This document shows positions 1-64,000 of a DNA stretch of 64,000 nt, piece after piece (within the stretch, counting starts at the first letter, position 1; each line of letters starts with the position of its first letter). Source of the stretch: Myxococcales bacterium. Lineage in GTDB: Bacteria; Myxococcota_A; Polyangia; Fen-1088. The position numbers and the translations under genes are program-made. Location of the stretch: assembly GCA_022184915.1 (NCBI GenBank), contig JAGTJU010000008.1, forward strand, positions 6,760 to 70,759, written 5' to 3'. Under the pieces are notes generated by a model. It worked only from the letters and a program-made list of their open reading frames with translations. It searched no databases and was not told the DNA's origin.

Positions 1-441
1 TTCATCGGCACGAAGGACGTAGATGCCCGGCTCAAGGCCTTGCGCCGATACAGTTACGCGGAGGCCGTCGGTGGTGTCTTGAAAGTGCGCGAGCCCCAAG
101 GCGCGTGTTGCACCTTCAGGCGCAAGAAAGGCGGCAGTTCCGAATGGCTGAAGGTACTCCATCTCCTTAGGTGGGCGCTTGAACTGGCCTTCATTTGGAA
201 GCGAGGAGAGATCCGGACCGCGAAACCATTCGGGAGGCTCGGCTTCATTGGCAGGCTTTGGTGGGGCGGCGGGGTTGGATGTGCCAGACGCTTGTTCGCG
301 GGGGTTCGTCTTGCAGGCCACCCCTGCCGTGAGCCAGCAAGCGATTGACGCCGTTAGGGCTGTTGAAATTTTGATCGTCACTTCATCCACCAGTGCCAAG
401 ACTCGTACGGATGCTTCAGCGGCCCTACCAGCTTGGTCCCT

Positions 442-1161
442 TCACAGGCAGCAGCGAGCTTGTCTTCCCACCCTTCCTTCTTCCAGATCGGTTGAACGGC
501 GGAAGAGCGGATGGGCGCCACGATGGCGGTCCCTTTCATCACGACGAAGTCTACTGCCTTGCCGCGCCCGTGATCGGACGTGCCTGGAACAGCGTTTGTT
601 GGCTCCGGTGAGACTTTTTTTTTGCCGAAGAGCTTCGGCGAAGTCGAACGATTTCGCGGTCGTCGGAGCCGCGGGGTATTGGTCGGACGAAAGGACCTCC
701 TTCATTTCCGCCAGCAGCTTTGCTCCGGCCTCTCCAACGGTCGAGTTCCTGCCCCACAGGCGAACCTGGGCTTCGAGGCTGCGCACGGGTGACAGCACGA
801 GGTGGTAGTCGGGGTTGGCCTTCTTGAAGTTGGCTTGAACCTTCGCGGCCTCTTCGTATAGCGACTTCGTGGGTTCGAGCTTCTTTTGGGCATCGATGTC
901 GGCATCGGTCCACGACCAGATCGCTTCGAGGTTGGCGCCTCGCCGCTTGCTGCGTAGGTACTTCCTCACGGCCAAGAGCTGAGTGGCCAGCAGGCGATCG
1001 GGCGCGTGGCGCTTCATGTACGCGCTGATGCGCTCGAGCGCGTCGAGCACTTCGGTCTTGCCGCCACGGAGCGTGTCCACGGCCGCCAGCATGTAGGCGC
1101 GCACCTTCTCGTCGGACTCCGCCTCCTCCTTCGTGGGAGTGGCCTTGGCTGTTTTCTTCAT
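442..1161 (-). CDS. hypothetical protein; C-terminal ~45 aa probably out of frame
   Basis: 239-aa ORF. The first ~190 aa have balanced K/E-rich composition. The tail is R/S-rich nonsense directly after a T9 homopolymer (615-623), suggesting a frameshift or sequencing slip. Confidence 0.3.
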   Translation of the reverse strand: MKKTAKATPTKEEAESDEKVRAYMLAAVDTLRGGKTEVLDALERISAYMKRHAPDRLLATQLLAVRKYLRSKRRGANLEAIWSWTDADIDAQKKLEPTKSLYEEAAKVQANFKKANPDYHLVLSPVRSLEAQVRLWGRNSTVGEAGAKLLAEMKEVLSSDQYPAAPTTAKSFDFAEALRQKKSLTGANKRCSRHVRSRARQGSRLRRDERDRHRGAHPLFRRSTDLEEGRVGRQARCCL

Positions 1162-1391
1162 TAAGTGAACGCCGGATTTAGTCCGGCGCTCCTCACAGAA
1201 CCGTAGGTGCGATTAGGCATACGGCTCTTTGTTTTGTGTTTCCTCGGGGCACCATGCTCTGAGGAGAGGAAAAGAAGTTCTACACCGCGGGGAGGAGCCG
1301 GTAGAGGGTGAAAGTGTAACCTGCGCTTGAATTGTTCCCATGTGTAGGAGCGTTTCTGTGAGCGCCGGTTGAGCCATCTGAAGCGCCCGGG

Positions 1392-1811
1392 GTGGTCCGC
1401 ACGGGAGACATCGGACACTTCGACCGGAATGGCTTTTTGTATATTGACGGCCGCAGGCAGGAGATCATCGTGACGGCGAGCGGTCACAAGGTCCACCCCG
1501 AGCTGCTCGAAGCCATCCTGAACGACTGTCCTGCCATCGAGCGCGCAGCGGTGGTGCTGTCGGTTGACGGGGAGACTCTGACTGCGGCAATCGTCGTGCG
1601 CCGTCAAGCGCAAGGTGAACACCAGGAACCGGTGCGGGCCGCCATCGCGCGCGCGAACGCCCTGGCTCCGTCTGGCATCAGGATCGCGGATCACGTCGTC
1701 CTGGCCCAGCCGTTCAGCATGGATAACGGCATGCTGGCGCGTAACCTCAAACTGGATCGACGCGCCGTTCGGCGCGTGATCGTTCCGGATGCCGACTCCG
1801 CCCGTCCCTGA
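1392..1811 (+). pseudogene. 3' fragment of an AMP-dependent synthetase/ligase (ANL adenylation enzyme C-terminal subdomain)
   Basis: VRTGDIGHFDRNGFLYIDGRRQEIIVTASGHKVHPELLE matches the (Y/R)TGD…GxLYIxGR…II hinge and C-terminal-subdomain motifs. No N-terminal ~400-aa body lies upstream. Confidence 0.5.
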
Positions 1812-1845
1812 CGGTCTCATCGGCGAAACACCTGCCCAGGTCACC

Positions 1846-2250
1846 ATGCGAACCACTCCGCTCCTCGATCATGTGTCCATCGCGGTCGGCGATCTGTCGA
1901 GCGCTCGGCCGTTCTACGATGCCATCATGGCTGTGCTGGGAGCCCGCAAGGTGTACGACCACGAAGCCGCCATCGGCTACGGCGAACGGTGCAGCGGAGA
2001 GAGCAGTGGCGGATCGTACGTGACGGTCCGACGCTCGTCGGGAGTCGCGCCGGTCGATGGACTGCACTGGTGTTTCAAGGCCGTCAACCGACAGCAGGTT
2101 CGGGCGGCCTTCGCCGCCGGCATCGACGCGGGTGGGCGCGACGATGGCGGTCCGGGCTTGCGCGCCGAATACCATCCGACCTACTACGCCGCGTTCATGA
2201 AGGATCCGGACGGAAATCGGATCGAGATCGTCTGTCACCAGAGCGAGTGA
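1846..2250 (+). CDS. VOC (glyoxalase/bleomycin-resistance/dioxygenase) family protein
   Basis: Start moved to the internal Met (MRTTPLLDHVSIAVGDL…). The beta-alpha-beta-beta-beta VOC-like pattern with LDHVSIAV and DPDGNRIEIV is typical of glyoxalase-I-like proteins. Confidence 0.65.
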   Translation: MRTTPLLDHVSIAVGDLSSARPFYDAIMAVLGARKVYDHEAAIGYGERCSGESSGGSYVTVRRSSGVAPVDGLHWCFKAVNRQQVRAAFAAGIDAGGRDDGGPGLRAEYHPTYYAAFMKDPDGNRIEIVCHQSE

Positions 2251-2725
2251 GGCGCCTGACCGCTGGCTGGCGCAGGTAGCCCGGCTCCGGGAGTGAGCTG
2301 ATCCACGAGCGCGGCGAGGTAAGGGCGGGCCGCTCGAGAGGGATTTGGGGGACCGGGTCTCGTACACCCGGCCCCCGTGCACCGATGGATCGCGCGCCGG
2401 GACGATCGCCTGGCGAGCCTCCGGCGTCCAGTTACTCTGCTCGCGCGAGCAGATGGACGAAGAGATCGTATTCGAGGACCCGCGCTACGCCTGGTGTCTT
2501 CAGGCGGTCTTGATCTGCCTGCCGGGCTTCCATGGCCAGCTCTACTGCTCGGCCTCGTGCTCCGTGAAGGGCAAGGTGCCTGCGTCGGCGGGCTCGTCGA
2601 CCGCTTCGTCGAGCGCTGCCACATCATCGACATCGCCGCCGACTCTTGGCGCCAGAAGCGCGCCGCCGACCCCGCCGTCGACGGGCGTCGCGAACTTCCT
2701 GTACGCTCCCGCGCGGAGGCGGCCG

Positions 2726-3457
2726 TCACGGATCCGTTCGGTCCACGTCCTCGATGGCGTGGCCCAGAAGCGTGAAGAGCGCCTCGAGGGCGCCGGACGG
2801 GTTGTCGGACACGTGGGTGAGCGCATCGAGCGGTGCGGGCCAGCGCCTCGTCGCCGCCGCCAGGACCGTGCGCAACTTGGTGTCGGGCACGGTGAGGCCG
2901 CGCAGGCGAAGGAGAGCCAGCAGAGGGTAGCGGACCTGACGGAGCTTGTGTTCGAGCGCATTCACGAAGAATCGGCCCTGTTCCATCGCATCGATGGTTA
3001 GGCGGCGCAGCCGTGTGTTGATCTCGCGAAGCTCCTGCTCGATTCGCAAGCGCAAGTGCTCGTCCGAAACATCTACGCCTTCGAGGGGCGGGCGGCCCGC
3101 CAGCACGACGTGGCAGGCGGCGATCTCATCGTAGAACAGGGGAAAGACATCGGCGGAACGGGCGATTTCCCCGCGCAAGAGGAGCATGCTCTCAATGCGA
3201 GCGGCATCACGGGCCAGTCGCAATGGTTGCCGCAGTTCCGTCAACAGGGGAACCGACAGCGATTCGAGCACGATGATCAGATCCACGTCGCTGCTGCCCG
3301 GGCGGTACTCGCCGCGGGCCACGCTGCCGTGGACCGCCAGGGACACCAGGTTGTCCTGCAACATCGTCTGGAGTTGCTGACTGAGCTTTTCGAGCTGGGT
3401 TTTCGTGGGTGCCGGAAGCGGGAGTGCTTCGCCAGGCCAAACTGCCGTGACGGTCAT
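2726..3457 (-). CDS. nucleotidyltransferase-domain protein (pol-beta-like NTase)
   Basis: HGSVARGEYRPGSSDVDLIIVL matches the GSx9-13DxD NTase signature. The start was chosen at MTVTAVW, which gives an ATGA stop/start overlap with the upstream DUF692 gene. Confidence 0.6.
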   Translation of the reverse strand: MTVTAVWPGEALPLPAPTKTQLEKLSQQLQTMLQDNLVSLAVHGSVARGEYRPGSSDVDLIIVLESLSVPLLTELRQPLRLARDAARIESMLLLRGEIARSADVFPLFYDEIAACHVVLAGRPPLEGVDVSDEHLRLRIEQELREINTRLRRLTIDAMEQGRFFVNALEHKLRQVRYPLLALLRLRGLTVPDTKLRTVLAAATRRWPAPLDALTHVSDNPSGALEALFTLLGHAIEDVDRTDP

Positions 3458-4869
3458 CGTGTCATCCTCTCGAGCGGTGCTGCGGTGTTTTGCGTTGCCA
3501 GCCGGTGGAGTGCATGGGGCGGCAACCAGAGCCGTACGGGGCGGCCGAAGCCTGCGCCCTTGAATGCCCAGGCGCAATCGCCCCCGGGAAGGCGTGCGCG
3601 CCCGAAAAAGGGCGTCCACCGGGGGGCCCATCCGCGCCCGCCGCCAAGGGGCCGAAAGCGGGCCCGCAGGTTCAGAAGATCGAGCTGGGCCTCCGCCGCG
3701 AACGCCGGCTCAGCCGCGGCCGCGTGAGCCACGGTGAGGGCGTCATCGACGCTGGCCAATCGGCCGGCCCGAGGGCGACTCCTGAGCGCGTCGATGGCCA
3801 GATGGACGATGTTGTGGTCGGCGCGGCGAAGCCGGGGCAACAGCGGCAAGGCCGCGTCGACGCGCTTTCGCACGAGCAGCCTTCGGGTCCGGTCGACATG
3901 ACGAACCGAAACGTCGCCCCCGCCGGGCGGCGGCACGGCGGTGAGCAGAGCTGCGAGCCGTTCCTGGTCGATCGCCAAGTCGGTTTGCGAGCCCTCGAGC
4001 CAACCGGACCCCGGCCGCGTGGACGCGCAGCGCACCGGGACCTGCGGACCCTCGCGGGGTGTGGCCAGGCAACGGGCGAGTGTTGCCAGCTCGGCGCACA
4101 GCTCGTCAAACGGCGGGAAGTTGTCGTCCCGTTCGATGACGGCAGGCCGTGGGCCCACCGCGCGGGTGACCTGCTCGACGAGCGCAAACACCGCGGACGG
4201 AATGGGGTGCGCGTGGGTGTCTACGTAAAAGCCGTCCTCGCGCAGGCCGCCCGCCACATGCAACATGGCCACCCGGTCGAGCGGGAAGCGCGCCAGGCGC
4301 TGGGAAGGCTCTTCGCCTTCGTTGATCGCGTTGGCGTAAAGGTTTGCCACGTCCAGGAGGAGCGCACACCCGGTGGCCTCGGCAACCTCGAAGTAAAAAT
4401 CTTCCTCCCGCATCTGGTCGCCTGACCAGGGTACGGTCCAGACCACGTTCTCCAACAACAAGGGAATGTCGGGCAGATGTCGGCGGGCCCGCGCGACGTT
4501 GCGGGCGACCGTGGCCACGGCGGCGCGCGTGCGGGGCAGGGCTGTGAGGTGGCCGATCTCGTGGCCCCCTGCACGGACGAAGGCCACGTGCTCGGAGACG
4601 AAGGGGGCGTCGAGCTGTCGGGCCAGGCGACCCAGCCGGATGGCGCGGCCATCGTCGATGCCCTCTGCGCTTCCAAGCGACAGCTTCACGCCGTGAAGGG
4701 CCACAGGGAGGGCCTGAGCCACCGCCTGGACCTCGCGTGCGATGCGTGAATCAGCGAGGCAGTTTTCGGCCACGACCTCGACGAAGCCCACCGTGCCCGT
4801 CTGGGCCAGCAGATCCCCGGCCAGTTCTGGACGCCACCCGATTGCCACGGCGTTTGCCGCGAGAGTCAT
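3454..4869 (-). CDS. DUF692/MNIO-family enzyme (MbnB/TglH/BufB-like TIM-barrel) with a ~190-aa C-terminal extension of unknown family
   Basis: The N-terminal ~280 aa (VGFVEVVAEN… HGVKLSLGS… LLDVANLYAN… MLHVAGG) align motif-by-motif with the two other DUF692 ORFs in this window and with the xylose-isomerase-like DUF692 fold. The gene is ATGA-coupled to the downstream NTase. Confidence 0.65.
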   Translation of the reverse strand: MTLAANAVAIGWRPELAGDLLAQTGTVGFVEVVAENCLADSRIAREVQAVAQALPVALHGVKLSLGSAEGIDDGRAIRLGRLARQLDAPFVSEHVAFVRAGGHEIGHLTALPRTRAAVATVARNVARARRHLPDIPLLLENVVWTVPWSGDQMREEDFYFEVAEATGCALLLDVANLYANAINEGEEPSQRLARFPLDRVAMLHVAGGLREDGFYVDTHAHPIPSAVFALVEQVTRAVGPRPAVIERDDNFPPFDELCAELATLARCLATPREGPQVPVRCASTRPGSGWLEGSQTDLAIDQERLAALLTAVPPPGGGDVSVRHVDRTRRLLVRKRVDAALPLLPRLRRADHNIVHLAIDALRSRPRAGRLASVDDALTVAHAAAAEPAFAAEAQLDLLNLRARFRPLGGGRGWAPRWTPFFGRARLPGGDCAWAFKGAGFGRPVRLWLPPHALHRLATQNTAAPLERMTR

Positions 4870-5045
4870 CGGGGCGCATCTTATAGCGACACCCCGAAAG
4901 GGGGAATGATTCCAGGACGGGGCTCACCTGGAAGCACGTCACTCCGCGGCAGAAACGCCCGATAAAATATGTCTTGTGAGGTCGTCGTTGGAATTGTTCG
5001 ATCGGGGCGCACATCGCCGTAAACTGCGCTGCGAGAGACCCAACA
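4870..5045. promoter_or_regulatory. divergent intergenic (promoter) region between the DUF692 fusion gene and the Cys/Gly-tail membrane protein gene
   Basis: 176-bp gap between divergent start codons. It contains a partial copy (4944-4966) of the repeat-family motif ACATATTTTATCGGGCGTTTCTG. Confidence 0.3.
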
Positions 5046-6107
5046 ATGACTTGGCAGGGTGCCTTCCTTCAGGCCGTCGACTTTTACCCGCTCAACGTGT
5101 CCAGCGGGCCGCTCTTTCTCCTTGTCTACCCTGTGGCAGCATTCGTCCTGCTGCGCTTGGGCGCAGGGCTGGGGTGGTTGCTTGGTGACGTGCTCACCCG
5201 AGCCGCGCCTGCGCCTGCGCCTGCGCCTGCGCGTGCGTCAGCTCCCTACCGCGAGCCCGAGGCCTCACGTTTCGGCGACAGGCTCCAGATCGGTTTGCCA
5301 CCTGGACCCGCTTGGCACCTGGCCATCGCGTTTCTCAGAGGCGGAAGAGATGCGGTGGCCGAGACCCTGGTGGCTCGCGCGTTGGCCGCAAAGTGGCTGC
5401 TGAGCAGCGGCGAGGGCTTTCGTGTAGACGGCGAGCCCACGTCGCTCGATGCGGACCAGCGGGTGCTTCACCACGAACTGGCGGCGCTCGACCCCTTGAC
5501 CGGCGCGGACGTCGCCCGGATCGCCCGCTCCGTGGCGAACAGTCTCGAGTCCGAAGTGAAGGAGGACCTCGAACGCGCTGGCTTCCTGTTTTCGGGGGTG
5601 GGCGGCCGGGTGCGTGCCGGCCTGCATGCTCTGGCGCTGGGCCTCGTTTTGGCCCTGGGTTTGGCGCGCGCGGTTCGCGGTTCCTTGCTGGGACGCCCCT
5701 TCACGTTCTTGGTCATCGAGATGTTCGTGGTGGTGCCGCTCGGTTGGCGCTGGTTACGCCGGCGGCGGCGGGTCACGCGCAAGGGGAAAGCGTACCTGAA
5801 GTGGCTCGAAGACGTGACGGACAGCCTGCGCGAAGACGTGAACGAGGGCCGGCGCAACACGCCCTGGGACCTGTCGCTGGCGGTCGCCTGCGCAGGCGCC
5901 GTGCTCTTGCCAAGTTCGTTGGGATATCCTCTTGCGTCCTTCCAGTCGCTACCGCGCTCTGCCGGTTCGAGACAAAGCTGTGGGAGCAGCTCGACCAGCA
6001 GCTGCAGTTCCAGCACGAGTAGCTGTAGCTCGGGCTCCAGTTGCGGAGGCGGTGGCGGGTGCGGCGGTGGTGGTGGCTGTGGAGGGGGCGGGGGCTGTGG
6101 TGGGTAA
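5046..6107 (+). CDS. membrane protein with Cys/Ser/Gly-rich C-terminal tail (TIGR04222-like architecture)
   Basis: 353 aa with several predicted TM helices. The C-terminus is SRQSCGSSSTSSCSSSTSSCSSGSSCGGGGGCGGGGGCGGGGGCGG. The antisense ORF 5468-6223 is a Pro-rich artefact. Confidence 0.5.
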   Translation: MTWQGAFLQAVDFYPLNVSSGPLFLLVYPVAAFVLLRLGAGLGWLLGDVLTRAAPAPAPAPARASAPYREPEASRFGDRLQIGLPPGPAWHLAIAFLRGGRDAVAETLVARALAAKWLLSSGEGFRVDGEPTSLDADQRVLHHELAALDPLTGADVARIARSVANSLESEVKEDLERAGFLFSGVGGRVRAGLHALALGLVLALGLARAVRGSLLGRPFTFLVIEMFVVVPLGWRWLRRRRRVTRKGKAYLKWLEDVTDSLREDVNEGRRNTPWDLSLAVACAGAVLLPSSLGYPLASFQSLPRSAGSRQSCGSSSTSSCSSSTSSCSSGSSCGGGGGCGGGGGCGGGGGCGG

Positions 6108-6295
6108 CGGGGCGTGAAGACTCGAATCAGCGCCTGGGATCGGGGCCGTGGTACTTTCGGTATCCGGTGAGCACGCCCATACAACCTGCGATCTCTTCCA
6201 CGCGGTAGGCGAGGCCGGGCCACTTGTGCAGCAAGGCGCTTTACGCTCCTTCAGATCAGGTGAGTTTCGGGCCCAATAGAGCTCGGACGCCAGAA

Positions 6296-6350
6296 CCCGG
6301 CAGCAAGGCTGAGGATGCGAGGCGGCTTGCGTTAGTTGACAGAATACATT
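6296..6350 (+). repeat. repeat-family copy A (CCCGGCAGCAAGGCTGAGGATGCGAGGCGGCTTGCGTTAGTTGACAGAA…)
   Basis: One of at least 8 copies of the same ~65-bp unit in this window (see findings). Its CCCGGCAG end is a sharp boundary. Confidence 0.7.
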
Positions 6351-6830
6351 GCTCGAAATTGATCACTTTTTGACGCGAGTGGACTTCGTGCTTGAACTTC
6401 CTGTGCGCCACATTTTTTCGACGAAAGACTGAAGGGCGCTGTCGTACGTGGTGCCAGGCAGATCGTGCTTCTCTGCGCAGGGCTCGACAGCCGAGCGCAC
6501 TGGTTCCGGCAGATGCTTGAGGGTGTGACGGTGTTCGAGGTCGAGAAGGTGGCCGCCCTTTTTAAAATTTCACGCTCCATGCGCAGGGTCTTTACCTCGC
6601 GCCGAAGGGTCGAAAGTTCCTCACGCTCAGCCGTCGTCAGAGCGCCCTTGGGGCCTCGGCCTGCATCGGTATCTGCCTGACGGATCCACGTCCGCACGAG
6701 GCTCTCGGCGAGGCCCAAGTCCCGAGCCACCTCCGGTATCCCCCGCCGTCCGCTCTGGACGAGGGCGACTGTTTCACTCTTGAACTCCGGGGTATGGACC
6801 CGCCGGGTTCGTCTTTGCCTTGCTCATGTG
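6332..6830 (-). mobile_element. IS3-family transposase OrfA remnant (frameshifted, no OrfB)
   Basis: MSKAK then a +2 shift gives RRTRRVHTPEFKSETVALVQSGRRGIPEVARDLGLAESLVRTWIRQ… LTTAEREELSTLRREVKTLRMEREILKRAATF, the canonical IS3 OrfA HTH/leucine-zipper pattern. It degenerates after AATF and abuts repeat copy A. No integrase ORF follows. Confidence 0.55.
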
Positions 6831-7101
6831 GTCACCTTTCCACGCTCTTACAACTGAGCGCCGGTGTCCACTGAATCGGGTCAACCCCGTACGGTCCTTT
6901 CCCCGAAGCGGAAGCGTACCAAGCATGGGTTGATGCCTGGGCGGGCAGCACGGATCCGCTGTTCTTTTCCGTTTGCAACCATCAAGGACAAGCTTTGGGT
7001 GCGCTGCCTATCTTCGCATCGTGCCGGAGATAGGGTGCATTGAAGTGGGACACCTGAACTTCTCACCGCGCTTGCAGCGAACGCCCGCGGCCACGGAAGC
7101 G

Positions 7102-8397
7102 CTACCCCGCAAGCCCAGCCACCTTCCGCGCCGCCACACGCTGCTCATGCTCGAAGGCATCGGCGAACGCTTCCAGCTCCTGCTTCGTCATGCCCAGCGC
7201 TTTGCCTTCGGTCCGCCAGCGGCCAACCGCACTTTCAACCTCTGCGAGGATCTCGCGCGCCCGATTCGGCGATAGACGAAAATAAGCGCAGACGGACAAC
7301 AAGGCGTCGACGCTCGCATCGGGACCGGTCTCTTCGGAGATCCAGGTCTTGAGCTCGCGCACCCGTTCGGGAAATGGGTTTACGTCGAACGCGGGGGCGA
7401 GCCGCCACTGTCCGCGCTGAACATGCAGGAACCCGTGGTTCATGAGGTGATCGTCCACGTTGGTGATCAAGATCGAAAAAGCCATCCTCCGCCACAATTC
7501 TTCCGTGTCTGCCTGCGGCCGCACGCCCCATTGACGAAGGGCGTCGACGATCTCGGCGTAGGTATGTTCGGTAGAGTCGCTTAAATCAGCGCCAAGCATC
7601 GTAGCCGCCGAGACGTACATCAGACGACCGCCCGCCGGGTGCCGATCAAACCGTCGAATGAGAGCGACCGGCGCACCGTCGCTGTCGACCAGCCTGGCTA
7701 CGGCGGCGTCGATGCCAGCCAACCCAGCAAGTCGCAGGGCAAGCACTTCTCCTTTCGTGACGGCACGTTCGTCGCTCACGCTCGGAAACTTGCCGATCGC
7801 CAAGCCGCCGTCGTCGTCAATCACGGTGCACTTCGGCCGCAGCCCACCGAGCGAAGTTCCTCTTCCGCGCAAGTAAGCCAGGTCGGCAGACGTCTCCGTC
7901 TGCGTCTCCACGGCGCGGCTCGAGGCCAGAAGCGTGCCGAGCTCGATCAGGGGAGGAGCGGTGCGACGCCCTTCTTCGGGGGCCCTCTCGAAAATTCCGC
8001 GCTCGTCGCGAAACCGCAGGGCGCCCATCCGGCTCCCATCATCTACGGCCAGCAAGAAATCCAGCGCGTTCAGTGGCGCCGTCTGCACAGGTAAGCCTGC
8101 ATGTTTGGCTTGCTGCCGGCGCTTGGCATGATCGCGCGCAATCACCCTTCGCCCCCAGCCGTCTGGCTCCGTGTCCGCAATGGCGCGGTGAAACAGCGAT
8201 CCTCCTTCCGTCTTGCGGCGATACTGAGGACCTGCCACGAGCGGCAGCGCTGGATCAACCACGAAGGCTTCGCCGCTCGACAGCCAGAGCGGATCGTACT
8301 CGAACGCAGCGATCTCTCGCCCGCCTTCCTGCGCGTGCCGCAGAAGCCCGATGGGGCGCGCGCCATCGCCAAGATGGATCCACAACGTGCGCTTCAC
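7102..8397 (-). CDS. hipA: HipA-family toxin (Ser/Thr kinase)
   Basis: 431 aa. The C-terminal AFSILITNVDDHLMNHGFL matches the HipA catalytic motif. The N-terminal HipA_N-like region is present. ATGA overlap with the upstream HTH gene. Confidence 0.8.
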   Translation of the reverse strand: MKRTLWIHLGDGARPIGLLRHAQEGGREIAAFEYDPLWLSSGEAFVVDPALPLVAGPQYRRKTEGGSLFHRAIADTEPDGWGRRVIARDHAKRRQQAKHAGLPVQTAPLNALDFLLAVDDGSRMGALRFRDERGIFERAPEEGRRTAPPLIELGTLLASSRAVETQTETSADLAYLRGRGTSLGGLRPKCTVIDDDGGLAIGKFPSVSDERAVTKGEVLALRLAGLAGIDAAVARLVDSDGAPVALIRRFDRHPAGGRLMYVSAATMLGADLSDSTEHTYAEIVDALRQWGVRPQADTEELWRRMAFSILITNVDDHLMNHGFLHVQRGQWRLAPAFDVNPFPERVRELKTWISEETGPDASVDALLSVCAYFRLSPNRAREILAEVESAVGRWRTEGKALGMTKQELEAFADAFEHEQRVAARKVAGLAG

Positions 8398-8726
8398 AAC
8401 GGCTCGATCGCTTTCTTCGGGCGTATCCGCTTTGGCAAGCGTTCGAGATCCAGAAGCAACCCCTGGTCATCCCGCCGCGGGTCGATGATCTCGCTCAAGG
8501 CGTCGCCGAATCCCAGCACGAAGAGCGCCATCGCATAGACACCCAAGGAGACGGTGGGATCGCCTTTCTCGGCGCGACGATAGGTGCTTGTGGCGACCCC
8601 CATGCGCTCGGCCATCATCGCCGCGGTGAGGTGACGCTTCTTGCGAGCCACGCCAAGGTCGAAGCCAAACTTCGCAAGCCCCCGCCGAACCCGCGGCGGC
8701 AGTGTGTCAGTGACCCTGGAGCGCAT
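8394..8726 (-). CDS. hipB: HipB-like XRE-family HTH antitoxin
   Basis: 110 aa with an HTH (RKKRHLTAAMMAERMGVATSTYRRAEKG). It is overlap-coupled to hipA. Confidence 0.7.
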   Translation of the reverse strand: MRSRVTDTLPPRVRRGLAKFGFDLGVARKKRHLTAAMMAERMGVATSTYRRAEKGDPTVSLGVYAMALFVLGFGDALSEIIDPRRDDQGLLLDLERLPKRIRPKKAIEPL

Positions 8727-8754
8727 GATTACAACCTATATAGAGATTCCAGGA

Positions 8755-8880
8755 GGCCATTATAGCGCATATATGCTCAATTAGGTGCACAACAACAAGT
8801 CCGCCCTGCTGCGCGGACAATGTCGTTTATATATGAGCGAATTAGTTCAATTAATAGCTCATATATGAGCGTCTACTCTG
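8755..8880. promoter_or_regulatory. AT-rich promoter/operator region upstream of hipB with repeated palindromes
   Basis: A low-GC island in a 69 % GC background. It holds perfect palindromes GCATATATGC and GCTCATATATGAGC (the latter twice as CATATATGAGCG), as expected for HipB operator half-sites. Confidence 0.4.
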
Positions 8881-8960
8881 GTGGCCAGGAATGACCTTCG
8901 AGCCATGGGTTTTGCGCGCGGTGGAGTCAAAGAACACCACCTTCTGGTTGAACGATGTCA

Positions 8961-9200
8961 TCAGCGCGCGCGCCGGTAGTGCATGGCGAGCGCGCCGTTA
9001 CGGAGTGGCGTCGCCGAGACCAGGTCGAGCCGTCGCGTGCTGGGCAGCCCGCTTCCGTACAGGGTTGGGCCGTGGCCGGCGATCCTGGGGTGGACGAGAA
9101 ACTTGTACTCGTCGATCAAATCCAGCCGGTCCAGCTCGGTTGCGAGCTTGCCGCTACCGACGAGCACGCCGGCTGGGGTTGCGTCCTTGAGCTTCTGCAC
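8961..9200 (-). pseudogene. 3' fragment of a RibD-C/dihydrofolate-reductase-family gene
   Basis: The 79-aa C-terminal piece (LVGSGKLATELDRLDLIDEYKFLVHPRIAGHGPTLYGSG) resembles the RibD_C fold. The 5' part is replaced by an IS21 fragment. Confidence 0.45.
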
Positions 9201-9202
9201 GC

Positions 9203-9394
9203 CCGTGATCAGCTCACCAAGACAGTCCCGCCGTCTTCACGGCTGGTGGATGCGCTGCCCTCGTTGCGCGCGTGGCGTCCAGATCTCGGCACCGATCATC
9301 CACTTGCGCAACGCCTCCCGGGATACACGAACGCCATGTAGCTCAGCAGGTTTTTCGTGAGTTTTCACTTTGCGTCTACACGCCGCTGTTAGGC
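9203..9394 (-). mobile_element. internally deleted fragment of the type-2 IS21-family element (istA codons ~105-150 joined to its IRL)
   Basis: 9203-9360 is >90 % identical to 31130-31290 (istA of the 29852-31658 element). 9360-9394 (TTTTCACTTTGCGTCTACA) matches that element's terminus. Confidence 0.5.
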
Positions 9395-11196
9395 CCAAGT
9401 AGAAATGTCCCCATTCCTGCAAAGTAGGAATGTCCCCTTATGGGTATTGAGGGATGGTAGCACCTTGGGGGCGGCGGGTGCGGAGTCGGCCGATCAGCGG
9501 GCCCCCAATGGCCCGCAGGCCGGCGGACCCGTTGCCATTGAGTTGATGCTCATCGCCGCCCCCCGTCAGCGGCCCTCGCACTAGACTCGGCCGCCTTGGC
9601 TCGGGTTTGGATCTCCAATTGTTCGCGGTCGCGTTTGCGCTGCTTACTGGCGTCGTTGTATCGCTTTCGCCGTGCTTTCTGTTCGGCCTCGAACTTGGCG
9701 AAGAAGTTTGCCATTTCAGTCCCGCATTCAGGTGACCCTTGCGTGGCCGCAATGGCTGAAGCCAGTCGGTCAGTGTTGGGGACTGATGGGATCACATCAG
9801 CAGTACGATTGGTTTCTGCGCGCGACTCGCGTAAGTGCGTTTTTTGTCGAAGCGTAAGTTTTTTCGAGGCCAATCGACGCTGGTCGCGCTCCTCCTGGCC
9901 TGCTCGGATGGTTGAGAGCACGGCGCCAAGCCGCTTGTTCTCGACAATCGCACCGGGAGCCACCAGAGGTTGCTTGTCGAGCACGGTATAGGTCAGAAGA
10001 TGGTTGGCGCAGCGGATCTCGACCTGACCATCCGCCGCTTCGAAGAGGCGCACGCGACGTCCGGCGAGGCTGAGTGATTCTGGGCTGGGCACAATCAGGT
10101 ACGTACGCCGCTGATAATGCACGACCAGGTTGCGCGTCATCGTGCGCTCCTCTTGCCAGGTGAAAACCTCCGAAAGGACTTCGCCTGGTTGCACCGGGCG
10201 GTGCGCATCATGGGGGTTCATCGGCGCATGTGCAAAGCGGCGGTTGTAGTCGACCATGAACTCCGGTGCATACGCGTTTGCGTCCGCCATCGTGCTTATT
10301 TCACGCAGACGCATTTCCTTGACGAGCCGGTCCTGCAAGGTCTTGTTCATGCGCTCGACACGGCCTTTGGCCTGCGGCGTATTGGCGCAGATGATCTCGA
10401 TGTTGAGATCGCCCAGCGCGCGACCGAACTGTGTAACACCGGCGGAACGGCCGCTCGAGCCTTCCTGGTTCACGCGGAAGATGCTGTGTTTGTCGCTGTA
10501 AAACGCCACCGGTTTTCCGTAGTGACTTAGATACGACTGCGTGGCGGCAAAATAGTCGAAGGCCGATTCACTCACCACAAAACGCAGTTCCATCAACCGT
10601 CCCGTCGCATCGTCCACGTAGACCAATGCCGTGCAGCGATCAGCGCGCGCCTCGAACCACTCATGGTCGCAGCCATCAATTTGCACCAGCTCGCCAAGAC
10701 ATTGGCGGCGGTGCCGGGGCTGATGAACACGCCGTTTGCGCTCCCCACGGGTGAGCCACAGTCCGGCCTCAGCGAGCCACCCACGGACAGTCTCACGGCT
10801 CGCGTGTATGCCGTGGATCTCAACGAGCTTCTCGTGCGCCAGCTTCGGCCCGAAATCCGCGTAGCGCTCGCGTACGAGAGCCACAACCATTGCCTTCGTT
10901 TCAGCAGCGAGCTTGCGATTGCTCGGACGCCCTCGCAGCTGCGACGTAAGCCCAGCCAACCCTTGCGCTTTGAACTGCCGGCAAAGGCGCTTTACTTGGC
11001 GTACGCTGAGCCCCAGCAGGCCCGCGGCTTTGGACTGTGTCAGACGCTTCTCGAGTACCCGACGGATCATCTCGCCTCGATCGATCTCTCGGTTGGACAT
11101 GGTTACGAATCCCTTCGGCATGAGTCCACCCATGAGGACGCATAACGCGGCTCAAAGGGGACATTTCTACTTGGGCCGAAGGGGACATTTGAACTT
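9394..11196 (-). mobile_element. IS21-family element (type 1), istA only, no istB
   Basis: Ends are TGTTAGGCCCAAGTAGAAATGTCCCC and (rc) TGTAGCGCCCAAGTTCAAATGTCCCC, i.e. TGT… termini with GACATTT sub-repeats. Flanking CGCCGC direct repeat. Only ~150 bp remain between istA and the end, so an IstB ATPase gene cannot fit. Confidence 0.75.
9550..11133 (-). CDS. istA: IS21-family transposase IstA
   Basis: 527 aa with an N-terminal HTH and DDE core (…VQIDGCDHEWFE… DDATGRLMELRFV…). ~50 % identical to the second IstA at 30071-31606. Confidence 0.85.
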   Translation of the reverse strand: MGGLMPKGFVTMSNREIDRGEMIRRVLEKRLTQSKAAGLLGLSVRQVKRLCRQFKAQGLAGLTSQLRGRPSNRKLAAETKAMVVALVRERYADFGPKLAHEKLVEIHGIHASRETVRGWLAEAGLWLTRGERKRRVHQPRHRRQCLGELVQIDGCDHEWFEARADRCTALVYVDDATGRLMELRFVVSESAFDYFAATQSYLSHYGKPVAFYSDKHSIFRVNQEGSSGRSAGVTQFGRALGDLNIEIICANTPQAKGRVERMNKTLQDRLVKEMRLREISTMADANAYAPEFMVDYNRRFAHAPMNPHDAHRPVQPGEVLSEVFTWQEERTMTRNLVVHYQRRTYLIVPSPESLSLAGRRVRLFEAADGQVEIRCANHLLTYTVLDKQPLVAPGAIVENKRLGAVLSTIRAGQEERDQRRLASKKLTLRQKTHLRESRAETNRTADVIPSVPNTDRLASAIAATQGSPECGTEMANFFAKFEAEQKARRKRYNDASKQRKRDREQLEIQTRAKAAESSARAADGGRR

Positions 11197-11213
11197 GGGC
11201 GCTACACGCCGCT

Positions 11214-11278
11214 ACCCGATATATGAATGTTCTGTCAACTAACGTAAGCCGTCTCGCATCCTCAGCCTTGCTGCCGGG
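11214..11278 (-). repeat. repeat-family copy B
   Basis: The reverse complement reads CCCGGCAGCAAGGCTGAGGATGCGAGACGGCTTACGTTAGTTGACAGAACATTCATATATCGGGT. Confidence 0.7.
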
Positions 11279-11413
11279 ACTGCATCGCTGAGCTCCAAAA
11301 GGTGCTTGTCATGCAGAACATCCTGTCACCGCTCTTCCCGTGAATCTTCCGGCACCTTACATCCCCTGATTCGGCGGAGGTCTTGTGTTCCCGCAATCTC
11401 GGCCACCGGCGCC

Positions 11414-11818
11414 TCAACGCTCTTGCGAACAAGGAGATTCGACGGGGATCCGTAACGATCTCGCGGCTTCATCCAGGCGAACGTCATAAGTCACGAAGGC
11501 GCTGACATCAGACAGGTGCGTAAAGGCCGTCGCAAGGTGGATGGCGTCGAGGCTTCGCAGTACGTCCGGAGGCAGGTTCTCCGCGGTCTCAAGGATCCGA
11601 TCGTCGATTTTGAGTAGGGCAACGGCCGCTAGAACGCCGCGCGCACGATCAAGATGGTCCGGCGCTGCTCGCTTGACAGCTCGAACAAGCTCAACACGCG
11701 CAAGCTGCGACGAGAAGAACGTCTCGCCCGCGCGCAACCTGATCCAAGTTTGCAGCGCTACGGTTTCTGCCTCGCGCACCACGAGCTTCACCAGGGCAGA
11801 GGTGTCGAGATAGATCAC
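11414..11818 (-). CDS. vapC: PIN-domain toxin (VapC-like)
   Basis: 134 aa. MIYLDTSALV… and later D residues fit the PIN fold. ATGA-coupled to the upstream antitoxin. Confidence 0.7.
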   Translation of the reverse strand: MIYLDTSALVKLVVREAETVALQTWIRLRAGETFFSSQLARVELVRAVKRAAPDHLDRARGVLAAVALLKIDDRILETAENLPPDVLRSLDAIHLATAFTHLSDVSAFVTYDVRLDEAARSLRIPVESPCSQER

Positions 11819-12099
11819 GACCGCTCTGCCTGGCGCGCTTGATCGAGCACTTCAGAAAGCGACGGGCCAGTGCCCGAGGGCGGAGGAAGTGGTGTTAACA
11901 GAGCATCCGTAGAGCTGGTTGCAGCGATGGCCCGCCCCTCACTGACGAGCCGGTCGATGACCGATGCGTTGGAGAGAACGGGGACGATACGAGCGATGGG
12001 GCGGCCGTACTCTCGGACTTCAAGCGATTCACCAGCTTTGACCCGCTCAAGCACCTTGGCTGTTTGCTGGTTGAGTTCTGTAACCGAGACAATGGCCAT
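11815..12099 (-). CDS. Phd/YefM-family antitoxin
   Basis: 94 aa. MAIVSVTELNQQTAKVLERV… is the typical Phd/YefM N-terminus. Confidence 0.65.
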   Translation of the reverse strand: MAIVSVTELNQQTAKVLERVKAGESLEVREYGRPIARIVPVLSNASVIDRLVSEGRAIAATSSTDALLTPLPPPSGTGPSLSEVLDQARQAERS

Positions 12100-12162
12100 C
12101 TCGTCAAACTAGTACTTGCTACTAGTTTGGTCAAGAGGTCTGAAGATCGAGGCAGGAAATCA

Positions 12163-12203
12163 CATCGCCAGTGGATAGGAAGTTCAAGCGCGACGACGCC
12201 ATG
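12163..12203 (+). repeat. 5' part of the extended repeat unit (GTGGATAGGAAGTT…GAGTCAGA), interrupted by an IS21 end
   Basis: Matches 41693-41733 of copy G. The IS21 type-2 IRL starts immediately after GAGTCAGA. Confidence 0.4.
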
Positions 12204-12489
12204 AGTCAGATGTCAACGCAAAGTAGAAATGTCCGCTTCTGCAAAGTAGAAATGTCCCGTGCGGCGCGGCGTGGAGGGGGTAGCGGAGGCGGGGTTTTGG
12301 CCACAGATGCACGGCGGGCACGGCCCGCGCGCAGGCAGGTGACGACGTGCGGCTGTGGGCAAGTGCAGGGCCAAAAGCATGCCGCAGCGGGGGTGGTGAG
12401 CTAGGCAAAGGGGCGCGGCACGATAGCGACCGCCCCCCCTCTGCCTCACGGGACTGTTGTGGGGCTCAGCGCCGCCTCGCGGGCTGCAG
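12203..12489 (+). mobile_element. solo left-end fragment (~290 bp) of the type-2 IS21-family element
   Basis: TGTCAACGCAAAGTAGAAATGTCCGC… onward is collinear with 29852-30140, then joins repeat copy C. Confidence 0.55.
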
Positions 12490-12552
12490 CCCGGCAGCAA
12501 GGGAGGATGCAAGGCGGCTTACGTTAGTTGACAGAAGATATTATATCGGGCG
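12490..12552 (+). repeat. repeat-family copy C
   Basis: CCGGCAGCAAGGGAGGATGCAAGGCGGCTTACGTTAGTTGACAGAAGATATTATATCGGGCG. Confidence 0.7.
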
Positions 12553-12559
12553 TTTTTTG

Positions 12560-13822
12560 ATGCGGACGGATGTGGCGCTTAAACTTCCGGTACACTGCGC
12601 GCCCGTGACGTCTCCGATCCGCTCCCCAGGCGGCGAGCCCAAACGCACCGCCCTAGGCTCGCCGCGCACCCCGGTTTCTCTCTGCCTCCGCTCCTGGCGG
12701 GCCCCGTGGGACGCGCCCGGGGGACGCAGAGCTGGTACTCACGGGGGGGGGCGTGCCGGATCCGCGGCTGTTTCCCGACGTGCCGCTCGTGCGCGCCTAC
12801 CGGCGTGTGCTGGCGCGAACAGGGCCCCGATTGCTCGACTATGGCGACGCTCGCGGGGAGGCGCGGCTGCGTGAGGCGCTGGCCCGCATGTTGGCCGAGA
12901 CGCGCGGCCTGGCCGCCACGTCCGACGATGTGCTCCTCATGCGGGCAGCCAGCAGGCGATCTGGCTGGCGGCGCAGGCTCTCTTGCGCCCTGGCGATCGC
13001 GTGGGCGTCGAGACCTACGGCTATCCGCCGGCCATGCAGGCGCTTCTCTCGACGGGTGCCGTGCTCGTGCCCCTGCACGTAGATGCCGAAGGCGTGCGCC
13101 TCGACGAACTCGAACGGGCCCTGGCGGCGGGAGGCCTCGTGGCGGCGTACCTGATACCTCGCCACCAATACCCGACGACGGCCTCGCTCATCGCGCCTCG
13201 TCGCCTGGCCTTGCTCGCGCTCGCCCGGCGGCACCGCTTTGCCCTCATCGAGGATGACTAGTCACACGAGTTTCACTTCACGGGGCGTCCCCGCTTACCC
13301 CTGGCCAGCCAGGACGCGCACGGTGTGGTCATCTACGTCGGCAGCCTGCTGAAGGTTCTAGCCCCAGGGCTGCGCATTGGCTACGCGGTGGCACCCGTGC
13401 CCGTGCTCGAACGCATGGCGGCCCTGCGGACATCCATCGACCGACAGGGCGACAACGTGGCCGAAGCGGCGGTGGCGGAGCTTCTCGAAGATGGTGATCT
13501 GGCCCGCCGTTCGCGTCGCATGCGCCAGGTCTATCAGGCAAGGCGCGACGTGCTGATGACGGCGCTTCGAGACACGCTGGGTGAACGCGTTTCGTTCGAG
13601 GTGCCCCAGGGCGGCATGGCGTTATGGGTACAGGTTCATGGCGACGATCCGGTCGCGTGGGCGAAAAAGGCACGGGAGTGCGGTGTCACGTTCGGCGCGG
13701 GACGCGATTACCACGTGTTTCGCAAGCCCGTGCCGTTCGTTCGCATGGGCTTCACACGCCTCGACGAACGTGAACTGCGGCGGGCGGTACGGTTGGCTGA
13801 AACCGCCTGGGTCGAGGCCTGA
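12560..13822 (+). pseudogene. PLP-dependent aminotransferase (MocR/class-I-like), 5'-truncated, with two frameshifts and an in-frame TAG
   Basis: Three frames carry consecutive pieces of one aminotransferase: …ELVLTGGG / PDPRLFPDVPLVRAYRRVLAR… / GSQQAIWLAAQALLRPGDRVGVETYGYP…IEDD*SHEFHFTG…VIYVGSLLKVLAPGLRIGYAVAP…. The frame changes occur at the G9 run (12743-12751) and near 12945, and there is a TAG at 13259-13261. Confidence 0.6.
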
Positions 13823-13995
13823 ACCTGCCCGAGCTGGCTTCGGGGCAAGCCCTCGACACCCAGAAGCGGAGCCGTTGCGAGCCGGGCGTGCATCACGGGG
13901 CTCGTGCTTGCCGTGCTCGCGCTGCCAGCTTGCCGCCGCGACACCGCACCCTCACCGCCACCTCCTGCGACCAAAAGCGCGCCACCGGCGAACGT

Positions 13996-14037
13996 GAGGC
14001 CCCGAGATTCGTATTCTTTTTTGGCTCGGGGCCCCTC
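13996..14037. other. imperfect 11-bp-stem hairpin between convergent genes (possible bidirectional terminator)
   Basis: GAGGCCCCGAG-(18 nt, T-rich)-CTCGGGGCCCCTC. It lies between the aminotransferase pseudogene (+) and the DinB-family gene (-). Confidence 0.25.
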
Positions 14038-14153
14038 GAGGGCCCGATTTTCGAATTGCAATACCCCCGAAGGGGGCGGGTTGGCCTGTCTGGCTTATTT
14101 CAATTCACCCAGACATGCCGCGTCGCGTGCTGGGCGAATTCAAGATGCTTGCC

Positions 14154-14687
14154 TTACGAAACCGAGGCTGCCTCCTCGCGCAGCATCGCAAAAAGATCCG
14201 TGACGCCCGGGTCACAGCCCTGTTGCGTGAGCAGGGTGGTCACCTGGCCGCGATGGTGAGTTTGGTGGTTGAAGAGATGGGAGACGGCCCACCACAGTGG
14301 CGCCTCCTGCCGCTGTCCAAGCCGCAGGTAGACGAGTGGCCCCGTCAACCTCTCCGGAGTGAGCCCGGCGACCCATGCGGAAAGGGCCTCGTCCGTACGC
14401 CGCCGCTCGAGGCGCAGCTCTTCGAAGCTGCCGTAGAGCTCCTGGTCCAAAGAGCGGATGCCCCCAGGGCCGATGCAGCCGTCGGGCAGGGTCTTACCCT
14501 CAAACCGGGCGAGCCACACTCTATCGGTCAGCAAGAGATGGTTGAGCGTGCCGTGAATCGAGCGGAAGAACGCGCCTGCGTCCTTCTTGCGAACCTCGTC
14601 ACTGAGCGTGGAGGCGCGCTCGAAGAGCTTGTCGTTCATCCAGCGGCTGTATCGCGCAAGGGAACTCAACCATTCGGGGCTCGCCAT
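14154..14687 (-). CDS. DinB/YfiT-like (DinB_2) family protein
   Basis: HLFNHQTHHRGQVTTLL is the DinB-family His-triad helix. Start set at MASPEWLSS. Confidence 0.7.
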   Translation of the reverse strand: MASPEWLSSLARYSRWMNDKLFERASTLSDEVRKKDAGAFFRSIHGTLNHLLLTDRVWLARFEGKTLPDGCIGPGGIRSLDQELYGSFEELRLERRRTDEALSAWVAGLTPERLTGPLVYLRLGQRQEAPLWWAVSHLFNHQTHHRGQVTTLLTQQGCDPGVTDLFAMLREEAASVS

Positions 14688-15198
14688 GGGCACGAGTATA
14701 CCCAGCCTCAGTCGCAAGCGCCGAGACGCTTGAGGCTCCACTTGGGATTGCGCCCGTCGAGACCCGCGACGTTGTCCGGATAGTTCGAGTCTTGCAGCCA
14801 GATCCCCAGTTTCCCACCGGGGTGCTCGTACGTGACCGGCGGCAGGAGCTTGCTCGCGGTTACGCAGTCCTCGAACTCGGCGTAGGCACCGCTGCCCGCA
14901 AAGACCCCGACGTTGCCCGGCAAGCCCACCTTCTTGTCCGCGGTGGAGTCACCCACCAGCCACCAGTTGCAGCAGCCACCAGGTGCGAAGGCGTTGCCCG
15001 TCCAGCCCTGCCCGAGGTTCTATTTGTTGCACCCGTCCACGTAGGACAGCATGGCCGCCGAATGAGCCGCCCCCATCGAGCTTCCCTCCGGGGTCGCCCT
15101 CGTCACCACAACCAGCAGCCCGGGACAGCCTCGGAGAACGCCGAGCCGCCACGCAACGCCGCTGTTCGGCTCTGAGGGCCGGCGCTCATGACGAAGAT

Positions 15199-15909
15199 TC
15201 ACGGGCGTGAGCGCCGCACGCACACCAGGTTGCATCCCGAACCCAAGGGCGGATGCACGGTGCAGGCCCAGCTGCCATTGGCACACGTGCAAGCATTACC
15301 GATCTCGTTGCCACACACGTCGCCCGCCGTGCAGGCCGTCCCCGGTTGGTCGGCAGCGCCGCAGGTTCGCGGGCAGTTCGGCAGGACTTCTTCGGGGCAA
15401 GGATTGGCGCATTGGCTTTGGATGCAGTCGACAGGGGGCGCAGGCGCGCAGTCGCACACGGGCCCGCCGCAGCTGGCCTCCTGATACCCCGTGGCAAGGT
15501 CGTCGAGGGTCGCTTGCGTCAGGCTCTTGTTGACCAGGGCATAGCACCCGCCCAACCCGATTCCGCAGTGGCCGTAGAGCACATGGCAGTCGGCGGCCGC
15601 CTGACAGCTCTTGGCCGCTGAGATGACGGCTGTGTAGCCGTCCCTGCGATCAGTGCAGCTCAGGGTCATCGACCCGTCGACAGGGGCGTCACCGCCCGAT
15701 GAGGATCCATCGACCGCGGCGTCGGCGCCGCAGGCGGGCTCGTACTTGCAGTTCCTATCGAACTGCTGCGTGATCTCATTCCACTCGCAGATTCGGGTGG
15801 TGCGAGTGCAGGCTTTTTCTTCGCTGTCGTCGCAGGCGGGTCCAAGAGCTGAAAGAAGGGCCAGGCCGAGCAACCAAGACGTAGAACGGAGGGTCGACGC
15901 TACGTACAT
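15199..15909 (-). CDS. secreted Cys-rich protein; gene appears disrupted downstream
   Basis: Signal peptide MYVASTLRSTSWLLGLALLSALGPAC with >25 Cys. Downstream frames (15020-15292, 14708-14956) continue with protein-like sequence across one frame change and one in-frame TAG (…YVDGCNK*NLGQGW…), so this is probably a decayed longer gene. Confidence 0.4.
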   Translation of the reverse strand: MYVASTLRSTSWLLGLALLSALGPACDDSEEKACTRTTRICEWNEITQQFDRNCKYEPACGADAAVDGSSSGGDAPVDGSMTLSCTDRRDGYTAVISAAKSCQAAADCHVLYGHCGIGLGGCYALVNKSLTQATLDDLATGYQEASCGGPVCDCAPAPPVDCIQSQCANPCPEEVLPNCPRTCGAADQPGTACTAGDVCGNEIGNACTCANGSWACTVHPPLGSGCNLVCVRRSRP

Positions 15910-16197
15910 GATGACCCGAGGTTAGGCGGCTGCCAGCCGCAAAACAAGCGAGTACGCTCGAACGGTGCCAGGTGATGGTGGAGCGAAGGTCACCCTGTCG
16001 TACAGCGCGTTCGACCCCGACTCATGCCCCGAACGCACTGGCGTGGTTGCCTGGCCCGCCCCGCAAGATCCCGCTCTCGGAACGGTGCACCCCGGTCGAC
16101 TCGAGTGCGGCCAGCCGGTTCCGGGCGAGAGTAGGTTTCTTTACAACGTGCCCGCGCCGGGAGGGAACGCTGGCCAAGGGGCGCCTCCGTGCTCCGT

Positions 16198-17136
16198 TCA
16201 ACGGTGACTGCAAAGCGCGCTTCGAAGCCCGGGCTGTCGCCGAACATCCCCATGACCCCGCAACTCGACCAGTCCAAACGACCAGCGTCCACCTGGATGA
16301 AACCCGATCTCCACCTCGGCAACATCGCCTGGGTCCACGACTGTGCGAGGAAGCTTCGGAAACACGACTTGGCTCCAGTGAGTGGGAGGCGCATTCGGCG
16401 CCGTCGACAGCTCGACGCTGGGAGACAGCCTCGCCCAAAAGGTGCCCATGATGCCGTCCAGAACACCCGGCCTGTCAATTGGGCAGACAACCCTTCGAAG
16501 AAACCTGCCGCTGGTCGATTCGCCGAGCTCGAAGTGCATGAATGGAACGGTCGGTCCCAAGGCCCGGGCCTGTCGACAGGCTTCGACCACGTAGGGCGAT
16601 GCCTCGTTGACCAGCACCGCTTGCTGTAGGCGGCGAAGATCGAAACCAGCGACGTTGGTCCAGCACTGCCCATGCGTAGGCAGCAACCTGTGCCTCAGCC
16701 CTTCGTGCTCGATCGGGGTCAGCGCGAGCGCAAGTTCTTGCGGGATCATGCGGCCGCCAGGCTTGAGAAAACGGCGACGTGCATCGTGAAGGTACTCGAC
16801 GACGAACTCTTCGAGCGCAAACTGTCCGAATAGTTCCGAGACGACGACGTCAGCGCGTTCCGGCAGGTCGACGGCGAGGGAGTTTGCAGAGACCCACACG
16901 ATTCGATCGGCCAACTGGTTGTCTTGCGCGATGGCGCGCCCGAGCTCGCAGTAGGTGCCCTGCTCGATGGCGTAAACGCGTCGTGCCCCGGCCCGGGCAC
17001 AGAGCAGCGAGAGCAGTCCGAATCCGGCCCCCACGTCGACGACCACGTCGCCCTTTCTGACTTGCTCCCGGATCGCGCGGCCGTAAGCATCCGTCCGCTC
17101 GAGGTCGGCCACGTATCGTCCGAACTCACGCAGCAT
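16198..17136 (-). CDS. PRMT-like (protein arginine N-methyltransferase family) class-I SAM methyltransferase
   Basis: Start at internal Met MLREFGRY (TAATG junction with the kinase gene). Motif I VVDVGAGFGLLS, post-I VYAIEQG, double-E loop SELFGQFALEEF and THW-loop THWSQVVF are all in PRMT order. Confidence 0.65.
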   Translation of the reverse strand: MLREFGRYVADLERTDAYGRAIREQVRKGDVVVDVGAGFGLLSLLCARAGARRVYAIEQGTYCELGRAIAQDNQLADRIVWVSANSLAVDLPERADVVVSELFGQFALEEFVVEYLHDARRRFLKPGGRMIPQELALALTPIEHEGLRHRLLPTHGQCWTNVAGFDLRRLQQAVLVNEASPYVVEACRQARALGPTVPFMHFELGESTSGRFLRRVVCPIDRPGVLDGIMGTFWARLSPSVELSTAPNAPPTHWSQVVFPKLPRTVVDPGDVAEVEIGFHPGGRWSFGLVELRGHGDVRRQPGLRSALCSHR

Positions 17137-17756
17137 TACGTCCACTTGACAGCTCCTGGCGGTTTGACGAAGGCCTTGATCGCGCGTGCGTAACGGGACC
17201 AATCCTGGCGACGGGTATCTAGGTGCAAGAAGGGGAGGCGTGTCTTCTTTAGTCCGTCCCATCGGTGCGCCTGCGACCAGCGGACGGCTTCGATTGCAGC
17301 TTCTCGGGAGCCGTACCATGCGTCCATGTCTTGGGCCCACTCCAGCCTGTCGGGGCGCTCTATCGAACGTGTCTCCGCAAGCTCGGAAGGAAAGGTCAAC
17401 AGAACGAGAGAGGCGTCGAGCGCTTCGAGGCGCTCGTCGTATTGGTCGAGAAGTTCCCACCGAGGAAAGAGGGCGTAGGCCGTCAGGTGAAACCGCTCAA
17501 CCAAGAGCAGCCCCGCCGCCCCTTCGTCCCGGTGTCGTTCGATTCTGGCGAGGACCGCGTCGAGGGCCTCAAACCTGGGCCTCTCCCTCCAGGCGGGGTT
17601 GCGCACCTGGTTCATCAGGTCCCCAAGTGTGTCCTCCTCTGGGATGAGCGAGGGTCGATGGGAAAAGCAGCTCTCCATCGCGCGCAGAACCGACGTCTTT
17701 CCCGCCCCCGTGACGCCTTCCAGAATCAGAACGGAGCTCAATTGGGGGCACCCCAC
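17136..17756 (-). CDS. P-loop NTPase/kinase (nucleoside/nucleotide-kinase-like)
   Basis: Walker A ILEGVTGAGKTSVL near the N-terminus. 206 aa. Translationally coupled on both sides. Confidence 0.55.
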   Translation of the reverse strand: MGCPQLSSVLILEGVTGAGKTSVLRAMESCFSHRPSLIPEEDTLGDLMNQVRNPAWRERPRFEALDAVLARIERHRDEGAAGLLLVERFHLTAYALFPRWELLDQYDERLEALDASLVLLTFPSELAETRSIERPDRLEWAQDMDAWYGSREAAIEAVRWSQAHRWDGLKKTRLPFLHLDTRRQDWSRYARAIKAFVKPPGAVKWT

Positions 17757-18532
17757 AGCAGAACGTCGTTGAGACGCGGAACCGCTCGTTCCAGAACGGT
17801 GCGCTCGATCTCACTGAGCTCCGGATGCCAAAGATCCACCAGCATGAGCCCTCTCCAAACGTCGCTCGTGTTGACAGACTCGTGGTAGTAGCTGCTGTCG
17901 GCGGCCATGCATCGTCCATCGATCCAGGTGCGTCGTTGACCCCCGAAGCTGATCCAGGCTCCATCCGAGAACAGGGGCAAGTACAAAGTGACCACGAAAT
18001 TCACCTTGTCACTGTGTTCCTTGATCCGGGAGTGAGGCCCGAGGAAGGACATGAGCGCCTCGCGCGCGGGAGGAACCTCATCGAGGGTGCGCAGCGCAAC
18101 GGGTGCCTCCGCCGCTGTGGAGGGGACGCGGCGAAGGTGGCGTTGCAGGTAGTATCCCCTCCACTCACCCTCGAGCGGCGATTGCGGGTCTTTCGCCGGG
18201 CTGCTGCCAGATCGACCCGGATGTGAACGGAAGACCCACGGCTTGCTCAGAAGCCGCACCGCCTCTTCCCGAATGAGGGGGAACCGGCTCTCGAGACGTC
18301 TCGCGAGCGGAAAGGCATGCGCATCCCACCAAGGCCTCTCTGTGAGCCCTGGTACGTACAGGCGGGAATGCAAGGCGCGTTGAGGGCCTGGGTCGGGTGG
18401 GGTAGCCTCACCCCTGGCCACGGCGAAGAATACCTCGAGCCGCTCGAGTTCGCTCCCAGGATAGCGGGCGCACGACTCGGCCCAAAGTGCGTCGGCAGAG
18501 CGCTTCAATTCGCGGGCTTGATCTCTCATCAC
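17738..18532 (-). CDS. aspartyl/asparaginyl beta-hydroxylase-family Fe(II)/2OG oxygenase
   Basis: GYYLQRHL…HSDKVNFVVTLYLPL…GAWISFGGQRRTWIDGRCMAADSSYYHESVN…LVDLWHPEL follows the Asp_Arg_Hydrox (AspH/LpxO-like) cupin pattern. Confidence 0.7.
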   Translation of the reverse strand: MMRDQARELKRSADALWAESCARYPGSELERLEVFFAVARGEATPPDPGPQRALHSRLYVPGLTERPWWDAHAFPLARRLESRFPLIREEAVRLLSKPWVFRSHPGRSGSSPAKDPQSPLEGEWRGYYLQRHLRRVPSTAAEAPVALRTLDEVPPAREALMSFLGPHSRIKEHSDKVNFVVTLYLPLFSDGAWISFGGQRRTWIDGRCMAADSSYYHESVNTSDVWRGLMLVDLWHPELSEIERTVLERAVPRLNDVLLWGAPN

Positions 18533-18533
18533 A

Positions 18534-19382
18534 TCAAGCCTGTCGGATCAGGTGGTTCACCACGCCTGGACGCACGAGATTGGCATGGAAGGCTGCGTTT
18601 CGCACCTGGAGCCGCTCGCACGGGGGTACGAAGAGCGTGGTGTTGTAGGTAATCTTGTCGCCGCTGGAGGCCAACGCCGCCAGCGGCATCGAGATTCTGA
18701 CCTCCCGGTGAGGGGCACCCATTTCGCACTCGACCAGCTCGACCATGTGACCTGGAGGATAAAACCCCATGAGGTACTCGGCCAAAGGCCGCAGCCGTTC
18801 GGCATGGTTCGGCGTTACGCGGGTGATGAATCCCGACCCAAAGCAACCAACTTGGAAGATCAATAAAGGAACATTGCGCATTGGTTGCAGGGCGTAGGAG
18901 ACCATGCGGTTGGCGTCCAGAACCTGAAGGCCAGTGTTGGCGATGTCAAACGGCATCGTCGTGAGGAGCGTGTCGATGGCAGACAGCGCCGGAAGCACCC
19001 GAACCGAGACGCCGTACTGTGGGGCATGCTCGACGAGAAGATGTGTTGGTGAAACGTAGATGGACGGGTGACCCATCACGACGAGAACCACAGAGGCGTG
19101 GCGCAAACCCTCCCCGATCAGGAACGAAACGATCCGACCGTACACCTCGAGGTCGAGATCCCCTTCGCGATAGAAGTCGATCAAGCTTCGCGTGTTGGCG
19201 TTCAGACGCCGAAGGGCAGCGACAGCTTCCACGCCCGACACGAGGTGATAGACGACGTCAGCCTTCGCGACGACGTCAGCGGTCTCCAAAGTCGTATGGT
19301 GGCTGCCAAGCATCCCGGCGCCGCAAATGATGATCTCGTGCCGTTTGGACATGTTCTTGGTCTCAGTCTTCGGCTCAGGCAT
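18534..19382 (-). CDS. tetrapyrrole-methylase-family (TP_methylase fold) SAM methyltransferase
   Basis: HEIIICGAGMLGSHHTTLETADVVAKADVVYH (the GxGxG…T…A…ADVV opening) and the later VVMGHPSIY (GDP-loop equivalent). 282 aa. Confidence 0.6.
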   Translation of the reverse strand: MPEPKTETKNMSKRHEIIICGAGMLGSHHTTLETADVVAKADVVYHLVSGVEAVAALRRLNANTRSLIDFYREGDLDLEVYGRIVSFLIGEGLRHASVVLVVMGHPSIYVSPTHLLVEHAPQYGVSVRVLPALSAIDTLLTTMPFDIANTGLQVLDANRMVSYALQPMRNVPLLIFQVGCFGSGFITRVTPNHAERLRPLAEYLMGFYPPGHMVELVECEMGAPHREVRISMPLAALASSGDKITYNTTLFVPPCERLQVRNAAFHANLVRPGVVNHLIRQA

Positions 19383-21270
19383 TCACCACTTCCAGTCTTC
19401 GTTTCGAGACCGCTTTGGGCGCGATCTGCCGGTCCTCTGCTATCGCCCCCCAGGGCACCGCGAGCCCAAGGAGCTTGCCCTTCTCGACGAAAACGAGCTT
19501 GTTCTCCATCCAAGACGAGATCCACTCGTCCATGACAGCCGCTTCGATGCCGGGGAATCTGCGTCGCAGCTCGGCGATCGAGATGATCCTTTCACATTCC
19601 AAGTACACGTCCCGCTCAGGGCCCCTCAGCCAGTGAAAACGTGCATTCTTGCCGCGAAAGTCTCGGATCTTGAGATAGTCCCGTCCGTCTTGCATGGAAA
19701 GCAATAGGTTTCCCTCCACGTGAGGTCGCAGTGAGTCGTAGTGATTCCGCCACTCCCGCAGGGCCTCTTTCACCTTTCGCCAAAGGGGGCGAAGCGCGTC
19801 CAACTGGGCGCTGTCGAAAGACTTCTCGGTCAGGAAGAGCCGTTGGTTCAGGTCCGGCGGCAAGAGCATGCCATACATGTGATAGTTGCGGACGTTGCGG
19901 ATTCCGAACGTCTCTGGTGCCTTGTATGCTGGTGCCTGATACACCAGCGAGAAGTCGGCGATGTCAAGCGGTCTATAGCCTCGCGCGAACGCGATGTTCG
20001 TCAGTGTTTCGGCGATGTCTGCTTCGTCCATGCCCGGGTAGTCTACGATCAAGTTTGCCGTGTTCTTGATGCCGTATTGCTCACAGAACTTCATCGCCTG
20101 CAGATTCTGTAAGGTCGTCGTTCCCTTCACCATCTTCTCGAGAACAGACGTCGAGAGCGCTTCTATACCAAACTGCACCACACGGGCTCCAGCGCGGCTG
20201 AGTCGTCGAATCTGGTCGGGGTGTACAGACGCACGCGCTTCCATCCAGAAGTCGAGGCCGCCACCGATCGCGGTCAGTGCCTCGATGAACCCATCCGCTT
20301 CGCGGTGTCGAAGGATATTGTCGACGACGGTGAAATCGGGACACTCGTACTTTCTTGCGAGTTCGCGGATATCTTCGATCGACTGCTGGACGGGTTTCTC
20401 CCGATACCCATGCCATTGCAGGTTTAGATTGCAGAACGTGCAGCTCAGCATGGGGTCGACATGGCTTCGGTCCCACCAGCACCCCCTGCTGGTCTCTACC
20501 GGTATACGGATGCGGCCGATTTCCTCCTGGGAGTTGCCGCAGGAACGCAGAGTGCGAAAGTATCCGTCGTAGTTGGGTGGAGGTAGATCTGCCATGTTTG
20601 GGAGTTGGTCAACCTCGCCGAAGGCCGCCTCGGGTGAGTTGCGATGTACGACCGCCTTGACCTCCACAGTCTCGCCAGGGGCTGTCTTCTCCAAAGCCGA
20701 AGTCAGATTCAACAGGGGACTCTCGCCTTCACCGTTGACGACATAGTCCAAAAATGGGAACTCCTTTAGCAGAGTCTTCCCGATCAGGTTCGTGCAGCTT
20801 GGACCTCCCAGGACGATGTCCGTGGAGGGGGCTCTTCGCTTGACTTCGCGTGCGGCGAGCAGGCTTGGAATCATCTGGGCGAAAACCACGCTGAAACCCA
20901 CGAGCCGATATTGTGACCAATCAGTCCGGTCGAGCCTGTCGAGCAGGCTCGACCGTAGGGTCTCGATGACGCTTCCGAAGTCTAACTCACGGAAGGCTGG
21001 ATCGCTGTTTCGCGACGATTCGAGATAGTGGGCGATGGCGTTCGCGCGCTCGGGAAAGAAGATGTAGGCGAACAGGGCTTCGCCGACCCAGCTCACCGAG
21101 ATTCGCTTGGCCAAATGGATCCCGACAGCATCAGCCAACTCCAGGAACAGCTCATACGTGTCCACTTCGATGTCGGGACGGTGTCGCTCCATCCAGGCCT
21201 TGAGGGTTCCCAGTTGAATCGATGGGCTTAGCGGATCCTGCCAGGGCATCGAGATGAGGGCGATGCGCAT
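19375..21270 (-). CDS. B12-binding-domain radical SAM enzyme (class-B rSAM; RiPP-type C-methyltransferase-like) with non-canonical Cx12Cx2C cluster motif
   Basis: N-terminal Rossmann-like B12-binding region (MRIALISMP…). The rSAM core ETSRGCWWDRSHVDPMLSCTFCN is spaced Cx12CxxC instead of CxxxCxxC. 631 aa. Confidence 0.7.
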   Translation of the reverse strand: MRIALISMPWQDPLSPSIQLGTLKAWMERHRPDIEVDTYELFLELADAVGIHLAKRISVSWVGEALFAYIFFPERANAIAHYLESSRNSDPAFRELDFGSVIETLRSSLLDRLDRTDWSQYRLVGFSVVFAQMIPSLLAAREVKRRAPSTDIVLGGPSCTNLIGKTLLKEFPFLDYVVNGEGESPLLNLTSALEKTAPGETVEVKAVVHRNSPEAAFGEVDQLPNMADLPPPNYDGYFRTLRSCGNSQEEIGRIRIPVETSRGCWWDRSHVDPMLSCTFCNLNLQWHGYREKPVQQSIEDIRELARKYECPDFTVVDNILRHREADGFIEALTAIGGGLDFWMEARASVHPDQIRRLSRAGARVVQFGIEALSTSVLEKMVKGTTTLQNLQAMKFCEQYGIKNTANLIVDYPGMDEADIAETLTNIAFARGYRPLDIADFSLVYQAPAYKAPETFGIRNVRNYHMYGMLLPPDLNQRLFLTEKSFDSAQLDALRPLWRKVKEALREWRNHYDSLRPHVEGNLLLSMQDGRDYLKIRDFRGKNARFHWLRGPERDVYLECERIISIAELRRRFPGIEAAVMDEWISSWMENKLVFVEKGKLLGLAVPWGAIAEDRQIAPKAVSKRRLEVVNA

Positions 21271-21306
21271 GCGAATTGTTCCTTGGTTTGGGGTGTTTCG
21301 GTGGGC

Positions 21307-22008
21307 TCAATGACGTCGGGCGGGAACCAACAACATCGCATCCTCGATGTTCGCCCGTAGCCAAAGATCGTCCCGTGCCAGGGGCATGGCAAGTAGGGAA
21401 TCTCGTGGCGCCGCGGCTCCCGCGCGGTAGACGTGAACCGTCCAGTCGGCCCCCCACGTGTGGATGAGGCGCGTCGCCAGGGCAAGGCGGCCACCCGGAG
21501 GCACGTAAGCTGTGTTCCACAGCGCCAAAGACACGCGATGGTCGAGCTGGTAGCCATGATCGAGAACGTCGCGAGCGTCTGCGATCAGCGTGGCGGGTCG
21601 AAGAAGATCGTTGCCCAAAAGGCCTGCGTAGTTGTCGAGCGCCGAGGGCGCGGCGACCACCTCGAAGGTCACGTTCTGCTGCGCCGCCACAGCCGCGGCC
21701 ACAGGAGTGAAGGGGTTGCCGAAGCTAGGATTACCCAACACGGCGACCGCCGCTCGCTCGTGGGCCCGTGCTGCAGAGACCGCGAGCTGAGCGGCTTTCG
21801 CCGTCACTCCAAAGGGGCCGGCGTCTCGGAAGACAGCCTGGTCGAGGTTGATGGCCGTTGGCGCCAATCGATGAAGCCTTTGTGACAGAACGGGCGGCAA
21901 ACCGAAGTGTCCCACCCACCTGCATTCCGACAGCGTTCGCGCCCCTTGCAGAGTCAGCTGATCTCCGGAGCCAAATCCAAGGCCGATCACGGAGAGCATC
22001 GAGATCAC
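21307..22008 (-). CDS. second tetrapyrrole-methylase-family SAM methyltransferase
   Basis: GTG start. MLSVIGLGFGSGDQLTLQGARTLSECRWV and AVLGNPSFGNPF (GDP-loop) fit the TP_methylase fold. 233 aa. Confidence 0.6.
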   Translation of the reverse strand: MISMLSVIGLGFGSGDQLTLQGARTLSECRWVGHFGLPPVLSQRLHRLAPTAINLDQAVFRDAGPFGVTAKAAQLAVSAARAHERAAVAVLGNPSFGNPFTPVAAAVAAQQNVTFEVVAAPSALDNYAGLLGNDLLRPATLIADARDVLDHGYQLDHRVSLALWNTAYVPPGGRLALATRLIHTWGADWTVHVYRAGAAAPRDSLLAMPLARDDLWLRANIEDAMLLVPARRH

Positions 22009-22009
22009 G

Positions 22010-23005
22010 TCACTTCCACCTCACCCCGTCCAACTTGGCTCCGGTGAGGATGGCCCCATCGAGATTTGCACCACGGAGGTCCGAATTGCTCAGGTTGGCC
22101 TCCGTCAGGTCGGCGCCTGCCAGACTGGCGCCACGAAGATCCTGGTTCGAGAGGTCCGCACCTTTGAGGACAGCGCCGCGGAGCTGAATGACGGGGAAAC
22201 TGGGTGTCGCCATCGCTGCCTGGTAGGCCGCCGCAGCCGCGTAGAAGGACGGGTCGATGGCGGGTGCGCAGCGAACGGCGGCTGGGTTGTAGAAGGACGG
22301 GTCGATGGCGGGTGCGCAGCGAACGGCGGCTGGGTTGTAGAAGGACGGGTCGATGGCGGGTGCGCAGCGAACGGCGGCCGGGTTGTAGATGGACGGGTCG
22401 ATGGCGGGCGCGCAACGAACGGCGGCCGGGTTGTAGATGGACGGGTCGATGGCGGGTGCGCAACGAACGGCGGCCGGGTTGTAGAAGGACGGGTCGATGG
22501 CGGGCGCGCAACGAACGGCGGCCGGGTTGTAAATGGACGGGTCGATGGCGGGCGCGCAACGAACGGCGGCCGGGTTGTAAATGGACGGGTCGATGGCGGG
22601 TGCGCAACGGACGGCCGCGGGGTTGTAGGCGTCCTGGGGCGGGTATCTCGTAGGTTGCTCCAGAGCACCTAGGTGTGGATCTACTTTGAATTCCTTTTCC
22701 TGACTCATCACGTTCTCCTGAGCGGCAATGGGATTTGGGTAGGGATATTCGGCATGCAGAAGCTTGCCCGTCTGCGGATCACGGACGTATCGGGTTCGGG
22801 AGGTGGTCTCGACGATGCGACGGTGTGCGTCCAGCGCGCGACGAGCCACTTCCCAGTCGATCGCGCGCAATGAGGCCAGTTCGCGACCCGTGAGGCCAGC
22901 CCTGCCGGCCGCGTTTTCGGTCCTCGCCAAGCGCTCGAGGGTGTCGAGGTCGATGCGCTCCAACGTCAGCTCACTGAAGAGCCGCTGCAGATTCTCCAGG
23001 CTCAT
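22010..23005 (-). CDS. repeat protein / candidate multi-core RiPP precursor: ~100-aa N-terminal domain, 8 tandem 16-aa repeats [15 protein letters not shown](I/F), C-terminal pentapeptide-repeat domain
   Basis: 331-aa ORF. There is an internal SD-like AGGAGAACGTG-ATG (Met at ~22703) just before the repeats. The repeats occupy ~22241-22630. The C-terminus [45 protein letters not shown] forms A(D/N)LxG pentapeptide repeats. Confidence 0.6.
22241..22630 (-). repeat. tandem array of 8 near-identical 48-bp repeats (coding)
   Basis: GTAGAAGGACGGGTCGATGGCGGGTGCGCAGCGAACGGCGGCTGGGTT repeated 8 times with 0-3 substitutions. The three long alternative-frame ORFs over it (22005-22607, 22105-22668, 22204-22653) are artefacts of the repeat. 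Confidence 0.9.
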
Positions 23006-23020
23006 GGCGTGGCCTCAGCG

Positions 23021-23917
23021 TCAGGCGGCGCGGGCGCGGGTCGCCGCCGGGAAGAGATCGTTTAGGATCTCGAGGTTGTGGAAAAGGACCCAGGGCTCTG
23101 CCCCGATTGTCTCGGTGTATACGGCGCGAAGGTTTGTACAACGTGGAATCACGTGTTGGAGGGCTTCGACGGTGATGGGGTTGAGGGGACCCGTGTAGTC
23201 GTCGACCCAGGTGAGGTGGGCGGGATCTCCGAACATGCCGCCGGCGGTGTTGATCTCTCCGACGTGACTCAAGGGGAATTCGTCGATGCGATCGAGGAGA
23301 GGGCGTCGATGAAGCAGGTTGTAGCTGAAGAAGTGGCCCACATCGAAGTTGAGCGTTGCGCCCGTGGCTTCCACGAACGAACGGAAGAACGTGGAAAGGT
23401 GCATCTCGTCCGGTCCGGGCATGTAGAAGTGCGGAACCTCTGGGAAGAGCGACACCGGTACTCGTTCGCTCACCTCGCGCATCCGTCGAATACAAACCGA
23501 GAGGCATTCCTCCGTGAGGAAGGGCTGCACGTAGTTGGGGTGGCCTTGCGGACGAGAGCGAGCGAAGTTGGTGACTATGACGTCTTCGGTGGCCCACTCT
23601 GGCCGCCAGATGTCGACGATCTCATGGATTCTGCTCCAGTTCGCCGTGATCGTCGTACCATCGAAGGGAAGCTCGAAGTCCCCGCTGGCGTGCCAAACGT
23701 ACTTCAATCCTGCGGGAAGTTGGGCCTTTAGCCGCTCCATGAAACCGCGGGAGTAGTTCTCGTAGGCGTAGACCGTCAGATACTGACAAAGGCCGCGCCG
23801 GTAACACTCGGTTACCACGTCAATGACCCCTGGCTCGCACAAATCGTTCGCCACACCCACGCCAAGCGCTCCCGCTTGGATCCGACTCGAATCTGACACT
23901 CCAAACACCTCCGGCAT
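23021..23917 (-). CDS. DUF692/MNIO-family enzyme, first gene of the tailoring operon
   Basis: 298 aa. GVGVANDL…VIDVVTECY… YVWHASGDF… TLNFDVGHFFSYNLL… LSHVGEINT align block-by-block with the DUF692 domains at 3454-4869 and 40012-40956 and with the MbnB pattern. Confidence 0.65.
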   Translation of the reverse strand: MPEVFGVSDSSRIQAGALGVGVANDLCEPGVIDVVTECYRRGLCQYLTVYAYENYSRGFMERLKAQLPAGLKYVWHASGDFELPFDGTTITANWSRIHEIVDIWRPEWATEDVIVTNFARSRPQGHPNYVQPFLTEECLSVCIRRMREVSERVPVSLFPEVPHFYMPGPDEMHLSTFFRSFVEATGATLNFDVGHFFSYNLLHRRPLLDRIDEFPLSHVGEINTAGGMFGDPAHLTWVDDYTGPLNPITVEALQHVIPRCTNLRAVYTETIGAEPWVLFHNLEILNDLFPAATRARAA

Positions 23918-24037
23918 CCAGTGACGATGCTATCCGCGCCGGATAATATCTGCGGCTTCGCGCCATGGCAACAGGAAACACGGGCGCGCTTTGCTTGTAG
24001 AACCTCTGGGTGACTCGAAACTAGGAGGGTCCCGAGG

Positions 24038-24214
24038 ATGCGCAAGAGCAGATTCACTGAAGACCAGATGGTCAAGATGCTGCGAGACGCCGACCGGACA
24101 CGCAGGCGGGTCCCAAGATCAGGGCGGTGGCCGCCGACGAAAGCCATCGCCTCAACGACGCCTATGCCCGCATCGCCGCACACGTCGCACAGGGCAACGT
24201 GCCGAAGGTCTAAA
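24038..24214 (+). mobile_element. IS3-family OrfA N-terminal scrap
   Basis: MRKSRFTEDQMVKMLRDADRT… is the standard IS3/IS407-type OrfA start. A frameshift follows after ~20 codons and then a stop. Confidence 0.45.
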
Positions 24215-24349
24215 CGAGCCGCGGGCGGCGAGCGCCCCGATGCACGGGACGAGCCCAGGAGGATCGCGAGCGCCGGACGGAACCTCGGTCACCGGCGAAG
24301 GTGGAGCCTTGGCCCACCACGCCGGTGATCCGTTTTATCTCGTTGCCTC

Positions 24350-26950
24350 TCAGGGCAGCAGCCGACCCAGGTTGATGAGCTGGGTCTCGCCGCTGTTGTC
24401 GTCGACGCCATCGTTGTCGTTGACGATCCAGACATCGCCGGTGCGGGTCACCGCGCTGCCTTCGATCTTCTCGTAGACGGGGCCCGCCGGCCGCTTGAGA
24501 TCAGGCACCAGGTCGCGAACCAGCGTCTTGGTCACGGTGGCGCCGTCGGCCACGCCTGCCAGCGTCACCCGGTAGAGCCGCTTGATGACGGCGTCGGGAC
24601 CGCCCTGATTGTCGCGTTCCACCACCAGGAAGCTGCCGTCACCCAGGCTGCTGATATCGGAGAGGCCCACCCAGCCGCCGTTGGCCGAAGCCGGTGCCTC
24701 GAGCGGGTAGAAGGCGAAGGTCCAGGTGTCCGACACCACATCGTAGATGCCGATGCGCGCGTTGGCATCGCCCTGCCAGACCCGCTGGAAGGCCACGTAC
24801 ACCTTGCCAGCGTGTTCCGACACGCCTTCGTAGCCGAAGCGGATCTGCTTGGCGTTGATGGCATCCGGCAGCTTCACCACCTTCTCGATGACGCCATTGG
24901 CGTTCGTCTTGAACAGGAAGTTCAGGGTGTTGACCGGCCGCGCGGCTTCGCCGACCGTGCCCGCCCCTTCCGATGCGATCCAGAAGCCACCATCGCCCGC
25001 CACGGCAATGCCTTCGGGATCGATGTTCACCGTCTTGTCTGGGTTGATCATGGCCGCCAGATCCGCCTCATCGAAGACGTCTTTGCGGGTGGCGTCGTTC
25101 GCCGGAACGGTGGCATCAGCCAAATCCACGGCCGCCACCGCCTTGAACACGTCGTTCGTGTCGCGAATCGCAATTTCGCGAACGATGCGCGCAGGCCGGA
25201 AGCCCGTGTCGATGGCGAAGATGCGGTTCGCCTCGAAGGCGCTGTCCTCGATGGCGTAGAGCATGTTTCCGTGAATCGGATCGGCTGCCAGGCCCGACAT
25301 GGCTGCCCACGGGATGGGGTTTCCGTTCAACCGGTCGTTCGAGATCAGCGTGGGGTAGGCCGCGGGCGCGGTTTCGTAGGCGTAAATGTTGATGACCGAC
25401 CGCACGAGATCTTCGCGGCTATCCTCTTCGCTGGCCACGACCAGCAGGTTGCGCGATGGGATCGCCAGGGCGCCTTCGGGACCGATCCCGGCAGGCACCG
25501 CCTGCTTGAACACCGGCTTCCTCAGATCGGCCACGTCGTACACGAACACCAGGCTCGAACGCTCGGAGTTCACGAACAAGTAGCGATTGTTCCCGAACAC
25601 CGCGAATTCCACGTTCTCAGGTTCGTTGCCTTTGTTGTCCGATCGGCCATCAGGATAATGCCCGAGGCGCGAAGCCATCACGTCCATCTCGCGACCAGAG
25701 CTGTAGACGACGTTGCCGTTGGTATCGAAAATGGTGAAACCACGGCTGCCGCCAGCCAGGTCGCCCTCGTCCGCCGTCGCGAAGAGATCCTTCGAAAGCC
25801 AGGCCACACCATCGGGCTCTCGGGGCACGTCCATCTTCGTCTCTGTCAACGAGATGATGCCGTCGTCCCTCGTGTCCACGCCCGTGAGGTTCACCTTGCC
25901 GGCGCTGAAGCTGCGCACGATGCTGCCATCGCTCAGCTTCACCAACACGATGCCGTTGTTCTCCTGCAGGCTGACCACGGCGATGTTGTCGCTGTTGATG
26001 TCCACGAACTCGGGTTCGGGATCCGTGGGGGTTTCGATGCCAGCGAGACCGGTGAGCACCACGTCTCGGGTGGTCCAGGCACTGGGCATACCCTCCAGGC
26101 TCACCACCACCAGCTTGCCCGCGGGCAGCTGAGGGATGGCGCCATCGTTCAGGTCTTCGTCACGCTGGTTCTCGATCACGACCGCGGCGTACTTGCCATC
26201 GGGGCTCACGGCCACCGAGTCGGGCTGCCCCCCAAGATCGATCTTGCGCACGGACATCTTCGTCGTCACGTCGACGACGTCCAGCTCGCCCGATACGTTC
26301 ATGAAGCCGGCGCTCTTGTTTACTCCCACGAGGGCGTAGTTGCCCACCACGGCCACCGACGTGGGTTCCCCCGCCAGATCCAGGGTGCCCGCCGCTTTGG
26401 GAGCCCGCGGATCCGTGATGTCCACGAAGCCCACGACCTTGCGGGGGCTGTCCGAGTAGATGAGGGTCATGCCGTCGGCGGAGGCGGCCACGATTTCGGC
26501 GGCGGTCTGCGTATCGTCATCGCAGTTTGCGTCGATCTGGCTGCACACCGGCAGCACGGCGATGCGGTTGAAGTTCTTGCCGGTGTCGACGCTGGTGGGA
26601 GCGCAAAGGAAGGACGTGGAAACGATCTCGGTCGCCTCGAGCTGTCCGTTGCCGTTGGCATCGGCGCCGCTGTCGAAGCGGATGCCGCCGTCGAAGCAGT
26701 GTGCGTCCCCCGTGGCGAGAACGGTCTGCACGGTCAAACCGGAGTGTCCGCTGGCGCCCATGGCACCGGAAGGTCCAGCGGCGCCCGGCGCCCCCATGTC
26801 ACCCGGAGGTCCGGCTTGCCCCGCACCACCAACGGGTCCTGCGGGGCCCGCGGGACCGTTCATTCCGTCTTCTCCATCGGATCCCGAGCATCCCACCAGC
26901 GGGGACAGCAGCAGGGGCACCGCAAGCACGATCTGTTTCAGCCGAAGCAT
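24350..26950 (-). CDS. large lipoprotein with collagen-like G-x-y repeat segment and beta-propeller-like body (phytase-like/choice-of-anchor-type domains)
   Basis: Lipobox LVGCSGS, then GPAGPAGPVGGAGQAGPPGDMGAPGAAGPSGAMGASG, then ~780 aa rich in D/G/N/T beta-strand repeats. The antisense ORFs 24812-26980, 24849-25259 and others are artefacts. Confidence 0.55.
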   Translation of the reverse strand: MLRLKQIVLAVPLLLSPLVGCSGSDGEDGMNGPAGPAGPVGGAGQAGPPGDMGAPGAAGPSGAMGASGHSGLTVQTVLATGDAHCFDGGIRFDSGADANGNGQLEATEIVSTSFLCAPTSVDTGKNFNRIAVLPVCSQIDANCDDDTQTAAEIVAASADGMTLIYSDSPRKVVGFVDITDPRAPKAAGTLDLAGEPTSVAVVGNYALVGVNKSAGFMNVSGELDVVDVTTKMSVRKIDLGGQPDSVAVSPDGKYAAVVIENQRDEDLNDGAIPQLPAGKLVVVSLEGMPSAWTTRDVVLTGLAGIETPTDPEPEFVDINSDNIAVVSLQENNGIVLVKLSDGSIVRSFSAGKVNLTGVDTRDDGIISLTETKMDVPREPDGVAWLSKDLFATADEGDLAGGSRGFTIFDTNGNVVYSSGREMDVMASRLGHYPDGRSDNKGNEPENVEFAVFGNNRYLFVNSERSSLVFVYDVADLRKPVFKQAVPAGIGPEGALAIPSRNLLVVASEEDSREDLVRSVINIYAYETAPAAYPTLISNDRLNGNPIPWAAMSGLAADPIHGNMLYAIEDSAFEANRIFAIDTGFRPARIVREIAIRDTNDVFKAVAAVDLADATVPANDATRKDVFDEADLAAMINPDKTVNIDPEGIAVAGDGGFWIASEGAGTVGEAARPVNTLNFLFKTNANGVIEKVVKLPDAINAKQIRFGYEGVSEHAGKVYVAFQRVWQGDANARIGIYDVVSDTWTFAFYPLEAPASANGGWVGLSDISSLGDGSFLVVERDNQGGPDAVIKRLYRVTLAGVADGATVTKTLVRDLVPDLKRPAGPVYEKIEGSAVTRTGDVWIVNDNDGVDDNSGETQLINLGRLLP

Positions 26951-27255
26951 TCTGTAACCTTTCCTGACGTCGTTTCGTGATCGCTCCCCAAGGGGAAGGC
27001 GCGGCGACCTTAACAGCGATGATCTTTCTTACGTCCGGGTGCGACAAAGTGTTTCCTGTCTGACAAGAACCTGTAGAAAAATTCGCGAGGTTACCGCTTG
27101 CGGTCGGCTCAACGAGCGGTCCGGTCGAACGCCGGCCGATTGGCTCCGAAGGGTTACTTCGGCTATCAGAGGCGCCTCCCCATGTCCACGCTCGTGCAGA
27201 TCCGCCGCCCCTCCGAGGCCGCGGCGCCCGCGTCCTCTGGTGAGCCGCCGGCTGG

Positions 27256-27338
27256 CGTCCGTGGAGACCTACGGGTGCCAGATGAACGTGGCCGACACCG
27301 GGATGGTGCTTGGCATGCTGGCGGGCGCAGGCTACGGC
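27256..27338 (+). pseudogene. 5' stub (~28 codons) of a MiaB/RimO-like radical SAM methylthiotransferase
   Basis: (V)ETYGCQMNVADTGMVLGMLAGAGY is the invariant MiaB-family N-terminus (xYGCQMN…). It is cut exactly where repeat copy D begins. Confidence 0.45.
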
Positions 27339-27376
27339 CCGGCAGCAAGGCAGAGGATGCGAGGCGGCTTACGTTA
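27338..27376 (+). repeat. repeat-family copy D (5' 39 bp only, ends …CTTACGTTAG)
   Basis: CCCGGCAGCAAGGCAGAGGATGCGAGGCGGCTTACGTTAG directly abutting the ISAzo13-like element. Confidence 0.7.
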
Positions 27377-28707
27377 GGGGCTGCCGCGAAAAAAGTCGAT
27401 CGTCTCGTCATGTCGGTACGGTCGGGTGGATGGTGTAGTTCCACTCGCCGTGGAAGACGTTGGGATCGAGATTCACGAGTGCGAGGTCCTTGTCCGAGAC
27501 GCGGCGACCCTTGGCGTAAGTGCGACTGTCGACTCGGCTCTTCACGAGCAGTCCGGTCGTCGTCGTCGTCGCTGCGATTAGATTGACGATGACTTGATGG
27601 GTGACCAGAGGCTTTCCGCGCCAGTTCTGGGTGATGAAGGAAAACAAGCGGTGCTCGATCTTGTTCCACTTGCTCGTTCCCGGAGGCAGATGACAGACGG
27701 TGATGGGGAAGCGCAGGTCGTCGACGAGCTTTTGTAGCTCGAGCTTCCATAGGCGCAGCCTATAGCCGTTGCTTCCACCTCCGTCCGCCGTGATCACGAG
27801 CGAGGTCGCGTTTGGATACCTCGAGGCGCCCATCTCGCTCCACCAGGTGCGGATGCTCTGCACCGCGAATTCCCCCGTGTCGTGGCTCACGCCAACGCTG
27901 ACCCACGCCTCGTTCTTCTGGAGGTCGTAGATGCCGTACGGTGTGGCGCGTCCCTTTTCGTCGTCGACGAAGTCGTGCACGTTGACATCGACCGGATCTT
28001 CCTTCCCGCTGAGCTCGCGGCCGCCGTTCTTGTACGGTCCGACAAGCTCTCGTTTCTTCGTGTCCACAGAGATCGCCGGCTCGTTCGTTTCGAGCTGTCG
28101 ACGGAGTGTCTCGTTGATGTGCTCAAACTGAGCGTTTCGATCTGGATGCTGCGCGCCCTCAAGCCGCTTGCGATTCGCCTGGAGACTGTAGCCGAGCTCC
28201 TTGAGCAGTCTTGAGACCATCTTCATGCTCGTTTGGTGCCCCTGCTTCTTGAGCGCCTCCACGAGATTGCGCTGGCTACGAGCTGTCCACAGAAGCGGCG
28301 ACTCGGGATCTCCGCGTGTCGTCGATTCTACAAGCTTCTTCAGATCCGGAATCAATCTCGGATCCTTCTCGGTTGCCTTCTTGCGCCCGGCGCCTGGTCG
28401 ACGGCTTCGCGTTGGCGGTAAATGCCTCGCCGTCCCGTTTTCGATCGCCCGTACTTCGGCGATCCCGCGCCCCACCACGCTCGGTGCCATACCCGTCGCA
28501 CGAGATGCAGCGACAATGCCGCCGTAGCCAAAAGCGATCGCCTCGTTCGCCACGAATAGCCGCCGAGCTCTCTCTGTCAGACTCCCCTTTATCTTGCCGT
28601 AGCGATCCCGTATCTCGGATTCACGCCGCGATCGTTCCTTGGTCATGCACCTCCAATGGAGATCCTCCTCGCAGATAAAGTCAACCTATTTATTTCGCGG
28701 CAGGCCC
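27377..28707 (-). mobile_element. ISAzo13-family insertion sequence, copy 1 (1331 bp)
   Basis: Terminal inverted repeats GGGGCTGCCGCGAAAAAAGTCGATCG / (rc) GGGCCTGCCGCGAAATAAATAGGTTGAC. It contains a single 412-aa DDE transposase gene. Identical in length and ORF to the copy at 41814-43144. Confidence 0.75.
27408..28646 (-). CDS. ISAzo13-family (DDE_Tnp_ISAZ013-type) transposase
   Basis: 412 aa. N-terminus MTKERSRRESEIRDRYGKIKGSLTERARRLFVANEAIAFGYGGI… and a DDE region. 100 % identical to the protein of ORF 41875-43113. Confidence 0.75.
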   Translation of the reverse strand: MTKERSRRESEIRDRYGKIKGSLTERARRLFVANEAIAFGYGGIVAASRATGMAPSVVGRGIAEVRAIENGTARHLPPTRSRRPGAGRKKATEKDPRLIPDLKKLVESTTRGDPESPLLWTARSQRNLVEALKKQGHQTSMKMVSRLLKELGYSLQANRKRLEGAQHPDRNAQFEHINETLRRQLETNEPAISVDTKKRELVGPYKNGGRELSGKEDPVDVNVHDFVDDEKGRATPYGIYDLQKNEAWVSVGVSHDTGEFAVQSIRTWWSEMGASRYPNATSLVITADGGGSNGYRLRLWKLELQKLVDDLRFPITVCHLPPGTSKWNKIEHRLFSFITQNWRGKPLVTHQVIVNLIAATTTTTGLLVKSRVDSRTYAKGRRVSDKDLALVNLDPNVFHGEWNYTIHPTVPT

Positions 28708-28744
28708 TAACGTAAGCCGCCTTGCGCCCTAAGCTTGCTGCCGG
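28708..28744 (-). repeat. repeat-family copy E (inverted, 5' 37 bp only)
   Basis: The reverse complement is CCGGCAGCAAGCTTAGGGCGCAAGGCGGCTTACGTTAG. Together with copy D it forms an inverted pair around the IS. Confidence 0.7.
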
Positions 28745-28848
28745 CTCTACGAAATCGTGCAGCGCCGCAAAGAATTGTCGCTGCGCTGGATTGCCGCCCA
28801 CTCGGGCAACCGTTGGAACGAATACGCCGACGCGCTGGCCACGGCCTA
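28730..28848 (+). pseudogene. 3' fragment of an RNase H (rnhA-like) gene
   Basis: YEIVQRRKELSLRWIAAHSGNRWNEYADALATAYRRSVR* resembles the RNase HI C-terminus (…W.KGHAG…NE.AD.LA). No upstream body is present. Confidence 0.4.
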
Positions 28849-29128
28849 TCGCCGTAGCGTGCGTTGAGACAACCGAGAAGCTTCGCAGTGAGTCAGGCGT
28901 GGCAAGGTAGCCTGTGCTTCGATCCAAGCGAATATGAGAATCAAATTCAATTGCCAAGGCTTTTTGGCGATAGAACTCACGCAGCTCGGCGGTCACGTGG
29001 CGAGGCAAGCAGCGACCATTAGCATCGTCCTGCCAGCTTTGCGGGAAGCTGCCGAGGTGCGCCTGCATCACCTGTTCGTGGTGCCGGGGCTTTATCGGCG
29101 GTCAGGCTCACATGTTCGTCCCAGCCGC

Positions 29129-29500
29129 CTAACGGCCGATCGCAATGATCTGCTCCAGCGTGTCGCAGGCCGCATCGAAGGGCTCCTGTGCAACCCGCTT
29201 TAAGGGATGCGGTTTGGCATTGCGTGCGCGCCAATCGAACGACTTAGGCTGATGCCCCAAAATGTAGCTTGTCACACCCGTCGCGCCCTTGAATCGCACG
29301 GCGAACGGGTTTGTCTCATTGAACGCAGCCGTGGTCATCGGCAATCCTATGACGATCCCGGTGCGCAGGTTGAACTCGCGCGGAGAAAGCACCACAAGAG
29401 GATGAATATCCTTCATTTCTCTTCCCGCCTGCGGATTGCAATCGATCCAAATCATGTCTCGTCTATCCGGACACCAGGACGCTTTGGGCGTAGCCACTAC
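29129..29500 (-). CDS. mazF: MazF/PemK-family toxin (endoribonuclease)
   Basis: Probable GTG start overlapping the antitoxin TAG. RRDMIWIDCNPQAGREMKDIHPLVVLS…GIVIGLPMTT follows the RGDIV.VDF.P..G.E…RPALVLS…PITS MazF pattern. Confidence 0.7.
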   Translation of the reverse strand, partial: VVATPKASWCPDRRDMIWIDCNPQAGREMKDIHPLVVLSPREFNLRTGIVIGLPMTTAAFNETNPFAVRFKGATGVTSYILGHQPKSFDWRARNAKPHPLKRVAQEPFDAACDTLEQIIAIGR

Positions 29501-29757
29501 AATGCTTCTTTCCCGCGTGGCACCGTAGCCATCACCTCGCCCCCGTGTTTGACTGGATCGAAGGCAGCTAGCTTCTGTGCGAGGGTGAGCTTGGCTTTCC
29601 CCAAAGACCGCACCACAACTGTTGATTCTTCCGCAACAACTTCCACTGGCTGGCCAATCTCGAAGTGCGCCGAGCGCGCCACTGCAGCGGGAATCCGAAC
29701 CGCCAAGCTGTTCCCCCACTGCTGGACTGTTGAGGTTGATCGCTTTGCGTTGGCCAT
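29497..29757 (-). CDS. mazE: MazE/AbrB-fold antitoxin
   Basis: 86 aa. VQQWGNSLAVRIPAAVARSAHFEIGQPVEV is the SpoVT/AbrB swapped-hairpin motif. Confidence 0.7.
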   Translation of the reverse strand: MANAKRSTSTVQQWGNSLAVRIPAAVARSAHFEIGQPVEVVAEESTVVVRSLGKAKLTLAQKLAAFDPVKHGGEVMATVPRGKEAL

Positions 29758-29851
29758 GTAGATACAAGTATATACACCAAAGCCGGCCGCGGCAAGGGTC
29801 GCACCTAGATGGGGATAGGACGGACAAACACTGCGTCCTATCGCATCAAAA

Positions 29852-31658
29852 ATGTCAACGCAAAGTAGAAATGTCCGCTTTTCTGCAAGTTAGAAATGTC
29901 CTCCATGCGGCGCGTCAGGGGGTATTAGCGGAGGCGGGGTTTTGGCCACTTGTCCATAGATGCACGGCGGGCACGGCCCATGCCCAGGGCAGGTGGCGAC
30001 GTGCAGCTGTGGGCAAGTGCAGGGCCAAAAGCATGCCGCAGCGGCTGGTGAGCTACGCCAGCCGCTACGGCTACGTGGCGCCGTTGGTGCCCCGGTCCAG
30101 GGGGGGGGTCGACGCCTCGCGGGCTGCGGCTCTGCGGGCGCGTGCGGCTTCGGTGTAGCGACGCTGCTTGGCTTTTTGTTCCCGGTCAAACTCTTGCAAA
30201 TAGCTGGCGAAGGCTTCCGCTGCGCCAGGGTTAATGCCCGTGGGCGTTGGTCCCGCTGATTCAGCCTCCGCGCGTTGGGCACGCAATCGTTCCTTTTGTC
30301 GAAGCGTGAGCTTCTTGGACCTAAGACGGGCTTCATCTCGAACCTGCTGCTGCTGCTGAATGACCGCCAGCGCAGTGCCCAATCGATTGTTCTCGACAAT
30401 CTCACCCTGGTTCACGTGGGGACTCTTGTCGAAGAGTGCAAAGGAAAGCGGCTGGTTGTTGTGGCGCAATTGCACTTGGCCGTCTTTCCACAAGTGCACG
30501 CGCACGGTCTTTCCCGCAAGCTTGCTCGTTTCTGTCGTTGGTTCGACCAGATATGAGTTTCTCTGAAACTGCACCACCAGACTCTGCGACAGCTTTCGGT
30601 CCTCTTGCCACGTGAAGATGAGATTCAAGTCCTCGCCCTCAAGCAAGGGACGGTGGGCATTATGAAGACTGCGAGGAGCACGCTCGAAGCGGTTGTTGTA
30701 GGCGTCCATAAAGGCAGGGACGAAGGCATTCGCATCTTCCGCATTGCTGATACCATGAAGCCGCAGCTCCTTGACCAAACGGTCTTGCAGCGTCTTGTTC
30801 ATGCGCTCTACACGACCTTTGGCCTGCGCTGTGTTCGCACAAATGATGTCTATGTTTAGTTCTCCCAATGCGCGACCATACTGCGTGACACCCTTTGCCG
30901 CACCTGTTGAACCTTCCTGGTTTACTCGGAAGATGCTGTGTTTGTCGCTATAGAAGGCCGCTGGCTTTCCATGCTTCCGTACGTAGCTTGCAGTCGCATC
31001 GAAGTAGTCGAAGGCCGATTCCACTTCCACAAAGCGCAGCTCCATCAGCCTTCCCGTGGCATCGTCGATGAACACCAACAGGGTGCATCTTTGTCCGCGG
31101 CCCTCGAACCATTCGTGATCGCTCCCATCTATCTGAACCAGCTCACCAAGACAGTCCCGCCGTCTTCGCGGCTGGTGGATGCGCGGCCCTCGTTGCGCCC
31201 GCGGCGTCCAGATCTCGGCGCCGATCATCCACTTGCGCAACGTCTCCCGGGATACACGAACGCCATGTAGCTCAGTAAGTTTCTCGTGAGCCAACGTCGG
31301 CCCGAAGTCCCTGTAGCGCTCACTGATGAGACCTACGGCGTACTCTTGCACCACCTCCGGCAACTGACGGTTGCTGGGGCGTCCGCGCTTTCGCGACACG
31401 AGAGCCCGAGGCCCTTGACACCTCATGGACTGGCACAATCGGCGCACCTGGCGCTGACTAAGTCCCAGAACCATGGCGGCTTCTGCTTGCGTCAGCCGCT
31501 TTTCCAACACTCGCTGGACGACCTGCATTCGGTCCATTTCCAGCGCGCTCATCGTGACAAGATCCCTGGCCATTGCGGCCCGAGGCTGCCAGGCAGCGGC
31601 GCCCAAAAGAGGACATTTCTAAGTTGCACAAAGCGGACATTTTCACTTTGCGTCTACA
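29852..31658 (-). mobile_element. IS21-family element (type 2), istA only, no istB
   Basis: Ends are TGTCAACGCAAAGTAGAAATGTCCGC and (rc) TGTAGACGCAAAGTGAAAATGTCCGC. Only ~220 bp remain beyond the istA stop. Fragments of this element also occur at 9203-9394 and 12203-12489. Confidence 0.75.
30071..31606 (-). CDS. istA: IS21-family transposase IstA
   Basis: 511 aa, HTH plus DDE. A paralogue of 9550-11133. Confidence 0.85.
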   Translation of the reverse strand: MGAAAWQPRAAMARDLVTMSALEMDRMQVVQRVLEKRLTQAEAAMVLGLSQRQVRRLCQSMRCQGPRALVSRKRGRPSNRQLPEVVQEYAVGLISERYRDFGPTLAHEKLTELHGVRVSRETLRKWMIGAEIWTPRAQRGPRIHQPRRRRDCLGELVQIDGSDHEWFEGRGQRCTLLVFIDDATGRLMELRFVEVESAFDYFDATASYVRKHGKPAAFYSDKHSIFRVNQEGSTGAAKGVTQYGRALGELNIDIICANTAQAKGRVERMNKTLQDRLVKELRLHGISNAEDANAFVPAFMDAYNNRFERAPRSLHNAHRPLLEGEDLNLIFTWQEDRKLSQSLVVQFQRNSYLVEPTTETSKLAGKTVRVHLWKDGQVQLRHNNQPLSFALFDKSPHVNQGEIVENNRLGTALAVIQQQQQVRDEARLRSKKLTLRQKERLRAQRAEAESAGPTPTGINPGAAEAFASYLQEFDREQKAKQRRYTEAARARRAAAREASTPPLDRGTNGAT

Positions 31659-31728
31659 TCAGAAAGCCCGATAAAATATGTTCTGTCAACTAACGTAAGC
31701 CGCCTTGCGCCCTAAGCTGGCTGCCGGG
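31659..31728 (-). repeat. repeat-family copy F (full ~70 bp)
   Basis: The reverse complement is CCCGGCAGCCAGCTTAGGGCGCAAGGCGGCTTACGTTAGTTGACAGAACATATTTTATCGGGCTTTCTGA. It directly follows the IS21 terminus. Confidence 0.7.
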
Positions 31729-31783
31729 CGCCTCGGCGTCAGACCAGACGGGGTTTTTCTTTTCTTCCGGGCGCAAGATACTC

Positions 31784-34330
31784 ATGGATGCCGAGACTCC
31801 GAATTCTATGACCCCACCGCGCACGTCTGTGCCCTTCGCCGCTGCGCTGGCGCTTGCGTTGACGAGCGGCGCTGCGGCGCTGGGTCACGAGCTGCTGTGG
31901 ACGCGGCGGTTGCTGGATGTCACGGGAAGCAGCGCCGCGTCGGGTACGCGCGTGTTTGGCGCGTTTTTCCTTGGTCTTTCGCTTGGCGCTCTCGTGATCG
32001 CGCGGCACTCTGTCTTCACGAGGCGGCCCTGGCTTTGGCTTGCACTGGCCGAGCTCGCGATCGCCGCGCTCAGCGCTCCTCTACTTTTCCTACCAGAATT
32101 CACAGACTGGATTTGGCCCTGGCTCGGCCGCGCGCCTCTGACGGGCGCGGCGGGAGGGGCCATCAAGCTCCTGGTGTCTATCGTGTTCGTCTGCCCACCC
32201 GCCGTGATGATGGGCACCACGCTGCCGCTGTTGGCCGCTGCCGCGGTGGATGCGCAGCCCAATATGGCACGCCATGGGATTTGGCTCTACGGCGCAAACA
32301 CGGCGGGAGGCGTGCTTGGTCTCATCCTGGTGCTGCTCGTGCTCATGCCCGTGCTAGGGGTGCGGGGCGCGATGACGATGATCCTCCTCAATGCGATCGT
32401 GGCGGGGGTGGCCTTTGGGTTCGCGCGTTCCCGCCCGCGGGCGGCTGCGGCGCGGCCCCTTCCACGCGGCGACGTGGCCGAGGGAACACGCCCCCCTCGT
32501 TGGGTCATCGCGCTGGCGGCCTTTTCGGGCTTCGGAATTCTCGCCGCTGAGGTGATCGCGCTACGCCTCCTCATGCTCCTGGCCACCACTTCCTTGCACG
32601 CTCCGTTCGGGGTGCTGGTCGCTGTGATCCTCGCGCTGGCCGCGGCCGCCTTTGCAACGCCGCTCGTGCGTACGTCCCTGTCCCTGCAGGCGGTGACGGC
32701 GTTCGCGCTGGTTGCCGCGGGCCTGTGCTTCGCGCTTGCGCCCTTTCTCTTCGTCCAAGTGGCGGCCCATCCCGATTGGCTCAGCGCCGCGGGGGCGGGC
32801 GCTTTCGTTGCGCGGTTGGCTCTGCTCACGCTCGCGGTGATCGGCCCTGGCGTGTTGTTTGCGGGAACGGTGTTTCCAAACCTGTTTCGTTTGGCACGTG
32901 GTCGCAACGGTCATGCCTCGGCTCTCGCGTGGTTGCTCGCGGCCAACGGTCTGGGCGGTCTGATTGGCGCCGAAGTGGCGTATCGAGGGCTGTTGCCCTG
33001 GCTCGGACCACACGTCGCGTTGGGCGCTGTCGGGCTGCTCTACGTCGTGGCCGGTGCCTTGATGGCGGCGTTGGCAAAGTCGATGCGGCACGTATTTCTG
33101 GCGGCCCCGGTGCTCGCTGGGGTCGTGGCGCTCGTGTTCGTGCCCTTGAGGAATCTGCCCATCGTGAACCCCCACATGAACTTCGCCATCATCGCGCAGG
33201 AAAGTGGACGTGAGGGCACGCTGGTGGTGGCCGACCACCCGCAGATGGGGCGCCTGATGCTGGTCGACAACCAGTATGTGCTCGGAAGCACGAGCGCTCG
33301 CCACGATCAAGAACGCCAGGCCCACCTCGCGTTGCTGCTGCATCCGCTCCCGCGGCGTGTGGCCTTCATCGGGGTAGCCACTGGCATGACGCCCGGGGCG
33401 GCGCTGATGCATCCCGAGGTGCAAGCCATCGAGGCGATCGAGCTCTCCGAAGTGGTGACACGTATGGCCCGCCAGCACTTCGGCGATGTCAATCATCACG
33501 TGCTGGATCACGAAAAGGTGACGGTAGCCGTTGAGGACGGACGCAGCTATCTGGCCGCTGCACAGGACGCCTTCGACGTCGTTGCGGGGGATCTGTTTTT
33601 GCCGTGGGGCGCGGGGGCGGGAAGCCTTTACAGCCTTGAACACTTTCGCGCCGTCAAGCGTGCCCTTCGGGAGGGAGGGCTGTTTTGCCAGTGGTTGCCG
33701 GCCTACCAGCTGACGAGCGATCAGCTCACCCTCATCATCAACACCTTCCTTCAGGTGTTCCCCGAGGCGGAGCTGTTTCGCGGCGGGTTTCATCCCGACC
33801 GGCCAACGCTTGCGCTGATCGGCCTCAAGGGGCCCGGCCTCGATTGGAACGTTGTGCGCCAGCGCGCCGACGCCTTGCGCGCGCGTGATGACGTCAAGGA
33901 CCCGAGCGTGCGTTCACAAGAGGCCCTGGCGCTGCTTCACCTTGGCCCTGCAGCGCCGCTGGTGCAGCCCGCGACGCCTGTGAACACGCTGGCCAACATG
34001 CTGTTCGAGCGCGATGCCAGCAAGGTCCGTCTTTCCGGGGGCGGCCAGGGACTCTATCTCTACAATCGCAACTGGACCACGTTCCTCGAAGGCCGCTACC
34101 GACATTTGGGCTCGGGCGCGGCTGAACTCACTCGGTCAGAGGCCGTGCGAAGGTGGGCCCGTCTCGGCATCATGCTCACCAACTGGGAGATAGCCCGTCG
34201 CACAGGGCATGCATCGGCCCCGGATCTGCAGCGGCAGATTGCGCAGGCGTTTCCGCGCTCGGTGGCCGCCGACCATGGCGCGGACTGGTCACATTGGCCC
34301 GGACTCGGCCGATGGCAACTCGAGCGCTGA
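31784..34330 (+). CDS. fused polytopic membrane domain + spermidine-synthase-like (aminopropyltransferase-fold) protein
   Basis: 848 aa. About 12 TM helices in the first ~500 aa. The C-terminal HPLPRRVAFIGVATGMTPGAALMHPEVQAIEAIELSEVV…VAVEDGRSYL…DVVAGDLFLPWG… is a SpeE-like SAM-binding fold. Confidence 0.6.
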   Translation: MDAETPNSMTPPRTSVPFAAALALALTSGAAALGHELLWTRRLLDVTGSSAASGTRVFGAFFLGLSLGALVIARHSVFTRRPWLWLALAELAIAALSAPLLFLPEFTDWIWPWLGRAPLTGAAGGAIKLLVSIVFVCPPAVMMGTTLPLLAAAAVDAQPNMARHGIWLYGANTAGGVLGLILVLLVLMPVLGVRGAMTMILLNAIVAGVAFGFARSRPRAAAARPLPRGDVAEGTRPPRWVIALAAFSGFGILAAEVIALRLLMLLATTSLHAPFGVLVAVILALAAAAFATPLVRTSLSLQAVTAFALVAAGLCFALAPFLFVQVAAHPDWLSAAGAGAFVARLALLTLAVIGPGVLFAGTVFPNLFRLARGRNGHASALAWLLAANGLGGLIGAEVAYRGLLPWLGPHVALGAVGLLYVVAGALMAALAKSMRHVFLAAPVLAGVVALVFVPLRNLPIVNPHMNFAIIAQESGREGTLVVADHPQMGRLMLVDNQYVLGSTSARHDQERQAHLALLLHPLPRRVAFIGVATGMTPGAALMHPEVQAIEAIELSEVVTRMARQHFGDVNHHVLDHEKVTVAVEDGRSYLAAAQDAFDVVAGDLFLPWGAGAGSLYSLEHFRAVKRALREGGLFCQWLPAYQLTSDQLTLIINTFLQVFPEAELFRGGFHPDRPTLALIGLKGPGLDWNVVRQRADALRARDDVKDPSVRSQEALALLHLGPAAPLVQPATPVNTLANMLFERDASKVRLSGGGQGLYLYNRNWTTFLEGRYRHLGSGAAELTRSEAVRRWARLGIMLTNWEIARRTGHASAPDLQRQIAQAFPRSVAADHGADWSHWPGLGRWQLER

Positions 34331-34622
34331 GACGGAAGTGGTTCGAGGCGAAGGAGCGACTGCACGCGGCCGAAGTCCCTGTGTCGAACCGTTCTTACGC
34401 AATTGACTTGCAGAATATAAATAAAATGCAGAAATGAATGAGTTGCATTAATTCGGGCTGCGGGCTAGGGTACATGAGCGTCGGGCGGCAGGGGCGGGTC
34501 AGCCAGGGTTCGTGAAAAGTCCGTGGCGGGGTGTGGGGCCACTCCCGGCGCAGTTTCCTTCCCCAGCAGGAGGGGGACCCTCTACGTGTGCGTCCCGGCG
34601 CCGCCCATGGCCGTGATGGCGG

Positions 34623-35244
34623 CTAGCCACCGATTACAAAGCCGAACCGCGCCTGATCAGTGCGGCCATCGGCCAACTCCACGTTCACGGTCGTAAGCCA
34701 GTACCCTGGCATGAACAAATTCACGGGCGCGGCCTGATACTGACCTGACTGAGGCCCCGACGTCACGACGACCGTCGTTCCGGACCCATGTCCATGGTCC
34801 GGCATGCGAGGCACCACCGTAACTCTCGCCCCCTCGGGCCGCGTGCCGTCGATTGGCCTCACGAGCAACGACCACTGGCTTTGTCCCTTCAGGGGTGGCG
34901 GAGGCGTCGCCTCGAGAAGGGTGACCTCAATGAGGCCTCTTTCACCTGTTGCCACCATGCCGGGAACGAAGACCAGCGCCCGCGCGTCGCGTGGGTCCAC
35001 CTGAAGCGGGGGGGGCCGCGTCCCCCGGCGGACTTTGCCCCAGGCCTTCGTCGTTCCTTTCCCCTGCGTCCTCGGTTGGTCCTTGGCCGAGAGGCGCAGG
35101 GCCAGCCGCATCCGTCGGGGAGGGGGCCGGGTCATCGCAGCCGGCCAGGACGAGCAGGGCCCAGAGCGGCGCCAGAGCGAGGAACTCCCCCCGGCGGATG
35201 CGGCTTCCGGGCCTTCCTCTGCGAATCAAGGCGCGCAGCAACAT
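34623..35244 (-). CDS. lipoprotein, reading frame broken at a G/C8 homopolymer (35008-35015)
   Basis: The signal/lipobox MLLRALIRRG…LLVLAGCDD lies in one frame (TGATG-coupled to the upstream cytochrome gene). The conserved-looking body …VFVPGMVATGERGLIEVTLLEAT… lies in the -1 frame. The switch maps to the C8 run. Confidence 0.4.
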
Positions 35245-36122
35245 CAATCCGAGACCTTGATGGTCGCGGCTACGGGTTGCAACTGGGTCCGCACATACTG
35301 GACCGCCCGCTCGATCTCCGCCCGCGAAAACACCTTGTGGTACGGCGACATGTGGGAGAAAGCTGAACCATCGGGCAGGCGACCGATGGACCCGAAGGCT
35401 ACCATGCGCGCCTGTTCCGCGGCAGAACGCTTTTCGAGCCAGTTCGCGATGGTGCGACCGCCGGCCTGCTCCTGCTCGCCGGGCATGAAGTAGACTTTGA
35501 ACTTGGTCAGGTCGACAGCTTGGCCAGACCAATCCGCATGGCAATTCGTGCAGGCGCGGGGCCCGGTCTCGGGCAGCATCGCCTCGTAGACCTCTTTACC
35601 CGTTTTTCCCGCGTCGGCAGGCAACACGACGCAGCTAATCCCGTTGCAGCCATTCGTTCCCGCACAGGTGTGTTCGGTCGTGACGCCGGGATCCCAGTCC
35701 CCGTAGGAAAAGCCCGCGCAGCTGTTGACGCCCGCGCAGGCGGCGTGCACCTGCGTGTAGCCTGCGCGCTGATCACAGGCTTGCTTGATCTCCGCGAAGG
35801 TGCGGGTGCCTTCCGTTTCCAGAGTGACCATGGGTCCCACGGGAGCTGCCGCGTCCGCAGGGGCAGGGGCCGCGTCGGGAAGCGAACAAACTCCCCCATC
35901 GCTTGGCCCGGCATCGGCTTGCGGGGGAGGGCAGGAGCACATCGACGACGCGTCGAGGACCACGGGGTCGGGTTCCATGGTCGCATCGTCACTGCATCCC
36001 AGAGCCCCGACGCCCAGCAAGCCGGTCAGGGCGCTGGTCATCAGGGCACGCGTGGGCGTGCTCGCGACGTTCGAGGGAAGGGCCGGTGCGATGAGGCTGA
36101 AGAGGCGAGCTCTACGGGACAT
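35244..36122 (-). CDS. lipoprotein with a single CxxCH haem-c-binding motif (cytochrome-c-like)
   Basis: Lipobox LLGVGALGCSDD, Cys-rich, with CTNCH at about residue 205. Confidence 0.5.
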   Translation of the reverse strand: MSRRARLFSLIAPALPSNVASTPTRALMTSALTGLLGVGALGCSDDATMEPDPVVLDASSMCSCPPPQADAGPSDGGVCSLPDAAPAPADAAAPVGPMVTLETEGTRTFAEIKQACDQRAGYTQVHAACAGVNSCAGFSYGDWDPGVTTEHTCAGTNGCNGISCVVLPADAGKTGKEVYEAMLPETGPRACTNCHADWSGQAVDLTKFKVYFMPGEQEQAGGRTIANWLEKRSAAEQARMVAFGSIGRLPDGSAFSHMSPYHKVFSRAEIERAVQYVRTQLQPVAATIKVSD

Positions 36123-36253
36123 GGTTTCCTCTGTAGTCGTTGACGGCCCGGAAGGCCCAAGTTACGTGAAGTGCGCATCCTCTCCGCGATGGCGGTTCGT
36201 GGGAATGCGACACTTTGTCGCAGGGAGCTTTTTCCGCTGCGGATCGTAGGAAC

Positions 36254-36880
36254 TCACTTCAAGATGGCGCGCATGTCTCGAAAACCCGCCGTATCGGGCG
36301 GAGACACATCGAACCCCTCGGTCCCGATATCGACCGAAACCGTGTGGTTAGCCCCCGCGCCGTTGCGATCGGTGAGCTCCATTCTCAGTGCGTAACCCCC
36401 TGCAGCGATCTCACACCCGTGCAAATCCCGAAGGTCCCAAACAACCTCGTGAACCGTGTGTCCCGTCAAGGTAGCACCCGTGATGGCATCCACCTCGTTG
36501 CCCCCCGAGACGGCGAGCCAGGCCGAGAGCCACTTGGCGCGCACGTTGCCCCACGAAGCGAGCGTACGGACGAACTGCCCTTGGCTCGTCTCCATCCAAA
36601 TGGCGCCCACGTTCTTGGGTGCGAAGCGGCCTCCCAGGGGAGCCGTGCGGACCGTGAAGGTGAGCGTGCGTTCAGATCGTGGAACCGCGCACGCCGGATT
36701 GTTGTCCGGAGCGTCCGCAGACCCTGCATCTCGGACGAACAGCTCGGTAGGCAGGGTAAGCGCGTCGGTGTCAAGGAAGTCTTTGGCTGGGTCTGTCGGG
36801 TAGCAGGCCGTGAGGCAAACCAGGACGAGAGCCGAAAGCCACGACGCGCGAGCGGGTGCGCCCTGTTTCTGGGTTCGTTC
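36254..36880 (-). CDS. lipoprotein, hypothetical (start codon not identified)
   Basis: The C-terminal ~200 aa of ORF 36254-37999 are protein-like (signal …WLSALVLVCLTACYP, then a beta-rich domain ending DMRAILK). The upstream 380 aa of that ORF are an antisense artefact. No ATG is present near the signal peptide. Confidence 0.4.
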   Translation of the reverse strand, partial: ERTQKQGAPARASWLSALVLVCLTACYPTDPAKDFLDTDALTLPTELFVRDAGSADAPDNNPACAVPRSERTLTFTVRTAPLGGRFAPKNVGAIWMETSQGQFVRTLASWGNVRAKWLSAWLAVSGGNEVDAITGATLTGHTVHEVVWDLRDLHGCEIAAGGYALRMELTDRNGAGANHTVSVDIGTEGFDVSPPDTAGFRDMRAILK

Positions 36881-37954
36881 GTCGTGGGGGCGTTCTCCTG
36901 CGGGGGGCCTGCTCGGACCACGTTGGCCTCGTCCTCCGTCTACGTGCGGGCGGATACCGACCGCACCACCGTCGTCTCCCCGGAGATTCGCGCCGCGGCC
37001 GCGGTGGGAGAGAGGGTCACCGTCGAGGCCTCCGAGGTCGTGGATGCGTGGACGGGCGCCTCGATCGACGTCATCACGGCTGCCACCGGCACCATCCGCG
37101 AGCGGCGCTTCGAGACGAACGCCCAGGTGGGCTACAGGGGTGACCTCTGGGCGTTCGCCCTGGGGCTTCGGCACTCTTTCGAGAACGACTACGGGTCTTT
37201 GGGGGGCTCGCTGCGGCTGGCGGCTGACGTCTTCCAGCGCAACACCACCTTGGCTTTGGTGGGTTTTGGAAGCACGGATGCAGTGGGACGTGCGGGAGAT
37301 CCAGGCTTCCGCCGCGGGGTCGTGCAGCTGGGGGGGCGTGTCTCCGTCACGCAGGTGTTGACGCGTTCGACGCTGGCCGAGTTGCAGTGGGAGAGCGTTC
37401 GCCTCGAAGGATATCAAGCGAGTCCCTATCGCTTCGTGGGCGTTGGTGGCGATGGCGTGTGTGGGGGGCGAGCGGTGTTCTGTCTGCCCGAACATGTACC
37501 GGACGGTCGTCTGCGCAACGCACCCTCGATCCGGTTGCGCCAGGCGCTCTCCACCCGCGCCTCTTTGGGTTGCGATTATCGCTTCTACTTCGATTCTTGG
37601 GGCTTGCAGTCCCACACCATCGAACCTGACCTTGCCTGGCTGATGGGGCGGTCGGGAACGTTGAGCGTAAGCTTTCGCCATCACACGCAAGGACGGGCTG
37701 ACTTTTACCGCGCTCGTTACCTTGGTCTCGACGGCAGTGAAGGATTTTTTACGCGTGATCGCAAGCTCTCGACGTTCTCGTACCATGGTGTGGGACTCTC
37801 CTACGTTCACGATCTGAGGCTTCGCGACGAGGGTACGGTCCTGCAACTGGGGGCTCGTGCCGCCTTTACACGATTTCATTATCTGGAGTTCCTTGGGCTT
37901 GAACGGGTATCGGTGCTCGAGACCACGGCGTACGTCGCCTTGCGCTTCGAGTGA
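36810..37954 (+). CDS. outer-membrane beta-barrel-like protein (DUF3570-like pattern), 5' end uncertain/frameshifted
   Basis: From ~36840: RRASGCALFLGSFVVGAFSC (signal-like), then alternating-hydrophobic beta-strand sequence through …TAYVALRFE. The ATG at 36810 is in a different frame, so either a frameshift or a non-ATG start is needed. Confidence 0.4.
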
Positions 37955-38679
37955 CGTCGGCGCAGGTGACGACCCGCAACGAGGGCGAGACAAGCCCATG
38001 GCACAGACGGGATGCTCCCCCCGGCGGCGGACAGTGAACAGCCCGCCAGGGGTGTGCCTTCGGCGCGCAGTTCGTGACGAACTTCGAGCACACCGTCACC
38101 TTGGCTGTCGCCTGCGCTGTTTGAAAGCACCACCCCGAGTGCGAAGGTCAGCGACTTCGTCGGGGGCGCTGTAAAGGAGAGCGAGACCTCGCTGGCGCCG
38201 CAGTCGAGAACACCCACCACGCGCCGGAAACCAAGGTCATGCGCGTAAAACGCAGGTGGCGCGCTACCGACTTCGTCGCAGCGGGATGCTGGGTTCGCCT
38301 CGGCAGCAGGGGGCAATGTCACGGGAGGTGAACGGCCGAGGTCATCCATCAGTTCCATTTGCAGTGCGTGAGAGCCCCGATCCGGTGGCCAGCTCAGAGT
38401 GAGATTGTAGGTGGCGCCGGGAATGAAGGTGCGGGGCAGGGCGCTCTCGACGGGGGCGTCGTTCGTGAGGTTCCGCCAGGCGATGGCCACGACCGGCTCG
38501 GGGCCTCCCTCGTGGCATACACCGCAGCCAAACCCATCACCTGGCGCTCCCGTGAATTGTCTGCCCCCGCCACCGCCCTCCAGCGCCGGCAGCGCGAAGC
38601 GCCCGGGGTCCGAGAACGCCTGCGCAGATGAAGGAGCTGCAAGACCTGCGAGGCAGAACGCGGCCATCAGTGGCTTCAT
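37879..38679 (-). CDS. secreted CxxCH-motif protein with MYXO-CTERM-like C-terminal sorting tail
   Basis: Signal MKPLMAAFCLAGLAAPSSAQA, CGVCHEG, and a C-terminal …GCSLSAAGGSIPSVPWACLALVAGRHLRRRH (GCS, hydrophobic stretch, RRR). Confidence 0.5.
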   Translation of the reverse strand: MKPLMAAFCLAGLAAPSSAQAFSDPGRFALPALEGGGGGRQFTGAPGDGFGCGVCHEGGPEPVVAIAWRNLTNDAPVESALPRTFIPGATYNLTLSWPPDRGSHALQMELMDDLGRSPPVTLPPAAEANPASRCDEVGSAPPAFYAHDLGFRRVVGVLDCGASEVSLSFTAPPTKSLTFALGVVLSNSAGDSQGDGVLEVRHELRAEGTPLAGCSLSAAGGSIPSVPWACLALVAGRHLRRRHSKRKATYAVVSSTDTRSSPRNSR

Positions 38680-39137
38680 CGAAGAGTCTCCGCGGTCACG
38701 GCCCAGAAAAAGAGCGCCTCCCATCGGGGATCCCTCTTTGTCAGATAGATGCTTTGGCCCCAGGGGTCGTCACCCGCGTGACCTGCACCGCCTGCCTCCA
38801 CGGCCAACGGTTTTCGAAGGAGGGGGCCGCGCCGGACGCCGGATTCGCCCGCCAGCATGGAGGCCGCTCGTGTATACGCGAGGGCCAGCTCCTCAGCCGT
38901 GGGAGGATCGAAGAGGGCCGTCGCTGGGTCGAGCCGGGTGCGCCCGGGGCCGTGCACGCGAAAGAAGCGCTGTTCGTTTCCGTGACAACCCGAGAACGCG
39001 CAGTCGGCGAGCAGAATCGGATAGACGGTGGACGCAAACGCCGCAGGGTCGGGGCGGGGGGGGGACGCCTCCTCGGGAGGGGGTGCGCAGGCCCACAGGA
39101 TCGAGCCGACGAAGCACGCGCCCCATCGCCTCAGCAT
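38676..39137 (-). CDS. small secreted protein with CAFSGCH motif
   Basis: Signal MLRRWGACFVGSILWACA, 153 aa. It is overlap-coupled between the DUF2063 gene and the CxxCH-protein gene. Confidence 0.45.
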   Translation of the reverse strand: MLRRWGACFVGSILWACAPPPEEASPPRPDPAAFASTVYPILLADCAFSGCHGNEQRFFRVHGPGRTRLDPATALFDPPTAEELALAYTRAASMLAGESGVRRGPLLRKPLAVEAGGAGHAGDDPWGQSIYLTKRDPRWEALFFWAVTAETLR

Positions 39138-40015
39138 GGGTCTACGCCCTCCCAGAAGCCGAACTTCACCGACTCGGCAAGCCAGGCCTTCACAAGGTGC
39201 GAAAGACGAGTGGGGGGCAAAGCGATGGCTTCACGCTCGAGAGCCGCCAGGGCCTCGGCCAGCGGCAATTCCGACAAGCGTTCGTAGAGACGTGCCTGCA
39301 ATTCGTCGATCAGCCACAGGCGAGGCCCGGTTTCGCCCCTTACGAGGGCGGCGTGAACCCGCCGGGGGTGTTGCGGGGGTAGGGGCACGGGGGCTTCTGG
39401 AGGGAGTGAGGTCAAGCGGCTGCGCAACGCGAGCAGGGGCCAGTCTTCCTCGACCAAAAAGAACCGACCCGAGGGACGAAGGCGGCCCGTGGCCAGCTGG
39501 TCCGTGCCGACTCGCTGAAACGCACGCGACGTCTCCGCCCGGGGTTCCGGGGCCCAAAAAGCTGCACGGTACGCAGCATCGATGCGAGCGGCCTGGACGA
39601 GCGCCGTGGCGGATACGGCCGCACCCTCGAACGGCGGGAGTCCTGCGTTGTGACCTTGCGCGAGCCAATCGTCGAAGCCGAGGGCAACCTCCCCGAGGTC
39701 GTGCCCCCGGGGTGGGTGCTTTTCCAGGAAGCCTGCGACCAAACCGTTGAAGCCCCAAGCCCCCGCCAGTGCCGCGACCAGGCGATACTCGTTTTGCATG
39801 ACCGCGAACAAACGAAACCAGTACTGTCGCTGGTAGACCGCCAGCCTTTCGCCGGGACTGAGCCCATGGCCCGCTTTGGCCTCGTTCAACAGTCGACGAG
39901 GATAGTCTTCAGGACGGGCTCGCAGCGTCCGCGACCTGCGGTCCAGGGGCGTTCTCAGGACGTCAGAGAAGTCTCTCTGAAACTGCGCGAGCCAGGCAGG
40001 GCCTGCCAGGGTCAT
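39131..40015 (-). CDS. DUF2063-family protein (MNIO partner; BufC/HvfC-like)
   Basis: Start at MTLAGPAWLAQFQRDF (ATGA overlap with the DUF692 stop). RLAVYQRQYWFRLFAVMQNEYRLVAALAGAWGFNGLVAGFLEKHPPRGHDLGEV matches the DUF2063 core (vYrnn…FP…G…F…HPP…L). Confidence 0.6.
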   Translation of the reverse strand: MTLAGPAWLAQFQRDFSDVLRTPLDRRSRTLRARPEDYPRRLLNEAKAGHGLSPGERLAVYQRQYWFRLFAVMQNEYRLVAALAGAWGFNGLVAGFLEKHPPRGHDLGEVALGFDDWLAQGHNAGLPPFEGAAVSATALVQAARIDAAYRAAFWAPEPRAETSRAFQRVGTDQLATGRLRPSGRFFLVEEDWPLLALRSRLTSLPPEAPVPLPPQHPRRVHAALVRGETGPRLWLIDELQARLYERLSELPLAEALAALEREAIALPPTRLSHLVKAWLAESVKFGFWEGVDPC

Positions 40016-40956
40016 GCGCGGACCTTTCGTGCCTCGGCGAGTTCCTCGATGACGACCTCGAGGGGTGGTATCGCTGCGTCCCACTCGACGAGCGTAGGAA
40101 AGGGCCCCCCCAAAGCCCAGGCGAAGCGATAGAGCTCCCAAACCTCCCGAATGATGGGTTGGTCGTGGGTGTCGATGATCGTTCCATCCGGCTGTTTCGT
40201 GTGGCCAGCGAGGTGCACCTGCAGCACGCGCGAGTAGTCGATCGCCTCGAGGTACACCCGTGGGTCGAAGCCGTGGTTGACGCTCGAAACGTACACGTTG
40301 TTGATGTCCAACATGAACCAGCAGCCTGAGTCTTTGACGACGCGGGAGTAAAACTCCCACTCCGGCATGGAGGAGCGCTCGAATGCGACGTAGGTGGACA
40401 GGTTCTCGATGCCAAAGGGCCGGTCAAGCCGGCGCTGCACTTCACAAGCACGCTCTGCAGCCAGCTCGACGAGCTCGGGGACATAAGGGGTGGGCAGCAG
40501 GTCGTGGTGCGAGACGCCTTCGGCCCCCGACCAGCACAGGTGATCGGTGACGAAAGGCACCGCGAGAGCATTGGCCAGATCGGTGACCTTCTGCAGGTAC
40601 TCTTCGTCGAGAGGCGCGTGTCCCAGGAGGTTCAGCGTCACCCCGTGCATGACCACGGGATAGAGGGCACGAATCCGTGCCAGATGCCGGTTGGGTGGTG
40701 AGTCTGGACGAAGATAGTTCTCCGTAATGATCTCGACGTAATCAACGGGTGGTTTGGTCGTCTGGAGTGCGTCGTAAAACGGGGGCCGGAGCCCAACGCC
40801 CAGGGCGTCGCGGGCGAGGGCAGGCCTGGCGGTGTCTTTGGCCTTTGGAGACACGAGCCCGGGAGGGTACCTCAGGATCGTTCTGCCTCCCCTGCGGCAA
40901 TAGGTCGCACCCCCTGACCTTGCCCCCGGGGCTGGCTGGCGGCACCCTCGTGGCAT
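40012..40956 (-). CDS. DUF692/MNIO-family enzyme (BufB/HvfB-like)
   Basis: LGVGLRPPFYDALQTTKPPVDYVEIITENYL… HGVTLNLLG… FMLDINNVYVSSVNHG… LQVHLAGH is a canonical DUF692 domain. The true start may be a GTG near 40851 rather than the first ATG. Confidence 0.7.
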   Translation of the reverse strand: MPRGCRQPAPGARSGGATYCRRGGRTILRYPPGLVSPKAKDTARPALARDALGVGLRPPFYDALQTTKPPVDYVEIITENYLRPDSPPNRHLARIRALYPVVMHGVTLNLLGHAPLDEEYLQKVTDLANALAVPFVTDHLCWSGAEGVSHHDLLPTPYVPELVELAAERACEVQRRLDRPFGIENLSTYVAFERSSMPEWEFYSRVVKDSGCWFMLDINNVYVSSVNHGFDPRVYLEAIDYSRVLQVHLAGHTKQPDGTIIDTHDQPIIREVWELYRFAWALGGPFPTLVEWDAAIPPLEVVIEELAEARKVRA

Positions 40957-41185
40957 GCAGGATCGCAGTTTGCGCACACGTCTCGGCCTTCTTGCCTGCG
41001 CGCTTCTTTCGTTCCTCACGGGCTGCCTGCGTGTTCCGCCCTACCTGCGAGAGACCCTGGCCCGACGCGACATGACCCTGGGGCGGGAGGCCGCCCTTCG
41101 AGCGGGGGAACGCCACGCGCAGGCCTACCGAGAAGGTGCGAGTGGGGGAGGAGAGGTCCGAAGTGGAGGTTGCGGGTGCAACTGA
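40955..41185 (+). CDS. 76-aa lipoprotein ending in GGCGCN (candidate MNIO substrate/precursor)
   Basis: Lipoprotein signal MQDRSLRTRLGLLACALLSFLTGC, then a 52-aa mature peptide ending …GGGEVRSGGCGCN*. It is divergent from the DUF692-DUF2063 operon. Confidence 0.4.
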   Translation: MQDRSLRTRLGLLACALLSFLTGCLRVPPYLRETLARRDMTLGREAALRAGERHAQAYREGASGGGEVRSGGCGCN

Positions 41186-41689
41186 CGCGCCGGGCGCATC
41201 GCACGTTCGAGCGGTCTCACGGCCGCATGCGTCACGCTGGGCGGAGACGTCAACAGTGTTCAGCTTGACCTGAGGGCGCTCTTCGATACCGTCTCCGCGG
41301 AGACTACGATGACCATGGTCATGGTCATGTGCCGACCGTGTGATCGTTGCCACCGCTCTGGGAAAGGGCCTCCCCTTGTTGACCAAAGATGAGAGGATCC
41401 ACGGGTTCGCTGACGTCACCTCTATCTGGTGATGGCCATGCCACGGGGCTCGCGCCAACGTGAAATGGTGTTCAGCACCAGGCCGCCCACACGCCGTCGC
41501 AAAGGCGTTTGGCCTCCAAGTGTGCTTGTGAATCCGTCCGTTTCGGGCGACGCTCGGGTTCCGAGGGAACTGCGTGGTGTGGACGTGTCGATGAGTGGCG
41601 AGCCGATCATCCGAGAGCGCCTGCAGAGGTTCGTGGAGCTCATGCAACGCGTGGTTTCCCTGCGTTTCCACGTCACCGATGCGCAGGGG

Positions 41690-41795
41690 GGTGGATAGGA
41701 AGTTTAAAGGAGACAACGCGTCGAGTCAGAAAGCCCGATAAAATATGTTCTGTCAACTAACGTAAGCCGCCTTGCGCCCTAAGCTGGCTGCCGGG
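41690..41795 (-). repeat. repeat-family copy G (longest, ~106 bp, includes the GTGGATAGGAAGTTTAAAGGAGACAACGCGTCGAGTCAGA extension)
   Basis: …GGTGGATAGGAAGTTTAAAGGAGACAACGCGTCGAGTCAGAAAGCCCGATAAAATATGTTCTGTCAACTAACGTAAGCCGCCTTGCGCCCTAAGCTGGCTGCCGGG. Confidence 0.7.
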
Positions 41796-41813
41796 CAAAG
41801 GAATCGTCAGAAA

Positions 41814-43144
41814 GGGCCTGCCGCGAAATAAATAGGTTGACTTTATCTGCGAGGAGGATCTCCATTGGAGGTGCATGACCAAGGAACGATCGCGGCGTGA
41901 ATCCGAGATACGGGATCGCTACGGCAAGATAAAGGGGAGTCTGACAGAGAGAGCTCGGCGGCTATTCGTGGCGAACGAGGCGATCGCTTTTGGCTACGGC
42001 GGCATTGTCGCTGCATCTCGTGCGACGGGTATGGCACCGAGCGTGGTGGGGCGCGGGATCGCCGAAGTACGGGCGATCGAAAACGGGACGGCGAGGCATT
42101 TACCGCCAACGCGAAGCCGTCGACCAGGCGCCGGGCGCAAGAAGGCAACCGAGAAGGATCCGAGATTGATTCCGGATCTGAAGAAGCTTGTAGAATCGAC
42201 GACACGCGGAGATCCCGAGTCGCCGCTTCTGTGGACAGCTCGTAGCCAGCGCAATCTCGTGGAGGCGCTCAAGAAGCAGGGGCACCAAACGAGCATGAAG
42301 ATGGTCTCAAGACTGCTCAAGGAGCTCGGCTACAGTCTCCAGGCGAATCGCAAGCGGCTTGAGGGCGCGCAGCATCCAGATCGAAACGCTCAGTTTGAGC
42401 ACATCAACGAGACACTCCGTCGACAGCTCGAAACGAACGAGCCGGCGATCTCTGTGGACACGAAGAAACGAGAGCTTGTCGGACCGTACAAGAACGGCGG
42501 CCGCGAGCTCAGCGGGAAGGAAGATCCGGTCGATGTCAACGTGCACGACTTCGTCGACGACGAAAAGGGACGCGCCACACCGTACGGCATCTACGACCTC
42601 CAGAAGAACGAGGCGTGGGTCAGCGTTGGCGTGAGCCACGACACGGGGGAATTCGCGGTGCAGAGCATCCGCACCTGGTGGAGCGAGATGGGCGCCTCGA
42701 GGTATCCAAACGCGACCTCGCTCGTGATCACGGCGGACGGAGGTGGAAGCAACGGCTATAGGCTGCGCCTATGGAAGCTCGAGCTACAAAAGCTCGTCGA
42801 CGACCTGCGCTTCCCCATCACCGTCTGTCATCTGCCTCCGGGAACGAGCAAGTGGAACAAGATCGAGCACCGCTTGTTTTCCTTCATCACCCAGAACTGG
42901 CGCGGAAAGCCTCTGGTCACCCATCAAGTCATCGTCAATCTAATCGCAGCGACGACGACGACGACCGGACTGCTCGTGAAGAGCCGAGTCGACAGTCGCA
43001 CTTACGCCAAGGGTCGCCGCGTCTCGGACAAGGACCTCGCACTCGTGAATCTCGATCCCAACGTCTTCCACGGCGAGTGGAACTACACCATCCACCCGAC
43101 CGTACCGACATGACGAGACGATCGACTTTTTTCGCGGCAGCCCC
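41814..43144 (+). mobile_element. ISAzo13-family insertion sequence, copy 2 (inverted relative to copy 1)
   Basis: Same 1331-bp element as 27377-28707 with the same termini. Only the flanks differ. Confidence 0.75.
41875..43113 (+). CDS. ISAzo13-family transposase (identical to 27408-28646)
   Basis: 412 aa identical. The ORFs nested on the opposite strand (41843-42205 and others) mirror those of copy 1. Confidence 0.75.
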   Translation: MTKERSRRESEIRDRYGKIKGSLTERARRLFVANEAIAFGYGGIVAASRATGMAPSVVGRGIAEVRAIENGTARHLPPTRSRRPGAGRKKATEKDPRLIPDLKKLVESTTRGDPESPLLWTARSQRNLVEALKKQGHQTSMKMVSRLLKELGYSLQANRKRLEGAQHPDRNAQFEHINETLRRQLETNEPAISVDTKKRELVGPYKNGGRELSGKEDPVDVNVHDFVDDEKGRATPYGIYDLQKNEAWVSVGVSHDTGEFAVQSIRTWWSEMGASRYPNATSLVITADGGGSNGYRLRLWKLELQKLVDDLRFPITVCHLPPGTSKWNKIEHRLFSFITQNWRGKPLVTHQVIVNLIAATTTTTGLLVKSRVDSRTYAKGRRVSDKDLALVNLDPNVFHGEWNYTIHPTVPT

Positions 43145-43430
43145 TTAGTCTCAGGGGTAAAGCACTCAAGGAGGCCGCGGCCACTCTTGACATAAGCGTG
43201 AAAACAGTTGAGCAGTATTGGGCGCGGATCTACGTCAAGATTGGCTGCAATAGCCGGGAAGCTGTTGTAGGCCAGCTTGTTGAAATGATGACTGAAAGCC
43301 CAGATAACTATTTATCAGACCCACGCACAAGCGGCCGTGCCTAGGACGTTCCAAGCGCGAGACGTCCATGTGTCCTATTTTGGCGTGCGTACAGGAACTA
43401 CAAGCGCCACGTCCCTCCGCGGCAAATTTG

Positions 43431-43493
43431 TCTGATAAAACATGTTCTATCAACTAACGTAAGCCGCCTTGCGTCCTTAGCCTTACTGCCGGG
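43431..43493 (-). repeat. repeat-family copy H (diverged)
   Basis: The reverse complement is CCCGGCAGTAAGGCTAAGGACGCAAGGCGGCTTACGTTAGTTGATAGAACATGTTTTATCAGAC. Confidence 0.65.
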
Positions 43494-43608
43494 CGAAAAC
43501 AAGGACCACGCGAGAATCAAGCCGTATTGAATCAGTATTTCACAATACATTTGCATGGCGCGGTCAGATCTCCCCCCTCCAGCCCCACCCTCGGCTCCCT
43601 ACAGAACC

Positions 43609-45111
43609 TCAAGCCGGCCACAGATCCGAATCACATCCCGTCTCGCCCGTGCCTCCGGGCGGTCCCCTCGCCGGTGACCACGTGGGCACCTCCGCTGAGA
43701 GGCCCTTGTAGGCCAGGATCGTCTCGATAGCCCCCCGCTCTTGCACAGGGCCCAGCACCTTCATCGGCCCCGCGCAGCGCGGGCACACCAGCACCTCGTG
43801 AGCGAACACGCGCCGCATGAGCTCGGCCCAGCTCATCGCCGCTGCGTCGCCTCGCTCCCGTAGCTCCGTGACGTGGTCCTCACCCCCATCACCTTCGCCC
43901 TCGCGCTTGCCACACCCTCGTCGCGCCTTGCGCCCTGCCCCTCCCGGCACGATGCGGGCCCGATCCGCCGCCGCAGGCGCGAACACCCCGTGGTAGCGAA
44001 CCAGTTGGGCGCGCGGACGTGGCACCAACGCAACCAGCTTCTCGATGAACTCCTCGGGCGTAAACGCAACGTGCGTGGTGCCGTCGCGCCACGGCCGTTT
44101 GAGCCTGACGGCCACTCGCCCGTCGGGCAACTCCGAAAGCCTATCTTCGCTCAGCGGTGGCCGTGCGATGTAGCGAATCAGCCGCTCCAGGCCGTCCCTG
44201 TCGTTGGCTGCGATGCGCGTGCTGGCGTGCAGGTTGAAGCCCTCCACGAACGCGCACTGCTTCCCCAACACGTAGGGTTCCCACGACGCGATCGGATCGT
44301 TGCCGAGCCGCATGACCGCTTGTCCTCGGCGCCTTCCCGTGGCGATGAGGGCTTTGACCGAAGCGCCTGCGATCACGGAGAGCGCCTCGGCGTCGGCAGC
44401 GTCTCGTTCCTCTGACGAGGCAAGCGCCCGCGTTACACCCTCCCAGATCCGCGCGGTCACCTCGGCCACCTCCTCATCGCGCGGAGGTGGCGTGGCGAAG
44501 AACGCGGGCCGCCCGGGCGTGTCGACACGGAACACGCCGTCGGTCACAACGGAATGAAAGTGAACGTTCAGCGCAAGGCCCGAGCCGAAGCGCTGAATCA
44601 CCGTCACGGCGCCCGTGGCGAGCGCGCCGCGCACTCCGGCCTTGCGCGCACGCTTTCGGTACCACCGGCTCACCTCGCGCAGAAAGACCCTCAGCACCAC
44701 GCTGGCCAGGTGTGGCTCGCGCGCCATGCGGTAGCGAAGCGCGTGCGGCACCGTCAGCACCCACTGGCGTGCTGGGACCGCCGGAAACACGTTGTCCACC
44801 ACGTGCGCGGCCGTCTCGGCCATGCGCCGCCCAAGGCAGCTGGGGCAAAAGCCTCTTCGTTTGCACGAAAACGCCACGAGCCGCGTCTCGGCGCAGGCTT
44901 CGCAACGAACGTTGACGAACCCCTTGCCCAGAATCCCGCAACCCAGATACGCCTCGAACTCCGCCGCCACGAAGGCGGGCAGAAAACCACCCTCGCCTTG
45001 CAGATTGTCGCGGAACGTGAGCCAGGTGTCCTGCACCACGCGGTGAAGCTGCGTCTTTTCAGGCTCCCGGCGCCGATACCCCGAGACTTTCCCTGCGGCT
45101 CTGTCGACCAC
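43609..45111 (-). CDS. IS91-family (Y2 HUH rolling-circle) transposase
   Basis: The N-terminal zinc-ribbon is CEACAETRLVAFSCKRRGFCPSCLGRRM. The HUH-like motif is NVHFHSVVTDGVF. The C-terminal …RYIARPPLSEDRL…VRYHGVF is the tyrosine region. Confidence 0.7.
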   Translation of the reverse strand: MVDRAAGKVSGYRRREPEKTQLHRVVQDTWLTFRDNLQGEGGFLPAFVAAEFEAYLGCGILGKGFVNVRCEACAETRLVAFSCKRRGFCPSCLGRRMAETAAHVVDNVFPAVPARQWVLTVPHALRYRMAREPHLASVVLRVFLREVSRWYRKRARKAGVRGALATGAVTVIQRFGSGLALNVHFHSVVTDGVFRVDTPGRPAFFATPPPRDEEVAEVTARIWEGVTRALASSEERDAADAEALSVIAGASVKALIATGRRRGQAVMRLGNDPIASWEPYVLGKQCAFVEGFNLHASTRIAANDRDGLERLIRYIARPPLSEDRLSELPDGRVAVRLKRPWRDGTTHVAFTPEEFIEKLVALVPRPRAQLVRYHGVFAPAAADRARIVPGGAGRKARRGCGKREGEGDGGEDHVTELRERGDAAAMSWAELMRRVFAHEVLVCPRCAGPMKVLGPVQERGAIETILAYKGLSAEVPTWSPARGPPGGTGETGCDSDLWPA

Positions 45112-45285
45112 CCGGGCTTATCGCGCCCGCAAACGAGACCCGCCCCCCTGGAGCCCCGAAGAGGCTAGCCTGACAGGAGACGGAAGGGTGTACCCGGTCT
45201 GCCGGGCGGCCAAACGAAGCCTCTGGCCCCCCAACAGGAGAACGCCTGTTTCCAGGACCGGCCGGCACCTGATAGAAAGGCCGCC

Positions 45286-46038
45286 ATGTGGACGCAGACG
45301 CTTGCCCAAGTCCTCTGCCGAGGTGGGTGGGCAACCGCGTTCGCGATGAGCGTGGCGGCCTGCTCGGTCGTGACCTACCAGCCTGTTTCGGGCCTTTCAC
45401 GCCCCACGGCCATCAGCGCCGAGCGGAGAAACTTCGAGGGCCGGCGGATGGTGCTGCGCTGCTTGCCCGGCGGCTACCTCGACCCGCGCGACACCCAGCG
45501 CCTCTGCGCGCGCGTGCAAGCGTTGTTTGCGGGGCAAGGCGCCGAGGTGCAGATGGCGCTCACCCGCGCCGGCACCCAGCTTGGTGGGCCGCCCGCGCAG
45601 GCGGGGGCGGTCGACCTCGTGCTCGAGCTGCGGAGCCACTTGATTCACAAAGAAAGCAACGTCTGGCTGAGCATCCTGTCCGGCCTCTCGCTCACGCTGA
45701 TTCCCGCGATCAGCAGCTTTTCGTTCGCGCAGGACGTGGTCGTGCTCGACGCGGATGGCTTTCAACTGGCTTCGGAGACCCTCGAGGGACGCTTCGTCAC
45801 GTACTTCGGGGCGGGCGTGTGGAGCGTCAACAAAGTGCTGGACCTGCTGGTCCGCGAAGAGGACGAACACCTCACAGGCGACACGGCCAAGACTGACTTC
45901 TCGAAGGATTTTTATCGGCAGTTGAGTCAAATCGCGCTGAACGCGCACCTGCGCGCCCGGGTGATGCGTGCGTTCGACGAACCCCCGCGGCCGAACGCCC
46001 CTCCCCGGCCCCCCCTGTCATCGGCGGCACCACGATGA
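45286..46038 (+). CDS. lipoprotein, hypothetical; first gene of a 13-gene envelope operon
   Basis: Signal/lipobox AFAMSVAACS, 250 aa. ATGA overlap with the next gene. Confidence 0.5.
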   Translation: MWTQTLAQVLCRGGWATAFAMSVAACSVVTYQPVSGLSRPTAISAERRNFEGRRMVLRCLPGGYLDPRDTQRLCARVQALFAGQGAEVQMALTRAGTQLGGPPAQAGAVDLVLELRSHLIHKESNVWLSILSGLSLTLIPAISSFSFAQDVVVLDADGFQLASETLEGRFVTYFGAGVWSVNKVLDLLVREEDEHLTGDTAKTDFSKDFYRQLSQIALNAHLRARVMRAFDEPPRPNAPPRPPLSSAAPR

Positions 46039-46673
46039 CCACGTACTTTTTGTTGTTCCTGCTCGATCACTTTCTGTCGGGCCGCCACGCCGATCCCTCG
46101 CCCGGGGTGGTCCATGGCAAGGCGGATGTCAGGAACCTCGAATGCACGCGGCTCAGTCAGGCCGTGGCGCACGACCGCCGGCCTGGCGAAGTGGCAGAGC
46201 CCTCACCCCGGGTCACCTGGGACCGGGGCTCGGCGCTCGTCTGCCGGCAGCGCTACGTGCGCCTTGGCGAGCGGGACCCGCGCGACGAAGCGGTGCTGTC
46301 TTCGCTCGGGCGCCACGTGGGTGACATCACCCGCGAAGCCAGCGCCGCCGTGGCGGGTGACGTCGTTTGGCACGTCGACGCCTTTTACCCGGACCTGTTG
46401 GTCTCGGCGAAGATAGCGGTGGCCGCAAAAACGAACCTCGTCGAGACCGGCCGTTCGGTGTCGGACCGGGTGCCCCTGCTCGCCGCGGGCGACTTGGCGG
46501 TGTTCGGCAAGCTGTCCCCCGTGCGGTCCTTGCCGATGGCGTGCGTCCGCTACTTTGCGGAGGGCTCCCTGGGTCCGCGGGACGTGCTGCTTGCGATCGC
46601 CTTGCTGGACGAGCAGGAGACGCAGCTCCACGGTGGCCTTTGCCAGCAAGGCACCTGGAGGTGGCTGAGGTGA
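46035..46673 (+). CDS. hypothetical protein
   Basis: 212 aa with a hydrophobic N-terminus (MTTYFLLFLLDHFLSG). Overlap-coupled on both sides. Confidence 0.4.
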   Translation: MTTYFLLFLLDHFLSGRHADPSPGVVHGKADVRNLECTRLSQAVAHDRRPGEVAEPSPRVTWDRGSALVCRQRYVRLGERDPRDEAVLSSLGRHVGDITREASAAVAGDVVWHVDAFYPDLLVSAKIAVAAKTNLVETGRSVSDRVPLLAAGDLAVFGKLSPVRSLPMACVRYFAEGSLGPRDVLLAIALLDEQETQLHGGLCQQGTWRWLR

Positions 46674-47866
46674 AACGCCCTCGTCTCCTCGCAGCCTGGG
46701 CGCTCGCCTTCGTGGCATCCACCGCGCACGCCAACGACGCGGAGCTCTCGCCGGCGCAGCGGACGGAGATGGAGGCGTTGCGCGGAGAGATTGCCGCCGG
46801 AATCCAGCTGCAAGCCTACGACCTGCTCGACGAACTGGTCCACGGCTGGCTCCAGCGCCCCGTGTTCGACCAGCAGACGCCCGTCGTGCTGGGAGACATT
46901 GGGGTGCCCGTGGGCTTCGGCAGCGGCATGAAGGCGCTCGTCGAGACCCATCTCGCGGGCCTTTTGGTGGACAACCCGCGCACGAACGCCGTGCTCGTGC
47001 ACTGCCCACGCTGCACGGCGGTCGTGATTCACTCGGGCGCCCAAGGCACCGTCATCTCCCGCGGTGTGGACAATCCAGCGGCCCTCGCCGAGGCGGGAGC
47101 TTCGCTGGGCAGCCACCACGCGCTCTTCGTGGACTTCGAGGCCGAGGGCACGGCGCTGGTCCTGCGCGCACGCATCACGCGGCTCGAGCCGACCCTGCCC
47201 ATCGTTTACGCGAAGACCCTCTCCACCACCACCTCCGCCCCGGCGCTCCTCCGGACGGGCGAACGCCTCAAGAGCGCCCGGGAAGCGCGCCAGGAGTTCG
47301 ACGATGCCCTGCGAGGCCGCAGCTGGTACCTGGTGCCGTTGCGCATGGGTCTGCGCGCTTATGCCGCGGCAGAGGACGTGCCCGTGGTGGCACAACCCTT
47401 CGGTTGGATCCAGATGGGGGTGGAGGGCGCGCTCAGCCAGGCCCGTTTGTGGACGGCGGGCTTTGCGCTTGGCTTTTCGTGGGCGCCGGAGTCCCACTGG
47501 GGGTGGTTGGCGCAGGCGCGGATCTCACGGCTTTTGAGCGGCGCCGCCACGTCGCTCACGCGCCCTGACCTTTACGCGTTCGTGGGCGCTTCGATCATCT
47601 CCGTTCACGGCGATGGCTCCTCGATCTTTCGCAACCGCGTTCCCTCGCTGGAAACCCTGCTGGGACAAGTCAACCGGGTCGAACCCAAGGAAACGTTCGC
47701 TGCGTTCCCGCTGGGGCTCGAGCTGCGGGTCAAAAACCGCATCGGCGTGGGCGTGTATCTCGAGTCGGCGCCCGCGTTGAGTGACGCCGACGCGATCGGA
47801 ACGTATCTGGATCTCGGCATCGTGGCGTTTCAGTCGTACGGCGTGGAGGTGTCCTTTTGCTTCTGA
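46670..47866 (+). CDS. secreted protein, outer-membrane beta-barrel-like (C-terminal …VEVSFCF)
   Basis: GTG start overlapping the previous stop. Signal VKRPRLLAAWALAFVASTAHA. The C-terminal aromatic residue is typical of OM beta-barrels. Confidence 0.5.
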   Translation: MKRPRLLAAWALAFVASTAHANDAELSPAQRTEMEALRGEIAAGIQLQAYDLLDELVHGWLQRPVFDQQTPVVLGDIGVPVGFGSGMKALVETHLAGLLVDNPRTNAVLVHCPRCTAVVIHSGAQGTVISRGVDNPAALAEAGASLGSHHALFVDFEAEGTALVLRARITRLEPTLPIVYAKTLSTTTSAPALLRTGERLKSAREARQEFDDALRGRSWYLVPLRMGLRAYAAAEDVPVVAQPFGWIQMGVEGALSQARLWTAGFALGFSWAPESHWGWLAQARISRLLSGAATSLTRPDLYAFVGASIISVHGDGSSIFRNRVPSLETLLGQVNRVEPKETFAAFPLGLELRVKNRIGVGVYLESAPALSDADAIGTYLDLGIVAFQSYGVEVSFCF

Positions 47867-48846
47867 GGCGGGGCCGAGCCCCGGGCCGCGTGGCGTACGT
47901 GCTCACGCTGCTGGCGGCGCTGTGTCCGAAGGCCGCGTCCGCCGCCACCGAGACCACGCGCGAGGCGTTGGCGCGCATGGAAGAGACACTGGTCATGAAG
48001 TTCACGGATGAGGGGCTCGCCCCACAGGAGCTGACGCCCGCCATCGTCGTGAGCGTGACCCCCGCGTGGGAGGCCAGCGCCACCTGGTATCCCAACGCGG
48101 CGCTTTCGTCGCTGGCGCGTGTGTTCGGCAGCGCGGCGTTGCGCGCCTGCGAGGCTTGCATGTCCCCGCGCACCTACGTGGAGCCGGGCCGGGTGGAGCA
48201 AGTGTCCACCGCGCCCAGCCTGGACGAGATCGTGCGCCTCGATGAAGGCAGCCGCGGGCAGGCGGCCCCGGCCCGCACGGCGATTTGGCTCGATGAAACG
48301 CCCGAGGGTGTGTCCCTGCGGATCGTGAACCTCGCAAACGGGCGCATCATCCTGGCCGCGAACATCGACCCCCTGCTGACGCGCACCGCCCGCACGCGGC
48401 GCTCGTTCACGCTGGCCCAGGAGCTCGACCGCCGATCGCGCGGCGACAGCATCACCCACACCTTTGTCGACCTCGCCGTTTACCCCGGCCAACACCTGTC
48501 GCTCGATTGGGCGGAGCAGTGGGGCACCACCAACAGCAACCTGTCCGGGTTTTCTCTCTCTTTTTTCGATCCGGTTTTGGGACTGGGTGGCGCTTACTAC
48601 CGCGCCCTGCCGGATGCGATGAACATCTCCGTGGGCGCCAAAGTTCTCATGGCCTTTCCCACCGCCCTGGTGCGCGCCTTCGGGGGCGAAGACGACGTCG
48701 TCGATCCCCTGTTGACGGGCGTGTTCCTCGCCCGCGTGCCCTTCGGACGTTCCAACTACGGCGTCATTTTGTCGGCCTCCACCAACGGACGCATCGGCAT
48801 CGGAATCTCACTCATGAACACCTCGCTGCTCCCCTTCGTGCCATGA
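47857..48846 (+). CDS. secreted/periplasmic protein, hypothetical
   Basis: TTG start overlapping the upstream stop. Signal …VAYVLTLLAALCPKAASAAT. 329 aa. Confidence 0.45.
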   Translation: MLLRRGRAPGRVAYVLTLLAALCPKAASAATETTREALARMEETLVMKFTDEGLAPQELTPAIVVSVTPAWEASATWYPNAALSSLARVFGSAALRACEACMSPRTYVEPGRVEQVSTAPSLDEIVRLDEGSRGQAAPARTAIWLDETPEGVSLRIVNLANGRIILAANIDPLLTRTARTRRSFTLAQELDRRSRGDSITHTFVDLAVYPGQHLSLDWAEQWGTTNSNLSGFSLSFFDPVLGLGGAYYRALPDAMNISVGAKVLMAFPTALVRAFGGEDDVVDPLLTGVFLARVPFGRSNYGVILSASTNGRIGIGISLMNTSLLPFVP

Positions 48847-49478
48847 CCAACGCGCGTATCGCCTTGCTCGTTGTCTTTGTCCTGTGCGGCTGCGCGGGGC
48901 GCAACTACACCTACTATCTGCTCGATCCCCCGCCCGCCACGCATCCGGCGCTGACCGAGGGCGGCGTGCTGACGCGTCCCCTGGGATTCGGAAGCACCAC
49001 CGTGATGAAGGTGCGGTGGAATGACGGCAACGTCATCACGGAGGTGGACGTTCCGGTGCTCGCCACCGGCCAGCGCATCGTGATCGAACACGGCGCCGGC
49101 AGCCCGGACGTCAAGACCATCCCCGCGACCCGCGTGGTCCCGCCGCCGCCCACGCGTGCGGACGAAGCGCTCGTGGAGGCGTACCGCGCCCGCGGCCTGC
49201 GGGTGGACGAGGACGCGCCCGAGGTCAGCATCGTGCGCGCCCGCGCCTTGATGCAGGATGCGATCAAGGGCGGCAACTATCACGTGGCGCTCGAGTGGTG
49301 CGAAACGGTGCTCGCACGGTATAAATTGCACCCCGAGTTTCTCCGCGCCAAGGCCTCCTTGCTGCTGATGATGGGCGAACGTGACAAGGCCATCGAGATT
49401 TACGAGCAGGTCGAAGCGATCGAAAGCGACCCGGCGGTCCGCAGGAAGCTGGAAGAGCTTCAACGTCAACAAAGATAG
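48843..49478 (+). CDS. lipoprotein with helical (TPR-like) C-terminus
   Basis: Lipobox LCGCAG. ATGA overlap with the upstream gene. The C-terminal …ALEWCETVLARYKLHPEFLRAKASLLLMMGERDKAIEIYEQVEAIE is TPR-like. Confidence 0.5.
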   Translation: MTNARIALLVVFVLCGCAGRNYTYYLLDPPPATHPALTEGGVLTRPLGFGSTTVMKVRWNDGNVITEVDVPVLATGQRIVIEHGAGSPDVKTIPATRVVPPPPTRADEALVEAYRARGLRVDEDAPEVSIVRARALMQDAIKGGNYHVALEWCETVLARYKLHPEFLRAKASLLLMMGERDKAIEIYEQVEAIESDPAVRRKLEELQRQQR

Positions 49479-49486
49479 GAAGAGAC

Positions 49487-50221
49487 ATGCAGCTTCTTGG
49501 ATTGGCCCTTTTGGGTTTCATCGTTTGGTTCGGGTTTCGGGATCGCAGCAGCGACCAGGCGATCTCGGCCTTCGACGCACACGCGCTGGTCATGGTCCTC
49601 GTGGGCTCGGGCGCCGCGGTGCTCGTCAGCTCGCGGGGGCGCGATGCGCTGAGCACGCTCACGTCGCTGCGCGAATTGGTGCCCGGGCTCCGCGGCTACG
49701 GCGCCGCGAGCGCCGCCATGGAAGCGGAACGCAGCGAAGCGAGCGCTGCGTGGGAGGGAGCGCGGCGGCGCGAGGCGCTGGCCCTGGCCGAGCGCACCCG
49801 CTTTGCACCGGTCAAGCGGATGATCGAGCTGCTCATCGGCCGGGCCTCGGAAGGCGAGGCCACCAAGACCTTCATGGAGCTGCGGCACGCCGAGATCGCG
49901 CGGCTGCAACCGGCCATCAACAACTGGGAGATGTTGTCGAAGCTCGGCCCCGCCTTCGGCATGGTGGGCACCATCACGGGCATGATCCGTCTGTTTCAGA
50001 ACATGAGCGCCGAGAACCTGAACATCGGCGCCGCGATGTCCCTGGCGCTTCTGGCCACGCTGTACGGAGTGGCCTTCGGCGCCGGCGTGGCGGGGCCCAT
50101 CGCGCAGCACCTGAACCGGCTGCTCGACGAGCGGCTGGGGGTTCTCGAGCGTTGTGAAAAAAGCGCCATCGACTCGGGTTCTCGGGCCACCGTGGCGGCG
50201 CTCGAAGCGAGGGTAGGCTGA
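49487..50221 (+). CDS. MotA/PomA-like four-TM proton-channel stator subunit (MotA/TolQ/ExbB superfamily)
   Basis: TM1/TM2 close together at the N-terminus, a ~100-aa cytoplasmic loop, then FGMVGTITGMIRLF and AMSLALLATLYGVAFGAGVAGPIAQ as the TM3/TM4 signature. Confidence 0.7.
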   Translation: MQLLGLALLGFIVWFGFRDRSSDQAISAFDAHALVMVLVGSGAAVLVSSRGRDALSTLTSLRELVPGLRGYGAASAAMEAERSEASAAWEGARRREALALAERTRFAPVKRMIELLIGRASEGEATKTFMELRHAEIARLQPAINNWEMLSKLGPAFGMVGTITGMIRLFQNMSAENLNIGAAMSLALLATLYGVAFGAGVAGPIAQHLNRLLDERLGVLERCEKSAIDSGSRATVAALEARVG

Positions 50222-50224
50222 GCC

Positions 50225-50848
50225 ATGCAGCGGCGCCCCCTGCAGCACGAAGAGAGCTGGCTGCTCAGCTACGCCGACCTCATCACCAACTTGCTGCTGT
50301 TCTTCGTGGTGCTGCTGACGGCGGCGAACCTGAGCCGCGGCAAAATGCAGCAGATCGCCAAGAGCATCTCGGGCAGCGAAAGCCCGGCCAGCCTGGCCTC
50401 GATTCAAAAAGAGATAGAGGCGCAGATCGCAAGCAAGCAGCTCGAAAACATGGTTCGCACCAGCATGTCCGAGGCGGGGCTCGAGATCTCGATGAACTCA
50501 GGGCTGGTGTTCGATTCGGGCAAAGCCGTGATCCGGCCTGACCTGGAGAACACGCTGATGGCCATGTTGCAAGTGCTCGAACCCTATGCCCGAAAGTACG
50601 GCTTCGCCGTCGAGGGCCACACCGACGCCACCCCCATCACCGGCGGCGCGTTCGCCAGCAACTGGGAGCTGTCGAGCGCGCGCGCGATCGTGGTGCGGCA
50701 TCGGCTGGAAGCCGTGGGCATTCCCCGCGACCGCATCCGCGTCGAAGGCTATGCGGACACCAAGCCGCTTGCCGCAGACGAGCTTGCCGGTCTCAGTGTC
50801 GAAGAAACCCTGGCGCGCCACCGGCGCGTGGTCGTGAGGATATTCTGA
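50225..50848 (+). CDS. MotB-like stator subunit with OmpA-type peptidoglycan-binding domain
   Basis: N-terminal SWLLSYADLITNLLLFFVVLL has the MotB plug/TM with the conserved Asp. The C-terminal GHTDATPITGGAFASNWELSSARAIVVRHRL is the OmpA-family PG-binding motif. Confidence 0.75.
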   Translation: MQRRPLQHEESWLLSYADLITNLLLFFVVLLTAANLSRGKMQQIAKSISGSESPASLASIQKEIEAQIASKQLENMVRTSMSEAGLEISMNSGLVFDSGKAVIRPDLENTLMAMLQVLEPYARKYGFAVEGHTDATPITGGAFASNWELSSARAIVVRHRLEAVGIPRDRIRVEGYADTKPLAADELAGLSVEETLARHRRVVVRIF

Positions 50849-52644
50849 TGCGCATCTGGCTTGCCTTCGTAACCCTCCTGTGTGCGGCGCCTGCGGCGGC
50901 ACAAACACTCGTGCCCCAAAAGCACGTTCCCGCTGCGGTCCTGGAGCAACTGCGGGCTGTGGAGGCGCAGTTCGAGGCGGCCTTGGCGCGCGACTGTGCG
51001 CCCGAGCGCTGCCTGCCCAAGGGCTGCATCTACCGAGACCATACGGTGGTGGATCTGCCGCGGGCCCGGTCGTTGCCGGGTTTCGACGAAGAGGAAGGTC
51101 CCGGCAGCGTGCCGCTGCAGGAGTACCTCACCAGCGCACAGTGCGAGTTCGTGCACGAAAAGAACGTGAATGCACGTGACCTTCAGGCGCTGGCGCGGCG
51201 GCTCGAACAGAAGCTCTCGCGGGGCTGGCTGAAGGTCAGCATCGCCCGCCAGGCCTTAGAGCCCCTCTCGAGCGCGCTGGCCCAGCCGCCCGCGGACGAC
51301 GAGGGCGCGGCGCAGACACCCGAGACACAGAGCACGCCTTCCCCCACGGCGGCGACGCCCCCGCGGGAACAGGAAGCGCCTGCGCGCGAGTTGTGGCTCA
51401 CCTTGCTCCCACACTTTGCGTGGATGATCGCGCTCGTTCTGGTGACGGCGTCGGCCATGACGCTGATCTGGTCGCTGCGGCGGCTCGGTCGCGAGAGTCT
51501 CGAGGAGCGCGCCCTCCTGGCCGAACTCGGCGCCCAAGCGTCGCACGACAGCAAAAACTCGACGGAGGCCGACACGGAGGCAGAGGACAAAACGCCTCTG
51601 CGAGACGACCCCGCCTTCGTGGCCGCTGCCCACGGCTTGTGGAGCGACCGCATCGCCCAGATCCAGCTGGGCAAGGACAACGGCGTCATCGTCGAGCTGC
51701 TCCGACAGTGGCTCAAGCAAGGAAACTTTGCCTTGCTGGCCAAGGCCATCGTGGTGTTCGGCGATCGCCTGTCGCTGGCGTTCCCGGCCGATGGCGACCT
51801 GGCGGTGCGCAAGGTCGAGTTCGCGGACTACCTGCGCCAGCTGGATGAGACCACCTTGCCCTCGGACGCGGAGTTTTTCCGTAAGCTCGGCCATCACGCG
51901 GTGTCATCGACCTTGCTGTCACAGACCGATGCCGCCGTTTACCATAGCCTGCGCGACGAGTTCGGGATGGCCGGCGTGGCGGCGCTCATGGCACGCCTGC
52001 CACCTCGCTTCGCAGCGCTGCTCTTTGCGCTTTCACCCACCGAGTTCCATCAAGACCTGGCGCGCGCCTTGGCGCCCGCCGCGCGCGCGCTGGTGGCGGG
52101 GCAGCTGCTCCTTTCGAACCGCATGGCGCCCGAGGAGCAGACGTATCTGTTTGCCGCGTTGGCGGCGGCGCGCGCCGGCGGCACCTTGCCCGCGGCCCCC
52201 CCCGAAGGCGTGCTGGATCGTGGCCGTGAGATCGACGCGGCAGGGCCGATGGCGCTGCTGCTGCAGGAGCTCACGCCCGACGAGCGCCGGCGCTTGTTTG
52301 CCGAGGCGGTCGCGCGCTGGCGCGGCGGCCTGCCCCCGTGGTGCCAAACCATCGTGGCGCCCGCCCTGTTGCTAAACCTGCCCGCCCACACGCAGGCTGA
52401 GCTGCTGCTGGAGGTGGACGTGCGGGAGCTGGCGGCGTGGCTGTGGACGTTTCCCGCAGCGGCACGGCAACCGCTGGTCGACACACTGCCGACGGCGCTG
52501 CAGAACGCCCTGCGCGCCCACACCGATTTTGGATCGCGCGCCGAACAGGTCGCGCTGGCGGCGCGGGGGCGAAGCGCACTGGCCGCGGCTGTGCAGCGCG
52601 CGGCCGCAGCCGGCAAGCTCAGCTTCGAGACGCTCTGGGCTTGA
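50848..52644 (+). CDS. signal-peptide + single-TM membrane protein with ~370-aa cytoplasmic FliG-like (armadillo-repeat) domain (hypothesis)
   Basis: Signal MRIWLAFVTLLCAAPAAAQ, TM WLTLLPHFAWMIALVLVTASAMTLIW. The C-terminal helical repeats, especially VDVRELAAWLWTFPAAARQPLVDTLPTALQNALRAHTDFGSRAEQVALAARGRSALAAAVQRAAAAGKL, parallel the FliG C-terminal/MgtE-N pattern. Confidence 0.45.
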   Translation: MRIWLAFVTLLCAAPAAAQTLVPQKHVPAAVLEQLRAVEAQFEAALARDCAPERCLPKGCIYRDHTVVDLPRARSLPGFDEEEGPGSVPLQEYLTSAQCEFVHEKNVNARDLQALARRLEQKLSRGWLKVSIARQALEPLSSALAQPPADDEGAAQTPETQSTPSPTAATPPREQEAPARELWLTLLPHFAWMIALVLVTASAMTLIWSLRRLGRESLEERALLAELGAQASHDSKNSTEADTEAEDKTPLRDDPAFVAAAHGLWSDRIAQIQLGKDNGVIVELLRQWLKQGNFALLAKAIVVFGDRLSLAFPADGDLAVRKVEFADYLRQLDETTLPSDAEFFRKLGHHAVSSTLLSQTDAAVYHSLRDEFGMAGVAALMARLPPRFAALLFALSPTEFHQDLARALAPAARALVAGQLLLSNRMAPEEQTYLFAALAAARAGGTLPAAPPEGVLDRGREIDAAGPMALLLQELTPDERRRLFAEAVARWRGGLPPWCQTIVAPALLLNLPAHTQAELLLEVDVRELAAWLWTFPAAARQPLVDTLPTALQNALRAHTDFGSRAEQVALAARGRSALAAAVQRAAAAGKLSFETLWA

Positions 52645-52650
52645 GACCCC

Positions 52651-54654
52651 ATGCCGCGCCTCGCGCTTTTTGGCTTGTGCCTGTGGGCAGCGACCACCGC
52701 GTGCAGCAAGGTGCCGCTCACCAACGTCGACGCCGGCTTCGAGCTGGCCGACGCCGTGTGGTTCGAGGACGAGCACACGCTCTTCGTATTTTACAAGTTG
52801 CAGGCAGCGCAGGGCCTGGGGGCCGAGAGCCAGGTCGAGCTGGGATTTCGCACCGATGAGCTCACGCAGGCCTTCGCCTCCGTCAGCAGTTTCCCCACCG
52901 TGCATCAACACGTGGCCGTGGATTGTGGGCAGAACGCGCGCTGCGGAAGCACCAGCCTCAGGCTGGCAGAGCGACCCCGGCAGGTGACGCTGCGGCTCCG
53001 CTATCATCGAGAGGGCAATGTGTTTTTGGCAACGGACACGCTGCTCACCATCGTGGGCGCAGGCCAGCGCTACAACCACCGCAGCCTCATCGTCTACGGC
53101 GTGTTCGATGAAACCAACACGCGCGTGTTCTGGCGGGCGCGCCACCAGTTCCCGAATTTGCGCAACCAAGAGGTCGAGGCGCTGGGACTCAGGCGCCGGG
53201 TCAGCATTGCCGGCCGTCGTTTCGGTGACCCAGGGGCCCTCCCCGACGACAATCCCTACGGCTACGGAGCCTTCGACACCTGTCCCCCGTCGCTGCAGGC
53301 GCTCGACGCCAACGAACTCGAGACGCGCGCCCGGTCGGCGCTCGACCGAGAGCCGCTGCCTGCCGAGGCCGCTGCGGCCCCGCTCGTGTGCGCCACCGCG
53401 ACCGTGGACGATGCAAAAGGCCGCTTTGCCGCCACGGCGCTCGCACGGAAGAACCCTCAGACCCGGCCGGCGTTCCCCGCGTTGCGTAGCCCCATTCGCC
53501 CGAACCGGGCGCTGGGCTACGTGCTTCGGCCCTGCACCCGTGTGATCTCCGACGTGCACGCCGCCATGCAAAGTCAACGGCTGCTCTTCGTGGACGCCCC
53601 CGAGGTGTGCATCGATGACTGGATGATGCCCGGCTTCGCCGAGCAGCTCGCGGCGCGTATCCGTACGCGCATCGACGAAGAACGCACGAGGGGAGAGGAC
53701 ATGGTGCTGACCTTGGCGCTCCATCACGACGATCCCACGGGGGCCCTGGCGGACAGGGTGGAAGACGCTTTGTCGATCGCGCTGGCCCCCGAGCGGGAAA
53801 AGACGACGCCCCGGCTGACGGGCGCGTTCGTGTTCGACAGCTTCGGGCATGGCATCACGCGAGAGCCCGTGCGACAGATGGTGCTGTGGTGCCCCGCCCG
53901 GGCCGGCAGCGTCCTGGATGAGCTCCCCGAAGGGGCCCCCCGGGCGTGCCCTCTTTTGCCCGACTTGCCGCAGCTGACCTTCGGTGCGTTGCGGGCGAGC
54001 GTGCTGCCGATCCTGCCCACGCGCGCGCAGTACCTGCGGTTTCTCGAGACCTACGGCGAAGCGCAAGCGGGGCGCATGCGTGCGCTCACCTTCTTGGCGC
54101 CCGAACGCACCCCGCTGTCCCGGAACGTGCAGGTGGGCGACTTCGGGGTGGCCACGTTCTTCAACGACGAGGCGATCTCGGCCTTGCCGGGTGATGTGTT
54201 CTCCCACTGCCCCACCGAAGATCCACGCACGGCCGCCGTGGTGTTTTTCGACGAAGCCGAGGCCACGACGCGGCTCCTCGCGGAGCTGCCGCTCGTTCAC
54301 GAGACGGCGCCGCAACCGAGCTACGCGCTTGGCATCGCGTGGGATTTCCCTTACCTCACACGGCTCGACTACCAAGTGACCGTGGCGGGCGCCGTGAGCG
54401 CCTTTTCGTTGTCGGTCCCCTTCGGCATTTCGGGCACCAACACCTCGTACTTCGGCACCGAGCTGTGGCGCACGGGGGAATTTCCCCTGCGCGAAGCGCT
54501 TCTGCAGTGTGAGCGCTTCTGCGATCATCCCACCTTTGATTCCGCGGGGGTCTACAACGTGCTGGCAACGTTCGCTTCGACATACAAGCAAGAGTGCTAC
54601 CGGCCGCGGTATCCGTCCGTCCTGCCGGAGGAGGCGTTTCCCCTTGATCCGTAG
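52651..54654 (+). CDS. large lipoprotein, hypothetical
   Basis: Lipobox LWAATTACS. 667 aa with many Cys pairs. Confidence 0.5.
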   Translation: MPRLALFGLCLWAATTACSKVPLTNVDAGFELADAVWFEDEHTLFVFYKLQAAQGLGAESQVELGFRTDELTQAFASVSSFPTVHQHVAVDCGQNARCGSTSLRLAERPRQVTLRLRYHREGNVFLATDTLLTIVGAGQRYNHRSLIVYGVFDETNTRVFWRARHQFPNLRNQEVEALGLRRRVSIAGRRFGDPGALPDDNPYGYGAFDTCPPSLQALDANELETRARSALDREPLPAEAAAAPLVCATATVDDAKGRFAATALARKNPQTRPAFPALRSPIRPNRALGYVLRPCTRVISDVHAAMQSQRLLFVDAPEVCIDDWMMPGFAEQLAARIRTRIDEERTRGEDMVLTLALHHDDPTGALADRVEDALSIALAPEREKTTPRLTGAFVFDSFGHGITREPVRQMVLWCPARAGSVLDELPEGAPRACPLLPDLPQLTFGALRASVLPILPTRAQYLRFLETYGEAQAGRMRALTFLAPERTPLSRNVQVGDFGVATFFNDEAISALPGDVFSHCPTEDPRTAAVVFFDEAEATTRLLAELPLVHETAPQPSYALGIAWDFPYLTRLDYQVTVAGAVSAFSLSVPFGISGTNTSYFGTELWRTGEFPLREALLQCERFCDHPTFDSAGVYNVLATFASTYKQECYRPRYPSVLPEEAFPLDP

Positions 54655-55462
54655 GCCAGGATCGGTGGGTTTCGCGCTGGCGCTCGCCCTGGCGTTGCCC
54701 GCGGGAGCACGAGGGCAAACGTCTGCTGTGGTCACACCGCCCGTATCATCCCCTCTGCGTGCAGCCGATGGCGCTGCGCTCGCACCTTACCGTCTGCCGC
54801 TCGATGCGCTCATCGAGCGCACGTTGGGCAGCACCTCCCGGGCCGTGCGTTTCGATTGGCGAAGCAAAGCCATCGGCGTGGGCGCGTTCGGCAGCCAGGT
54901 GCTCGAGCTCAACAACTTCGGGAGCGCGCGCTTCGGGCTCCTGGCCCGCCGCCCCTGGGGCAGTCTGATGACGGAGCTTTCGCTTGCCCGCGTCGAGACC
55001 TGGGGCAGCACGAGCGCCACGCGCTTGTCGCTCACGCCCTACCGGCAAGCCGGACGGCCGAGCCGGTTCGAGCTGGGGCTGAACGTGGGCTATCCTTTGG
55101 CCGAGGGTGTGGCCACGGCGCGCCCTGGGTTTTTCCCGGCCACCGAGCTCGTGTTCTCGGTGAACGCGGAGCTCCGCTACCTTTACTATCCCGGCGCGCT
55201 CAGCGGCGCCACCTTCGGGCAAGTGGCCCGCGCGGCCCTGTCACCGCGGCTGTCGGCGCGCGAAATGCGCAACCTCGAGGACGACCGTTTGCCCGCCATG
55301 GACGTGGACCGCGGCCGTTACGGCCTTCTCGTGGGCTTTACCTTCGACATCTATTTCGCAAAGGGCGGATTTGTCTCCCCGCGCGTGATGATGGCTCCGT
55401 TTGGCAGCGCGGCCCTGGGGTGGTGGTGGGATCTGGCGTTCGCGGCCGGGTGGATGTTTTGA
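54640..55462 (+). CDS. secreted outer-membrane beta-barrel-like protein (C-terminal …AAGWMF)
   Basis: The TTG or GTG start overlaps the upstream gene. Signal …GFALALALALPAGARGQ. Alternating beta-strand pattern with a terminal Phe. Confidence 0.45.
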
Positions 55463-57369
55463 ACGTGCGTCTGCTCTGTCTGGGCGTCAGCGTGGCGCTG
55501 GCCTCGGCGGCACAGGCCGAGCCGAAGGCGCCCCGCGTTCCGCCACAAACGCTCGTATTCTGGAACGCGCGGCTCGCCTTGCGCGAGGGCCGCCCCACCG
55601 ACGCCCTCAAGCTGTGGATGCTTCACAATGGCCTGCGCCAGGCGGGGCAGCCTGCGGCAGAAGAAGGTGATTTTTCGTCGGTCGTGTGGGCCGCGCTGGG
55701 AGAGCTTGGCCTTTGCCAACAGACGTTCCCGCGCGATCAAGACCAGGGCGCGGGCCTGTGGCCCCTGGCGTTGCACAACTACGTGGTGCGCGCCGCCTTT
55801 GCGCCCGAGCCTCCCCCGCGCGCGCCGCCGTTCGCCGCCTTCCAGATGGCACGCCAGGCCCGCACATTCTCGCTGCACGATGTGCTCGACGCCGAAGAGC
55901 TTCGTTCTGTCCGCTTTCACCCCACGGCATGCACGCTGCCGGGCTTGCCAGGGGGCTTCATGGGCCGCGATCGCGGCCGCATGGGTGATCGCATCGAGAT
56001 GATGCGCTACCTGCGGCACACCCTGTCGACAGCGCTCGAAACGGTGACGCCGGGCAAAACCCGGGGCATGGAGGCCGTCGAGGCGCGGCTTTTCGATCTC
56101 GACCTGGCCCTCATCGACGCCGAAACGCGCCGCCTGCGCCTCGCGGGAGTGGAAGCGCGCACGAGGGCGCGTGAGCTAGGGCTGTCGCCGGAGGCGGTGT
56201 TGCGCGCGCGGGTCGCGGACACGGCGTGGCCGCCCACGTCGGCCGAGGGGCGTTTTCTCCGCAGAACGCTGACCTGGCGTGCCGACGCGTGGCTGACGCT
56301 CGAGCGCGAGCGGCGTGTGTTTTTGTTTTCGCTGGCGCGCGCGTACGCCCCGGATGACGCCGCGGCCGAAAGGGTGGCCCTCGCGGTCATCGACGCGCTC
56401 GTCGTGCGGGGCCTCGGCGCGGAGGTGCAGCAGTGGGTGGGCGCCACAGGGACGTCACCGCGTTTTCGTGACGCCCTCACGCAGGGTGAGCGGGGCCTGC
56501 GCCTTCTCACCTTGGACAACGCCTCTGGCTTTCGCGAGCGGAGCGCGGTGGCGCTTCATCGGGCCGTGGCCTTCCTCGAAGCCGGCCAGCTCAAAGACGC
56601 CCTCCGCGCGTTTGCCTACGCGCTGGCGGAGGCCGAGACCTCGCGGGAAGCCGCCGCCCTCTCGGCGCTGTGCCGTCGCTGGCTGGCCTACGTGCTCGCG
56701 CAGTTTCAGGCCGACGCCGAGGTCATCCGCATTCTCGAGACCGTGCTGCCGAAGCCGGATTATCGGATCGTGGCCGCCGACCTGGTATGGCGGGCGGCCC
56801 TGAGGCGGGATGCCGCCTCGTTCGAGGCGCTCATGGCCACACTGCCGCGCGGGAGCGCCTTCGACACCGACGCAGCGGATCTGCGCAAGCTGGCCCACGG
56901 CCGCATCCCCGAGATGCTGAGCGCGCTCGCGCAGCGAAGCCAAGCCGAACCCCACCTCACGTTGCGCCTGTGCGCGCGCCTGCTCGACAACCTGGAGGCA
57001 GAGGCCACGGACGTTCGTCGTAGCCACCTGCCCACGCTGCGCGGCCTGCTAAGCCTTTTCGACGAGATCGCCGCGCGCACGACGAGCGCCGGCGCTCAGA
57101 AGCGCAGGGCCGAAGAGCTCGGGGCACGCAGCCGCGCCCTGCTCGAGGGCCTGCGGGCGCCCCTGGCCGACGACGCCGCGCACGCGCTGTCCCCACGGGC
57201 AGAGACGTTTGCAGGCAACATACGCGTGGCACCGAGCGATCCTTTGCCCTGGCCCTTCCCCGCACCCGACCCGAAGCCCACGTCGGTGTTCGTTCCGCTG
57301 CGTCTGCAGCCGCTCGAGTGGCGGGATGAGACCGGAGCCCTGATCTTCGGCTGGAGTGTGAGCGATTGA
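55459..57369 (+). CDS. large secreted protein, hypothetical (Arg/Ala/Leu-rich helical)
   Basis: The TTG or GTG start overlaps the upstream stop. Signal MNVRLLCLGVSVALASAAQA. About 636 aa. Confidence 0.5.
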   Translation: MNVRLLCLGVSVALASAAQAEPKAPRVPPQTLVFWNARLALREGRPTDALKLWMLHNGLRQAGQPAAEEGDFSSVVWAALGELGLCQQTFPRDQDQGAGLWPLALHNYVVRAAFAPEPPPRAPPFAAFQMARQARTFSLHDVLDAEELRSVRFHPTACTLPGLPGGFMGRDRGRMGDRIEMMRYLRHTLSTALETVTPGKTRGMEAVEARLFDLDLALIDAETRRLRLAGVEARTRARELGLSPEAVLRARVADTAWPPTSAEGRFLRRTLTWRADAWLTLERERRVFLFSLARAYAPDDAAAERVALAVIDALVVRGLGAEVQQWVGATGTSPRFRDALTQGERGLRLLTLDNASGFRERSAVALHRAVAFLEAGQLKDALRAFAYALAEAETSREAAALSALCRRWLAYVLAQFQADAEVIRILETVLPKPDYRIVAADLVWRAALRRDAASFEALMATLPRGSAFDTDAADLRKLAHGRIPEMLSALAQRSQAEPHLTLRLCARLLDNLEAEATDVRRSHLPTLRGLLSLFDEIAARTTSAGAQKRRAEELGARSRALLEGLRAPLADDAAHALSPRAETFAGNIRVAPSDPLPWPFPAPDPKPTSVFVPLRLQPLEWRDETGALIFGWSVSD

Positions 57370-57974
57370 GCGATCCCCTGCGCCGCCGCCAATTCGCCGC
57401 ACGCCGGGCCGCCCTCCGGCACGCCCTGACGGCCGCACGGCAGCGGGCGCACAGCCGCTTGCCGCAGCCTCGGCGGCGGCGAGGCGCCCGTGCCCTCGCC
57501 ATCGCCCTGCTCCTCGCGCTCGTCGCCCTGGCCCGCTGCCTCGCGGAGGCGCCCCCGCCCTCGCCCCCGCCCCCGCCGCAAGACGCCGCGCCCGTCAGCG
57601 CCCCGCAGCCCCCGGCCCCGGCCGCGTCCCCCCCCCGCTCGGCCCCCCTGCCTCCCCGCCCCCGGCTGCGTGTGGCCAGCGCCCCGACGCCTGATTGGAT
57701 CGATGAGTTCAGGCTGCAGGTGGGCGCCCGCAGCCCGCGCCTCGCCCGCTGCCTCACGGGCGCTGCGCTTCCCGGACGTCTGCGTTTTTCTGCCACGGTC
57801 GATCGCAACGCGGGGATCGTCTCCGATGCCGAGATCGAGGTGGCCTCTGGGGGCGGCCCGAGCCGCGACCAAAGCCGCTGCCTCGTGGACGTGCTCCGCC
57901 ACCCGGCTTACGACCTGCGGCGCGGGCAGGCCCCGGCCGTGCCCGAGCGCGTGAGCCTGGTGATCGAGTTCTGA
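57366..57974 (+). CDS. TonB/TolA-like topology protein: cytoplasmic N-terminus, one TM, Pro-rich spacer, C-terminal globular domain (GltG/AgmX-like)
   Basis: TTG start overlapping the previous stop. TM ALAIALLLALVALARCLA, Pro-rich linker PPPSPPPPPQDAAPVSAPQPPAPAASPPRSAPLPPRP, and a ~100-aa C-terminal domain. Confidence 0.5.
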   Translation: MSDPLRRRQFAARRAALRHALTAARQRAHSRLPQPRRRRGARALAIALLLALVALARCLAEAPPPSPPPPPQDAAPVSAPQPPAPAASPPRSAPLPPRPRLRVASAPTPDWIDEFRLQVGARSPRLARCLTGAALPGRLRFSATVDRNAGIVSDAEIEVASGGGPSRDQSRCLVDVLRHPAYDLRRGQAPAVPERVSLVIEF

Positions 57975-58023
57975 CGGGGCCCACCGCCCCCACCGAGCCC
58001 GCCCTTGCGGTCCCCCGGCAAAC

Positions 58024-59103
58024 TTGATAGCCGCTGCCTTTCCCATGAGCGCCTCTGGCACCTTCACGGCCTATCTGGTCGAGCCCGCGTTCGAGGCGGC
58101 GCTCGAAGCGGAGCTGGGGAGCGCGCCGGGCCGCAGCCCCCGGTGGCCGGCCGTGCTCACGCGCCCCCGCGGTCACGACGGGCCCGAGGATCCGATGTTC
58201 GCGCGCCAGGTGTTGCCCGAGGCGCAGCTCATCAAGGCGCCTGCGCCGGAAGCGCTCGTCGAGCAGGTCCTCGAGGCGAGCCTCGCGCGGGTGCAGGGCG
58301 CGGTGGCGGGGCCTTTCGTGTTCACCCCCGACGCCTCACGGTACCGGGCGCTCGCGGCCGCCGTGGGGCCCTGCACGCAGCGCCTCAAAGCGGGTTTGAA
58401 AGCGGCGGGGCACAAAGGGCTTCCCCCCAATCCACAAGCGCTGCGGGCGGCGTTTCGGCAGGGCCGGCAGGTGCTGCAAGTGGCTTTGGTCGGACACACG
58501 TCCGCCCTCGTATCGTGCAGCGTGCCCCGCGCGTGCGTTGGCGGCGGCTTCGACATCTCGCCCTGGCCCGCGGGTCTGGCCCCCGTGGCTCAGGATCGGC
58601 AAGCCCCGTCCCGGGCGTACAAGAAGCTCGAGGAAACCTTCGCGTGGCTCGGCCGCGCTCCCAGGGCTCACGAAACCGTGGTGGATCTCGGCGGCGCTCC
58701 CGGGGGGTGGGCGTGGACGGCGCTCAAGCGCGGCGCCCAGGTGACCGCGATCGATCGCGCGCCGCTGTCTCCGCCCGCGGCGGGGCACCCGGCCCTCGTG
58801 CAAGTGCAGGGCGATGCCTTTGCGTTTTCGCCCCCGGCCCCCGTCGACTGGTTGCTCTGCGACGTCATCTGCGAGCCCGCGCGCTCGCTGGCGCTCATCA
58901 CCCGCTGGGCGCGCGAGGGCTGGTGCCGTCACCTGGTGGTAACGGTGAAGTTCAAGGGCGCCACCGGCAATCATCTCGCCGTGTCTCCGATCGTGTCCGT
59001 GCTGACCACGGCGGGCTTCAGGGTTGCGCGGGTCAAGCACCTGCACAACAACCAGAACGAGGTGGAAGTGTTCGCCTCCCGCGAGGGCGATCAACACGGC
59101 TGA
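58024..59103 (+). CDS. rlmM: RlmM-like 23S rRNA 2'-O-methyltransferase (THUMP-like N-terminus + FtsJ-type MTase)
   Basis: SRAYKKLEETFAW, VVDLGGAPGGWAWTAL (SAM motif I) and DWLLCDV fit the RlmM/FtsJ pattern. 359 aa. Confidence 0.6.
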   Translation: MIAAAFPMSASGTFTAYLVEPAFEAALEAELGSAPGRSPRWPAVLTRPRGHDGPEDPMFARQVLPEAQLIKAPAPEALVEQVLEASLARVQGAVAGPFVFTPDASRYRALAAAVGPCTQRLKAGLKAAGHKGLPPNPQALRAAFRQGRQVLQVALVGHTSALVSCSVPRACVGGGFDISPWPAGLAPVAQDRQAPSRAYKKLEETFAWLGRAPRAHETVVDLGGAPGGWAWTALKRGAQVTAIDRAPLSPPAAGHPALVQVQGDAFAFSPPAPVDWLLCDVICEPARSLALITRWAREGWCRHLVVTVKFKGATGNHLAVSPIVSVLTTAGFRVARVKHLHNNQNEVEVFASREGDQHG

Positions 59104-59195
59104 CACGTAAAGTCGTGTGAACGTCACGTTTGGCTTTGGCCGACATCCGACCCAAATGCTAACGTCTGGCCGCCCCGGCCACGACGGCCGCCTGG

Positions 59196-59855
59196 ATGGT
59201 CATGAATCAGAACTCTCGCTTCGTTCAAACTCTCCTCGAGTTGCCCATCTTCGAGTCCGAATGGGTGCTCTATTTGCTGATCCTGCTGTCCGCGGCCTCC
59301 ATCGCCGTGATGATCGAGCGGGCGGCGTTTTACCGCAGCCGGCGCGTCGACACCGATGGCCTGCGCAAAATGCTCTCGGAGCGCCTTGCGAAGGGCGACT
59401 ACGCCGGCGCCCTCGGCGAGATGCAAAAGCAGGATTCGCTGGAGACGAACGTGGTGCTCGTGGGTTTGCAAGCGTCGGCCAAGGGGCCCGAGTCCGTGGA
59501 GGATCTCATCTCGGGCGCCCTCGGGCGTGAAAAGACCCGCTACGAAAAGCGCCTCAGCTTCCTGGCCACGCTGGCCAGCAACGCGCCCTACATCGGGCTC
59601 TTCGGCACCGTGCTCGGCATCATCCGCGCCTTCCGCGATCTGGCCGCCAACATGGCGGATGCCAGCACCTCGGTGATGGCCGGCATCGCCGAAGCGCTGA
59701 TCGCCACGGCGGTGGGCCTTTTGGTCGCGATACCGGCCGTCATCGCCTACAACGTGTTCAAGGGCCGCGTGAAAGAATCCGTGACCGACTGCCAGATGTT
59801 GTCACGCGTGGTGCTGGCACAGCTCAAGTCCACCGATCTCGGCAAAGCCGACTGA
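59196..59855 (+). CDS. exbB: ExbB/TolQ-family proton channel
   Basis: Three-TM pattern with a large cytoplasmic loop and the signature LATLASNAPYIGLFGTVLGII…AGIAEALIATAVGLLVAIPAV. Confidence 0.8.
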   Translation: MVMNQNSRFVQTLLELPIFESEWVLYLLILLSAASIAVMIERAAFYRSRRVDTDGLRKMLSERLAKGDYAGALGEMQKQDSLETNVVLVGLQASAKGPESVEDLISGALGREKTRYEKRLSFLATLASNAPYIGLFGTVLGIIRAFRDLAANMADASTSVMAGIAEALIATAVGLLVAIPAVIAYNVFKGRVKESVTDCQMLSRVVLAQLKSTDLGKAD

Positions 59856-59882
59856 CCTTCGACGTTTCCTCGGAGACCCTCC

Positions 59883-60323
59883 ATGGCCTCTCTCGACGAT
59901 GGCGCTGACGAAGACGGACCTCTCGCTTCGATCAACATCATTCCCTTCGTGGACATCGTGCTGGTGCTGCTGGTCATCTTCATGCTGACCTCCGCCACGA
60001 TCGTGCGGGCCAGCTTGAAGGTCGAGCTGCCCCGTGCGGCCTCGGGCGGTGCCCGCGTGGAATCCACGTTGAATCTGGTGGTGCCGAAGGAAGGCCCGTT
60101 TTTGGTCAACGGAGAGCCTGCCGCGAACCTCGAGGCCGTGGGCCGCCTGGTGAAAGCGGCGGCGGCAGCCGATCCGAAGACTCAAGCCGTGATCGCGGGC
60201 GACAAGGGAGCGGAGTACGGTCGGGTGGTGGAGATGATCGACGTGGTGAAGCAAAACGGCATCAAGGCCTTCGCCCTCGACATCGAGAAGGGCAACGCCC
60301 CCACCGCGGCCGCCACCCCCTGA
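59883..60323 (+). CDS. exbD: ExbD/TolR-family protein
   Basis: INIIPFVDIVLVLLVIFM TM helix with the conserved Asp. 146 aa. Confidence 0.8.
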   Translation: MASLDDGADEDGPLASINIIPFVDIVLVLLVIFMLTSATIVRASLKVELPRAASGGARVESTLNLVVPKEGPFLVNGEPAANLEAVGRLVKAAAAADPKTQAVIAGDKGAEYGRVVEMIDVVKQNGIKAFALDIEKGNAPTAAATP

Positions 60324-60338
60324 ACCCGCCCCGCACCG

Positions 60339-61304
60339 ATGATGGACCTCGAAAGCCGCGCCCGCGCCCGCCCGCAACCTCTGCGGCGCGCGCCTCTGCC
60401 CGTCAGGCGCGCAGAGGCGCGTCGGGCCGCGCGGGAGCGCATCGCGGTGGCTGCCACCCGGCCCGTCACACGGGAGCAGCTGGCACTCGATCCGCTCACG
60501 CACGAATCCCGCGCGCCTGCCGCCAGGGCCATCGGGTTCTTTGCCGCGGCGCTGGCCCTCCACGCGCTGGTGGTGGGGCTTGGCGTCTGGCTGGGTGACG
60601 GCGCCCACGAGTTCGTCCGCGACGAGCAGCAGGTGAAGATCGAGGTGCGGGAGCCGCCCCCCCCACCACCGCCCCCGCCCGAACCCGAACCCGAGCCCGA
60701 GCCGGTGGAAACGCCCCCCCAAACACCACCCCCGAAACCTCAGCCGAAGGTCGAGCGGGCACCGGCGCCGCCGCCTCCCAAGGCCGAAACACCCCCCCCG
60801 CCGCCGGAAGCCAAGCCTCCACCGCGCGTGGTGGGCTTGAGCCTCGACTCCACGACCGAAGGCGGCAGTGGCCCCTCCTTCGCCGTGGGCAACACGCGCG
60901 AGGGCGAGACCGGCAAACGCGCCGCGGACCCCAACAAAGTGGCGCCCGTGGGCGTGGGCCCCATCGTGGAGCAGCCCACGGAATCGCCGAACCGGGCGGC
61001 CTCGCGCATCCCCACCGTGGGCCTTCAATACACGCCCGCCAAACGCAAGCAGGTCATCAAGCCCCCCTACCCCGAAGCCCTCAAGGCCCAAGGCATCGAG
61101 GGCGACGTCACCGTGATGGTGACCATCGACGCCACGGGAAAGGTGAGCAACGTCAAGGTCGTCAAAGAGGCGGCCTATGCCGAGTTCAACGAGTCGGCGC
61201 GCAAGACCGCGCTTGCGGAAGAGTTCGAGCCCGCCCAAAAAAACGGGGCGGCCGTTCCCGCCACCATCACCTTCACGTACCGTTTTCGCTTGGAAGAATC
61301 TTGA
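60339..61304 (+). CDS. tonB: TonB energy transducer
   Basis: TM helix, (E/K)P-rich spacer PEPEPEPEPVETPPQTPPPKPQPK, and a C-terminal TonB_C domain YPEALKAQGIEGDVTVMVTIDATGKVSNVKVVK. Confidence 0.75.
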   Translation: MMDLESRARARPQPLRRAPLPVRRAEARRAARERIAVAATRPVTREQLALDPLTHESRAPAARAIGFFAAALALHALVVGLGVWLGDGAHEFVRDEQQVKIEVREPPPPPPPPPEPEPEPEPVETPPQTPPPKPQPKVERAPAPPPPKAETPPPPPEAKPPPRVVGLSLDSTTEGGSGPSFAVGNTREGETGKRAADPNKVAPVGVGPIVEQPTESPNRAASRIPTVGLQYTPAKRKQVIKPPYPEALKAQGIEGDVTVMVTIDATGKVSNVKVVKEAAYAEFNESARKTALAEEFEPAQKNGAAVPATITFTYRFRLEES

Positions 61305-61365
61305 ACGGTTTCCGGCCCAGCGCCGGCCCGGCCCATTCGGGCCTTGCGACCCACGAGCTTTTCGC

Positions 61366-62352
61366 ATGATACGCACGATCAGGATGACAGCCCTCGAAGG
61401 CCTCTGTCTCGCGGCGCTCGCGCTCGGAGGCGCGGCCTGCACCGAAGACTTCCCTCCTTACAACCGCCTCGAAGCCTTGCGCGTGCTGGCCATCCAGAGT
61501 GAACCGGTGGCCCCGGCCTTTGGTGAAACCACCACCCTGACCCCGCTCGTTCACACCGCCGCAGGCGAAGCCGTGACGTACGCCTGGTCGTGGTGCCCCT
61601 TCGCCGGCGGCGCCAACGACGGCTATCCCTGTCTGGTTTCCGAAGAGCAGCTCCGGGCCCAGCTGGGTGCCGCTGGCGCCAACCTGCCCCCCTTCGATCT
61701 CGGCACGGGCCCCACCGCCAGCTTCACGCACACGCTCGACCCCGCCGCGCTGGCTCCGCTGTGCGCCGCCACCCTGCCGCCGGGGTTGGCGCCCTTTCCC
61801 CTCTCGCTCGACTGCAAGGAGGGGTTCCCCATCTCGATCAAGCTCGTGGTCAGCACACCCACCGATACCATCACCTCCGTGCGCAGCCTCGACCTGCGCC
61901 TGGATCCCAGCACGCCACCCAACACAAACCCGCGCATGACGAATTTGGTCGCCCTGTTGCCGGTCCCCGGTTTCCCGGAACGCAGGACCACAGCACCCTT
62001 CGACGCCGTTGGCACCGTGGTGTTGCCGCGCAGGGTGGAGACGACGATCCAGGTCACGGTGGATCCCACGAGCTCCGAGCCTTTCGTGGACAAAAACGAA
62101 CGGAATGAAGACATTCCGGCCAACGAGCGCTTGTTTTTGACCTGGTTCGTCGAGTCGGGCAGCACGGACGACGAACGAACCAGCTTTTTGCCCGGGCTCA
62201 CCAATCTTCTGGAGGCAACGATCAACGGGTGGCGCCCCGCCTCCGTTGAGGACTATGCCCCCGCCACCTCGCGCATCTACGTGGTGGTGCGCGACAACCG
62301 AGGCGGCGTGAGCTGGCTTTCGGGCCTTGCCACCTTGGGAGCGGAACCATGA
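61366..62352 (+). CDS. lipoprotein, hypothetical
   Basis: Lipobox LALGGAAC. 328 aa. ATGA overlap with the receptor gene. Confidence 0.5.
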   Translation: MIRTIRMTALEGLCLAALALGGAACTEDFPPYNRLEALRVLAIQSEPVAPAFGETTTLTPLVHTAAGEAVTYAWSWCPFAGGANDGYPCLVSEEQLRAQLGAAGANLPPFDLGTGPTASFTHTLDPAALAPLCAATLPPGLAPFPLSLDCKEGFPISIKLVVSTPTDTITSVRSLDLRLDPSTPPNTNPRMTNLVALLPVPGFPERRTTAPFDAVGTVVLPRRVETTIQVTVDPTSSEPFVDKNERNEDIPANERLFLTWFVESGSTDDERTSFLPGLTNLLEATINGWRPASVEDYAPATSRIYVVVRDNRGGVSWLSGLATLGAEP

Positions 62353-64000
62353 AGCGCAGTCTGCACGGCAGCGTGGCGCTGCTCCTGGGTCTCTTCGCCA
62401 GCGTTCCCACCGGGGCGCGGGCCCAGGGCGTGTCCGCAAAGAGCGGTGCCGCAACGGCCCCCGGCGGCGACGGGGCCGATGCGGGGCGTGAGACGCTCGA
62501 GGCCTCGAAGCTCAGCAAAGTCCCCAAGCAAAAGACCTTCGTGAAAGCGGACTATCCGCCCGAAGCCAAGGCGCAGGGGCTCGAGGGCGAAGTGACCTTG
62601 CTGCTCGACATCAACGCCGAGGGCACCATCGACGCCGTGAGCGTGGTCGAGGCCACCCCACCGGACGTGGGCTTCGAGGAGGCCGCGTCGATCGCGGCCC
62701 AAGGCTTCGAGTTCGAGCCGGCCGAGGTGGAGGGAAAGCCCATCGCCGTTCAGCTGTCATACAGGTACCGCTTTACCCTCGAACCCGAAGCGCCCGCCAG
62801 CGCGCCCCCCCCGGGACCTGAGTCACCCGGGCCAAACGACGCCCCGGCCGCCGCCCCCAAGCCTGCCAAGGCTCCCGTGGCCAACTTCACCGGGCTGCTG
62901 CTCGAACGAGGCACCCGTTCCCCCTTGCCGGGCGTGATCGTCACGGTGTTCCGCGACGACGGAGACGCTCCCGTGGGCTACGAAGCCACTACCAGCGAAC
63001 AGGGACGTTTTGAGTTCTTCGATCTGCCCGCGGGCCCCTGGAAGGTCCTCATCGAGGCGCCCGGCTTTTACCCCTTCCGAACCACGGAGGAGTTGGCAGA
63101 GAACGAGGCGATCGACGCGACCTACTACGAAGAGCGGCAATCGTATAACCCCTACGACGTGACGGTCACGGCCGATCGGCCCCGCAAAGAGGTGAGCCGC
63201 ACCGTGATCTCGGCGAAGGAGATCGACAAAATTCCCGGCACGGCCGGCGATCCCTTGGCCGTCATCCAAAACTTCGCAGGCGTGGCCCGCACGCCGGTGG
63301 GCAGCGGCCAGATCATCGTGCGCGGCTCGGCCCCCGAAGACACCCGGGTGTTCGTGGACGGCGTCGAGGTTCCGATCATCTACCACTTCGGGGGGCTGCG
63401 CAGCGTGCTCCCGATCGGCATGCTGGATGGGATCGATTTTTACCCGGGCAACTTCGCCCCCAGCTACGGCCGCGCCACCGGCGGCGTCATCGACGTGCGT
63501 ACGAAGAAGCCCGAGGCCAAGCAGCTGCGCGGCTACGCCGACGTGAGCCTGCTCGACACGGGCGTGTTCCTCGAGATTCCCCTCGGGACCAAGGGCTCAC
63601 TGTCGCTGTCCGGGCGGCGCAGCTACATCGACTTCATCCTCAACGCCGTGGTCCCCGAAGACGCCGACGTGAACCTGGTGGCGGCGCCGCGCTACTACGA
63701 CTACCAGCTGCTCGCGACCTACCGCCCGGCGCCTGCGCACGACATCCGGTTCTTTTTCTTCGGCTCCGATGACCGGCTCGAGCTGCTCTTCACCAACCCG
63801 GCCGATCTCGACACGGCCGTCACCGGCAACAGCCTGTCGGCCTCCACCACGTTCTACCGCTCGGCCACGACCTACCGCTACGTGCCGAGCCCGAACTTCT
63901 CGAACACGCTGCGCATCTCTCAGGGGCGCAACTGGTTCAACTTCTCGGTGGGCAACCTGGTCTTCGACCTCAACGTGTACGTCAGCCAAATTCGCGACAC
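62350..64000 (+). CDS. TonB-dependent outer-membrane receptor with N-terminal TonB_C-like domain and carboxypeptidase-regulatory-like domain (3' end beyond window)
   Basis: Signal peptide, then ADYPPEAKAQGLEGEVTLLLDINAEGTIDAVSVVE (TonB_C-like), then TGLLLERGTRSPLPGVIVTVF…GRFEFFDLPAGPWKVLIEAPGFYPF (CarbopepD_reg-like), then the plug motif ISAKEIDKIPGTAGDPLAVIQNFAGV…VFVDGVEVP. Confidence 0.7.

Follow-up and report, generated by a model that had tools for sequence, protein, structure and literature searches.

The window (the whole 64-kb stretch of Myxococcales DNA analyzed here) carries three adjacent genes encoding an MNIO (DUF692) enzyme with a fused partner domain (471 aa, 3454..4869, minus strand, assigned from the ORF and PF05114), a two-domain pol-beta-type nucleotidyltransferase (NTase; 243 aa, 2726..3457, minus strand) in which the NTase core is followed by a helical bundle, and a TIGR04222 membrane protein, the putative substrate (353 aa, 5046..6107, plus strand). 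The first-pass annotation described the two enzyme genes as coupled through an ATGA, and this overlap of MNIO stop and NTase start lies at 3454..3457 on the minus strand (read directly as cgATGAcc), the NTase ATG (3457..3455) overlapping the MNIO TGA (3456..3454). The TIGR04222 gene diverges from the MNIO operon across 176 bp (4870..5045, from ORF coordinates), and a consensus scan of positions 2400–6400 returned no sigma-70-like promoter or terminator. As the annotation also held, this is the first of three DUF692 loci in the window: two further DUF692-like genes were found at about 40012..40830 (minus strand) and, weakly, at 23021..23917 (minus strand).

Among peptide-modifying enzymes, the MNIOs form one of the largest uncharacterized groups; the products known from them are copper-binding natural products. 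The DUF692 assignment was borne out by PF05114 (MbnB_TglH_ChrH), which matched residues 9–268 of the 471-aa protein (4066..4845, minus strand) with E 5e-77 and 259 bits (cutoff 25), covering profile positions 3–262 of 263. The AlphaFold2 model (mean pLDDT 88.5) displays the TIM-barrel fold of solved MNIOs with the conserved His/Asp/Glu iron ligand set, these invariant residues being retained in the domain, and fold searches with whole MNIO models returned TIM barrels only. The nearest named families are BufB (NF050167, 207 bits against an equivalog cutoff of 310) and HvfB (NF003818, 172 bits against 360), whereas the MbnB equivalog scored 39 bits against 325. Since the enzyme falls below the BufB and HvfB cutoffs and is a member of neither family, their chemistry cannot be transferred to it with confidence. 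It is 45–48% identical to the TIGR04222-linked MNIOs of Micromonospora and Obscuribacterales, but shares only 31% identity with the second MNIO of the window itself.

Full-length fused homologues (~450–500 aa) occur in Sorangium, Minicystis, and many Myxococcota MAGs, and the C-terminal domain (residues ~291–450, 3520..3999, minus strand) is conserved throughout the family. In the AlphaFold2 model it comprises 5–6 helices followed by 4–5 short strands forming a small beta-sheet. The ~200 C-terminal residues had no Pfam match. Aligned by hhalign to 13 stand-alone actinobacterial partners of TIGR04222 clusters, including a 158-aa protein of Micromonospora matsumotoense, the domain gave a probability of 94.6% (E 7e-8, 127 columns), and weak precomputed matches to PF26136 (SCO6045_C) were present in two fused orthologues. 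Judged from these profiles, the extension is a fused homologue of the stand-alone SCO6045_C or "PME-type 2" partner. The initial suggestion of a fused partner thus stands in its general form, while the proposed MbnC/BufC kind does not: the DUF2063 domain (PF09836) was not matched in the fused protein at E 0.01, an hhalign comparison of the C-terminal domain with the DUF2063 protein encoded in the window returned a probability of 0.1%, and DUF2063/PME-type 1, MbnC, and BufC identities were rejected by sequence. A PDB sequence search with the domain profile yielded chance matches only (best E 0.042, a designed protein). Used alone as a query, the domain recovered no homologues, although even a 99%-identical protein (P0001) was missed, probably owing to a word-index limit. 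In the published description, MovX of a Vibrio methanobactin-like cluster carries a fused winged helix and offers a precedent for an MNIO with its own putative substrate-binding domain (PMC12452194); likened by that description, it differs from the window MNIO in the type of fused domain, in substrate, and in having no NTase.

The divergent gene was first described as encoding a polytopic membrane protein with a Cys-rich (CGGGGG)3 C-terminus, and this was confirmed. The 353-aa product scored 64.1 bits against TIGR04222 (cutoff 43), so that the profile search suggested for this family places it among the members. Hydropathy and charge analysis indicated four hydrophobic segments (~18–40, 185–205, 214–235, and 276–296), followed by a Ser/Cys/Gly tail at residues 311–353 (5976..6104, plus strand, from the translation) with cysteines at 312, 320, 327, 333, 339, 345, and 351. 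The protein ends in ...SCGSSSTSSCSSSTSSCSSGSSCGGGGGCGGGGGCGGGGGCGG, its last 21 residues (nt 6042–6104) reading C-G5-C-G5-C-G5-C-GG. Four segments, a 43-residue tail, and seven cysteines agree with the published description of TIGR04222 proteins as having transmembrane segments and a C-terminal Ser/Gly region with Cys (PMC12452194). The same tail recurs, nearly invariant, in 45 independent Myxococcota loci, where TIGR04222 orthologues adjoin the NTase and MNIO genes. Mean column identity among 46 orthologues was 0.91 in the tail and ~0.45 elsewhere in the protein, while glycine codons in the tails of the 45 loci varied freely (GGC 473, GGT 143, GGA 74, and GGG 66). Because the residues are nearly invariant while their codons are not, this pattern indicates that the C-G5-C-G5-C-G5-C tail is under strong purifying selection rather than drifting, and it speaks against the caveat that the tail might be a lineage-specific low-complexity extension. 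Most Myxococcota orthologues scored below the TIGR04222 cutoff (34–40 bits or no match, against 43), so a TIGR04222-based survey would miss most of them. At some loci the tail is carried by an 86-aa two-helix membrane protein in place of the TIGR04222 body, which makes tail plus membrane anchor the constant element. The positive-inside rule places the tail of the window protein outside, provided that the fourth hydrophobic segment is membrane-spanning; in the 86-aa variant, a cytoplasmic tail is suggested by arginines that follow the second helix.

The MNIO-fusion, NTase, and TIGR04222 genes follow one another in that order on one strand at 45 genome loci. The MNIO and NTase genes overlap by 4 bp in 21 of these 45 related loci, the remaining gaps being at most 16 nt except at two loci, and the NTase/TIGR04222 junction is a 4-bp overlap in 32/45. 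Such overlapping junctions leave no room for a small precursor ORF, and upstream of the MNIO gene none was conserved across the 45 loci, conservation being confined to closely related Sorangium genomes; nor was any protease or exporter gene conserved at the loci. The combination of MNIO, partner, and tail protein spans phyla and comes in several gene orders, and all four components including the NTase are found together in three lineages or more (Myxococcota, Obscuribacterales, and unclassified soil or marine metagenome contigs).

A membrane-anchored MNIO substrate, considered new in the first-pass annotation, had already been predicted: Antoine et al. (2025, Microb Genom, PMC12452194) put forward, in silico only, TIGR04222 proteins ending in Cys/Ser/Gly tails as MNIO substrates, a proposal that agrees with reading the tail as the substrate here. 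In the Actinomycetota TIGR04222/MNIO/PME-type 2 clusters of that survey, the TIGR04222 protein likewise bears a Ser/Gly/Cys tail (ending ...CGGGGGCGG), the MNIO is 47–49% identical to the window enzyme in the catalytic domain, and the partner and the fused domain are members of one family. Their gene order, however, is TIGR04222, MNIO, and a stand-alone partner of ~140–170 aa, with no NTase (0/21 loci), whereas in the window the MNIO carries the partner as a fused domain and is coupled to an NTase, and the cysteines of the tail are rigidly spaced (C-G5 x3). The TIGR04222 protein might instead serve as a membrane anchor, exporter, or sensor, with the enzymes acting on another peptide or a small molecule from elsewhere. 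MNIO genes are missing from a third of TIGR04222-bearing genomes, C-proximal Cys from more than a quarter of the TIGR04222 proteins, and an identifiable partner from many clusters (PMC12452194); moreover, the substrate role is a prediction for every member. Yet the tail is the protein's most conserved part and persists on a minimal two-helix anchor that replaces the N-terminal body; the lack of a conserved small ORF near the MNIO gene at the 45 loci, the overlapping junctions, and the cross-phylum co-occurrence of MNIO, partner, and tail protein in several orders likewise make a non-substrate role improbable.

The NTase matched PF01909 (E 1.5e-8, 35 bits, cutoff 21) and carries the hG[GS]...D-x-[DE] motif and third carboxylate of the pol-beta superfamily, retaining a canonical GS...DxD...E site. 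It lies directly 3' of the fused MNIO gene in 47 of 53 evaluable loci, one Sorangium genome encodes an in-frame read-through MNIO-partner-NTase fusion, and look-ups starting from the NTase recover the same operon. Distant relatives sit in clusters of NTase, TIGR04222, MNIO, and SCO6045_C genes: a metagenome scan from a 10-sequence distant-NTase alignment, restricted to loci flanked by 2 kb or more on each side, found a Cys/Gly-tailed ORF in 18/18 and an MNIO in 17/18. By this conservation of context, the NTase is a real component of the gene set. The literature searched makes no mention of a link between an NTase and MNIO/DUF692, which bears out the initial impression that the association is absent from described DUF692 systems.

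An alternative would make the NTase a chance neighbor in a mobile-element-rich region, an unrelated minimal NTase of toxin–antitoxin or defense type. Its ~50-residue catalytic core did weakly match models of the MntA antitoxin, of HalB, and of PADLOC candidate NTases, and HipBA, VapC-like, and IS elements lie near the locus. These scores were far below family cutoffs, however (MntA 18 bits against 60), no HEPN partner gene was present, the neighbors being the MNIO gene and unrelated genes, and both the position conserved in 47/53 loci and in distant lineages and the in-frame fusion to an MNIO are hard to reconcile with chance. The conserved synteny effectively refutes this reading, which we regard as extremely improbable. 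Identity with the type VII toxin–antitoxin MntA/HepT was rejected on the same score and the missing adjacent HEPN gene, and a defense-system assignment on a PADLOC scan that gave only generic NTase-core matches. ANT(3'')(9)/AadA, AAD(9), MntA-HepT, GlnE, and DrrA, all of which transfer AMP to a hydroxyl, share with the window NTase the pol-beta core followed by a helical bundle and the GS...DxD...E motif. The likeness is one of fold only: the ANT(3'')/ANT(9) NCBIfam models scored 19–20 bits against cutoffs of 340–545, and an aminoglycoside nucleotidyltransferase was rejected. The contexts also differ, a protein-modification operon here as against resistance or toxin–antitoxin systems for the aminoglycoside and MntA enzymes.

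Whether the NTase acts as an enzyme bears on a further alternative, in which it would be a non-catalytic adaptor or chaperone handing the nascent tail or cytoplasmic domain to the MNIO, with the chemistry done by the MNIO alone. The second catalytic Asp is mostly Asn in the wider family (SDxN in 58/82 loci), in contrast to the DxD of the aminoglycoside, MntA, GlnE, and DrrA enzymes, so the ancestral role of the family may not have been nucleotide transfer. Furthermore, the NTase gene is nearly always immediately upstream of the tail-protein gene and often overlaps it, as for a stoichiometric partner, and actinobacterial systems work without an NTase. Against this, G44, S45, D57, D59, and E89 are invariant in the window's clade (29 sequences), which is hard to explain without catalysis, and we consider a purely adaptor role a possible but rather unlikely account.

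We therefore favor, with moderate confidence, the view that the three genes constitute an MNIO-type protein-modifying module whose substrate is the TIGR04222 tail and not a small leader-containing peptide, and which probably converts this Cys/Gly tail into a membrane-tethered metal-binding site. The fused partner domain would dock the substrate protein and present the cysteines of its tail to the iron site, where the MNIO, by analogy with BufB and HvfB, might oxidize them to 5-thiooxazole or oxazolone/thioamide heterocycles. The NTase-like protein would act on the same tail, either transferring a nucleotide onto a hydroxyl of the Ser-rich stretch or onto an intermediate, or holding the tail for the oxidase. 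As both enzymes have no signal peptide, modification would be cytoplasmic and precede any export of the tail, and the product would stay membrane-anchored as a bufferin-like, probably copper-binding, site. In the available descriptions, the bufferins (BufA/BufB/BufC) and Haemophilus HvfA/HvfB/HvfC likewise have Cys-bearing proteins rather than short peptides as substrates, the modified cysteines of HvfA adjoin Gly (EGKCG repeats), and the products are copper-binding heterocycles; their substrates are described as soluble periplasmic proteins with a Sec signal peptide, in contrast to the polytopic, signal-peptide-free protein of the window. Their partners are DUF2063 (PME-type 1) proteins, unlike the fused domain, and the systems have no NTase. 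The substrate of methanobactin MbnA/MbnB/MbnC differs further, being a short leader-core peptide that is cleaved and secreted.

More tentatively, the NTase-like protein could be an obligatory core component of a pathway, shared by several phyla, whose MNIO and nucleotide-using enzyme jointly turn the invariant tail into a new cofactor-like structure. One candidate for this structure is a membrane-tethered poly-thiooxazole metal site that is nucleotidylated or nucleotide-dependent, and its role could exceed copper buffering, for example if the site served redox reactions or metal transfer at the membrane surface. Action of MNIOs on true membrane proteins is a question raised only computationally, in 2025; our literature searches (TIGR04222, MNIO/DUF692 plus nucleotidyltransferase, SCO6045) found no experimental work on this system, and the literature searched holds no demonstration that any TIGR04222 protein is modified. 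If the tail is modified, RiPP-type chemistry would extend to polytopic membrane proteins and a nucleotidyltransferase, a conserved extra component not named in published surveys, would join the MNIO toolkit; an NTase-dependent pathway would be the first of its kind for MNIOs, and its substrate the first membrane protein shown to be modified by one. The three-part module with its invariant 21-residue substrate motif should suit mass spectrometry, and the enzyme–partner fusion reduces the number of proteins to co-express.

The locus in the window departs from what we define here as the canonical Myxococcota operon, comprising the MNIO-fusion, NTase, TIGR04222, a ~430-aa protein, and a TauD-type dioxygenase. 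In the window this five-gene order is broken, TIGR04222 lying divergently upstream of the MNIO gene, and tblastn with 13 orthologues each detected neither the fourth nor the fifth gene in the 64 kb. The divergent arrangement, taken at first as part of the system, is not one of its features, the relatives being co-linear (MNIO, NTase, TIGR04222). In terms of gene content and order, the window holds a rearranged and minimal form of the canonical operon, with the substrate gene relocated and divergent; the gene set itself is widespread. Having neither of the two extra enzymes and lying beside transposase remnants, which adjoin the locus, it could be decaying or functionally reduced. Neither the fused MNIO-partner nor the five-gene operon is mentioned in the literature searched. 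The ~430-aa fourth-gene protein had no PDB or NCBIfam match, and 9 of 15 members showed a weak recurrent similarity to Pfam DUF6065 (best E 0.0019).

The three genes described in the first-pass annotation were found as reported in every detail. The gene for the 471-aa fusion of a multinuclear non-haem iron oxidase (MNIO, DUF692) occupies 3454..4869 on the minus strand; its product matches PF05114 (MbnB_TglH_ChrH) over residues 9–268 (E 5e-77), with no Pfam family match over the last ~200 residues. The pol-beta-type nucleotidyltransferase (NTase, 243 aa; PF01909, 35 bits against a cutoff of 21) is encoded on the same strand, and direct sequence reading places its start ATG (3457..3455) across the MNIO stop TGA (3456..3454). 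The 353-aa TIGR04222 membrane protein (5046..6107, plus strand; NCBIfam TIGR04222, 64.1 bits against a cutoff of 43) is encoded on the opposite strand to the MNIO gene, 176 bp away, and ends in ...SCGSSSTSSCSSSTSSCSSGSSCGGGGGCGGGGGCGGGGGCGG. The same three-gene arrangement was present in an independent Logan assembly, and the NTase was 100% identical to an annotated protein of a "Myxococcales bacterium" MAG. We identify this system as an MNIO/TIGR04222 module with a fused partner domain and a conserved NTase.

Sorangium, Minicystis, and numerous Myxococcota MAGs commonly encoded full-length MNIO-fusion homologues (450–500 aa, ~50–54% identity across 93–95% of the query). Their C-terminal region was conserved, with motifs including Q..vA..LT and R.R.vL..KRVD.ALPLLPRL, and the AlphaFold2 model (mean pLDDT 88.5) comprised a TIM barrel, a disordered linker (~270–290), five to six helices, and a small sheet. 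Actinobacterial relatives showed the order TIGR04222, unfused MNIO, and a protein of ~140–170 aa; that of Micromonospora matsumotoense (158 aa) agrees in organism and length with the "PME-type 2" model B of Antoine et al. Profile–profile alignment of the fused domain with 13 such stand-alone actinobacterial proteins gave 94.6% probability (E 7e-8, 127 columns), supporting the earlier suggestion that the extension represents a fused partner. PF26136 (SCO6045_C), the family of stand-alone partners in actinobacterial clusters, gave weak precomputed matches in two fused orthologues. A DUF2063 identity was rejected, with no PF09836 match and an hhalign probability of 0.1% against the DUF2063 protein encoded elsewhere in the window.

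The conservation of the Cys/Gly tail was assessed in a scan limited to a single genome from each species, comprising 59 fused-MNIO and 21 actinobacterial loci; a downstream TIGR04222 homologue could be extracted from 45 of the fused loci. Although the bodies of these proteins shared just 29–37% identity with that of the window, their last ~21 residues nearly always read C-G5-C-G5-C-G5-C followed by GG, S or G, preceded by SSC-type repeats. Mean column identity reached 0.91 in the tail versus ~0.45 in the rest of the protein, while the third codon positions of the tail glycines varied freely (GGC 473, GGT 143, GGA 74, GGG 66). The first-pass annotation had considered that the tail might be a lineage-specific low-complexity extension, missing from orthologues; this is ruled out because the tail is near-constant in orthologues despite synonymous glycine variation. 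The alignments thus indicate a tail under selection. This near-invariant 21-residue motif makes the question of whether MNIOs modify membrane proteins directly approachable.

The divergent MNIO/TIGR04222 pair, proposed for comparison in related genomes, proved atypical of them: in relatives the genes were co-linear in the order MNIO-fusion, NTase, TIGR04222, with 4-bp overlaps at the MNIO/NTase junction in 21/45 loci and at the NTase/TIGR04222 junction in 32/45. The NTase followed the fused MNIO in 47 of the 53 loci with enough downstream sequence, which bears out the association initially read from the window and supports the NTase as a core component of the module. As for the exceptions, the fused MNIO led straight to TIGR04222 without an NTase in three loci (L012, L040, and L055), both genes were missing and the MNIO was directly followed by the fourth operon gene in two (L019 and L048), and one (L047) showed neither pattern. 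In Sorangium sp. So ce1128 (L021 7950..10100, CP181432.1), the MNIO-partner reading frame continued without a stop into the NTase (...VRLIEPRGVRMKTGT...), giving a ~700-aa, three-domain product; a mutated stop codon or an error in sequencing could also account for the read-through.

Most loci carried two more genes on the same strand, encoding a ~430-aa protein and a TauD/TfdA-type Fe/2-oxoglutarate dioxygenase, as in L001 (11108..13344) and 40+ other loci; the same five-gene operon came up whether NTase or MNIO homologues served as the starting point. The C-terminal motif of the ~430-aa protein (YLTKYFTPHPPGEPHFFVKPWAL...FHATPAVF) is very conserved, and the sole family signal of this protein was a weak similarity to DUF6065 in 9/15 members. 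In one metagenome contig (L083 6037..7912), the MNIO-fusion and NTase of an otherwise canonical operon are separated by a gene for an AAA_21/AAA_15 ATPase and by two small genes. Neither the fourth nor the fifth gene was found anywhere in the 64-kb window, where the TIGR04222 gene, compared with relatives, has moved across the MNIO gene and onto the opposite strand. Directly 3' of it, all on the minus strand, are a transposase HTH fragment (6332..6730), HipA (7102..8397) with an XRE-like gene (8394..8726), and an IS21-like transposase (9550..11133). These mobile and toxin-antitoxin elements (6332..11133) are consistent with the canonical downstream genes having been lost or moved elsewhere. 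Given the atypical order, the absent genes, and the adjoining mobile elements, the copy in the window is a minimal, rearranged version of the canonical operon.

The NTase link reaches beyond Myxococcota. When 1.84 billion representatives were searched by HMM, 241 proteins passed E ≤ 1e-30 and 2153 passed E ≤ 1e-10, the majority being ~250 aa long and covering both domains. A distant Obscuribacterales member lies in a cluster of NTase, TIGR04222 (tail ...CGGGCGGGCGGCGG), MNIO, and SCO6045_C. In the locus of another distant member (L088 6001..9727), a single NTase gene stands ahead of a tandem array of three TIGR04222 paralogues, all bearing tails of the (CGG)n type, on a contig that stops before the region where any MNIO gene would be visible. 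Ten distant NTases used as seeds in a metagenome scan yielded 80 loci, 18 of which were flanked by 2 kb or more on either side; among these, a Cys/Gly-tailed ORF was present in 18/18 and an MNIO in 17/18. Three different gene orders occurred among the distant-NTase metagenome loci. A marine group (L158–L168, e.g. L160 3816..6811) encodes, in this order, MNIO, partner, NTase-like protein, and one or two tiny membrane proteins; in this variant, an 86-aa two-helix protein bears the same Cys/Gly tail without the TIGR04222 body. No NTase was found in the actinobacterial TIGR04222 clusters (0/21).

In the NTase model (pLDDT 93.6), a helical bundle comes after the NTase core, and G44, S45, D57, D59, and E89 were invariant in the window's clade. 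This clade retains DxD, whereas in the distant clade (L087–L168) Asn takes the place of the second catalytic Asp, giving SDxN in 58/82 loci. Because SDxN is usual there, the ancestral role may have been non-catalytic and adaptor-like. Judged by these motifs, the two clades may differ in having catalytic and non-catalytic roles. Scores for aminoglycoside-resistance, MntA, and defence families were far below model cutoffs, and these identities were rejected.

What the analysis shows directly is the identity of the domains, the conservation of catalytic residues and of the tail, and the synteny; no conserved small precursor ORF was present. From knowledge of the family, we hypothesize that the fused partner domain recruits the substrate and that the MNIO would oxidize the tail cysteines to 5-thiooxazoles or oxazolone/thioamides, a reaction that BufB and HvfB, the closest named relatives of this MNIO, carry out on Cys-Gly motifs. 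The NTase might attach a nucleotide to the Ser-rich stretch, or to an intermediate, or else chaperone the tail; the product would be a membrane-tethered metal-binding site. Hydropathy and the positive-inside rule suggest an N-out TIGR04222 protein with a ~150-aa cytoplasmic domain and a cytoplasmic Arg/Lys-rich loop (RRRRRVTRKGK), placing the tail outside provided that the fourth segment is membrane-spanning. The minimal 86-aa variant hints instead at a cytoplasmic tail; the enzymes are cytoplasmic whichever side the tail is on.

The expectation that a membrane-anchored substrate would be new is not supported, since TIGR04222 proteins have already been proposed as MNIO substrates with PME-type 2 partners, mostly in Actinomycetota (Antoine et al. 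2025, PMC12452194). The text and supplements of that study mention neither nucleotidyltransferases nor MNIO-partner fusions, and the count of TIGR04222 proteins given for Sorangium cellulosum So ce56 in its supplementary genome table is 0. Five Myxococcota orthologues (L007, L001, L003, L020, and L039) scored 34–40 bits or nothing against the TIGR04222 cutoff of 43, unlike the window protein (64 bits), so annotation pipelines and published surveys using this model probably under-count the Myxococcota clade. No experimental work on any TIGR04222 system was found in the literature searched.

Of the three DUF692 loci initially counted in the window, the second is a classical MNIO (~40012..40830, minus strand; PF05114, E 6e-93), whereas the third (23021..23917, minus strand) gave just a weak, partial PF05114 match (E 2e-8). 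The latter is followed on the same strand by genes for a pentapeptide-repeat protein (22010..23005) and a TP_methylase-family protein (21307..22008). The classical MNIO has a DUF2063 partner (39131..40015, minus strand) and, downstream, two minus-strand ORFs with CxxCH-like motifs (38676..39137 and 37879..38724); no bufferin-type precursor ORF was seen upstream. Divergent from it, a 76-aa DUF4266 lipoprotein ending in ...SGGCGCN (40955..41185, plus strand) provides another Cys/Gly C-terminus adjoining an MNIO. The DUF4266 and DUF3570 families are usually found as a pair, and a DUF3570 beta-barrel-like protein (36215..37954, plus strand; PF12094, E 2e-38) is encoded a few kb from the lipoprotein gene.

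Follow-up and report, generated by a model that had tools for sequence, protein, structure and literature searches.

Enzymes of the MNIO (DUF692) family that have been characterized act in their majority on Cys, although substrates other than Cys are known (PMC12257519), and several types of gene cluster built around them have been described. An association of BufB/HvfB-like MNIOs with TIGR04222 membrane proteins has been published, in clusters where the membrane protein bears a C-terminal Ser/Gly tail with interspersed Cys and a DUF2063 gene is absent (Leprevost et al., Microb Genom 2025, PMC12452194). Bufferin 2 systems comprise BufA2, BufB, the DUF2063 protein BufC, and DoxX, and lipoprotein precursors and cytochrome-c fusions have been described for bufferins (PMC11626156, PMC12452194). 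In oxazolins and Buf_EGKCG repeat proteins, canonical BufB-like MNIOs with DUF2063 partners act on Sec-exported substrates containing 17-residue EGKCG repeats (PMC11252979, PMC12452194). Furthermore, an MNIO is combined with a B12-radical SAM enzyme in the aminopyruvatide (ApyH/ApyD) and biphenomycin-like (PbsC) pathways, the latter with a hydroxylase as well. Among pathways of another kind, type V split borosins (RceA/RceM) and SonM/SonA employ a stand-alone TP-methylase and a separate precursor, which in RceA has ten DVIELSSGGEL repeats (bioRxiv 10.1101/2021.12.24.474128; PMC8429565).

This analysis is focused on a stretch of 64,000 nucleotides (the window, in which all positions are given) and on three loci within it, each with one MNIO gene. 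In our judgment, three MNIO-based loci for the modification of peptides or proteins, each with an evolutionary origin of its own, likely lie here in a plastic stretch that is rich in insertion sequences (IS) and toxin-antitoxin modules and lower in GC3: a reduced Polyangia operon (locus 1), an undescribed operon (locus 2), and a bufferin-2-like system (locus 3). Loci 1 and 3 are of known kinds, and locus 2 is rare and apparently undescribed. The analysis established gene content, family assignments, the MNIO2 fold, conservation of operons and repeats across taxa, and the independent placement of the MNIOs. The features are listed in Table 1.

Table 1. Position, strand, and supporting evidence of the features of the three loci and of the two IS copies
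Feature	Position	Strand	Evidence and remarks
Locus 1
Nucleotidyltransferase (NTP_transf_2)	2726..3460	-	Pfam PF01909 35 bits; translationally coupled to MNIO1
MNIO1, 471 aa	3454..4869	-	Pfam PF05114 259 bits over aa 9-268
TIGR04222 membrane protein, C-terminal tail ...SSCSSSTSSCSSGSSCGGGGGCGGGGGCGGGGGCGG	5046..6107	+	NCBIfam TIGR04222 64.1 bits (cut-off 43); divergent from MNIO1
Locus 2
PRMT/PrmA-like SAM-dependent protein methyltransferase	16198..17181 (start approximate)	-	Pfam PRMT_C 33 bits, PrmA 28 bits
P-loop kinase-like protein, 206 aa	17136..17756	-	Weak Pfam matches: CPT 22 bits (at cut-off), AAA_28
Asp/Asn beta-hydroxylase-family protein, 264 aa	17738..18532	-	Pfam PF05118 88 bits; kept in L002, L003, L012
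Borosin-type peptide alpha-N-methyltransferase homologue, 282 aa	18534..19382	-	SonM E 2e-18
B12-binding radical SAM enzyme	19375..21270	-	NCBIfam TIGR03975 375.5 bits (cut-off 281.85); Pfam Radical_SAM and B12-binding
Second divergent TP_methylase-fold protein, 233 aa	21307..22008	-	Pfam PF00590 51 bits
Precursor-like protein, 331 aa	22010..23005	-	Pfam Pentapeptide 68.7 bits; 16-aa repeat array
MNIO2, 298 aa	23021..23917	-	Pfam PF05114 34 bits only, aa 134-262; divergent MNIO, first operon gene
Locus 3
Lipoprotein, 292 aa	35244..36122	-	6-Cys BufA2-like domain at aa ~112-166; C-terminal CxxCH
DUF2063 (HvfC_N) partner (PME-type 1)	39131..39994	-	Pfam PF09836 54 bits
MNIO3, BufB/HvfB-like	40012..40860 (start approximate)	-	Pfam PF05114 310 bits over aa 73-333 of ORF 40012-41019; canonical ligands
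DUF4266 lipoprotein ending GGCGCN	40955..41185	+	Pfam PF14086 56 bits; divergent from MNIO3
IS elements
ISAzo13-family IS copy A	27376..28708	-	Transposase 27408-28646; Pfam DDE_Tnp_ISAZ013 452 bits
ISAzo13-family IS copy B	41813..43145	+	Transposase 41875-43113; matches copy A

Number, Divergence, and Setting of the MNIO Genes

Three ORFs, all on the minus strand, score above the gathering threshold (25 bits) of Pfam PF05114 (MbnB_TglH_ChrH), and no fourth was revealed when the whole window was scanned with HMMs in six frames, in agreement with the three DUF692 loci counted in an earlier note on this DNA. That note had also described the domains as mutually diverged and their gene contexts as different, and annotation of neighboring domains bears out the latter at each locus. 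In pairwise BLASTP, MNIO1 is 31% identical to MNIO3 over 259 aa and 29% identical to MNIO2 over 100 aa (E 3e-8), and MNIO2 and MNIO3 have no significant match; the identities among the three range from 14 to 31%. Each MNIO joined its own family in 195–199 of 200 bootstraps and the three formed one group in none, indicating that they are not local duplicates; the clustering as recent paralogues that the earlier note had named as evidence against its proposal was therefore not observed. A recent origin of all three by duplication within the island would accord with their common strand and their spacing within 37 kb, but it is hardly credible and is ruled out by the bootstrap result; the low mutual identities, the different partner genes, and the identities within the separate families (50–54% between MNIO1 and Sorangium proteins, 54–75% within the small family of MNIO2, and 65–75% between MNIO3 and thousands of proteins) also argue against it.

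The curated NCBIfam cut-offs of MbnB, ChrH, ApyH, BufB, and HvfB were reached by none of the three MNIOs. MNIO1 scores 207 bits against BufB (cut-off 310) and 172 against HvfB (cut-off 360), MNIO3 scores 301.2 and 225 bits against the same two models, and the best, though weak, match of MNIO2 is ApyH (37.7 bits, cut-off 400). To assign each of the three to a different named clade would therefore be too simple, although they belong to different subfamilies. MNIO1 and MNIO3 both fall among the BufB/HvfB-like members of the family; MNIO2 forms an isolated clade and is an outlier.

The stretch concerned covers ~45 kb of transposon-rich DNA in the genome of an uncultured myxobacterium (Myxococcales MAG). 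Many IS elements and toxin-antitoxin modules occur across 1–45 kb, consistent with the IS-rich island of the earlier description, and GC3 is 0.69–0.80 in this region versus 0.83–0.86 in the flank at 45–62 kb. Locus 3 is bracketed by ISAzo13 copies A and B, which form a 1333-nt inverted repeat with 100% identity. Independent short-read contigs of this sample terminate at 27331, 31701, and 41602, within ~45–210 nt of IS boundaries, and at 22571, which falls among the 48-nt repeats of locus 2. As these contigs stop at IS and repeat borders, the co-linearity of the three loci is provided by the MAG contig alone. These contig ends and the identical 1.3-kb IS copies, together with the frequency of the MNIO1 and MNIO3 families in Myxococcota, would also fit a coincidental or artefactual co-location, in which several MNIO loci of one large myxobacterial genome were brought together by IS shuffling or by mis-joining at identical IS copies, with no hotspot biology. 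We consider this unlikely, since the low GC3 over 1–45 kb and the many toxin-antitoxin modules and IS elements crowded there favor one real plastic region, and since chance would place three MNIO genes within 40 kb in approximately 1/1000 genomes by a rough, uncomputed estimate assuming ~10 Mb and ~6 random MNIO genes. In the preferred reading of one plastic region, the independent origin of the systems stands, whereas their independent acquisition, also suggested earlier, is upheld only in part: a rare, patchy distribution (Myxococcota, Janthinobacterium), such as would be expected of horizontal acquisition, is seen at locus 2 only, and members of the MNIO1 and MNIO3 families are frequent in Myxococcota/Polyangia, so that these two genes may have been resident and merely moved about by IS activity.

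Loci 1 and 3

MNIO1 possesses the full set of canonical ligands (H59/H94/E140/D173/N176/H204/D217/H219/E246). Its MNIO domain is confined to approximately nt 4066–4845, and the remainder of the ORF encodes a separate C-terminal domain of ~200 aa, a family-specific fusion common to the Sorangium and Minicystis homologues. The model of this domain (pLDDT 86), which consists of six helices and a small beta-sheet, gave no PDB match in Foldseek, and hhalign detected no similarity of the domain to DUF2063. In Sorangium cellulosum, M. rosea, and a JGI metagenome contig, a five-gene Polyangia operon has the order MNIO-NTase-TIGR04222-X-TauD. The nucleotidyltransferase (NTase) of locus 1 follows MNIO1 in the same manner and is 47–48% identical to the post-MNIO gene product of S. 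cellulosum and M. rosea, and the TIGR04222 protein is 33–35% identical to the third gene product of the Sorangium/Minicystis operon with the same CGGGGGCGGGGGCGGGGGCGG tail; the CGGGGGCGG... tail is kept in all three operons. The ~450-aa protein X and TauD are missing from locus 1, which is a rearranged, reduced, and lineage-specific form of the conserved operon and may be non-functional because two genes conserved elsewhere are missing. Its divergent three-gene layout recurs in a second sample with 97–99% nucleotide identity. The TIGR04222 membrane protein is the putative substrate of MNIO1, which, with its canonical Fe ligands and fused C-terminal domain, would oxidatively modify Cys in the Cys/Gly/Ser tail.

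The true start of MNIO3 is probably near 40860, based on the length of its homologues (268–290 aa) and on the plus-strand DUF4266 gene. Its best PDB match is 3BWW, and 5400 homologues were found at E<1e-20, many from Myxococcota. The MNIO-DUF2063 pair also occurs at three relative loci (L007, L008, and L013). No precursor gene adjoins MNIO3 at locus 3, and the best candidate substrate is the lipoprotein encoded 3.9 kb downstream, beyond unrelated genes for 153-aa, 281-aa, DUF3570, and DUF2271 proteins. This lipoprotein scores 19.1 bits (E 1e-3) against NCBIfam BufA2, far below the cut-off of 60, and its 6-Cys motif can be aligned with Cys-rich C-termini encoded by genes that converge on the MNIO-DUF2063 pairs at the three relative loci. 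The DUF4266 protein, though Cys-containing, is without an established MNIO link: it receives no mention in PMC12452194, and its gene is absent next to the MNIO3 homologues at those loci. Locus 3 is a bufferin-2-like system, in which MNIO3 and the DUF2063 partner, by analogy with bufferins, would generate metal-binding heterocycles from Cys residues in a secreted domain with six Cys. The earlier pairing of each MNIO with a distinct Cys-containing substrate is matched by candidates at all three loci, with the reservation that the one at locus 3 lies at a distance.

Locus 2

The eight genes of locus 2 form an intact operon on the minus strand. Despite the weak Pfam score, the assignment of MNIO2 is backed by its predicted structure: the nine best PDB matches of the AlphaFold2 model (pLDDT 81, pTM 0.83) are TglH, MbnB, and 3BWW (Foldseek E 3e-14 to 6e-9, TM 0.61–0.77). 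The ligand positions read H76-D112-E160-D192-H195-N223-D239-Y241-E269; five of the nine canonical iron ligands are retained, and the changes are H->D, N->H, H->N, and H->Y. All replacement residues are capable of metal binding and show little or no variation within the MNIO2 family. The D and H substitutions are also present in relatives outside this family, in which the other two His are kept, a pattern suggestive of a functional variant site. With four ligands changed, MNIO2 may have a different metal cluster, a non-Cys target, or a non-oxidative role.

The precursor-like protein comprises a conserved N-terminal domain of ~95 aa, a linker, eight tandem 16-aa units (aa 127–254; DNA array 22241–22628, period 48 nt, 8.1 copies, 95% matches in TRF), and a pentapeptide-repeat C-terminal domain. 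All eight Cys lie inside the repeats, one per unit, and the last unit residue is I/F. No signal peptide is found in the protein, which is putatively cytoplasmic. Its orthologues have 4, 7, and at least 15 units; in all 38 units, Y1, A4, R7, C8, A9, P10, A11, and D13 are invariant and RCAPA(I/V)D is present, with Pro immediately after in 37. Wherever the downstream sequence could be read (6/6 loci, ranging from Myxococcota to Janthinobacterium), the whole operon and the precursor architecture are kept; although very rare, the family is present in the cultured Janthinobacterium fluminis, and no publication describing this type was found in the literature.

The PDB sequence matches of the N-methyltransferase (SonM, dbOphMA, OphMA, and MroMA) are all peptide N-methyltransferases. 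The equivalents of SonM Y58 and Y71 are kept (Y71, Y81), no residue is aligned with the key Arg R67 of SonM, which lies opposite a gap, and Met takes the place of Y93. The second TP_methylase-fold protein has no PDB sequence match; its position is kept in L003, L004, and L012, and in L002 it is split into two ORFs. By its sequence, the radical SAM enzyme is assigned to the C-methyltransferase subfamily of RiPP maturation. The position of the kinase-like protein is kept in L002, L003, and L012, and the slot of the PRMT/PrmA-like enzyme holds the same type in L002 and a Methyltransf_24 protein in L003 and L012 (Janthinobacterium-type). No recognizable MNIO partner (DUF2063, MbnC, or TglI type), protease, or exporter is encoded in locus 2.

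At all three loci, the pairing of enzymes with residues and the chemistry are proposals inferred from sequence. In locus 2, the eight units of 16 residues, identical to one another, lie between an N-terminal domain of putative recognition type and a pentapeptide-repeat cap; the borosin-type N-methyltransferase would tailor the backbone of each unit, which the B12-radical SAM C-methyltransferase would also modify, the Asp beta-hydroxylase and the PRMT-like methyltransferase would act on the invariant Asp and Arg, respectively, the kinase-like protein would take part in the pathway, and MNIO2 would most probably act on the single invariant Cys. It is possible, if rather doubtful, that locus 2 is instead no MNIO-dependent Cys pathway, MNIO2 being a degenerate or repurposed TIM barrel (for example, a scaffold or an Asp/Tyr enzyme) and the product being in essence a borosin with multiple cores or a structural protein that carries modifications. 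The replaced ligands, the missing partner protein, the invariant Tyr and Asp of the repeat unit, the known non-Cys substrates, and the weak match to ApyH, which acts on Asp, are compatible with repurposing. The conserved, metal-capable replacements, two of which recur in outside relatives, argue for a working site, and MNIO2 is the first operon gene and strictly co-conserved with the single-Cys repeat; Cys is also the usual MNIO target.

Comparison With Known Systems

Locus 1 resembles the published MNIO-TIGR04222 clusters in its BufB/HvfB-like MNIO, its membrane protein with a Cys-interspersed tail, and the lack of a DUF2063 gene. In its relatives, the TIGR04222 gene comes after that of the MNIO, an order found in >10% of the published cases (PMC12452194), whereas in the window it is divergent and the last two operon genes are missing. 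The fused ~200-aa domain is a further difference, and the main text of PMC12452194 does not refer to the NTase, ~450-aa protein, and TauD companions. Locus 3 agrees with bufferin 2 in a BufB-like MNIO followed by DUF2063 and in a nearby lipoprotein-type 6-Cys domain resembling BufA2; unlike in bufferin 2, no DoxX gene was found at locus 3, and the precursor is not ahead of the MNIO, but convergent in other Myxococcota and downstream here.

Like type V split borosins and SonM/SonA, locus 2 has a SonM/OphMA-like TP-methylase that stands alone, and its multi-core precursor, with near-identical tandem units, is encoded separately. By contrast, its core sequence is different, its precursor has a pentapeptide-repeat end, similarity to a borosin-binding domain is not detectable, and an MNIO, a B12-radical SAM enzyme, an Asp hydroxylase, a second TP-methylase, and kinase-like and PRMT-like proteins are added. 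The aminopyruvatide and biphenomycin-like pathways are similar in the MNIO and B12-radical SAM pair, the biphenomycin type also in the hydroxylase, and the best NCBIfam matches of MNIO2 and the radical SAM enzyme include ApyH and ApyD. However, both matches are far below the cut-offs (72 vs 750 bits for ApyD), and locus 2 differs in its ligand set, its repetitive one-Cys-per-unit precursor, and the absence of an RRE or partner gene. Compared with oxazolins and Buf_EGKCG proteins, the locus 2 precursor has an unrelated motif and no signal peptide, and it would share with them the repeated action of an MNIO on the tandem-repeat Cys of a bona fide protein.

Kinship and surroundings of the three MNIO genes

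MNIOs (PF05114; DUF692 in older naming) are a fast-growing enzyme family, and almost every newly characterised clade has yielded unprecedented peptide chemistry. The three minus-strand PF05114 open reading frames reported in the earlier note were recovered by Pfam and by a six-frame HMM scan, with scores of 259 (MNIO1), 34.1 (MNIO2), and 310 bits (MNIO3) at a gathering threshold of 25 bits, and the scan found no fourth copy in the whole window. By BLASTP, MNIO1 is 31% identical to MNIO3 and, across 100 residues, 29% identical to MNIO2, and MNIO2 has no significant match to MNIO3. A neighbour-joining tree (268 trimmed columns, 200 bootstraps) was built from family members, relatives of MNIO2 from outside its own family, and the PDB fragments of 3BWW, TglH, and two MbnBs, full references of ChrH, ApyH, BufB, and HvfB being left out. 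The window MNIOs each cluster with their own family (197/200, 199/200, and 195/200 bootstraps), MNIO3 joins 3BWW in 150, and MNIO2 together with its extra-family relatives splits off from all canonical MNIOs in 189. Local duplication, by which the three would be recent paralogues, is ruled out by the pairwise identities and by this tree, in which they form one group in none of the 200 replicates; the mutual divergence and independent origin claimed earlier thus stand, as do the distinct gene contexts of the three loci. Simple assignment to the named clades was likewise rejected, as none of the three reaches the curated NCBIfam equivalog cut-off of MbnB, ChrH, ApyH, BufB, or HvfB. MNIO3 falls just short of BufB (NF050167; 301.2 bits, cut-off 310), for which MNIO1 scores 207.2 and MNIO2 23.4; the best scores are 225 for HvfB (MNIO3; NF003818, cut-off 360), 43 for MbnB (TIGR04159, cut-off 325), and 47 for ChrH (NF050165, cut-off 600), and for ApyH (NF050151, cut-off 400) MNIO1 and MNIO2 score 99 and 37.7.

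Features of the three MNIO loci and of the mobile elements around them, in window positions
Feature	Positions	Strand	Remarks
MNIO1 (locus 1)	3454-4869	-	
TIGR04222 protein (locus 1)	5046-6107	+	NCBIfam TIGR04222, 64.1 bits (cut-off 43)
HipA and HipB-like HTH protein	7102-8726		
HTH+rve_3 transposase genes	9550-11133; 30071-31606		mutually related
VapC (PIN) toxin and antitoxin	11414-12099		
MNIO2 (locus 2, gene 1)	23021-23917	-	
Precursor-like protein (locus 2, gene 2)		-	331 aa
Divergent TP-methylase (locus 2, gene 3)		-	
B12-radical SAM enzyme (locus 2, gene 4)		-	TIGR03975, 375.5 bits, full length (cut-off 281.85)
TP-methylase (locus 2, gene 5)		-	282 aa; sole PDB relatives are borosin peptide alpha-N-methyltransferases
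Asp/Asn beta-hydroxylase (locus 2, gene 6)		-	
P-loop kinase-like protein (locus 2, gene 7)		-	
PRMT/PrmA-like methyltransferase (locus 2, gene 8)		-	
ISAzo13-family copies	27376-28708; 41813-43145		1333 nt, 100% identical, inverted, 13.1 kb apart
MazF/PemK toxin	29129-29827		
Lipoprotein (locus 3)	35244-36122	-	292 aa; internal six-Cys motif as beside MNIO3 homologues; C-terminal CxxCH
DUF2063 (PME-type 1) partner (locus 3)	39131-39994		directly after MNIO3; locus 3 only; PF09836, 54 bits
MNIO3 (locus 3)	40012 to about 40860	-	

The GC content of the window ranges from 58 to 74%, and its first 45 kb hold six transposase genes or fragments (two ISAzo13, two HTH+rve_3, one IS91, and an IS3 OrfA fragment) together with three toxin-antitoxin modules (HipBA, VapBC, and MazF) lying among the MNIO loci. 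The ISAzo13 pair encloses locus 3, another transposase gene, and the MazF toxin gene, and the segment so bounded might constitute a composite element or be capable of inversion. A 152-nt direct repeat with 94% identity (9210-9361 and 31139-31290) adjoins the two HTH+rve_3 transposase genes and is probably the terminal sequence common to two copies, now diverged, of a single IS family. Two truncated genes, at 1392-1811 (+) and 13325-13822 (+), look by eye like the C-termini of an AMP-binding enzyme and of an aminotransferase-like protein; the gene fragments of the region are consistent with its repeated rearrangement. GC3 is 0.76-0.80 at locus 1, 0.70-0.76 at locus 2, and 0.69-0.77 at locus 3, and the comparison of GC3 called for by the earlier note sets 0.69-0.80 against 0.83-0.86 in MotA/TonB/FtsJ-type genes at 45-62 kb, a reference of 19 kb of flank only. 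The IS copies, the toxin-antitoxin modules, the gene fragments, and the GC3 below that of this flank fit a plastic and compositionally atypical region. Between locus 2 and an IS lies a gene (24350-26950, -) for an 866-aa secreted protein with a collagen-like G-x-y repeat and DUF7151, choice-of-anchor I, and phytase-like domains, whose GC3 of 0.83 is native-like. Rfam gave no match in the window.

Two short-read contigs of the window's own sample, corresponding to 22571-27331 (L001) and 31701-41602 (L014), stop either approximately 45-210 nt from the border of an IS or within the locus 2 repeat array, and therefore the contig joins on which the proximity of the three loci depends lack independent confirmation. 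The earlier proposal that this stretch is a hotspot of independently acquired peptide-modification systems is accordingly plausible but unproven: it is favoured by the richness in IS and toxin-antitoxin genes, the lower GC3, and the distribution of locus 2, which alone of the three suggests horizontal transfer, but the families of loci 1 and 3 are common across the phylum and the joins are unconfirmed. The presence of three independent systems in one such stretch is of modest interest, pending long-read confirmation of their co-location.

Loci 1 and 3

Loci 1 and 3 are additional members or variants of published kinds. At locus 1 (about 2.7-6.1 kb), MNIO1 comprises 471 residues, i.e., an MNIO domain and a C-terminal domain of approximately 200 aa, a fused architecture that is common in Sorangium spp. 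and Minicystis rosea (50-54% identity). The relatives are encoded first in a five-gene operon, followed by NTP_transf_2, a membrane protein of ~330-350 aa, a protein of ~435-490 aa, and TauD, and this operon is kept in S. cellulosum CP012672, M. rosea CP016211, and a 112-kb JGI contig. The third operon protein ends ...SSCSSSSCGGGGGCGGGGGCGGGGGCGG in Sorangium and Minicystis, the two loci with readable DNA. The window TIGR04222 gene, 177 nt from MNIO1, encodes a C-terminal, Cys-containing low-complexity tail, SSCSS...CGGGGGCGGGGGCGGGGGCGG, which almost equals the Sorangium and Minicystis tail, the identity being only 33-35% elsewhere in the protein. Such strong conservation of a low-complexity sequence argues that the tail may be the functional target. 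Subsets of TIGR04222 proteins have already been proposed as MNIO substrates, in loci where DUF2063 genes are absent (Leprevost et al., PMC12452194), and locus 1 sharpens this still-hypothetical relationship through a near-identical Cys/Gly tail on otherwise divergent proteins. Furthermore, the conserved NTase, ~450-aa protein, and TauD companions of the MNIO1 type point to a multi-step pathway.

In the window, the MNIO-NTase pair lies in inverted orientation to the TIGR04222 gene, tblastn found no remnant of the genes for the ~450-aa protein and TauD, and the IS3 OrfA fragment (6332-6730, -) comes next; its HTH_Tnp_1 score of 19.9 bits is below the Pfam cut-off of 24.1. The same divergent three-gene layout is found at 97.5-99.5% nucleotide identity to window 2390-6232 in a contig of a different sequencing run (L015; Logan SRR32583943), and hence it is a lineage trait, not an assembly error. 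L015 lacks the intergenic positions 4916-5015 and has an MntA/HepT toxin-antitoxin pair in place of the IS3 fragment and HipBA; the motif TCGGGGCGCA occurs twice in the window (4868-4877 and 5001-5010), near, not at, the edges of the missing segment. The C-terminal domain of MNIO1 is modelled with a pLDDT of 86 and has neither a PDB match by Foldseek nor DUF2063 similarity by profile comparison. No DUF2063 partner gene is present at locus 1 or locus 2, and a guess would be that the fused domain serves MNIO1 as a built-in partner. No convincing small precursor ORF was found upstream of MNIO1 or MNIO3.

At locus 3 (about 34.6-41.2 kb), MNIO3 is one of a very large family, with 5400 matches at E<1e-20, and many homologues with 65-75% identity are from Polyangiaceae, Kofleriaceae, Sandaracinaceae, and Labilithrix. 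In three loci with MNIO3 homologues (L007, L008, and L013), one or two convergent genes come after the MNIO-DUF2063 pair and encode secreted proteins or lipoproteins, whose C-termini share C-x13-C-x-G-x-N-x-C-x-G-x2-Y...H-x-C-x3-N-x-C-x-G-x2-C. The 292-aa lipoprotein with this type of motif, 3.9 kb downstream of MNIO3, shows a weak BufA2 match (19.1 bits, E 1e-3, cut-off 60). On the basis of the MNIO-DUF2063 pair and this lipoprotein, locus 3 is read from its sequence as a bufferin-2-like system of non-canonical layout. As in a bufferin gene cluster, DUF2063 directly follows the MNIO gene; unlike in one, no precursor lies upstream of it, where no signal-peptide precursor ORF (DUF2282 or Buf_6/12Cys) was found directly adjacent, and a BufA2-like domain lies downstream instead. 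Lipoprotein precursors and cytochrome-c fusions are among the published bufferin features. The interposed genes (153 aa, 281 aa, a plus-strand DUF3570 gene, and a DUF2271 match) are all unrelated, and no DoxX gene was found at locus 3.

A divergent gene at 40955-41185 (+) encodes a DUF4266 lipoprotein whose GGCGCN end resembles the TIGR04222 tail. It was rejected as the MNIO3 substrate and is probably unrelated to locus 3, since DUF4266 is not kept beside the MNIO3 homologues of L007, L008, and L013; it is also absent from the MNIO literature. DUF3570 is the usual operon partner of DUF4266, and here the minus-strand MNIO3 block lies between DUF4266 and a DUF3570 gene (about 36600-37954, +), the DUF2271 match (36316-36601, -) overlapping the long DUF3570 ORF in antisense; this arrangement may be a trace of IS-mediated rearrangement. 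Directly downstream of the DUF2063 gene, two secreted proteins (38676-39137 and 37879-38724, both -) carry CAFSGCH and CGVCH motifs (CxxxxC/CxxCH-like); their family evidence is limited to a weak choice-of-anchor V match, and they were not found beside MNIO3 homologues elsewhere. Directly after the BufA2-like lipoprotein gene, the gene at 34623-35243 (-) has a weak YtkA-domain match in the precomputed contig annotation (L014) and may bear on a metal-related function of locus 3. In L007 (GCA_046351395.1, a Polyangiaceae MAG), a gene at 6531-7988 that stops 13 nt short of the MNIO3 homologue encodes a 485-aa secreted protein with Cys-rich repeats (~60 Cys, CxxxCC-type motifs), which may be another large MNIO substrate.

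Locus 2: an operon around a repeat precursor

Locus 2 (about 16.2-23.9 kb) consists of eight genes that overlap or are separated by short gaps. MNIO2 adopts the MNIO TIM-barrel fold in its AlphaFold2 model (pLDDT 81), whose top nine PDB matches are TglH, MbnB, and 3BWW (Foldseek, E 3e-14 to 6e-9). The canonical nine iron ligands, which we take from the MbnB and TglH structures to be H-H-E-D-N-H-D-H-E, are all present in MNIO1 and in MNIO3, and five of the nine in MNIO2. Its ligand positions read H-D-E-D-H-N-D-Y-E, D112, H195, N223, and Y241 replacing the canonical His, Asn, His, and His in profile-profile and multiple alignments; the extra-family relatives read H-D-E-D-H-H-D-H-E and share the first two changes. 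No MNIO partner gene is encoded at locus 2.

The precursor has no signal peptide and comprises a conserved N-domain of ~95 aa, eight tandem 16-residue units ending [I/F], and a pentapeptide-repeat C-terminus, the repeat DNA being built of 8.1 copies of a 48-nt unit (95% matches). The N-domain was considered as a possible borosin-binding domain, but at the sequence level its profile matches no PDB chain, SonA included, below E 0.48. Among the enzymes, the B12-radical SAM protein falls in the subfamily of RiPP maturation radical SAM C-methyltransferases (TIGR03975). All 25 PDB sequence matches of the 282-aa TP-methylase are borosin N-methyltransferases, led by SonM (E 1.8e-18), then OphMA and MroMA. 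The catalytic residues of SonM are Y58, R67, and Y71 (PMC8429565); Y58 and Y71 have conserved counterparts in the tyrosines Y71 and Y81, R67 lies in an alignment gap of 2 residues with an arginine (R72) after the first tyrosine, and SonM Y93 aligns with M103.

The MNIO2 family is rare, with only 19 clusters (54-100% identity) among 5.8 billion proteins; searching 1.84 billion representatives exhaustively by HMM gave 5 matches below 1e-30 and 520 below 1e-3, and a relative occurs in two of 185,579 species genomes and on one contig in a metagenome scan. The operon and the precursor architecture are kept at every readable flank (L002, L003/L004, L005/L006, L011, and L012, the last being the cultured betaproteobacterium Janthinobacterium fluminis hw3), and the flanking genes, among them T6SS, IS, and recombinase genes, differ from one locus to the next. 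Across loci the precursor has 4, 7, 8, or at least 15 repeats, and none of Y1, A4, R7, C8, A9, P10, A11, and D13 varies among the 38 units examined. No protease or transporter gene was found in or beside the conserved operon in the window, L002, L003, and L012; the product may stay a modified protein of protein size. In L002 (GCA_036704275.1), the second TP-methylase-like gene (11904-12589) is split into ORFs of 96 and 134 aa, reflecting either a dispensable gene or a sequencing frameshift.

Locus 2 would join an altered-ligand MNIO to borosin-type N-methylation, B12-radical SAM methylation, and beta-hydroxylation on a repeat precursor. It is plausible that one enzyme would act per invariant residue, i.e., the MNIO on Cys, the hydroxylase on Asp, and the PRMT-like enzyme on Arg. 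We consider it an evenly balanced question whether locus 2 represents a new class of multi-core natural product or modified protein, in which up to six enzymes would modify each of the identical 16-residue units (from 4 to at least 15 per precursor), including a borosin-type backbone N-methyltransferase and an MNIO of an unrecognised clade with a metal site unlike that of every characterised MNIO. If so, MNIO2 could perform new chemistry, and the occurrence of the pathway in the culturable J. fluminis hw3 makes it directly testable, the cultured host and compact operon also suiting locus 2 to heterologous reconstitution. No published account of this gene combination and repeat motif was found in the searchable literature, and as far as we can tell locus 2 is an undescribed variant in which known enzyme families surround a novel repeat precursor and an MNIO with non-canonical ligands. 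It may be understood as a multi-core system that combines a split borosin with an MNIO pathway, and for the split-borosin part the type V borosin RceA/RceM is the nearest known system in logic.

Follow-up and report, generated by a model that had tools for sequence, protein, structure and literature searches.

The window analysed here, 64,000 nucleotides of a Myxococcales MAG, holds an island dense in IS elements and gene fragments, in which a short unannotated repeat recurs beside insertion sequences. The first-pass annotation considered it to be the solo end of an uncharacterised mobile element, a target preferred by several IS families, or a recombination site. We asked what this unit is, how its solo copies could have arisen and why IS elements gather around it.

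Copies of the unit in the window

Eleven pieces of the unit are present in the window. A profile search recovered exactly these eleven, which include every copy listed initially, and shuffled sequence gives a chance expectation of 0. Eight retain the 5' side carrying CCCGG, namely those starting at 6296 (+), 11278 (-), 12490 (+), 27338 (+), 28744 (-), 31729 (-), 41796 (-) and 43493 (-). Complete solo units lie at 6296..6408 (+; 113 nt, degenerate, with the XerC-like arm replaced), 12490..12595 (+; 106 nt) and 41691..41795 (-; 105 nt). The extended sequence reported earlier for the last of these was right, but had been read on the strand opposite to that of the unit. The copy at 43387..43493 (-; 107 nt) forms the 3' end of a full-length transposon described below.

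The remaining pieces are partial. ISAzo13 copy 1 cut off the first 40 nt of one unit (27338..27377, +), whose CCCGG end truncates a MiaB-like N-terminal fragment as first described, and the first 38 nt of another (28707..28744, -), whose CCGG end truncates an upstream ORF. The label RNase H given to ORF 28643-29071 found no support, Pfam and NCBIfam scans having returned no match. The first part of the unit starting at 31729 (31659..31728, -) is identical over 71 nt to the unit starting at 41796, and its second part with the oriIS terminus, a piece additional to the original list, lies past an inserted IS at 29811..29852 (-). From the unit starting at 11278 the first part is retained (11207..11278, -), including a 6-bp duplication GCGGCG. 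The partial matches noticed near 4944 and 12163 correspond to 4935..4977 (-), which lacks the first ~45 nt and adjoins a gene fragment (235 bp, with 88% identity to a gene of a Microvirga plasmid), and to 12171..12210 (-), a second half with the oriIS terminus. Units in arrays are mostly in direct orientation and do not alternate. Toxin-antitoxin modules occur in the stretches that separate the units.

The unit as the oriIS end of an IS91/ISCR-family transposon

The transposase gene 114 nt upstream of the unit at 43493 encodes an apparently intact HUH/Y2 protein of 500 aa (43609..45111, -). It matches Pfam Y2_Tnp and Zn_Tnp_IS91, hits the NCBIfam ISCR clade Ia model with an E of 8e-105, under the model cutoff, and shares 41% identity with the transposase of ISCR2 along its full length. 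HFH and RYI/RYHG stretches in this alignment can be read as its catalytic motifs, and the terminal motif of the unit lies ~220 nt past its stop codon. Sequence comparison identifies the unit as the 3' terminal ~105-113 nt, i.e. the oriIS end, of a full-length rolling-circle element of the IS91/ISCR family spanning 43387..~45207 (-). The right (oriIS) end of this element is supported, whereas the left end is provisional. The latter was placed at 45207 on the basis of GCCCGGCAG and a hairpin only: the candidate terIS (45199..45207, -) opens with this same GCCCGGCAG, preceded by CTTCGTTTGGCC and followed by ACCGGG (hairpin CCCGG-CAGA-CCGGG). It is suggestive only, because the 9-mer GCCCGGCAG has two further background matches in the window; comparison with the relatives yielded no left boundary.

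Relatives delimit the right end. The terminus of ISCR2, mapped from three plasmid contexts, falls directly after GGTGCTTTATACTTCCTATACTC, ~230 nt past its stop codon, and the units end in GCTTGAACTTCCTATCCAC. The element P0060 (50% aa identity) can be aligned to the window element over its entire last ~120 nt, and its two contexts are identical through GCTTGAATGCCCTGTCCCC and divergent beyond. P0025, likewise a 50%-identical relative, has the same architecture with a nearly identical AGTTGACAGAA...TATATCGG box, and its terminus is followed by three different contexts. Thus, a solo end of a mobile element had been suspected correctly in substance, but the parent is the IS91/ISCR-family neighbour of the copy at 43431 and not an uncharacterised element. 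This is nearly the situation named at the outset as an argument against a novel repeat, namely that the unit is the 3' end of a single known IS.

Both boundaries of the unit are defined. In transposase orientation, it starts with (G)CCCGGCAG and a GC-rich stretch, continues with a dif-like box (AGTTGAYAGAA, 6-7 nt, TATCGG) and about 35 nt, and closes with GCTTGAACTTCCTRTNCNC, the terminus of the element, 9 nt past the CCT of AACTTCCTRTNCNC. Similarity stops at (G)CCCGG in 8/8 window copies keeping that end, the piece at 4977 being cut elsewhere. The sharp stop noted initially is therefore real, but CCCGG is an internal ter-like boundary and not a mobile-element terminus. The end described as fraying is the defined transposon terminus (oriIS), so that the polarity has to be reversed; the frayed look of the copies comes only from the greater divergence of the second half and from IS insertions that severed it.

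Directly upstream of the unit boundary, the 9-nt sequence CTTGTTTTC is found in all full-length relatives examined. Within the window element, a CCTTGTTTTC motif occupies this place (43495..43504, -) and is proposed to be a ter-like cleavage signal; it is kept at the equivalent place in the P0060 and P0025 elements and in L034-L036. A clear hairpin follows CTTGTTTTC in P0060 and P0002, and in P0025 the stem has 3 bp at most. Upstream of the solo copies in the window, sequence comparison found CTTGTTTTC missing, and the CCTTGTTTTC motif is absent upstream of every solo copy. Two apparent solo copies from other metagenomes (L037 and L041) have the same start boundary, again without CTTGTTTTC. 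Neither the 114-nt spacer nor transposase traces were detected upstream of the eight copies keeping the 5' side, and no solo units occur within 3 kb of the full-length copies of relatives. Exact-word scans of GTDB representative genomes, JGI metagenomes and IMG/VR did not find the unit, nor did BLAST against plasmids.

IS1202-family elements insert at one position of the unit

That all copies abut an IS holds in a loose sense, the gaps measuring 0-130 nt. Both elements previously called IS21 types had to be reassigned, as they are ISNCY/IS1202-family elements resembling the ISAba32 subgroup; their transposase shares 48-52% identity with the ISAba32 and ISKpn21 proteins. Element #1 (9387..11206, -; 1820 bp, target-site duplication CGCCGC) is located between a unit and an older, IRL-containing partial copy of a #2-type element (9210..9380, -). 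Element #2 (29853..31658, -; 1806 bp) has TGT...ACA ends and repeated subterminal sites, its IRL adjoins the XerC-like arm of the unit, and its flanks derive from two different unit subtypes. An IRR-end fragment 84.5% identical to #2 (12211..12406, -) adjoins the second half-unit at 12171..12210. IS1202-family elements thus insert into the unit in a targeted manner: insertion took place four times independently in the window and five times or more in unrelated metagenome contigs, always at the same unit base and in the same orientation, 5-6 bp from the dif-like box.

The data support a preference for the unit in this one family and not in IS3. The unit descends from IS91 rather than being visited by it, and ISAzo13 is ambiguous, because only one of its two copies sits inside units. 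Copy 1 (27376..28708, -; 1333 bp) is flanked by two partial units that are inverted relative to each other and differ in subtype, and the inverted pair reported there was confirmed: its arms measure 38-40 nt, and following removal of the IS they fold with -33.4 kcal/mol (z = -8.3). Copy 2 (41813..43145, +), which is 100% identical, is located 16 nt upstream of the unit starting at 41796 and outside any unit.

A candidate dif-like site within the unit

Insertion in this pattern is characteristic of IS elements known to target Xer recombination sites. The unit probably carries a candidate dif-like site that is repeatedly targeted by IS1202-family elements. In the copy at 41691..41795, the box reads AGTTGACAGAA / CATATT / TTATCGGGCTT (XerD-like arm, centre, XerC-like arm; 41731..41758, -), and its 11-6-11 spacing provides exactly the register in which IS of the ISAba32 subgroup use Xer sites. 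The arms match at 13-14/22 positions and the XerD-like arm at 8/11 (null about 7e-4 and 9e-4), the XerC-like arm being a weak match (4-7/11). The XerD-like arm does not vary among the copies keeping it; the centre and the XerC-like arm do. These features somewhat strengthen the initial suggestion of a recombination site, and the unit may be active in Xer recombination.

Origin of the solo units

We regard it as probable that the unit is an oriIS module, that its solo copies are miniature rolling-circle products and that the dif-like box attracts IS1202-family elements. According to this model, the HUH transposase would nick the oriIS terminus and displace a strand in the direction of the transposase gene. 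Some events would terminate after only ~105 nt, at the internal ter-like site CTTGTTTTC upstream of CCCGG, and the short product could insert elsewhere as a non-autonomous solo copy. Such early-stopping miniature products have been demonstrated experimentally for IS801, where 26% of the insertions caught in a trap were right-end fragments, 229, 360 and 679 nt long, with a ter-like tetranucleotide as their boundary (PMC3189936). Against the model count the missing IS91-type target at the termini, the lack of significant secondary structure in the unit, the unrelated DNA joined to most units, and the absence of solo units within 3 kb of the full-length copies of relatives.

Alternatively, the solo units could be remnants of full-length copies cut by deletion, IS-mediated or unit-unit recombination rather than products of transposition. 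We consider this unlikely. In its favour, IS elements and gene fragments crowd the island, most units adjoin unrelated DNA including gene fragments, the flanks of element #2 stem from two unit subtypes, the inverted pair around ISAzo13 requires rearrangement, the piece at 4977 ends at a point other than the canonical one, and Bardaji et al. 2011 attributed most genomic IS801 fragments to rearrangement (PMC3189936). However, random deletions would scatter end points, whereas the boundary is identical in all eight copies keeping the 5' side, recurs in two other metagenomes and is preceded by no trace of spacer or transposase.

A second alternative, which we judge to be improbable, is that the unit is an independent repeat, mainly a Xer-type (dif-like) site bounding gene modules like pdif/xrs cassettes, so that sharp ends and arrays reflect site-specific recombination and not rolling-circle transposition. 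The register and match of the box, an arm pattern as at real xrs, tandem and partial IS copies matching the published pattern, and the toxin-antitoxin modules between units all fit. Yet exchange inside a 6-8 nt centre cannot produce conserved boundaries that lie 37 nt and 40 nt off the box, and homology to the 3' end of related transposons extends over the entire unit, up to the termini mapped for them. Moreover, array units do not alternate, the ORFs scanned included no recombinase gene, and certain members of the IS family sit beside sequences that are only loosely dif-like (Harmer et al.).

That the unit is a separate MITE or REP-like repeat, serving as a shared hotspot beside one copy of which an IS91-family element landed, is very improbable: four IS families do adjoin units, but the equivalent sequence lies within the relatives, 100% identical across contexts and ending where these diverge, its end corresponds by homology to the terminus of ISCR2, and terminal inverted repeats, flanking direct repeats and a palindromic fold are all lacking. 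A structured small RNA or regulatory leader, which a perfect TTGACA hexamer might suggest, is hardly credible given no Rfam family match, fold energies no better than those of shuffles (z = -0.5 to +0.9, not significant), no -10 element at proper spacing upon reading of the sequence, and unrelated or absent downstream genes.

Discussion

The solo units proposed here as miniature rolling-circle products resemble the IS801 fragments in belonging to the IS91 family, in lacking a transposase while keeping an intact ori end with an internal stretch, in their sharp inner boundary at a ter-like sequence, and in lying beside other IS elements and accessory genes. In contrast, they are shorter (105-113 nt), their boundary follows the 9-nt clade-conserved CTTGTTTTC and not a bare tetranucleotide, their parent is ISCR-like and from a Myxococcales MAG, and mobility, shown for IS801, is inferred for them. 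No GTTC/CTTG tetranucleotide, the target of IS91-type elements, was detected in the flanks of the termini, which read ACGC, CCCC, TGCG, CACA, TGGC and ATCT.

With ISCR2 (ISVsa3), the unit shares a homologous terminal motif (GCTTTATACTTCCTATACTC in ISCR2), spaced similarly from the stop codon of the transposase; the final 62 nt of ISCR2 also occur as a tandem solo copy on one E. coli plasmid. Unlike the unit, the 3' region of ISCR2 revealed neither a dif-like box nor CTTGTTTTC upon reading, and it can be aligned to the window element over the last ~25 nt only. IS elements of the ISAba32 subgroup at xrs/pdif sites likewise place the IRL 5-6 bp from the XerC-type arm in one orientation, generate 5-6 bp duplications, possess TGT...ACA ends, keep the IRL in partial copies and form tandems by successive insertion, with the newest IS nearest the site (PMC10132070; 10.1101/2022.12.17.520857). 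However, the putative Xer site in the window, with its weak XerC-like arm, resides within the origin end of a rolling-circle transposon and not in a plasmid pdif or chromosomal dif. Classical MITEs are also short, non-coding, multi-copy and dependent on transposase in trans, but the unit lacks target-site duplications, flanking direct repeats being absent from the complete solo units, and its two ends are functionally distinct (ter-like and ori). Similar to integron attC arrays, units separate short gene segments in mostly one orientation; unlike attC sites, they form no imperfect palindrome (z about 0), are homologous to a transposon end and have no integrase that could be found.

Taken together, these are known kinds of mobile DNA in a new combination. 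The dif-like box probably attracts IS1202-family elements resembling the ISAba32 subgroup, whose IRL (the transposase-proximal end) inserts 5-6 bp from the XerC-like arm, and this would explain most of the pattern of units lying at IS boundaries. Solo copies would keep a working origin and could therefore be re-mobilised in trans; when termination is missed, upstream DNA could be carried along, which would account for the gene fragments found next to the CCCGG side.

Distribution of the repeat unit in the window

The window lies inside a 145.8-kb contig of the Myxococcales MAG. Every copy of the repeat listed in the first-pass annotation was recovered by pattern searches, by BLAST of the unit and by comparison of the window with itself, and shuffled sequence gave 0 matches. 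A profile built from the complete copies detected exactly 11 pieces in the window and none besides. Named by start position, the complete units are 6296 (plus strand, degenerate), 12490 (plus), 31729 (minus, interrupted), 41796 (minus) and 43493 (minus), the last of which belongs to a full-length IS91/ISCR-family element. Three further units retain the first part only, namely 11278 (minus), 27338 (plus, first 40 nt) and 28744 (minus, first 38 nt). The remaining pieces, all on the minus strand, are a partial unit at 4935-4977, the second half of a unit at 12171-12210, and the second half of unit 31729 at 29811-29852, which was first found in this analysis.

The unit is 105 to 113 nt long, and its subtypes differ by up to ~25%; a stretch of 71 nt is the same in units 31729 and 41796. 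All copies that keep their 5' side (8/8) start with (G)CCCGGCAG, and the sequences upstream of this point are unrelated. An intact ori end with continuous internal sequence is present in four complete units and in a fifth complete unit that is interrupted. An Rfam search of the unit returned no family at gathering score, and when folded as single strands, the units, the 3' ends of the relatives and the candidate left end did not surpass shuffled sequences. Exact-word scans for the conserved core yielded 0 matches in GTDB representative genomes and 0 in IMG/VR, and in JGI metagenomes one chance match only, located within a low-GC coding region. BLASTN of two units against plasmids gave no match, a megablast search of plasmids with 28 kb of the island retrieved a 235-bp Microvirga match only, and no solo units were detected within 3 kb of the relatives' copies.

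The unit as the oriIS end of an IS91/ISCR-family element

Unit 43493 lies at the 3' side of a transposase gene (43609-45111, minus strand; 500 aa), whose stop codon is located 114 nt upstream of the unit. The transposase, of the HUH/Y2 type with an N-terminal zinc-binding domain, contains the domains Y2_Tnp (PF04986, E 3e-29) and Zn_Tnp_IS91 (PF14319, E 3e-16) and matches the NCBIfam model for ISCR clade Ia with an E value of 8e-105; since the equivalog scores are under the cutoffs, it is assigned to the superfamily without a named clade. Along its full length it shares 41% identity with the ISCR2 transposase, and the aligned HFH and RYI/RYHG stretches are read as putative catalytic motifs.

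The distal sequence of the unit is GCGCTTGTAGTTCCTGTACGC in some copies and GCTTGAACTTCCTATCCAC in others, and it is similar to the terminus of ISCR2, which is delimited by three plasmids that diverge directly past GGTGCTTTATACTTCCTATACTC, ~230 nt after the ISCR2 stop codon. Elements encoding two transposase relatives, P0060 and P0025 (each 50% identical at the amino acid level), allow a similar comparison. Two contexts of the P0060 element are identical through GCTTGAATGCCCTGTCCCC and divergent beyond, and the P0025 element occurs in three different contexts beyond its terminus, which shares the architecture of the window element but not its terminal motif. The last ~120 nt of the window element align with the 3' ends of both. 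Among the closest transposase relatives, those on contigs L002 and L009 are truncated before the unit region, and contig L008 ends within the unit.

The position of the transposase gene, the likeness to the ISCR2 terminus and the alignable P0060 and P0025 3' ends together make it very probable that the unit represents the oriIS end of the IS91/ISCR-family element in the window. The end that had been described as frayed is actually the true terminus, located 9 nt past CCT; the terminal motif reads CCTRTNCNC. The first-pass annotation had also placed an IS91 beside the repeat; this IS91-family element is the parent of the repeat rather than its neighbour.

The unit has no terminal inverted repeats, its start and end not being complementary, and no flanking direct repeats were present at the three complete solo units. 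The latter is the expectation for the IS91/ISCR family, which transposes without target-site duplication. For the same two reasons, lack of terminal inverted repeats and of a target-site duplication, a MITE was rejected. A Tn3-type inverted repeat (ACGTTAG versus ACGTTAAG) was dismissed, as the outer end is not GGGG and a partner is missing; an outward sigma-70 promoter starting from TTGACA lacks a -10 element at 16-18 nt; and an integron attC site was discarded on account of a fold no better than shuffles and no tyrosine recombinase among the ORFs scanned.

In IS91, IS801 and IS1294 a target tetranucleotide of the GTTC/CTTG type adjoins oriIS (PMC13181058). No GTTC or CTTG is found beside the termini here, the flanks being ACGC, CCCC, TGCG, CACA, TGGC and ATCT, nor is the flank shared by the two P0060 contexts. 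To our knowledge, no target rule of this type is established for ISCR elements. At the opposite side of the element, a candidate left end (terIS) is present at 45199-45207, where CTTCGTTTGGCC is directly followed by GCCCGGCAGACCGGG; the 9-mer at this site is not unique in the window. The relatives provide no left boundary, as the P0060 and the P0025 contexts share all upstream sequence compared.

The CCCGG boundary and the origin of the solo copies

Directly upstream of the point at which solo units start, the window element, P0060, P0025 and contigs L034-L036 all have the sequence CTTGTTTTC; in P0060 and P0002 it is followed by a clear hairpin. CTTGTTTTC is missing upstream of every solo copy in the window. 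It is likewise missing from L037 and L041, two first halves found in other metagenomes that start at the same boundary. Judged by this shared start point in relatives and in L037 and L041, the CCCGG boundary is a feature of the clade rather than a local accident.

A short motif beside a subterminal palindrome characterizes terIS of IS91-family elements (PMC13181058), and the layout of CTTGTTTTC plus hairpin matches this description. The candidate left end also resembles the internal site, in which CCTTGTTTTC is followed by GCCCGGCAGTAAGG. A precedent is provided by IS801, for which right-end fragments of 229, 360 and 679 nt, delimited at a ter-like tetranucleotide, made up 26% of trapped insertions (PMC3189936). 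In the IS801 miniatures the inner boundary lies at a sequence like the element's own left end, and the constant boundary here, which follows CTTGTTTTC, may do the same if the candidate terIS is the true left end. These unnamed IS801 fragments are the relevant precedent; MITEPsy2, considered as an IS801-derived example, was rejected because it is Tn3-related.

Rolling-circle transposition that starts at oriIS and stops early at the internal ter-like site would generate solo units. Given the conserved boundary, the terIS-like layout and the IS801 precedent, we lean, by a small margin, towards such premature termination as the source of the solo copies. The overall statement, which joins the identity of the unit as an oriIS end with this origin of the solo copies, we regard as likely.

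An ISCR2 counterpart of solo origin ends was observed on the E. coli plasmid RCS38_p (L024, NZ_LT985250.1), which carries, past the complete element and upstream of aph(3')-VI, the final 62 nt of ISCR2 once more as a tandem solo copy.

Oriented insertions of IS1202-family elements into the unit

The two elements previously assigned to IS21 types are instead single-ORF ISNCY elements of 1.8 kb (NCBIfam ISNCY_2, E 1e-144). With the transposases of ISAba32, ISKpn21 and ISLad2, all from the IS1202 family, theirs share 48-52% identity. An identical IS1202-family transposase, P0121, is encoded on a 1.83-Mb contig of the MAG. The elements in the window have TGT...ACA ends and repeated subterminal AAGTAGAAATGTCC sites; a TnsB-like DDE transposase of ~440-510 aa, TGT...ACA ends and extra subterminal binding sites mark the ISAba32 subgroup, which the window elements resemble in these features.

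The insertion point is 14 nt past the A of ATCGG, and IRL, the transposase-proximal end, points toward the first half of the unit. Unit 31729 is interrupted by IS1202-family element #2 (29853-31658), the flanks of which are recombinant. Unit 11278 contains a partial copy that includes IRL (9210-9380), and element #1 (9387-11206) is located between this partial copy and the unit, with a 6-bp duplication, CGCCGC. An IRR-end fragment (12211-12406) lies beside the second half of a unit at 12171-12210. Position and orientation are the same in these four events and in at least five metagenome contexts. The latter involve P0180, a 61% identical relative on ten metagenome contigs (L033-L042), which occupies this site, in the orientation given, in five or more distinct oriIS contexts. 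One of these insertions is accompanied by a 5-bp duplication, TGACG (L034), and on L041 and L042 tandem IS copies are located 5 bp apart. A single P0180 insertion (L040) lies elsewhere, yet with the motif GCCAGAA at the same distance.

Elements of the ISAba32 subgroup insert at Xer sites with IRL 5-6 bp from the XerC arm, in fixed orientation and with a duplication of 5-6 bp; in successive insertions the newest IS is closest to the site, and partial copies retain IRL (PMC10132070; bioRxiv 10.1101/2022.12.17.520857). The insertions into the unit behave as published for this subgroup at Xer recombination sites.

A probable dif-like site within the unit

Outward from IRL, the unit reads 5 nt, AAGCCCGATAA, AATATG and TTCTGTCAACT. 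The XerD-like arm, TTCTGTCAACT, agrees with TTATGTTAAAT at 8/11 positions, and the XerC-like arm matches at 4-7/11 only. In the register set by the IS, both arms together match the dif site of A. baumannii at 13-14 of 22 positions (random expectation ~7e-4 allowing nine registers); no published myxobacterial dif sequence was found. The XerD-like arm is invariant in all copies, and the centre and the XerC-like arm are variable, which is likewise the case at real Xer sites. Arm matches, invariance of the XerD-like arm and the register given by the IS suggest that the unit probably carries a dif-like site.

The broader idea that the ISCR-like clade of Myxococcota and related metagenomes has a functional XerC/D site within its origin module appears rather doubtful to us. 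If it were true, each 105-nt solo module would serve at once as a mobile origin and as a mobile Xer site, and IS1202-family elements would parasitise these modules specifically. The gene segments bounded by units, which here include vapBC, mazEF and a fragment of a captured foreign gene, could then be shuffled by HUH read-through or by Xer recombination, in a system that combines ISCR-type gene capture with pdif/xrs cassettes. In one of the metagenome contigs (L033, 1-902), an IS91-family transposase gene adjoins a gene for a 295-aa tyrosine recombinase of XerC/D size, near an oriIS fragment with an IS1202-family insertion; this arrangement may bear on the use of Xer.

ISAzo13 copies and the inverted pair of units

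Two ISAzo13-family copies, at 27376-28708 and 41813-43145, are 1333 bp each and 100% identical, with AGGG(G/C)CTGCCGCGAAA at their ends; a target duplication was not recognisable. On either side of copy 1 is the beginning (38-40 nt) of a unit; the two units belong to different subtypes and are inverted relative to each other. The flanks of copy 1 form a perfect inverted repeat, GGCGGCTTACGTT / AACGTAAGCCGCC, contributed by both subtypes. Copy 2 is located outside units, 16 nt upstream of one. Most simply, ISAzo13 would have inserted into two units at one and the same point, the outer border of the XerD-like arm, and the two IS copies would then have recombined.

Gene context of the units

On the minus strand, the full-length element is followed by 260 bp, a unit, ~10 kb, a further unit, ~1 kb with mazEF-like genes and a partial unit. 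The 260 bp between the element and unit 41796, which adjoins them, were read by eye as a putative LuxR-type HTH fragment. A second, short array has a PIN/VapC toxin gene between two units, with space for an antitoxin ORF. Units 27338 and 28744 truncate genes at their CCCGG side, and ~100 nt past the oriIS end of unit 12490 a frameshifted aminotransferase pseudogene lacks its N-terminal part. We hypothesize that such contexts arose through read-through capture by an origin-bearing unit; ordinary rearrangement fits equally well.

Toxin-antitoxin modules between units comprise HipA with an HTH partner (7102-8726), PIN/VapC (11414-11818) and MazF/PemK (29129-29827). A segment of 235 bp (4970-5204), joined directly to a truncated unit, has 88% DNA identity to the 3' portion of a DHFR-family gene from a plasmid of the alphaproteobacterium Microvirga terrae and looks like a horizontal acquisition in the Myxococcales MAG.

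All eight P0025 contigs (L025-L032) share upstream DNA that includes a 135-aa epimerase fragment and differ beyond the terminus, which suggests that this DNA was captured and may travel with the element. In two of them (L029 and L030), ~100 nt past the transposase stop codon, oriIS is interrupted directly after AGTTGACAGAA by unrelated sequence, which does not start with the IS1202-type TGT and is likely a different inserted element. The P0060 ISCR-like element on L010 lies beside a tRNA-Pro gene (567-642 and downstream) in an apparent genomic island, with a putative integrase gene, identified by reading, and a TraI/primase-like ORF.

Putative peptide-modification loci around the IS island

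An ORF at 22010-23005 (minus strand) contains a 48-bp tandem repeat (22241-22628; 8.1 copies, 95% matches) that encodes one 16-aa peptide eight times, in a protein that also has pentapeptide repeats. Its neighbours at 17738-23917 encode a B12-binding radical-SAM enzyme, two TP_methylase-family proteins, an Asp/Arg beta-hydroxylase and an MbnB/TglH-like protein, and the region may represent a cluster with a multi-core RiPP precursor. Across 3454-4869, 23021-23917 and 39131-41019, two genes of the MbnB/TglH/ChrH family are found, as well as a putative DUF692-like gene beside a DUF2063 gene, of which pair Pfam confirmed DUF2063 only. This distribution points to several putative peptide-modification loci around the island.

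Implications

Two of the phenomena described are of known kinds, i.e. ori-end miniatures of the IS91 family and targeting of xrs by the IS1202 family. The novelty lies in their combination, in an internal ter-like boundary shared across the clade and in the host group. For the annotation of this IS-rich island, the IS21 elements become IS1202-family members, and the presumed IS91 neighbour becomes the parent of the repeat.

As of 2018, transposition of ISCR elements had not been demonstrated experimentally (PMC6218425). The two exact boundaries of natural miniatures are a pointer to the possible start and stop of an ISCR-like element, with the 105-nt unit as a concrete candidate substrate and CTTGTTTTC as a candidate ter signal. 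The repeated, oriented insertions of ISAba32 type suggest Xer-type sites inside transposon origins, which would link two mobility systems hitherto described apart from each other. With an Xer-type site in the unit, the known targeting of xrs by IS1202-family elements would reach into Myxococcota and involve a site of a new kind.
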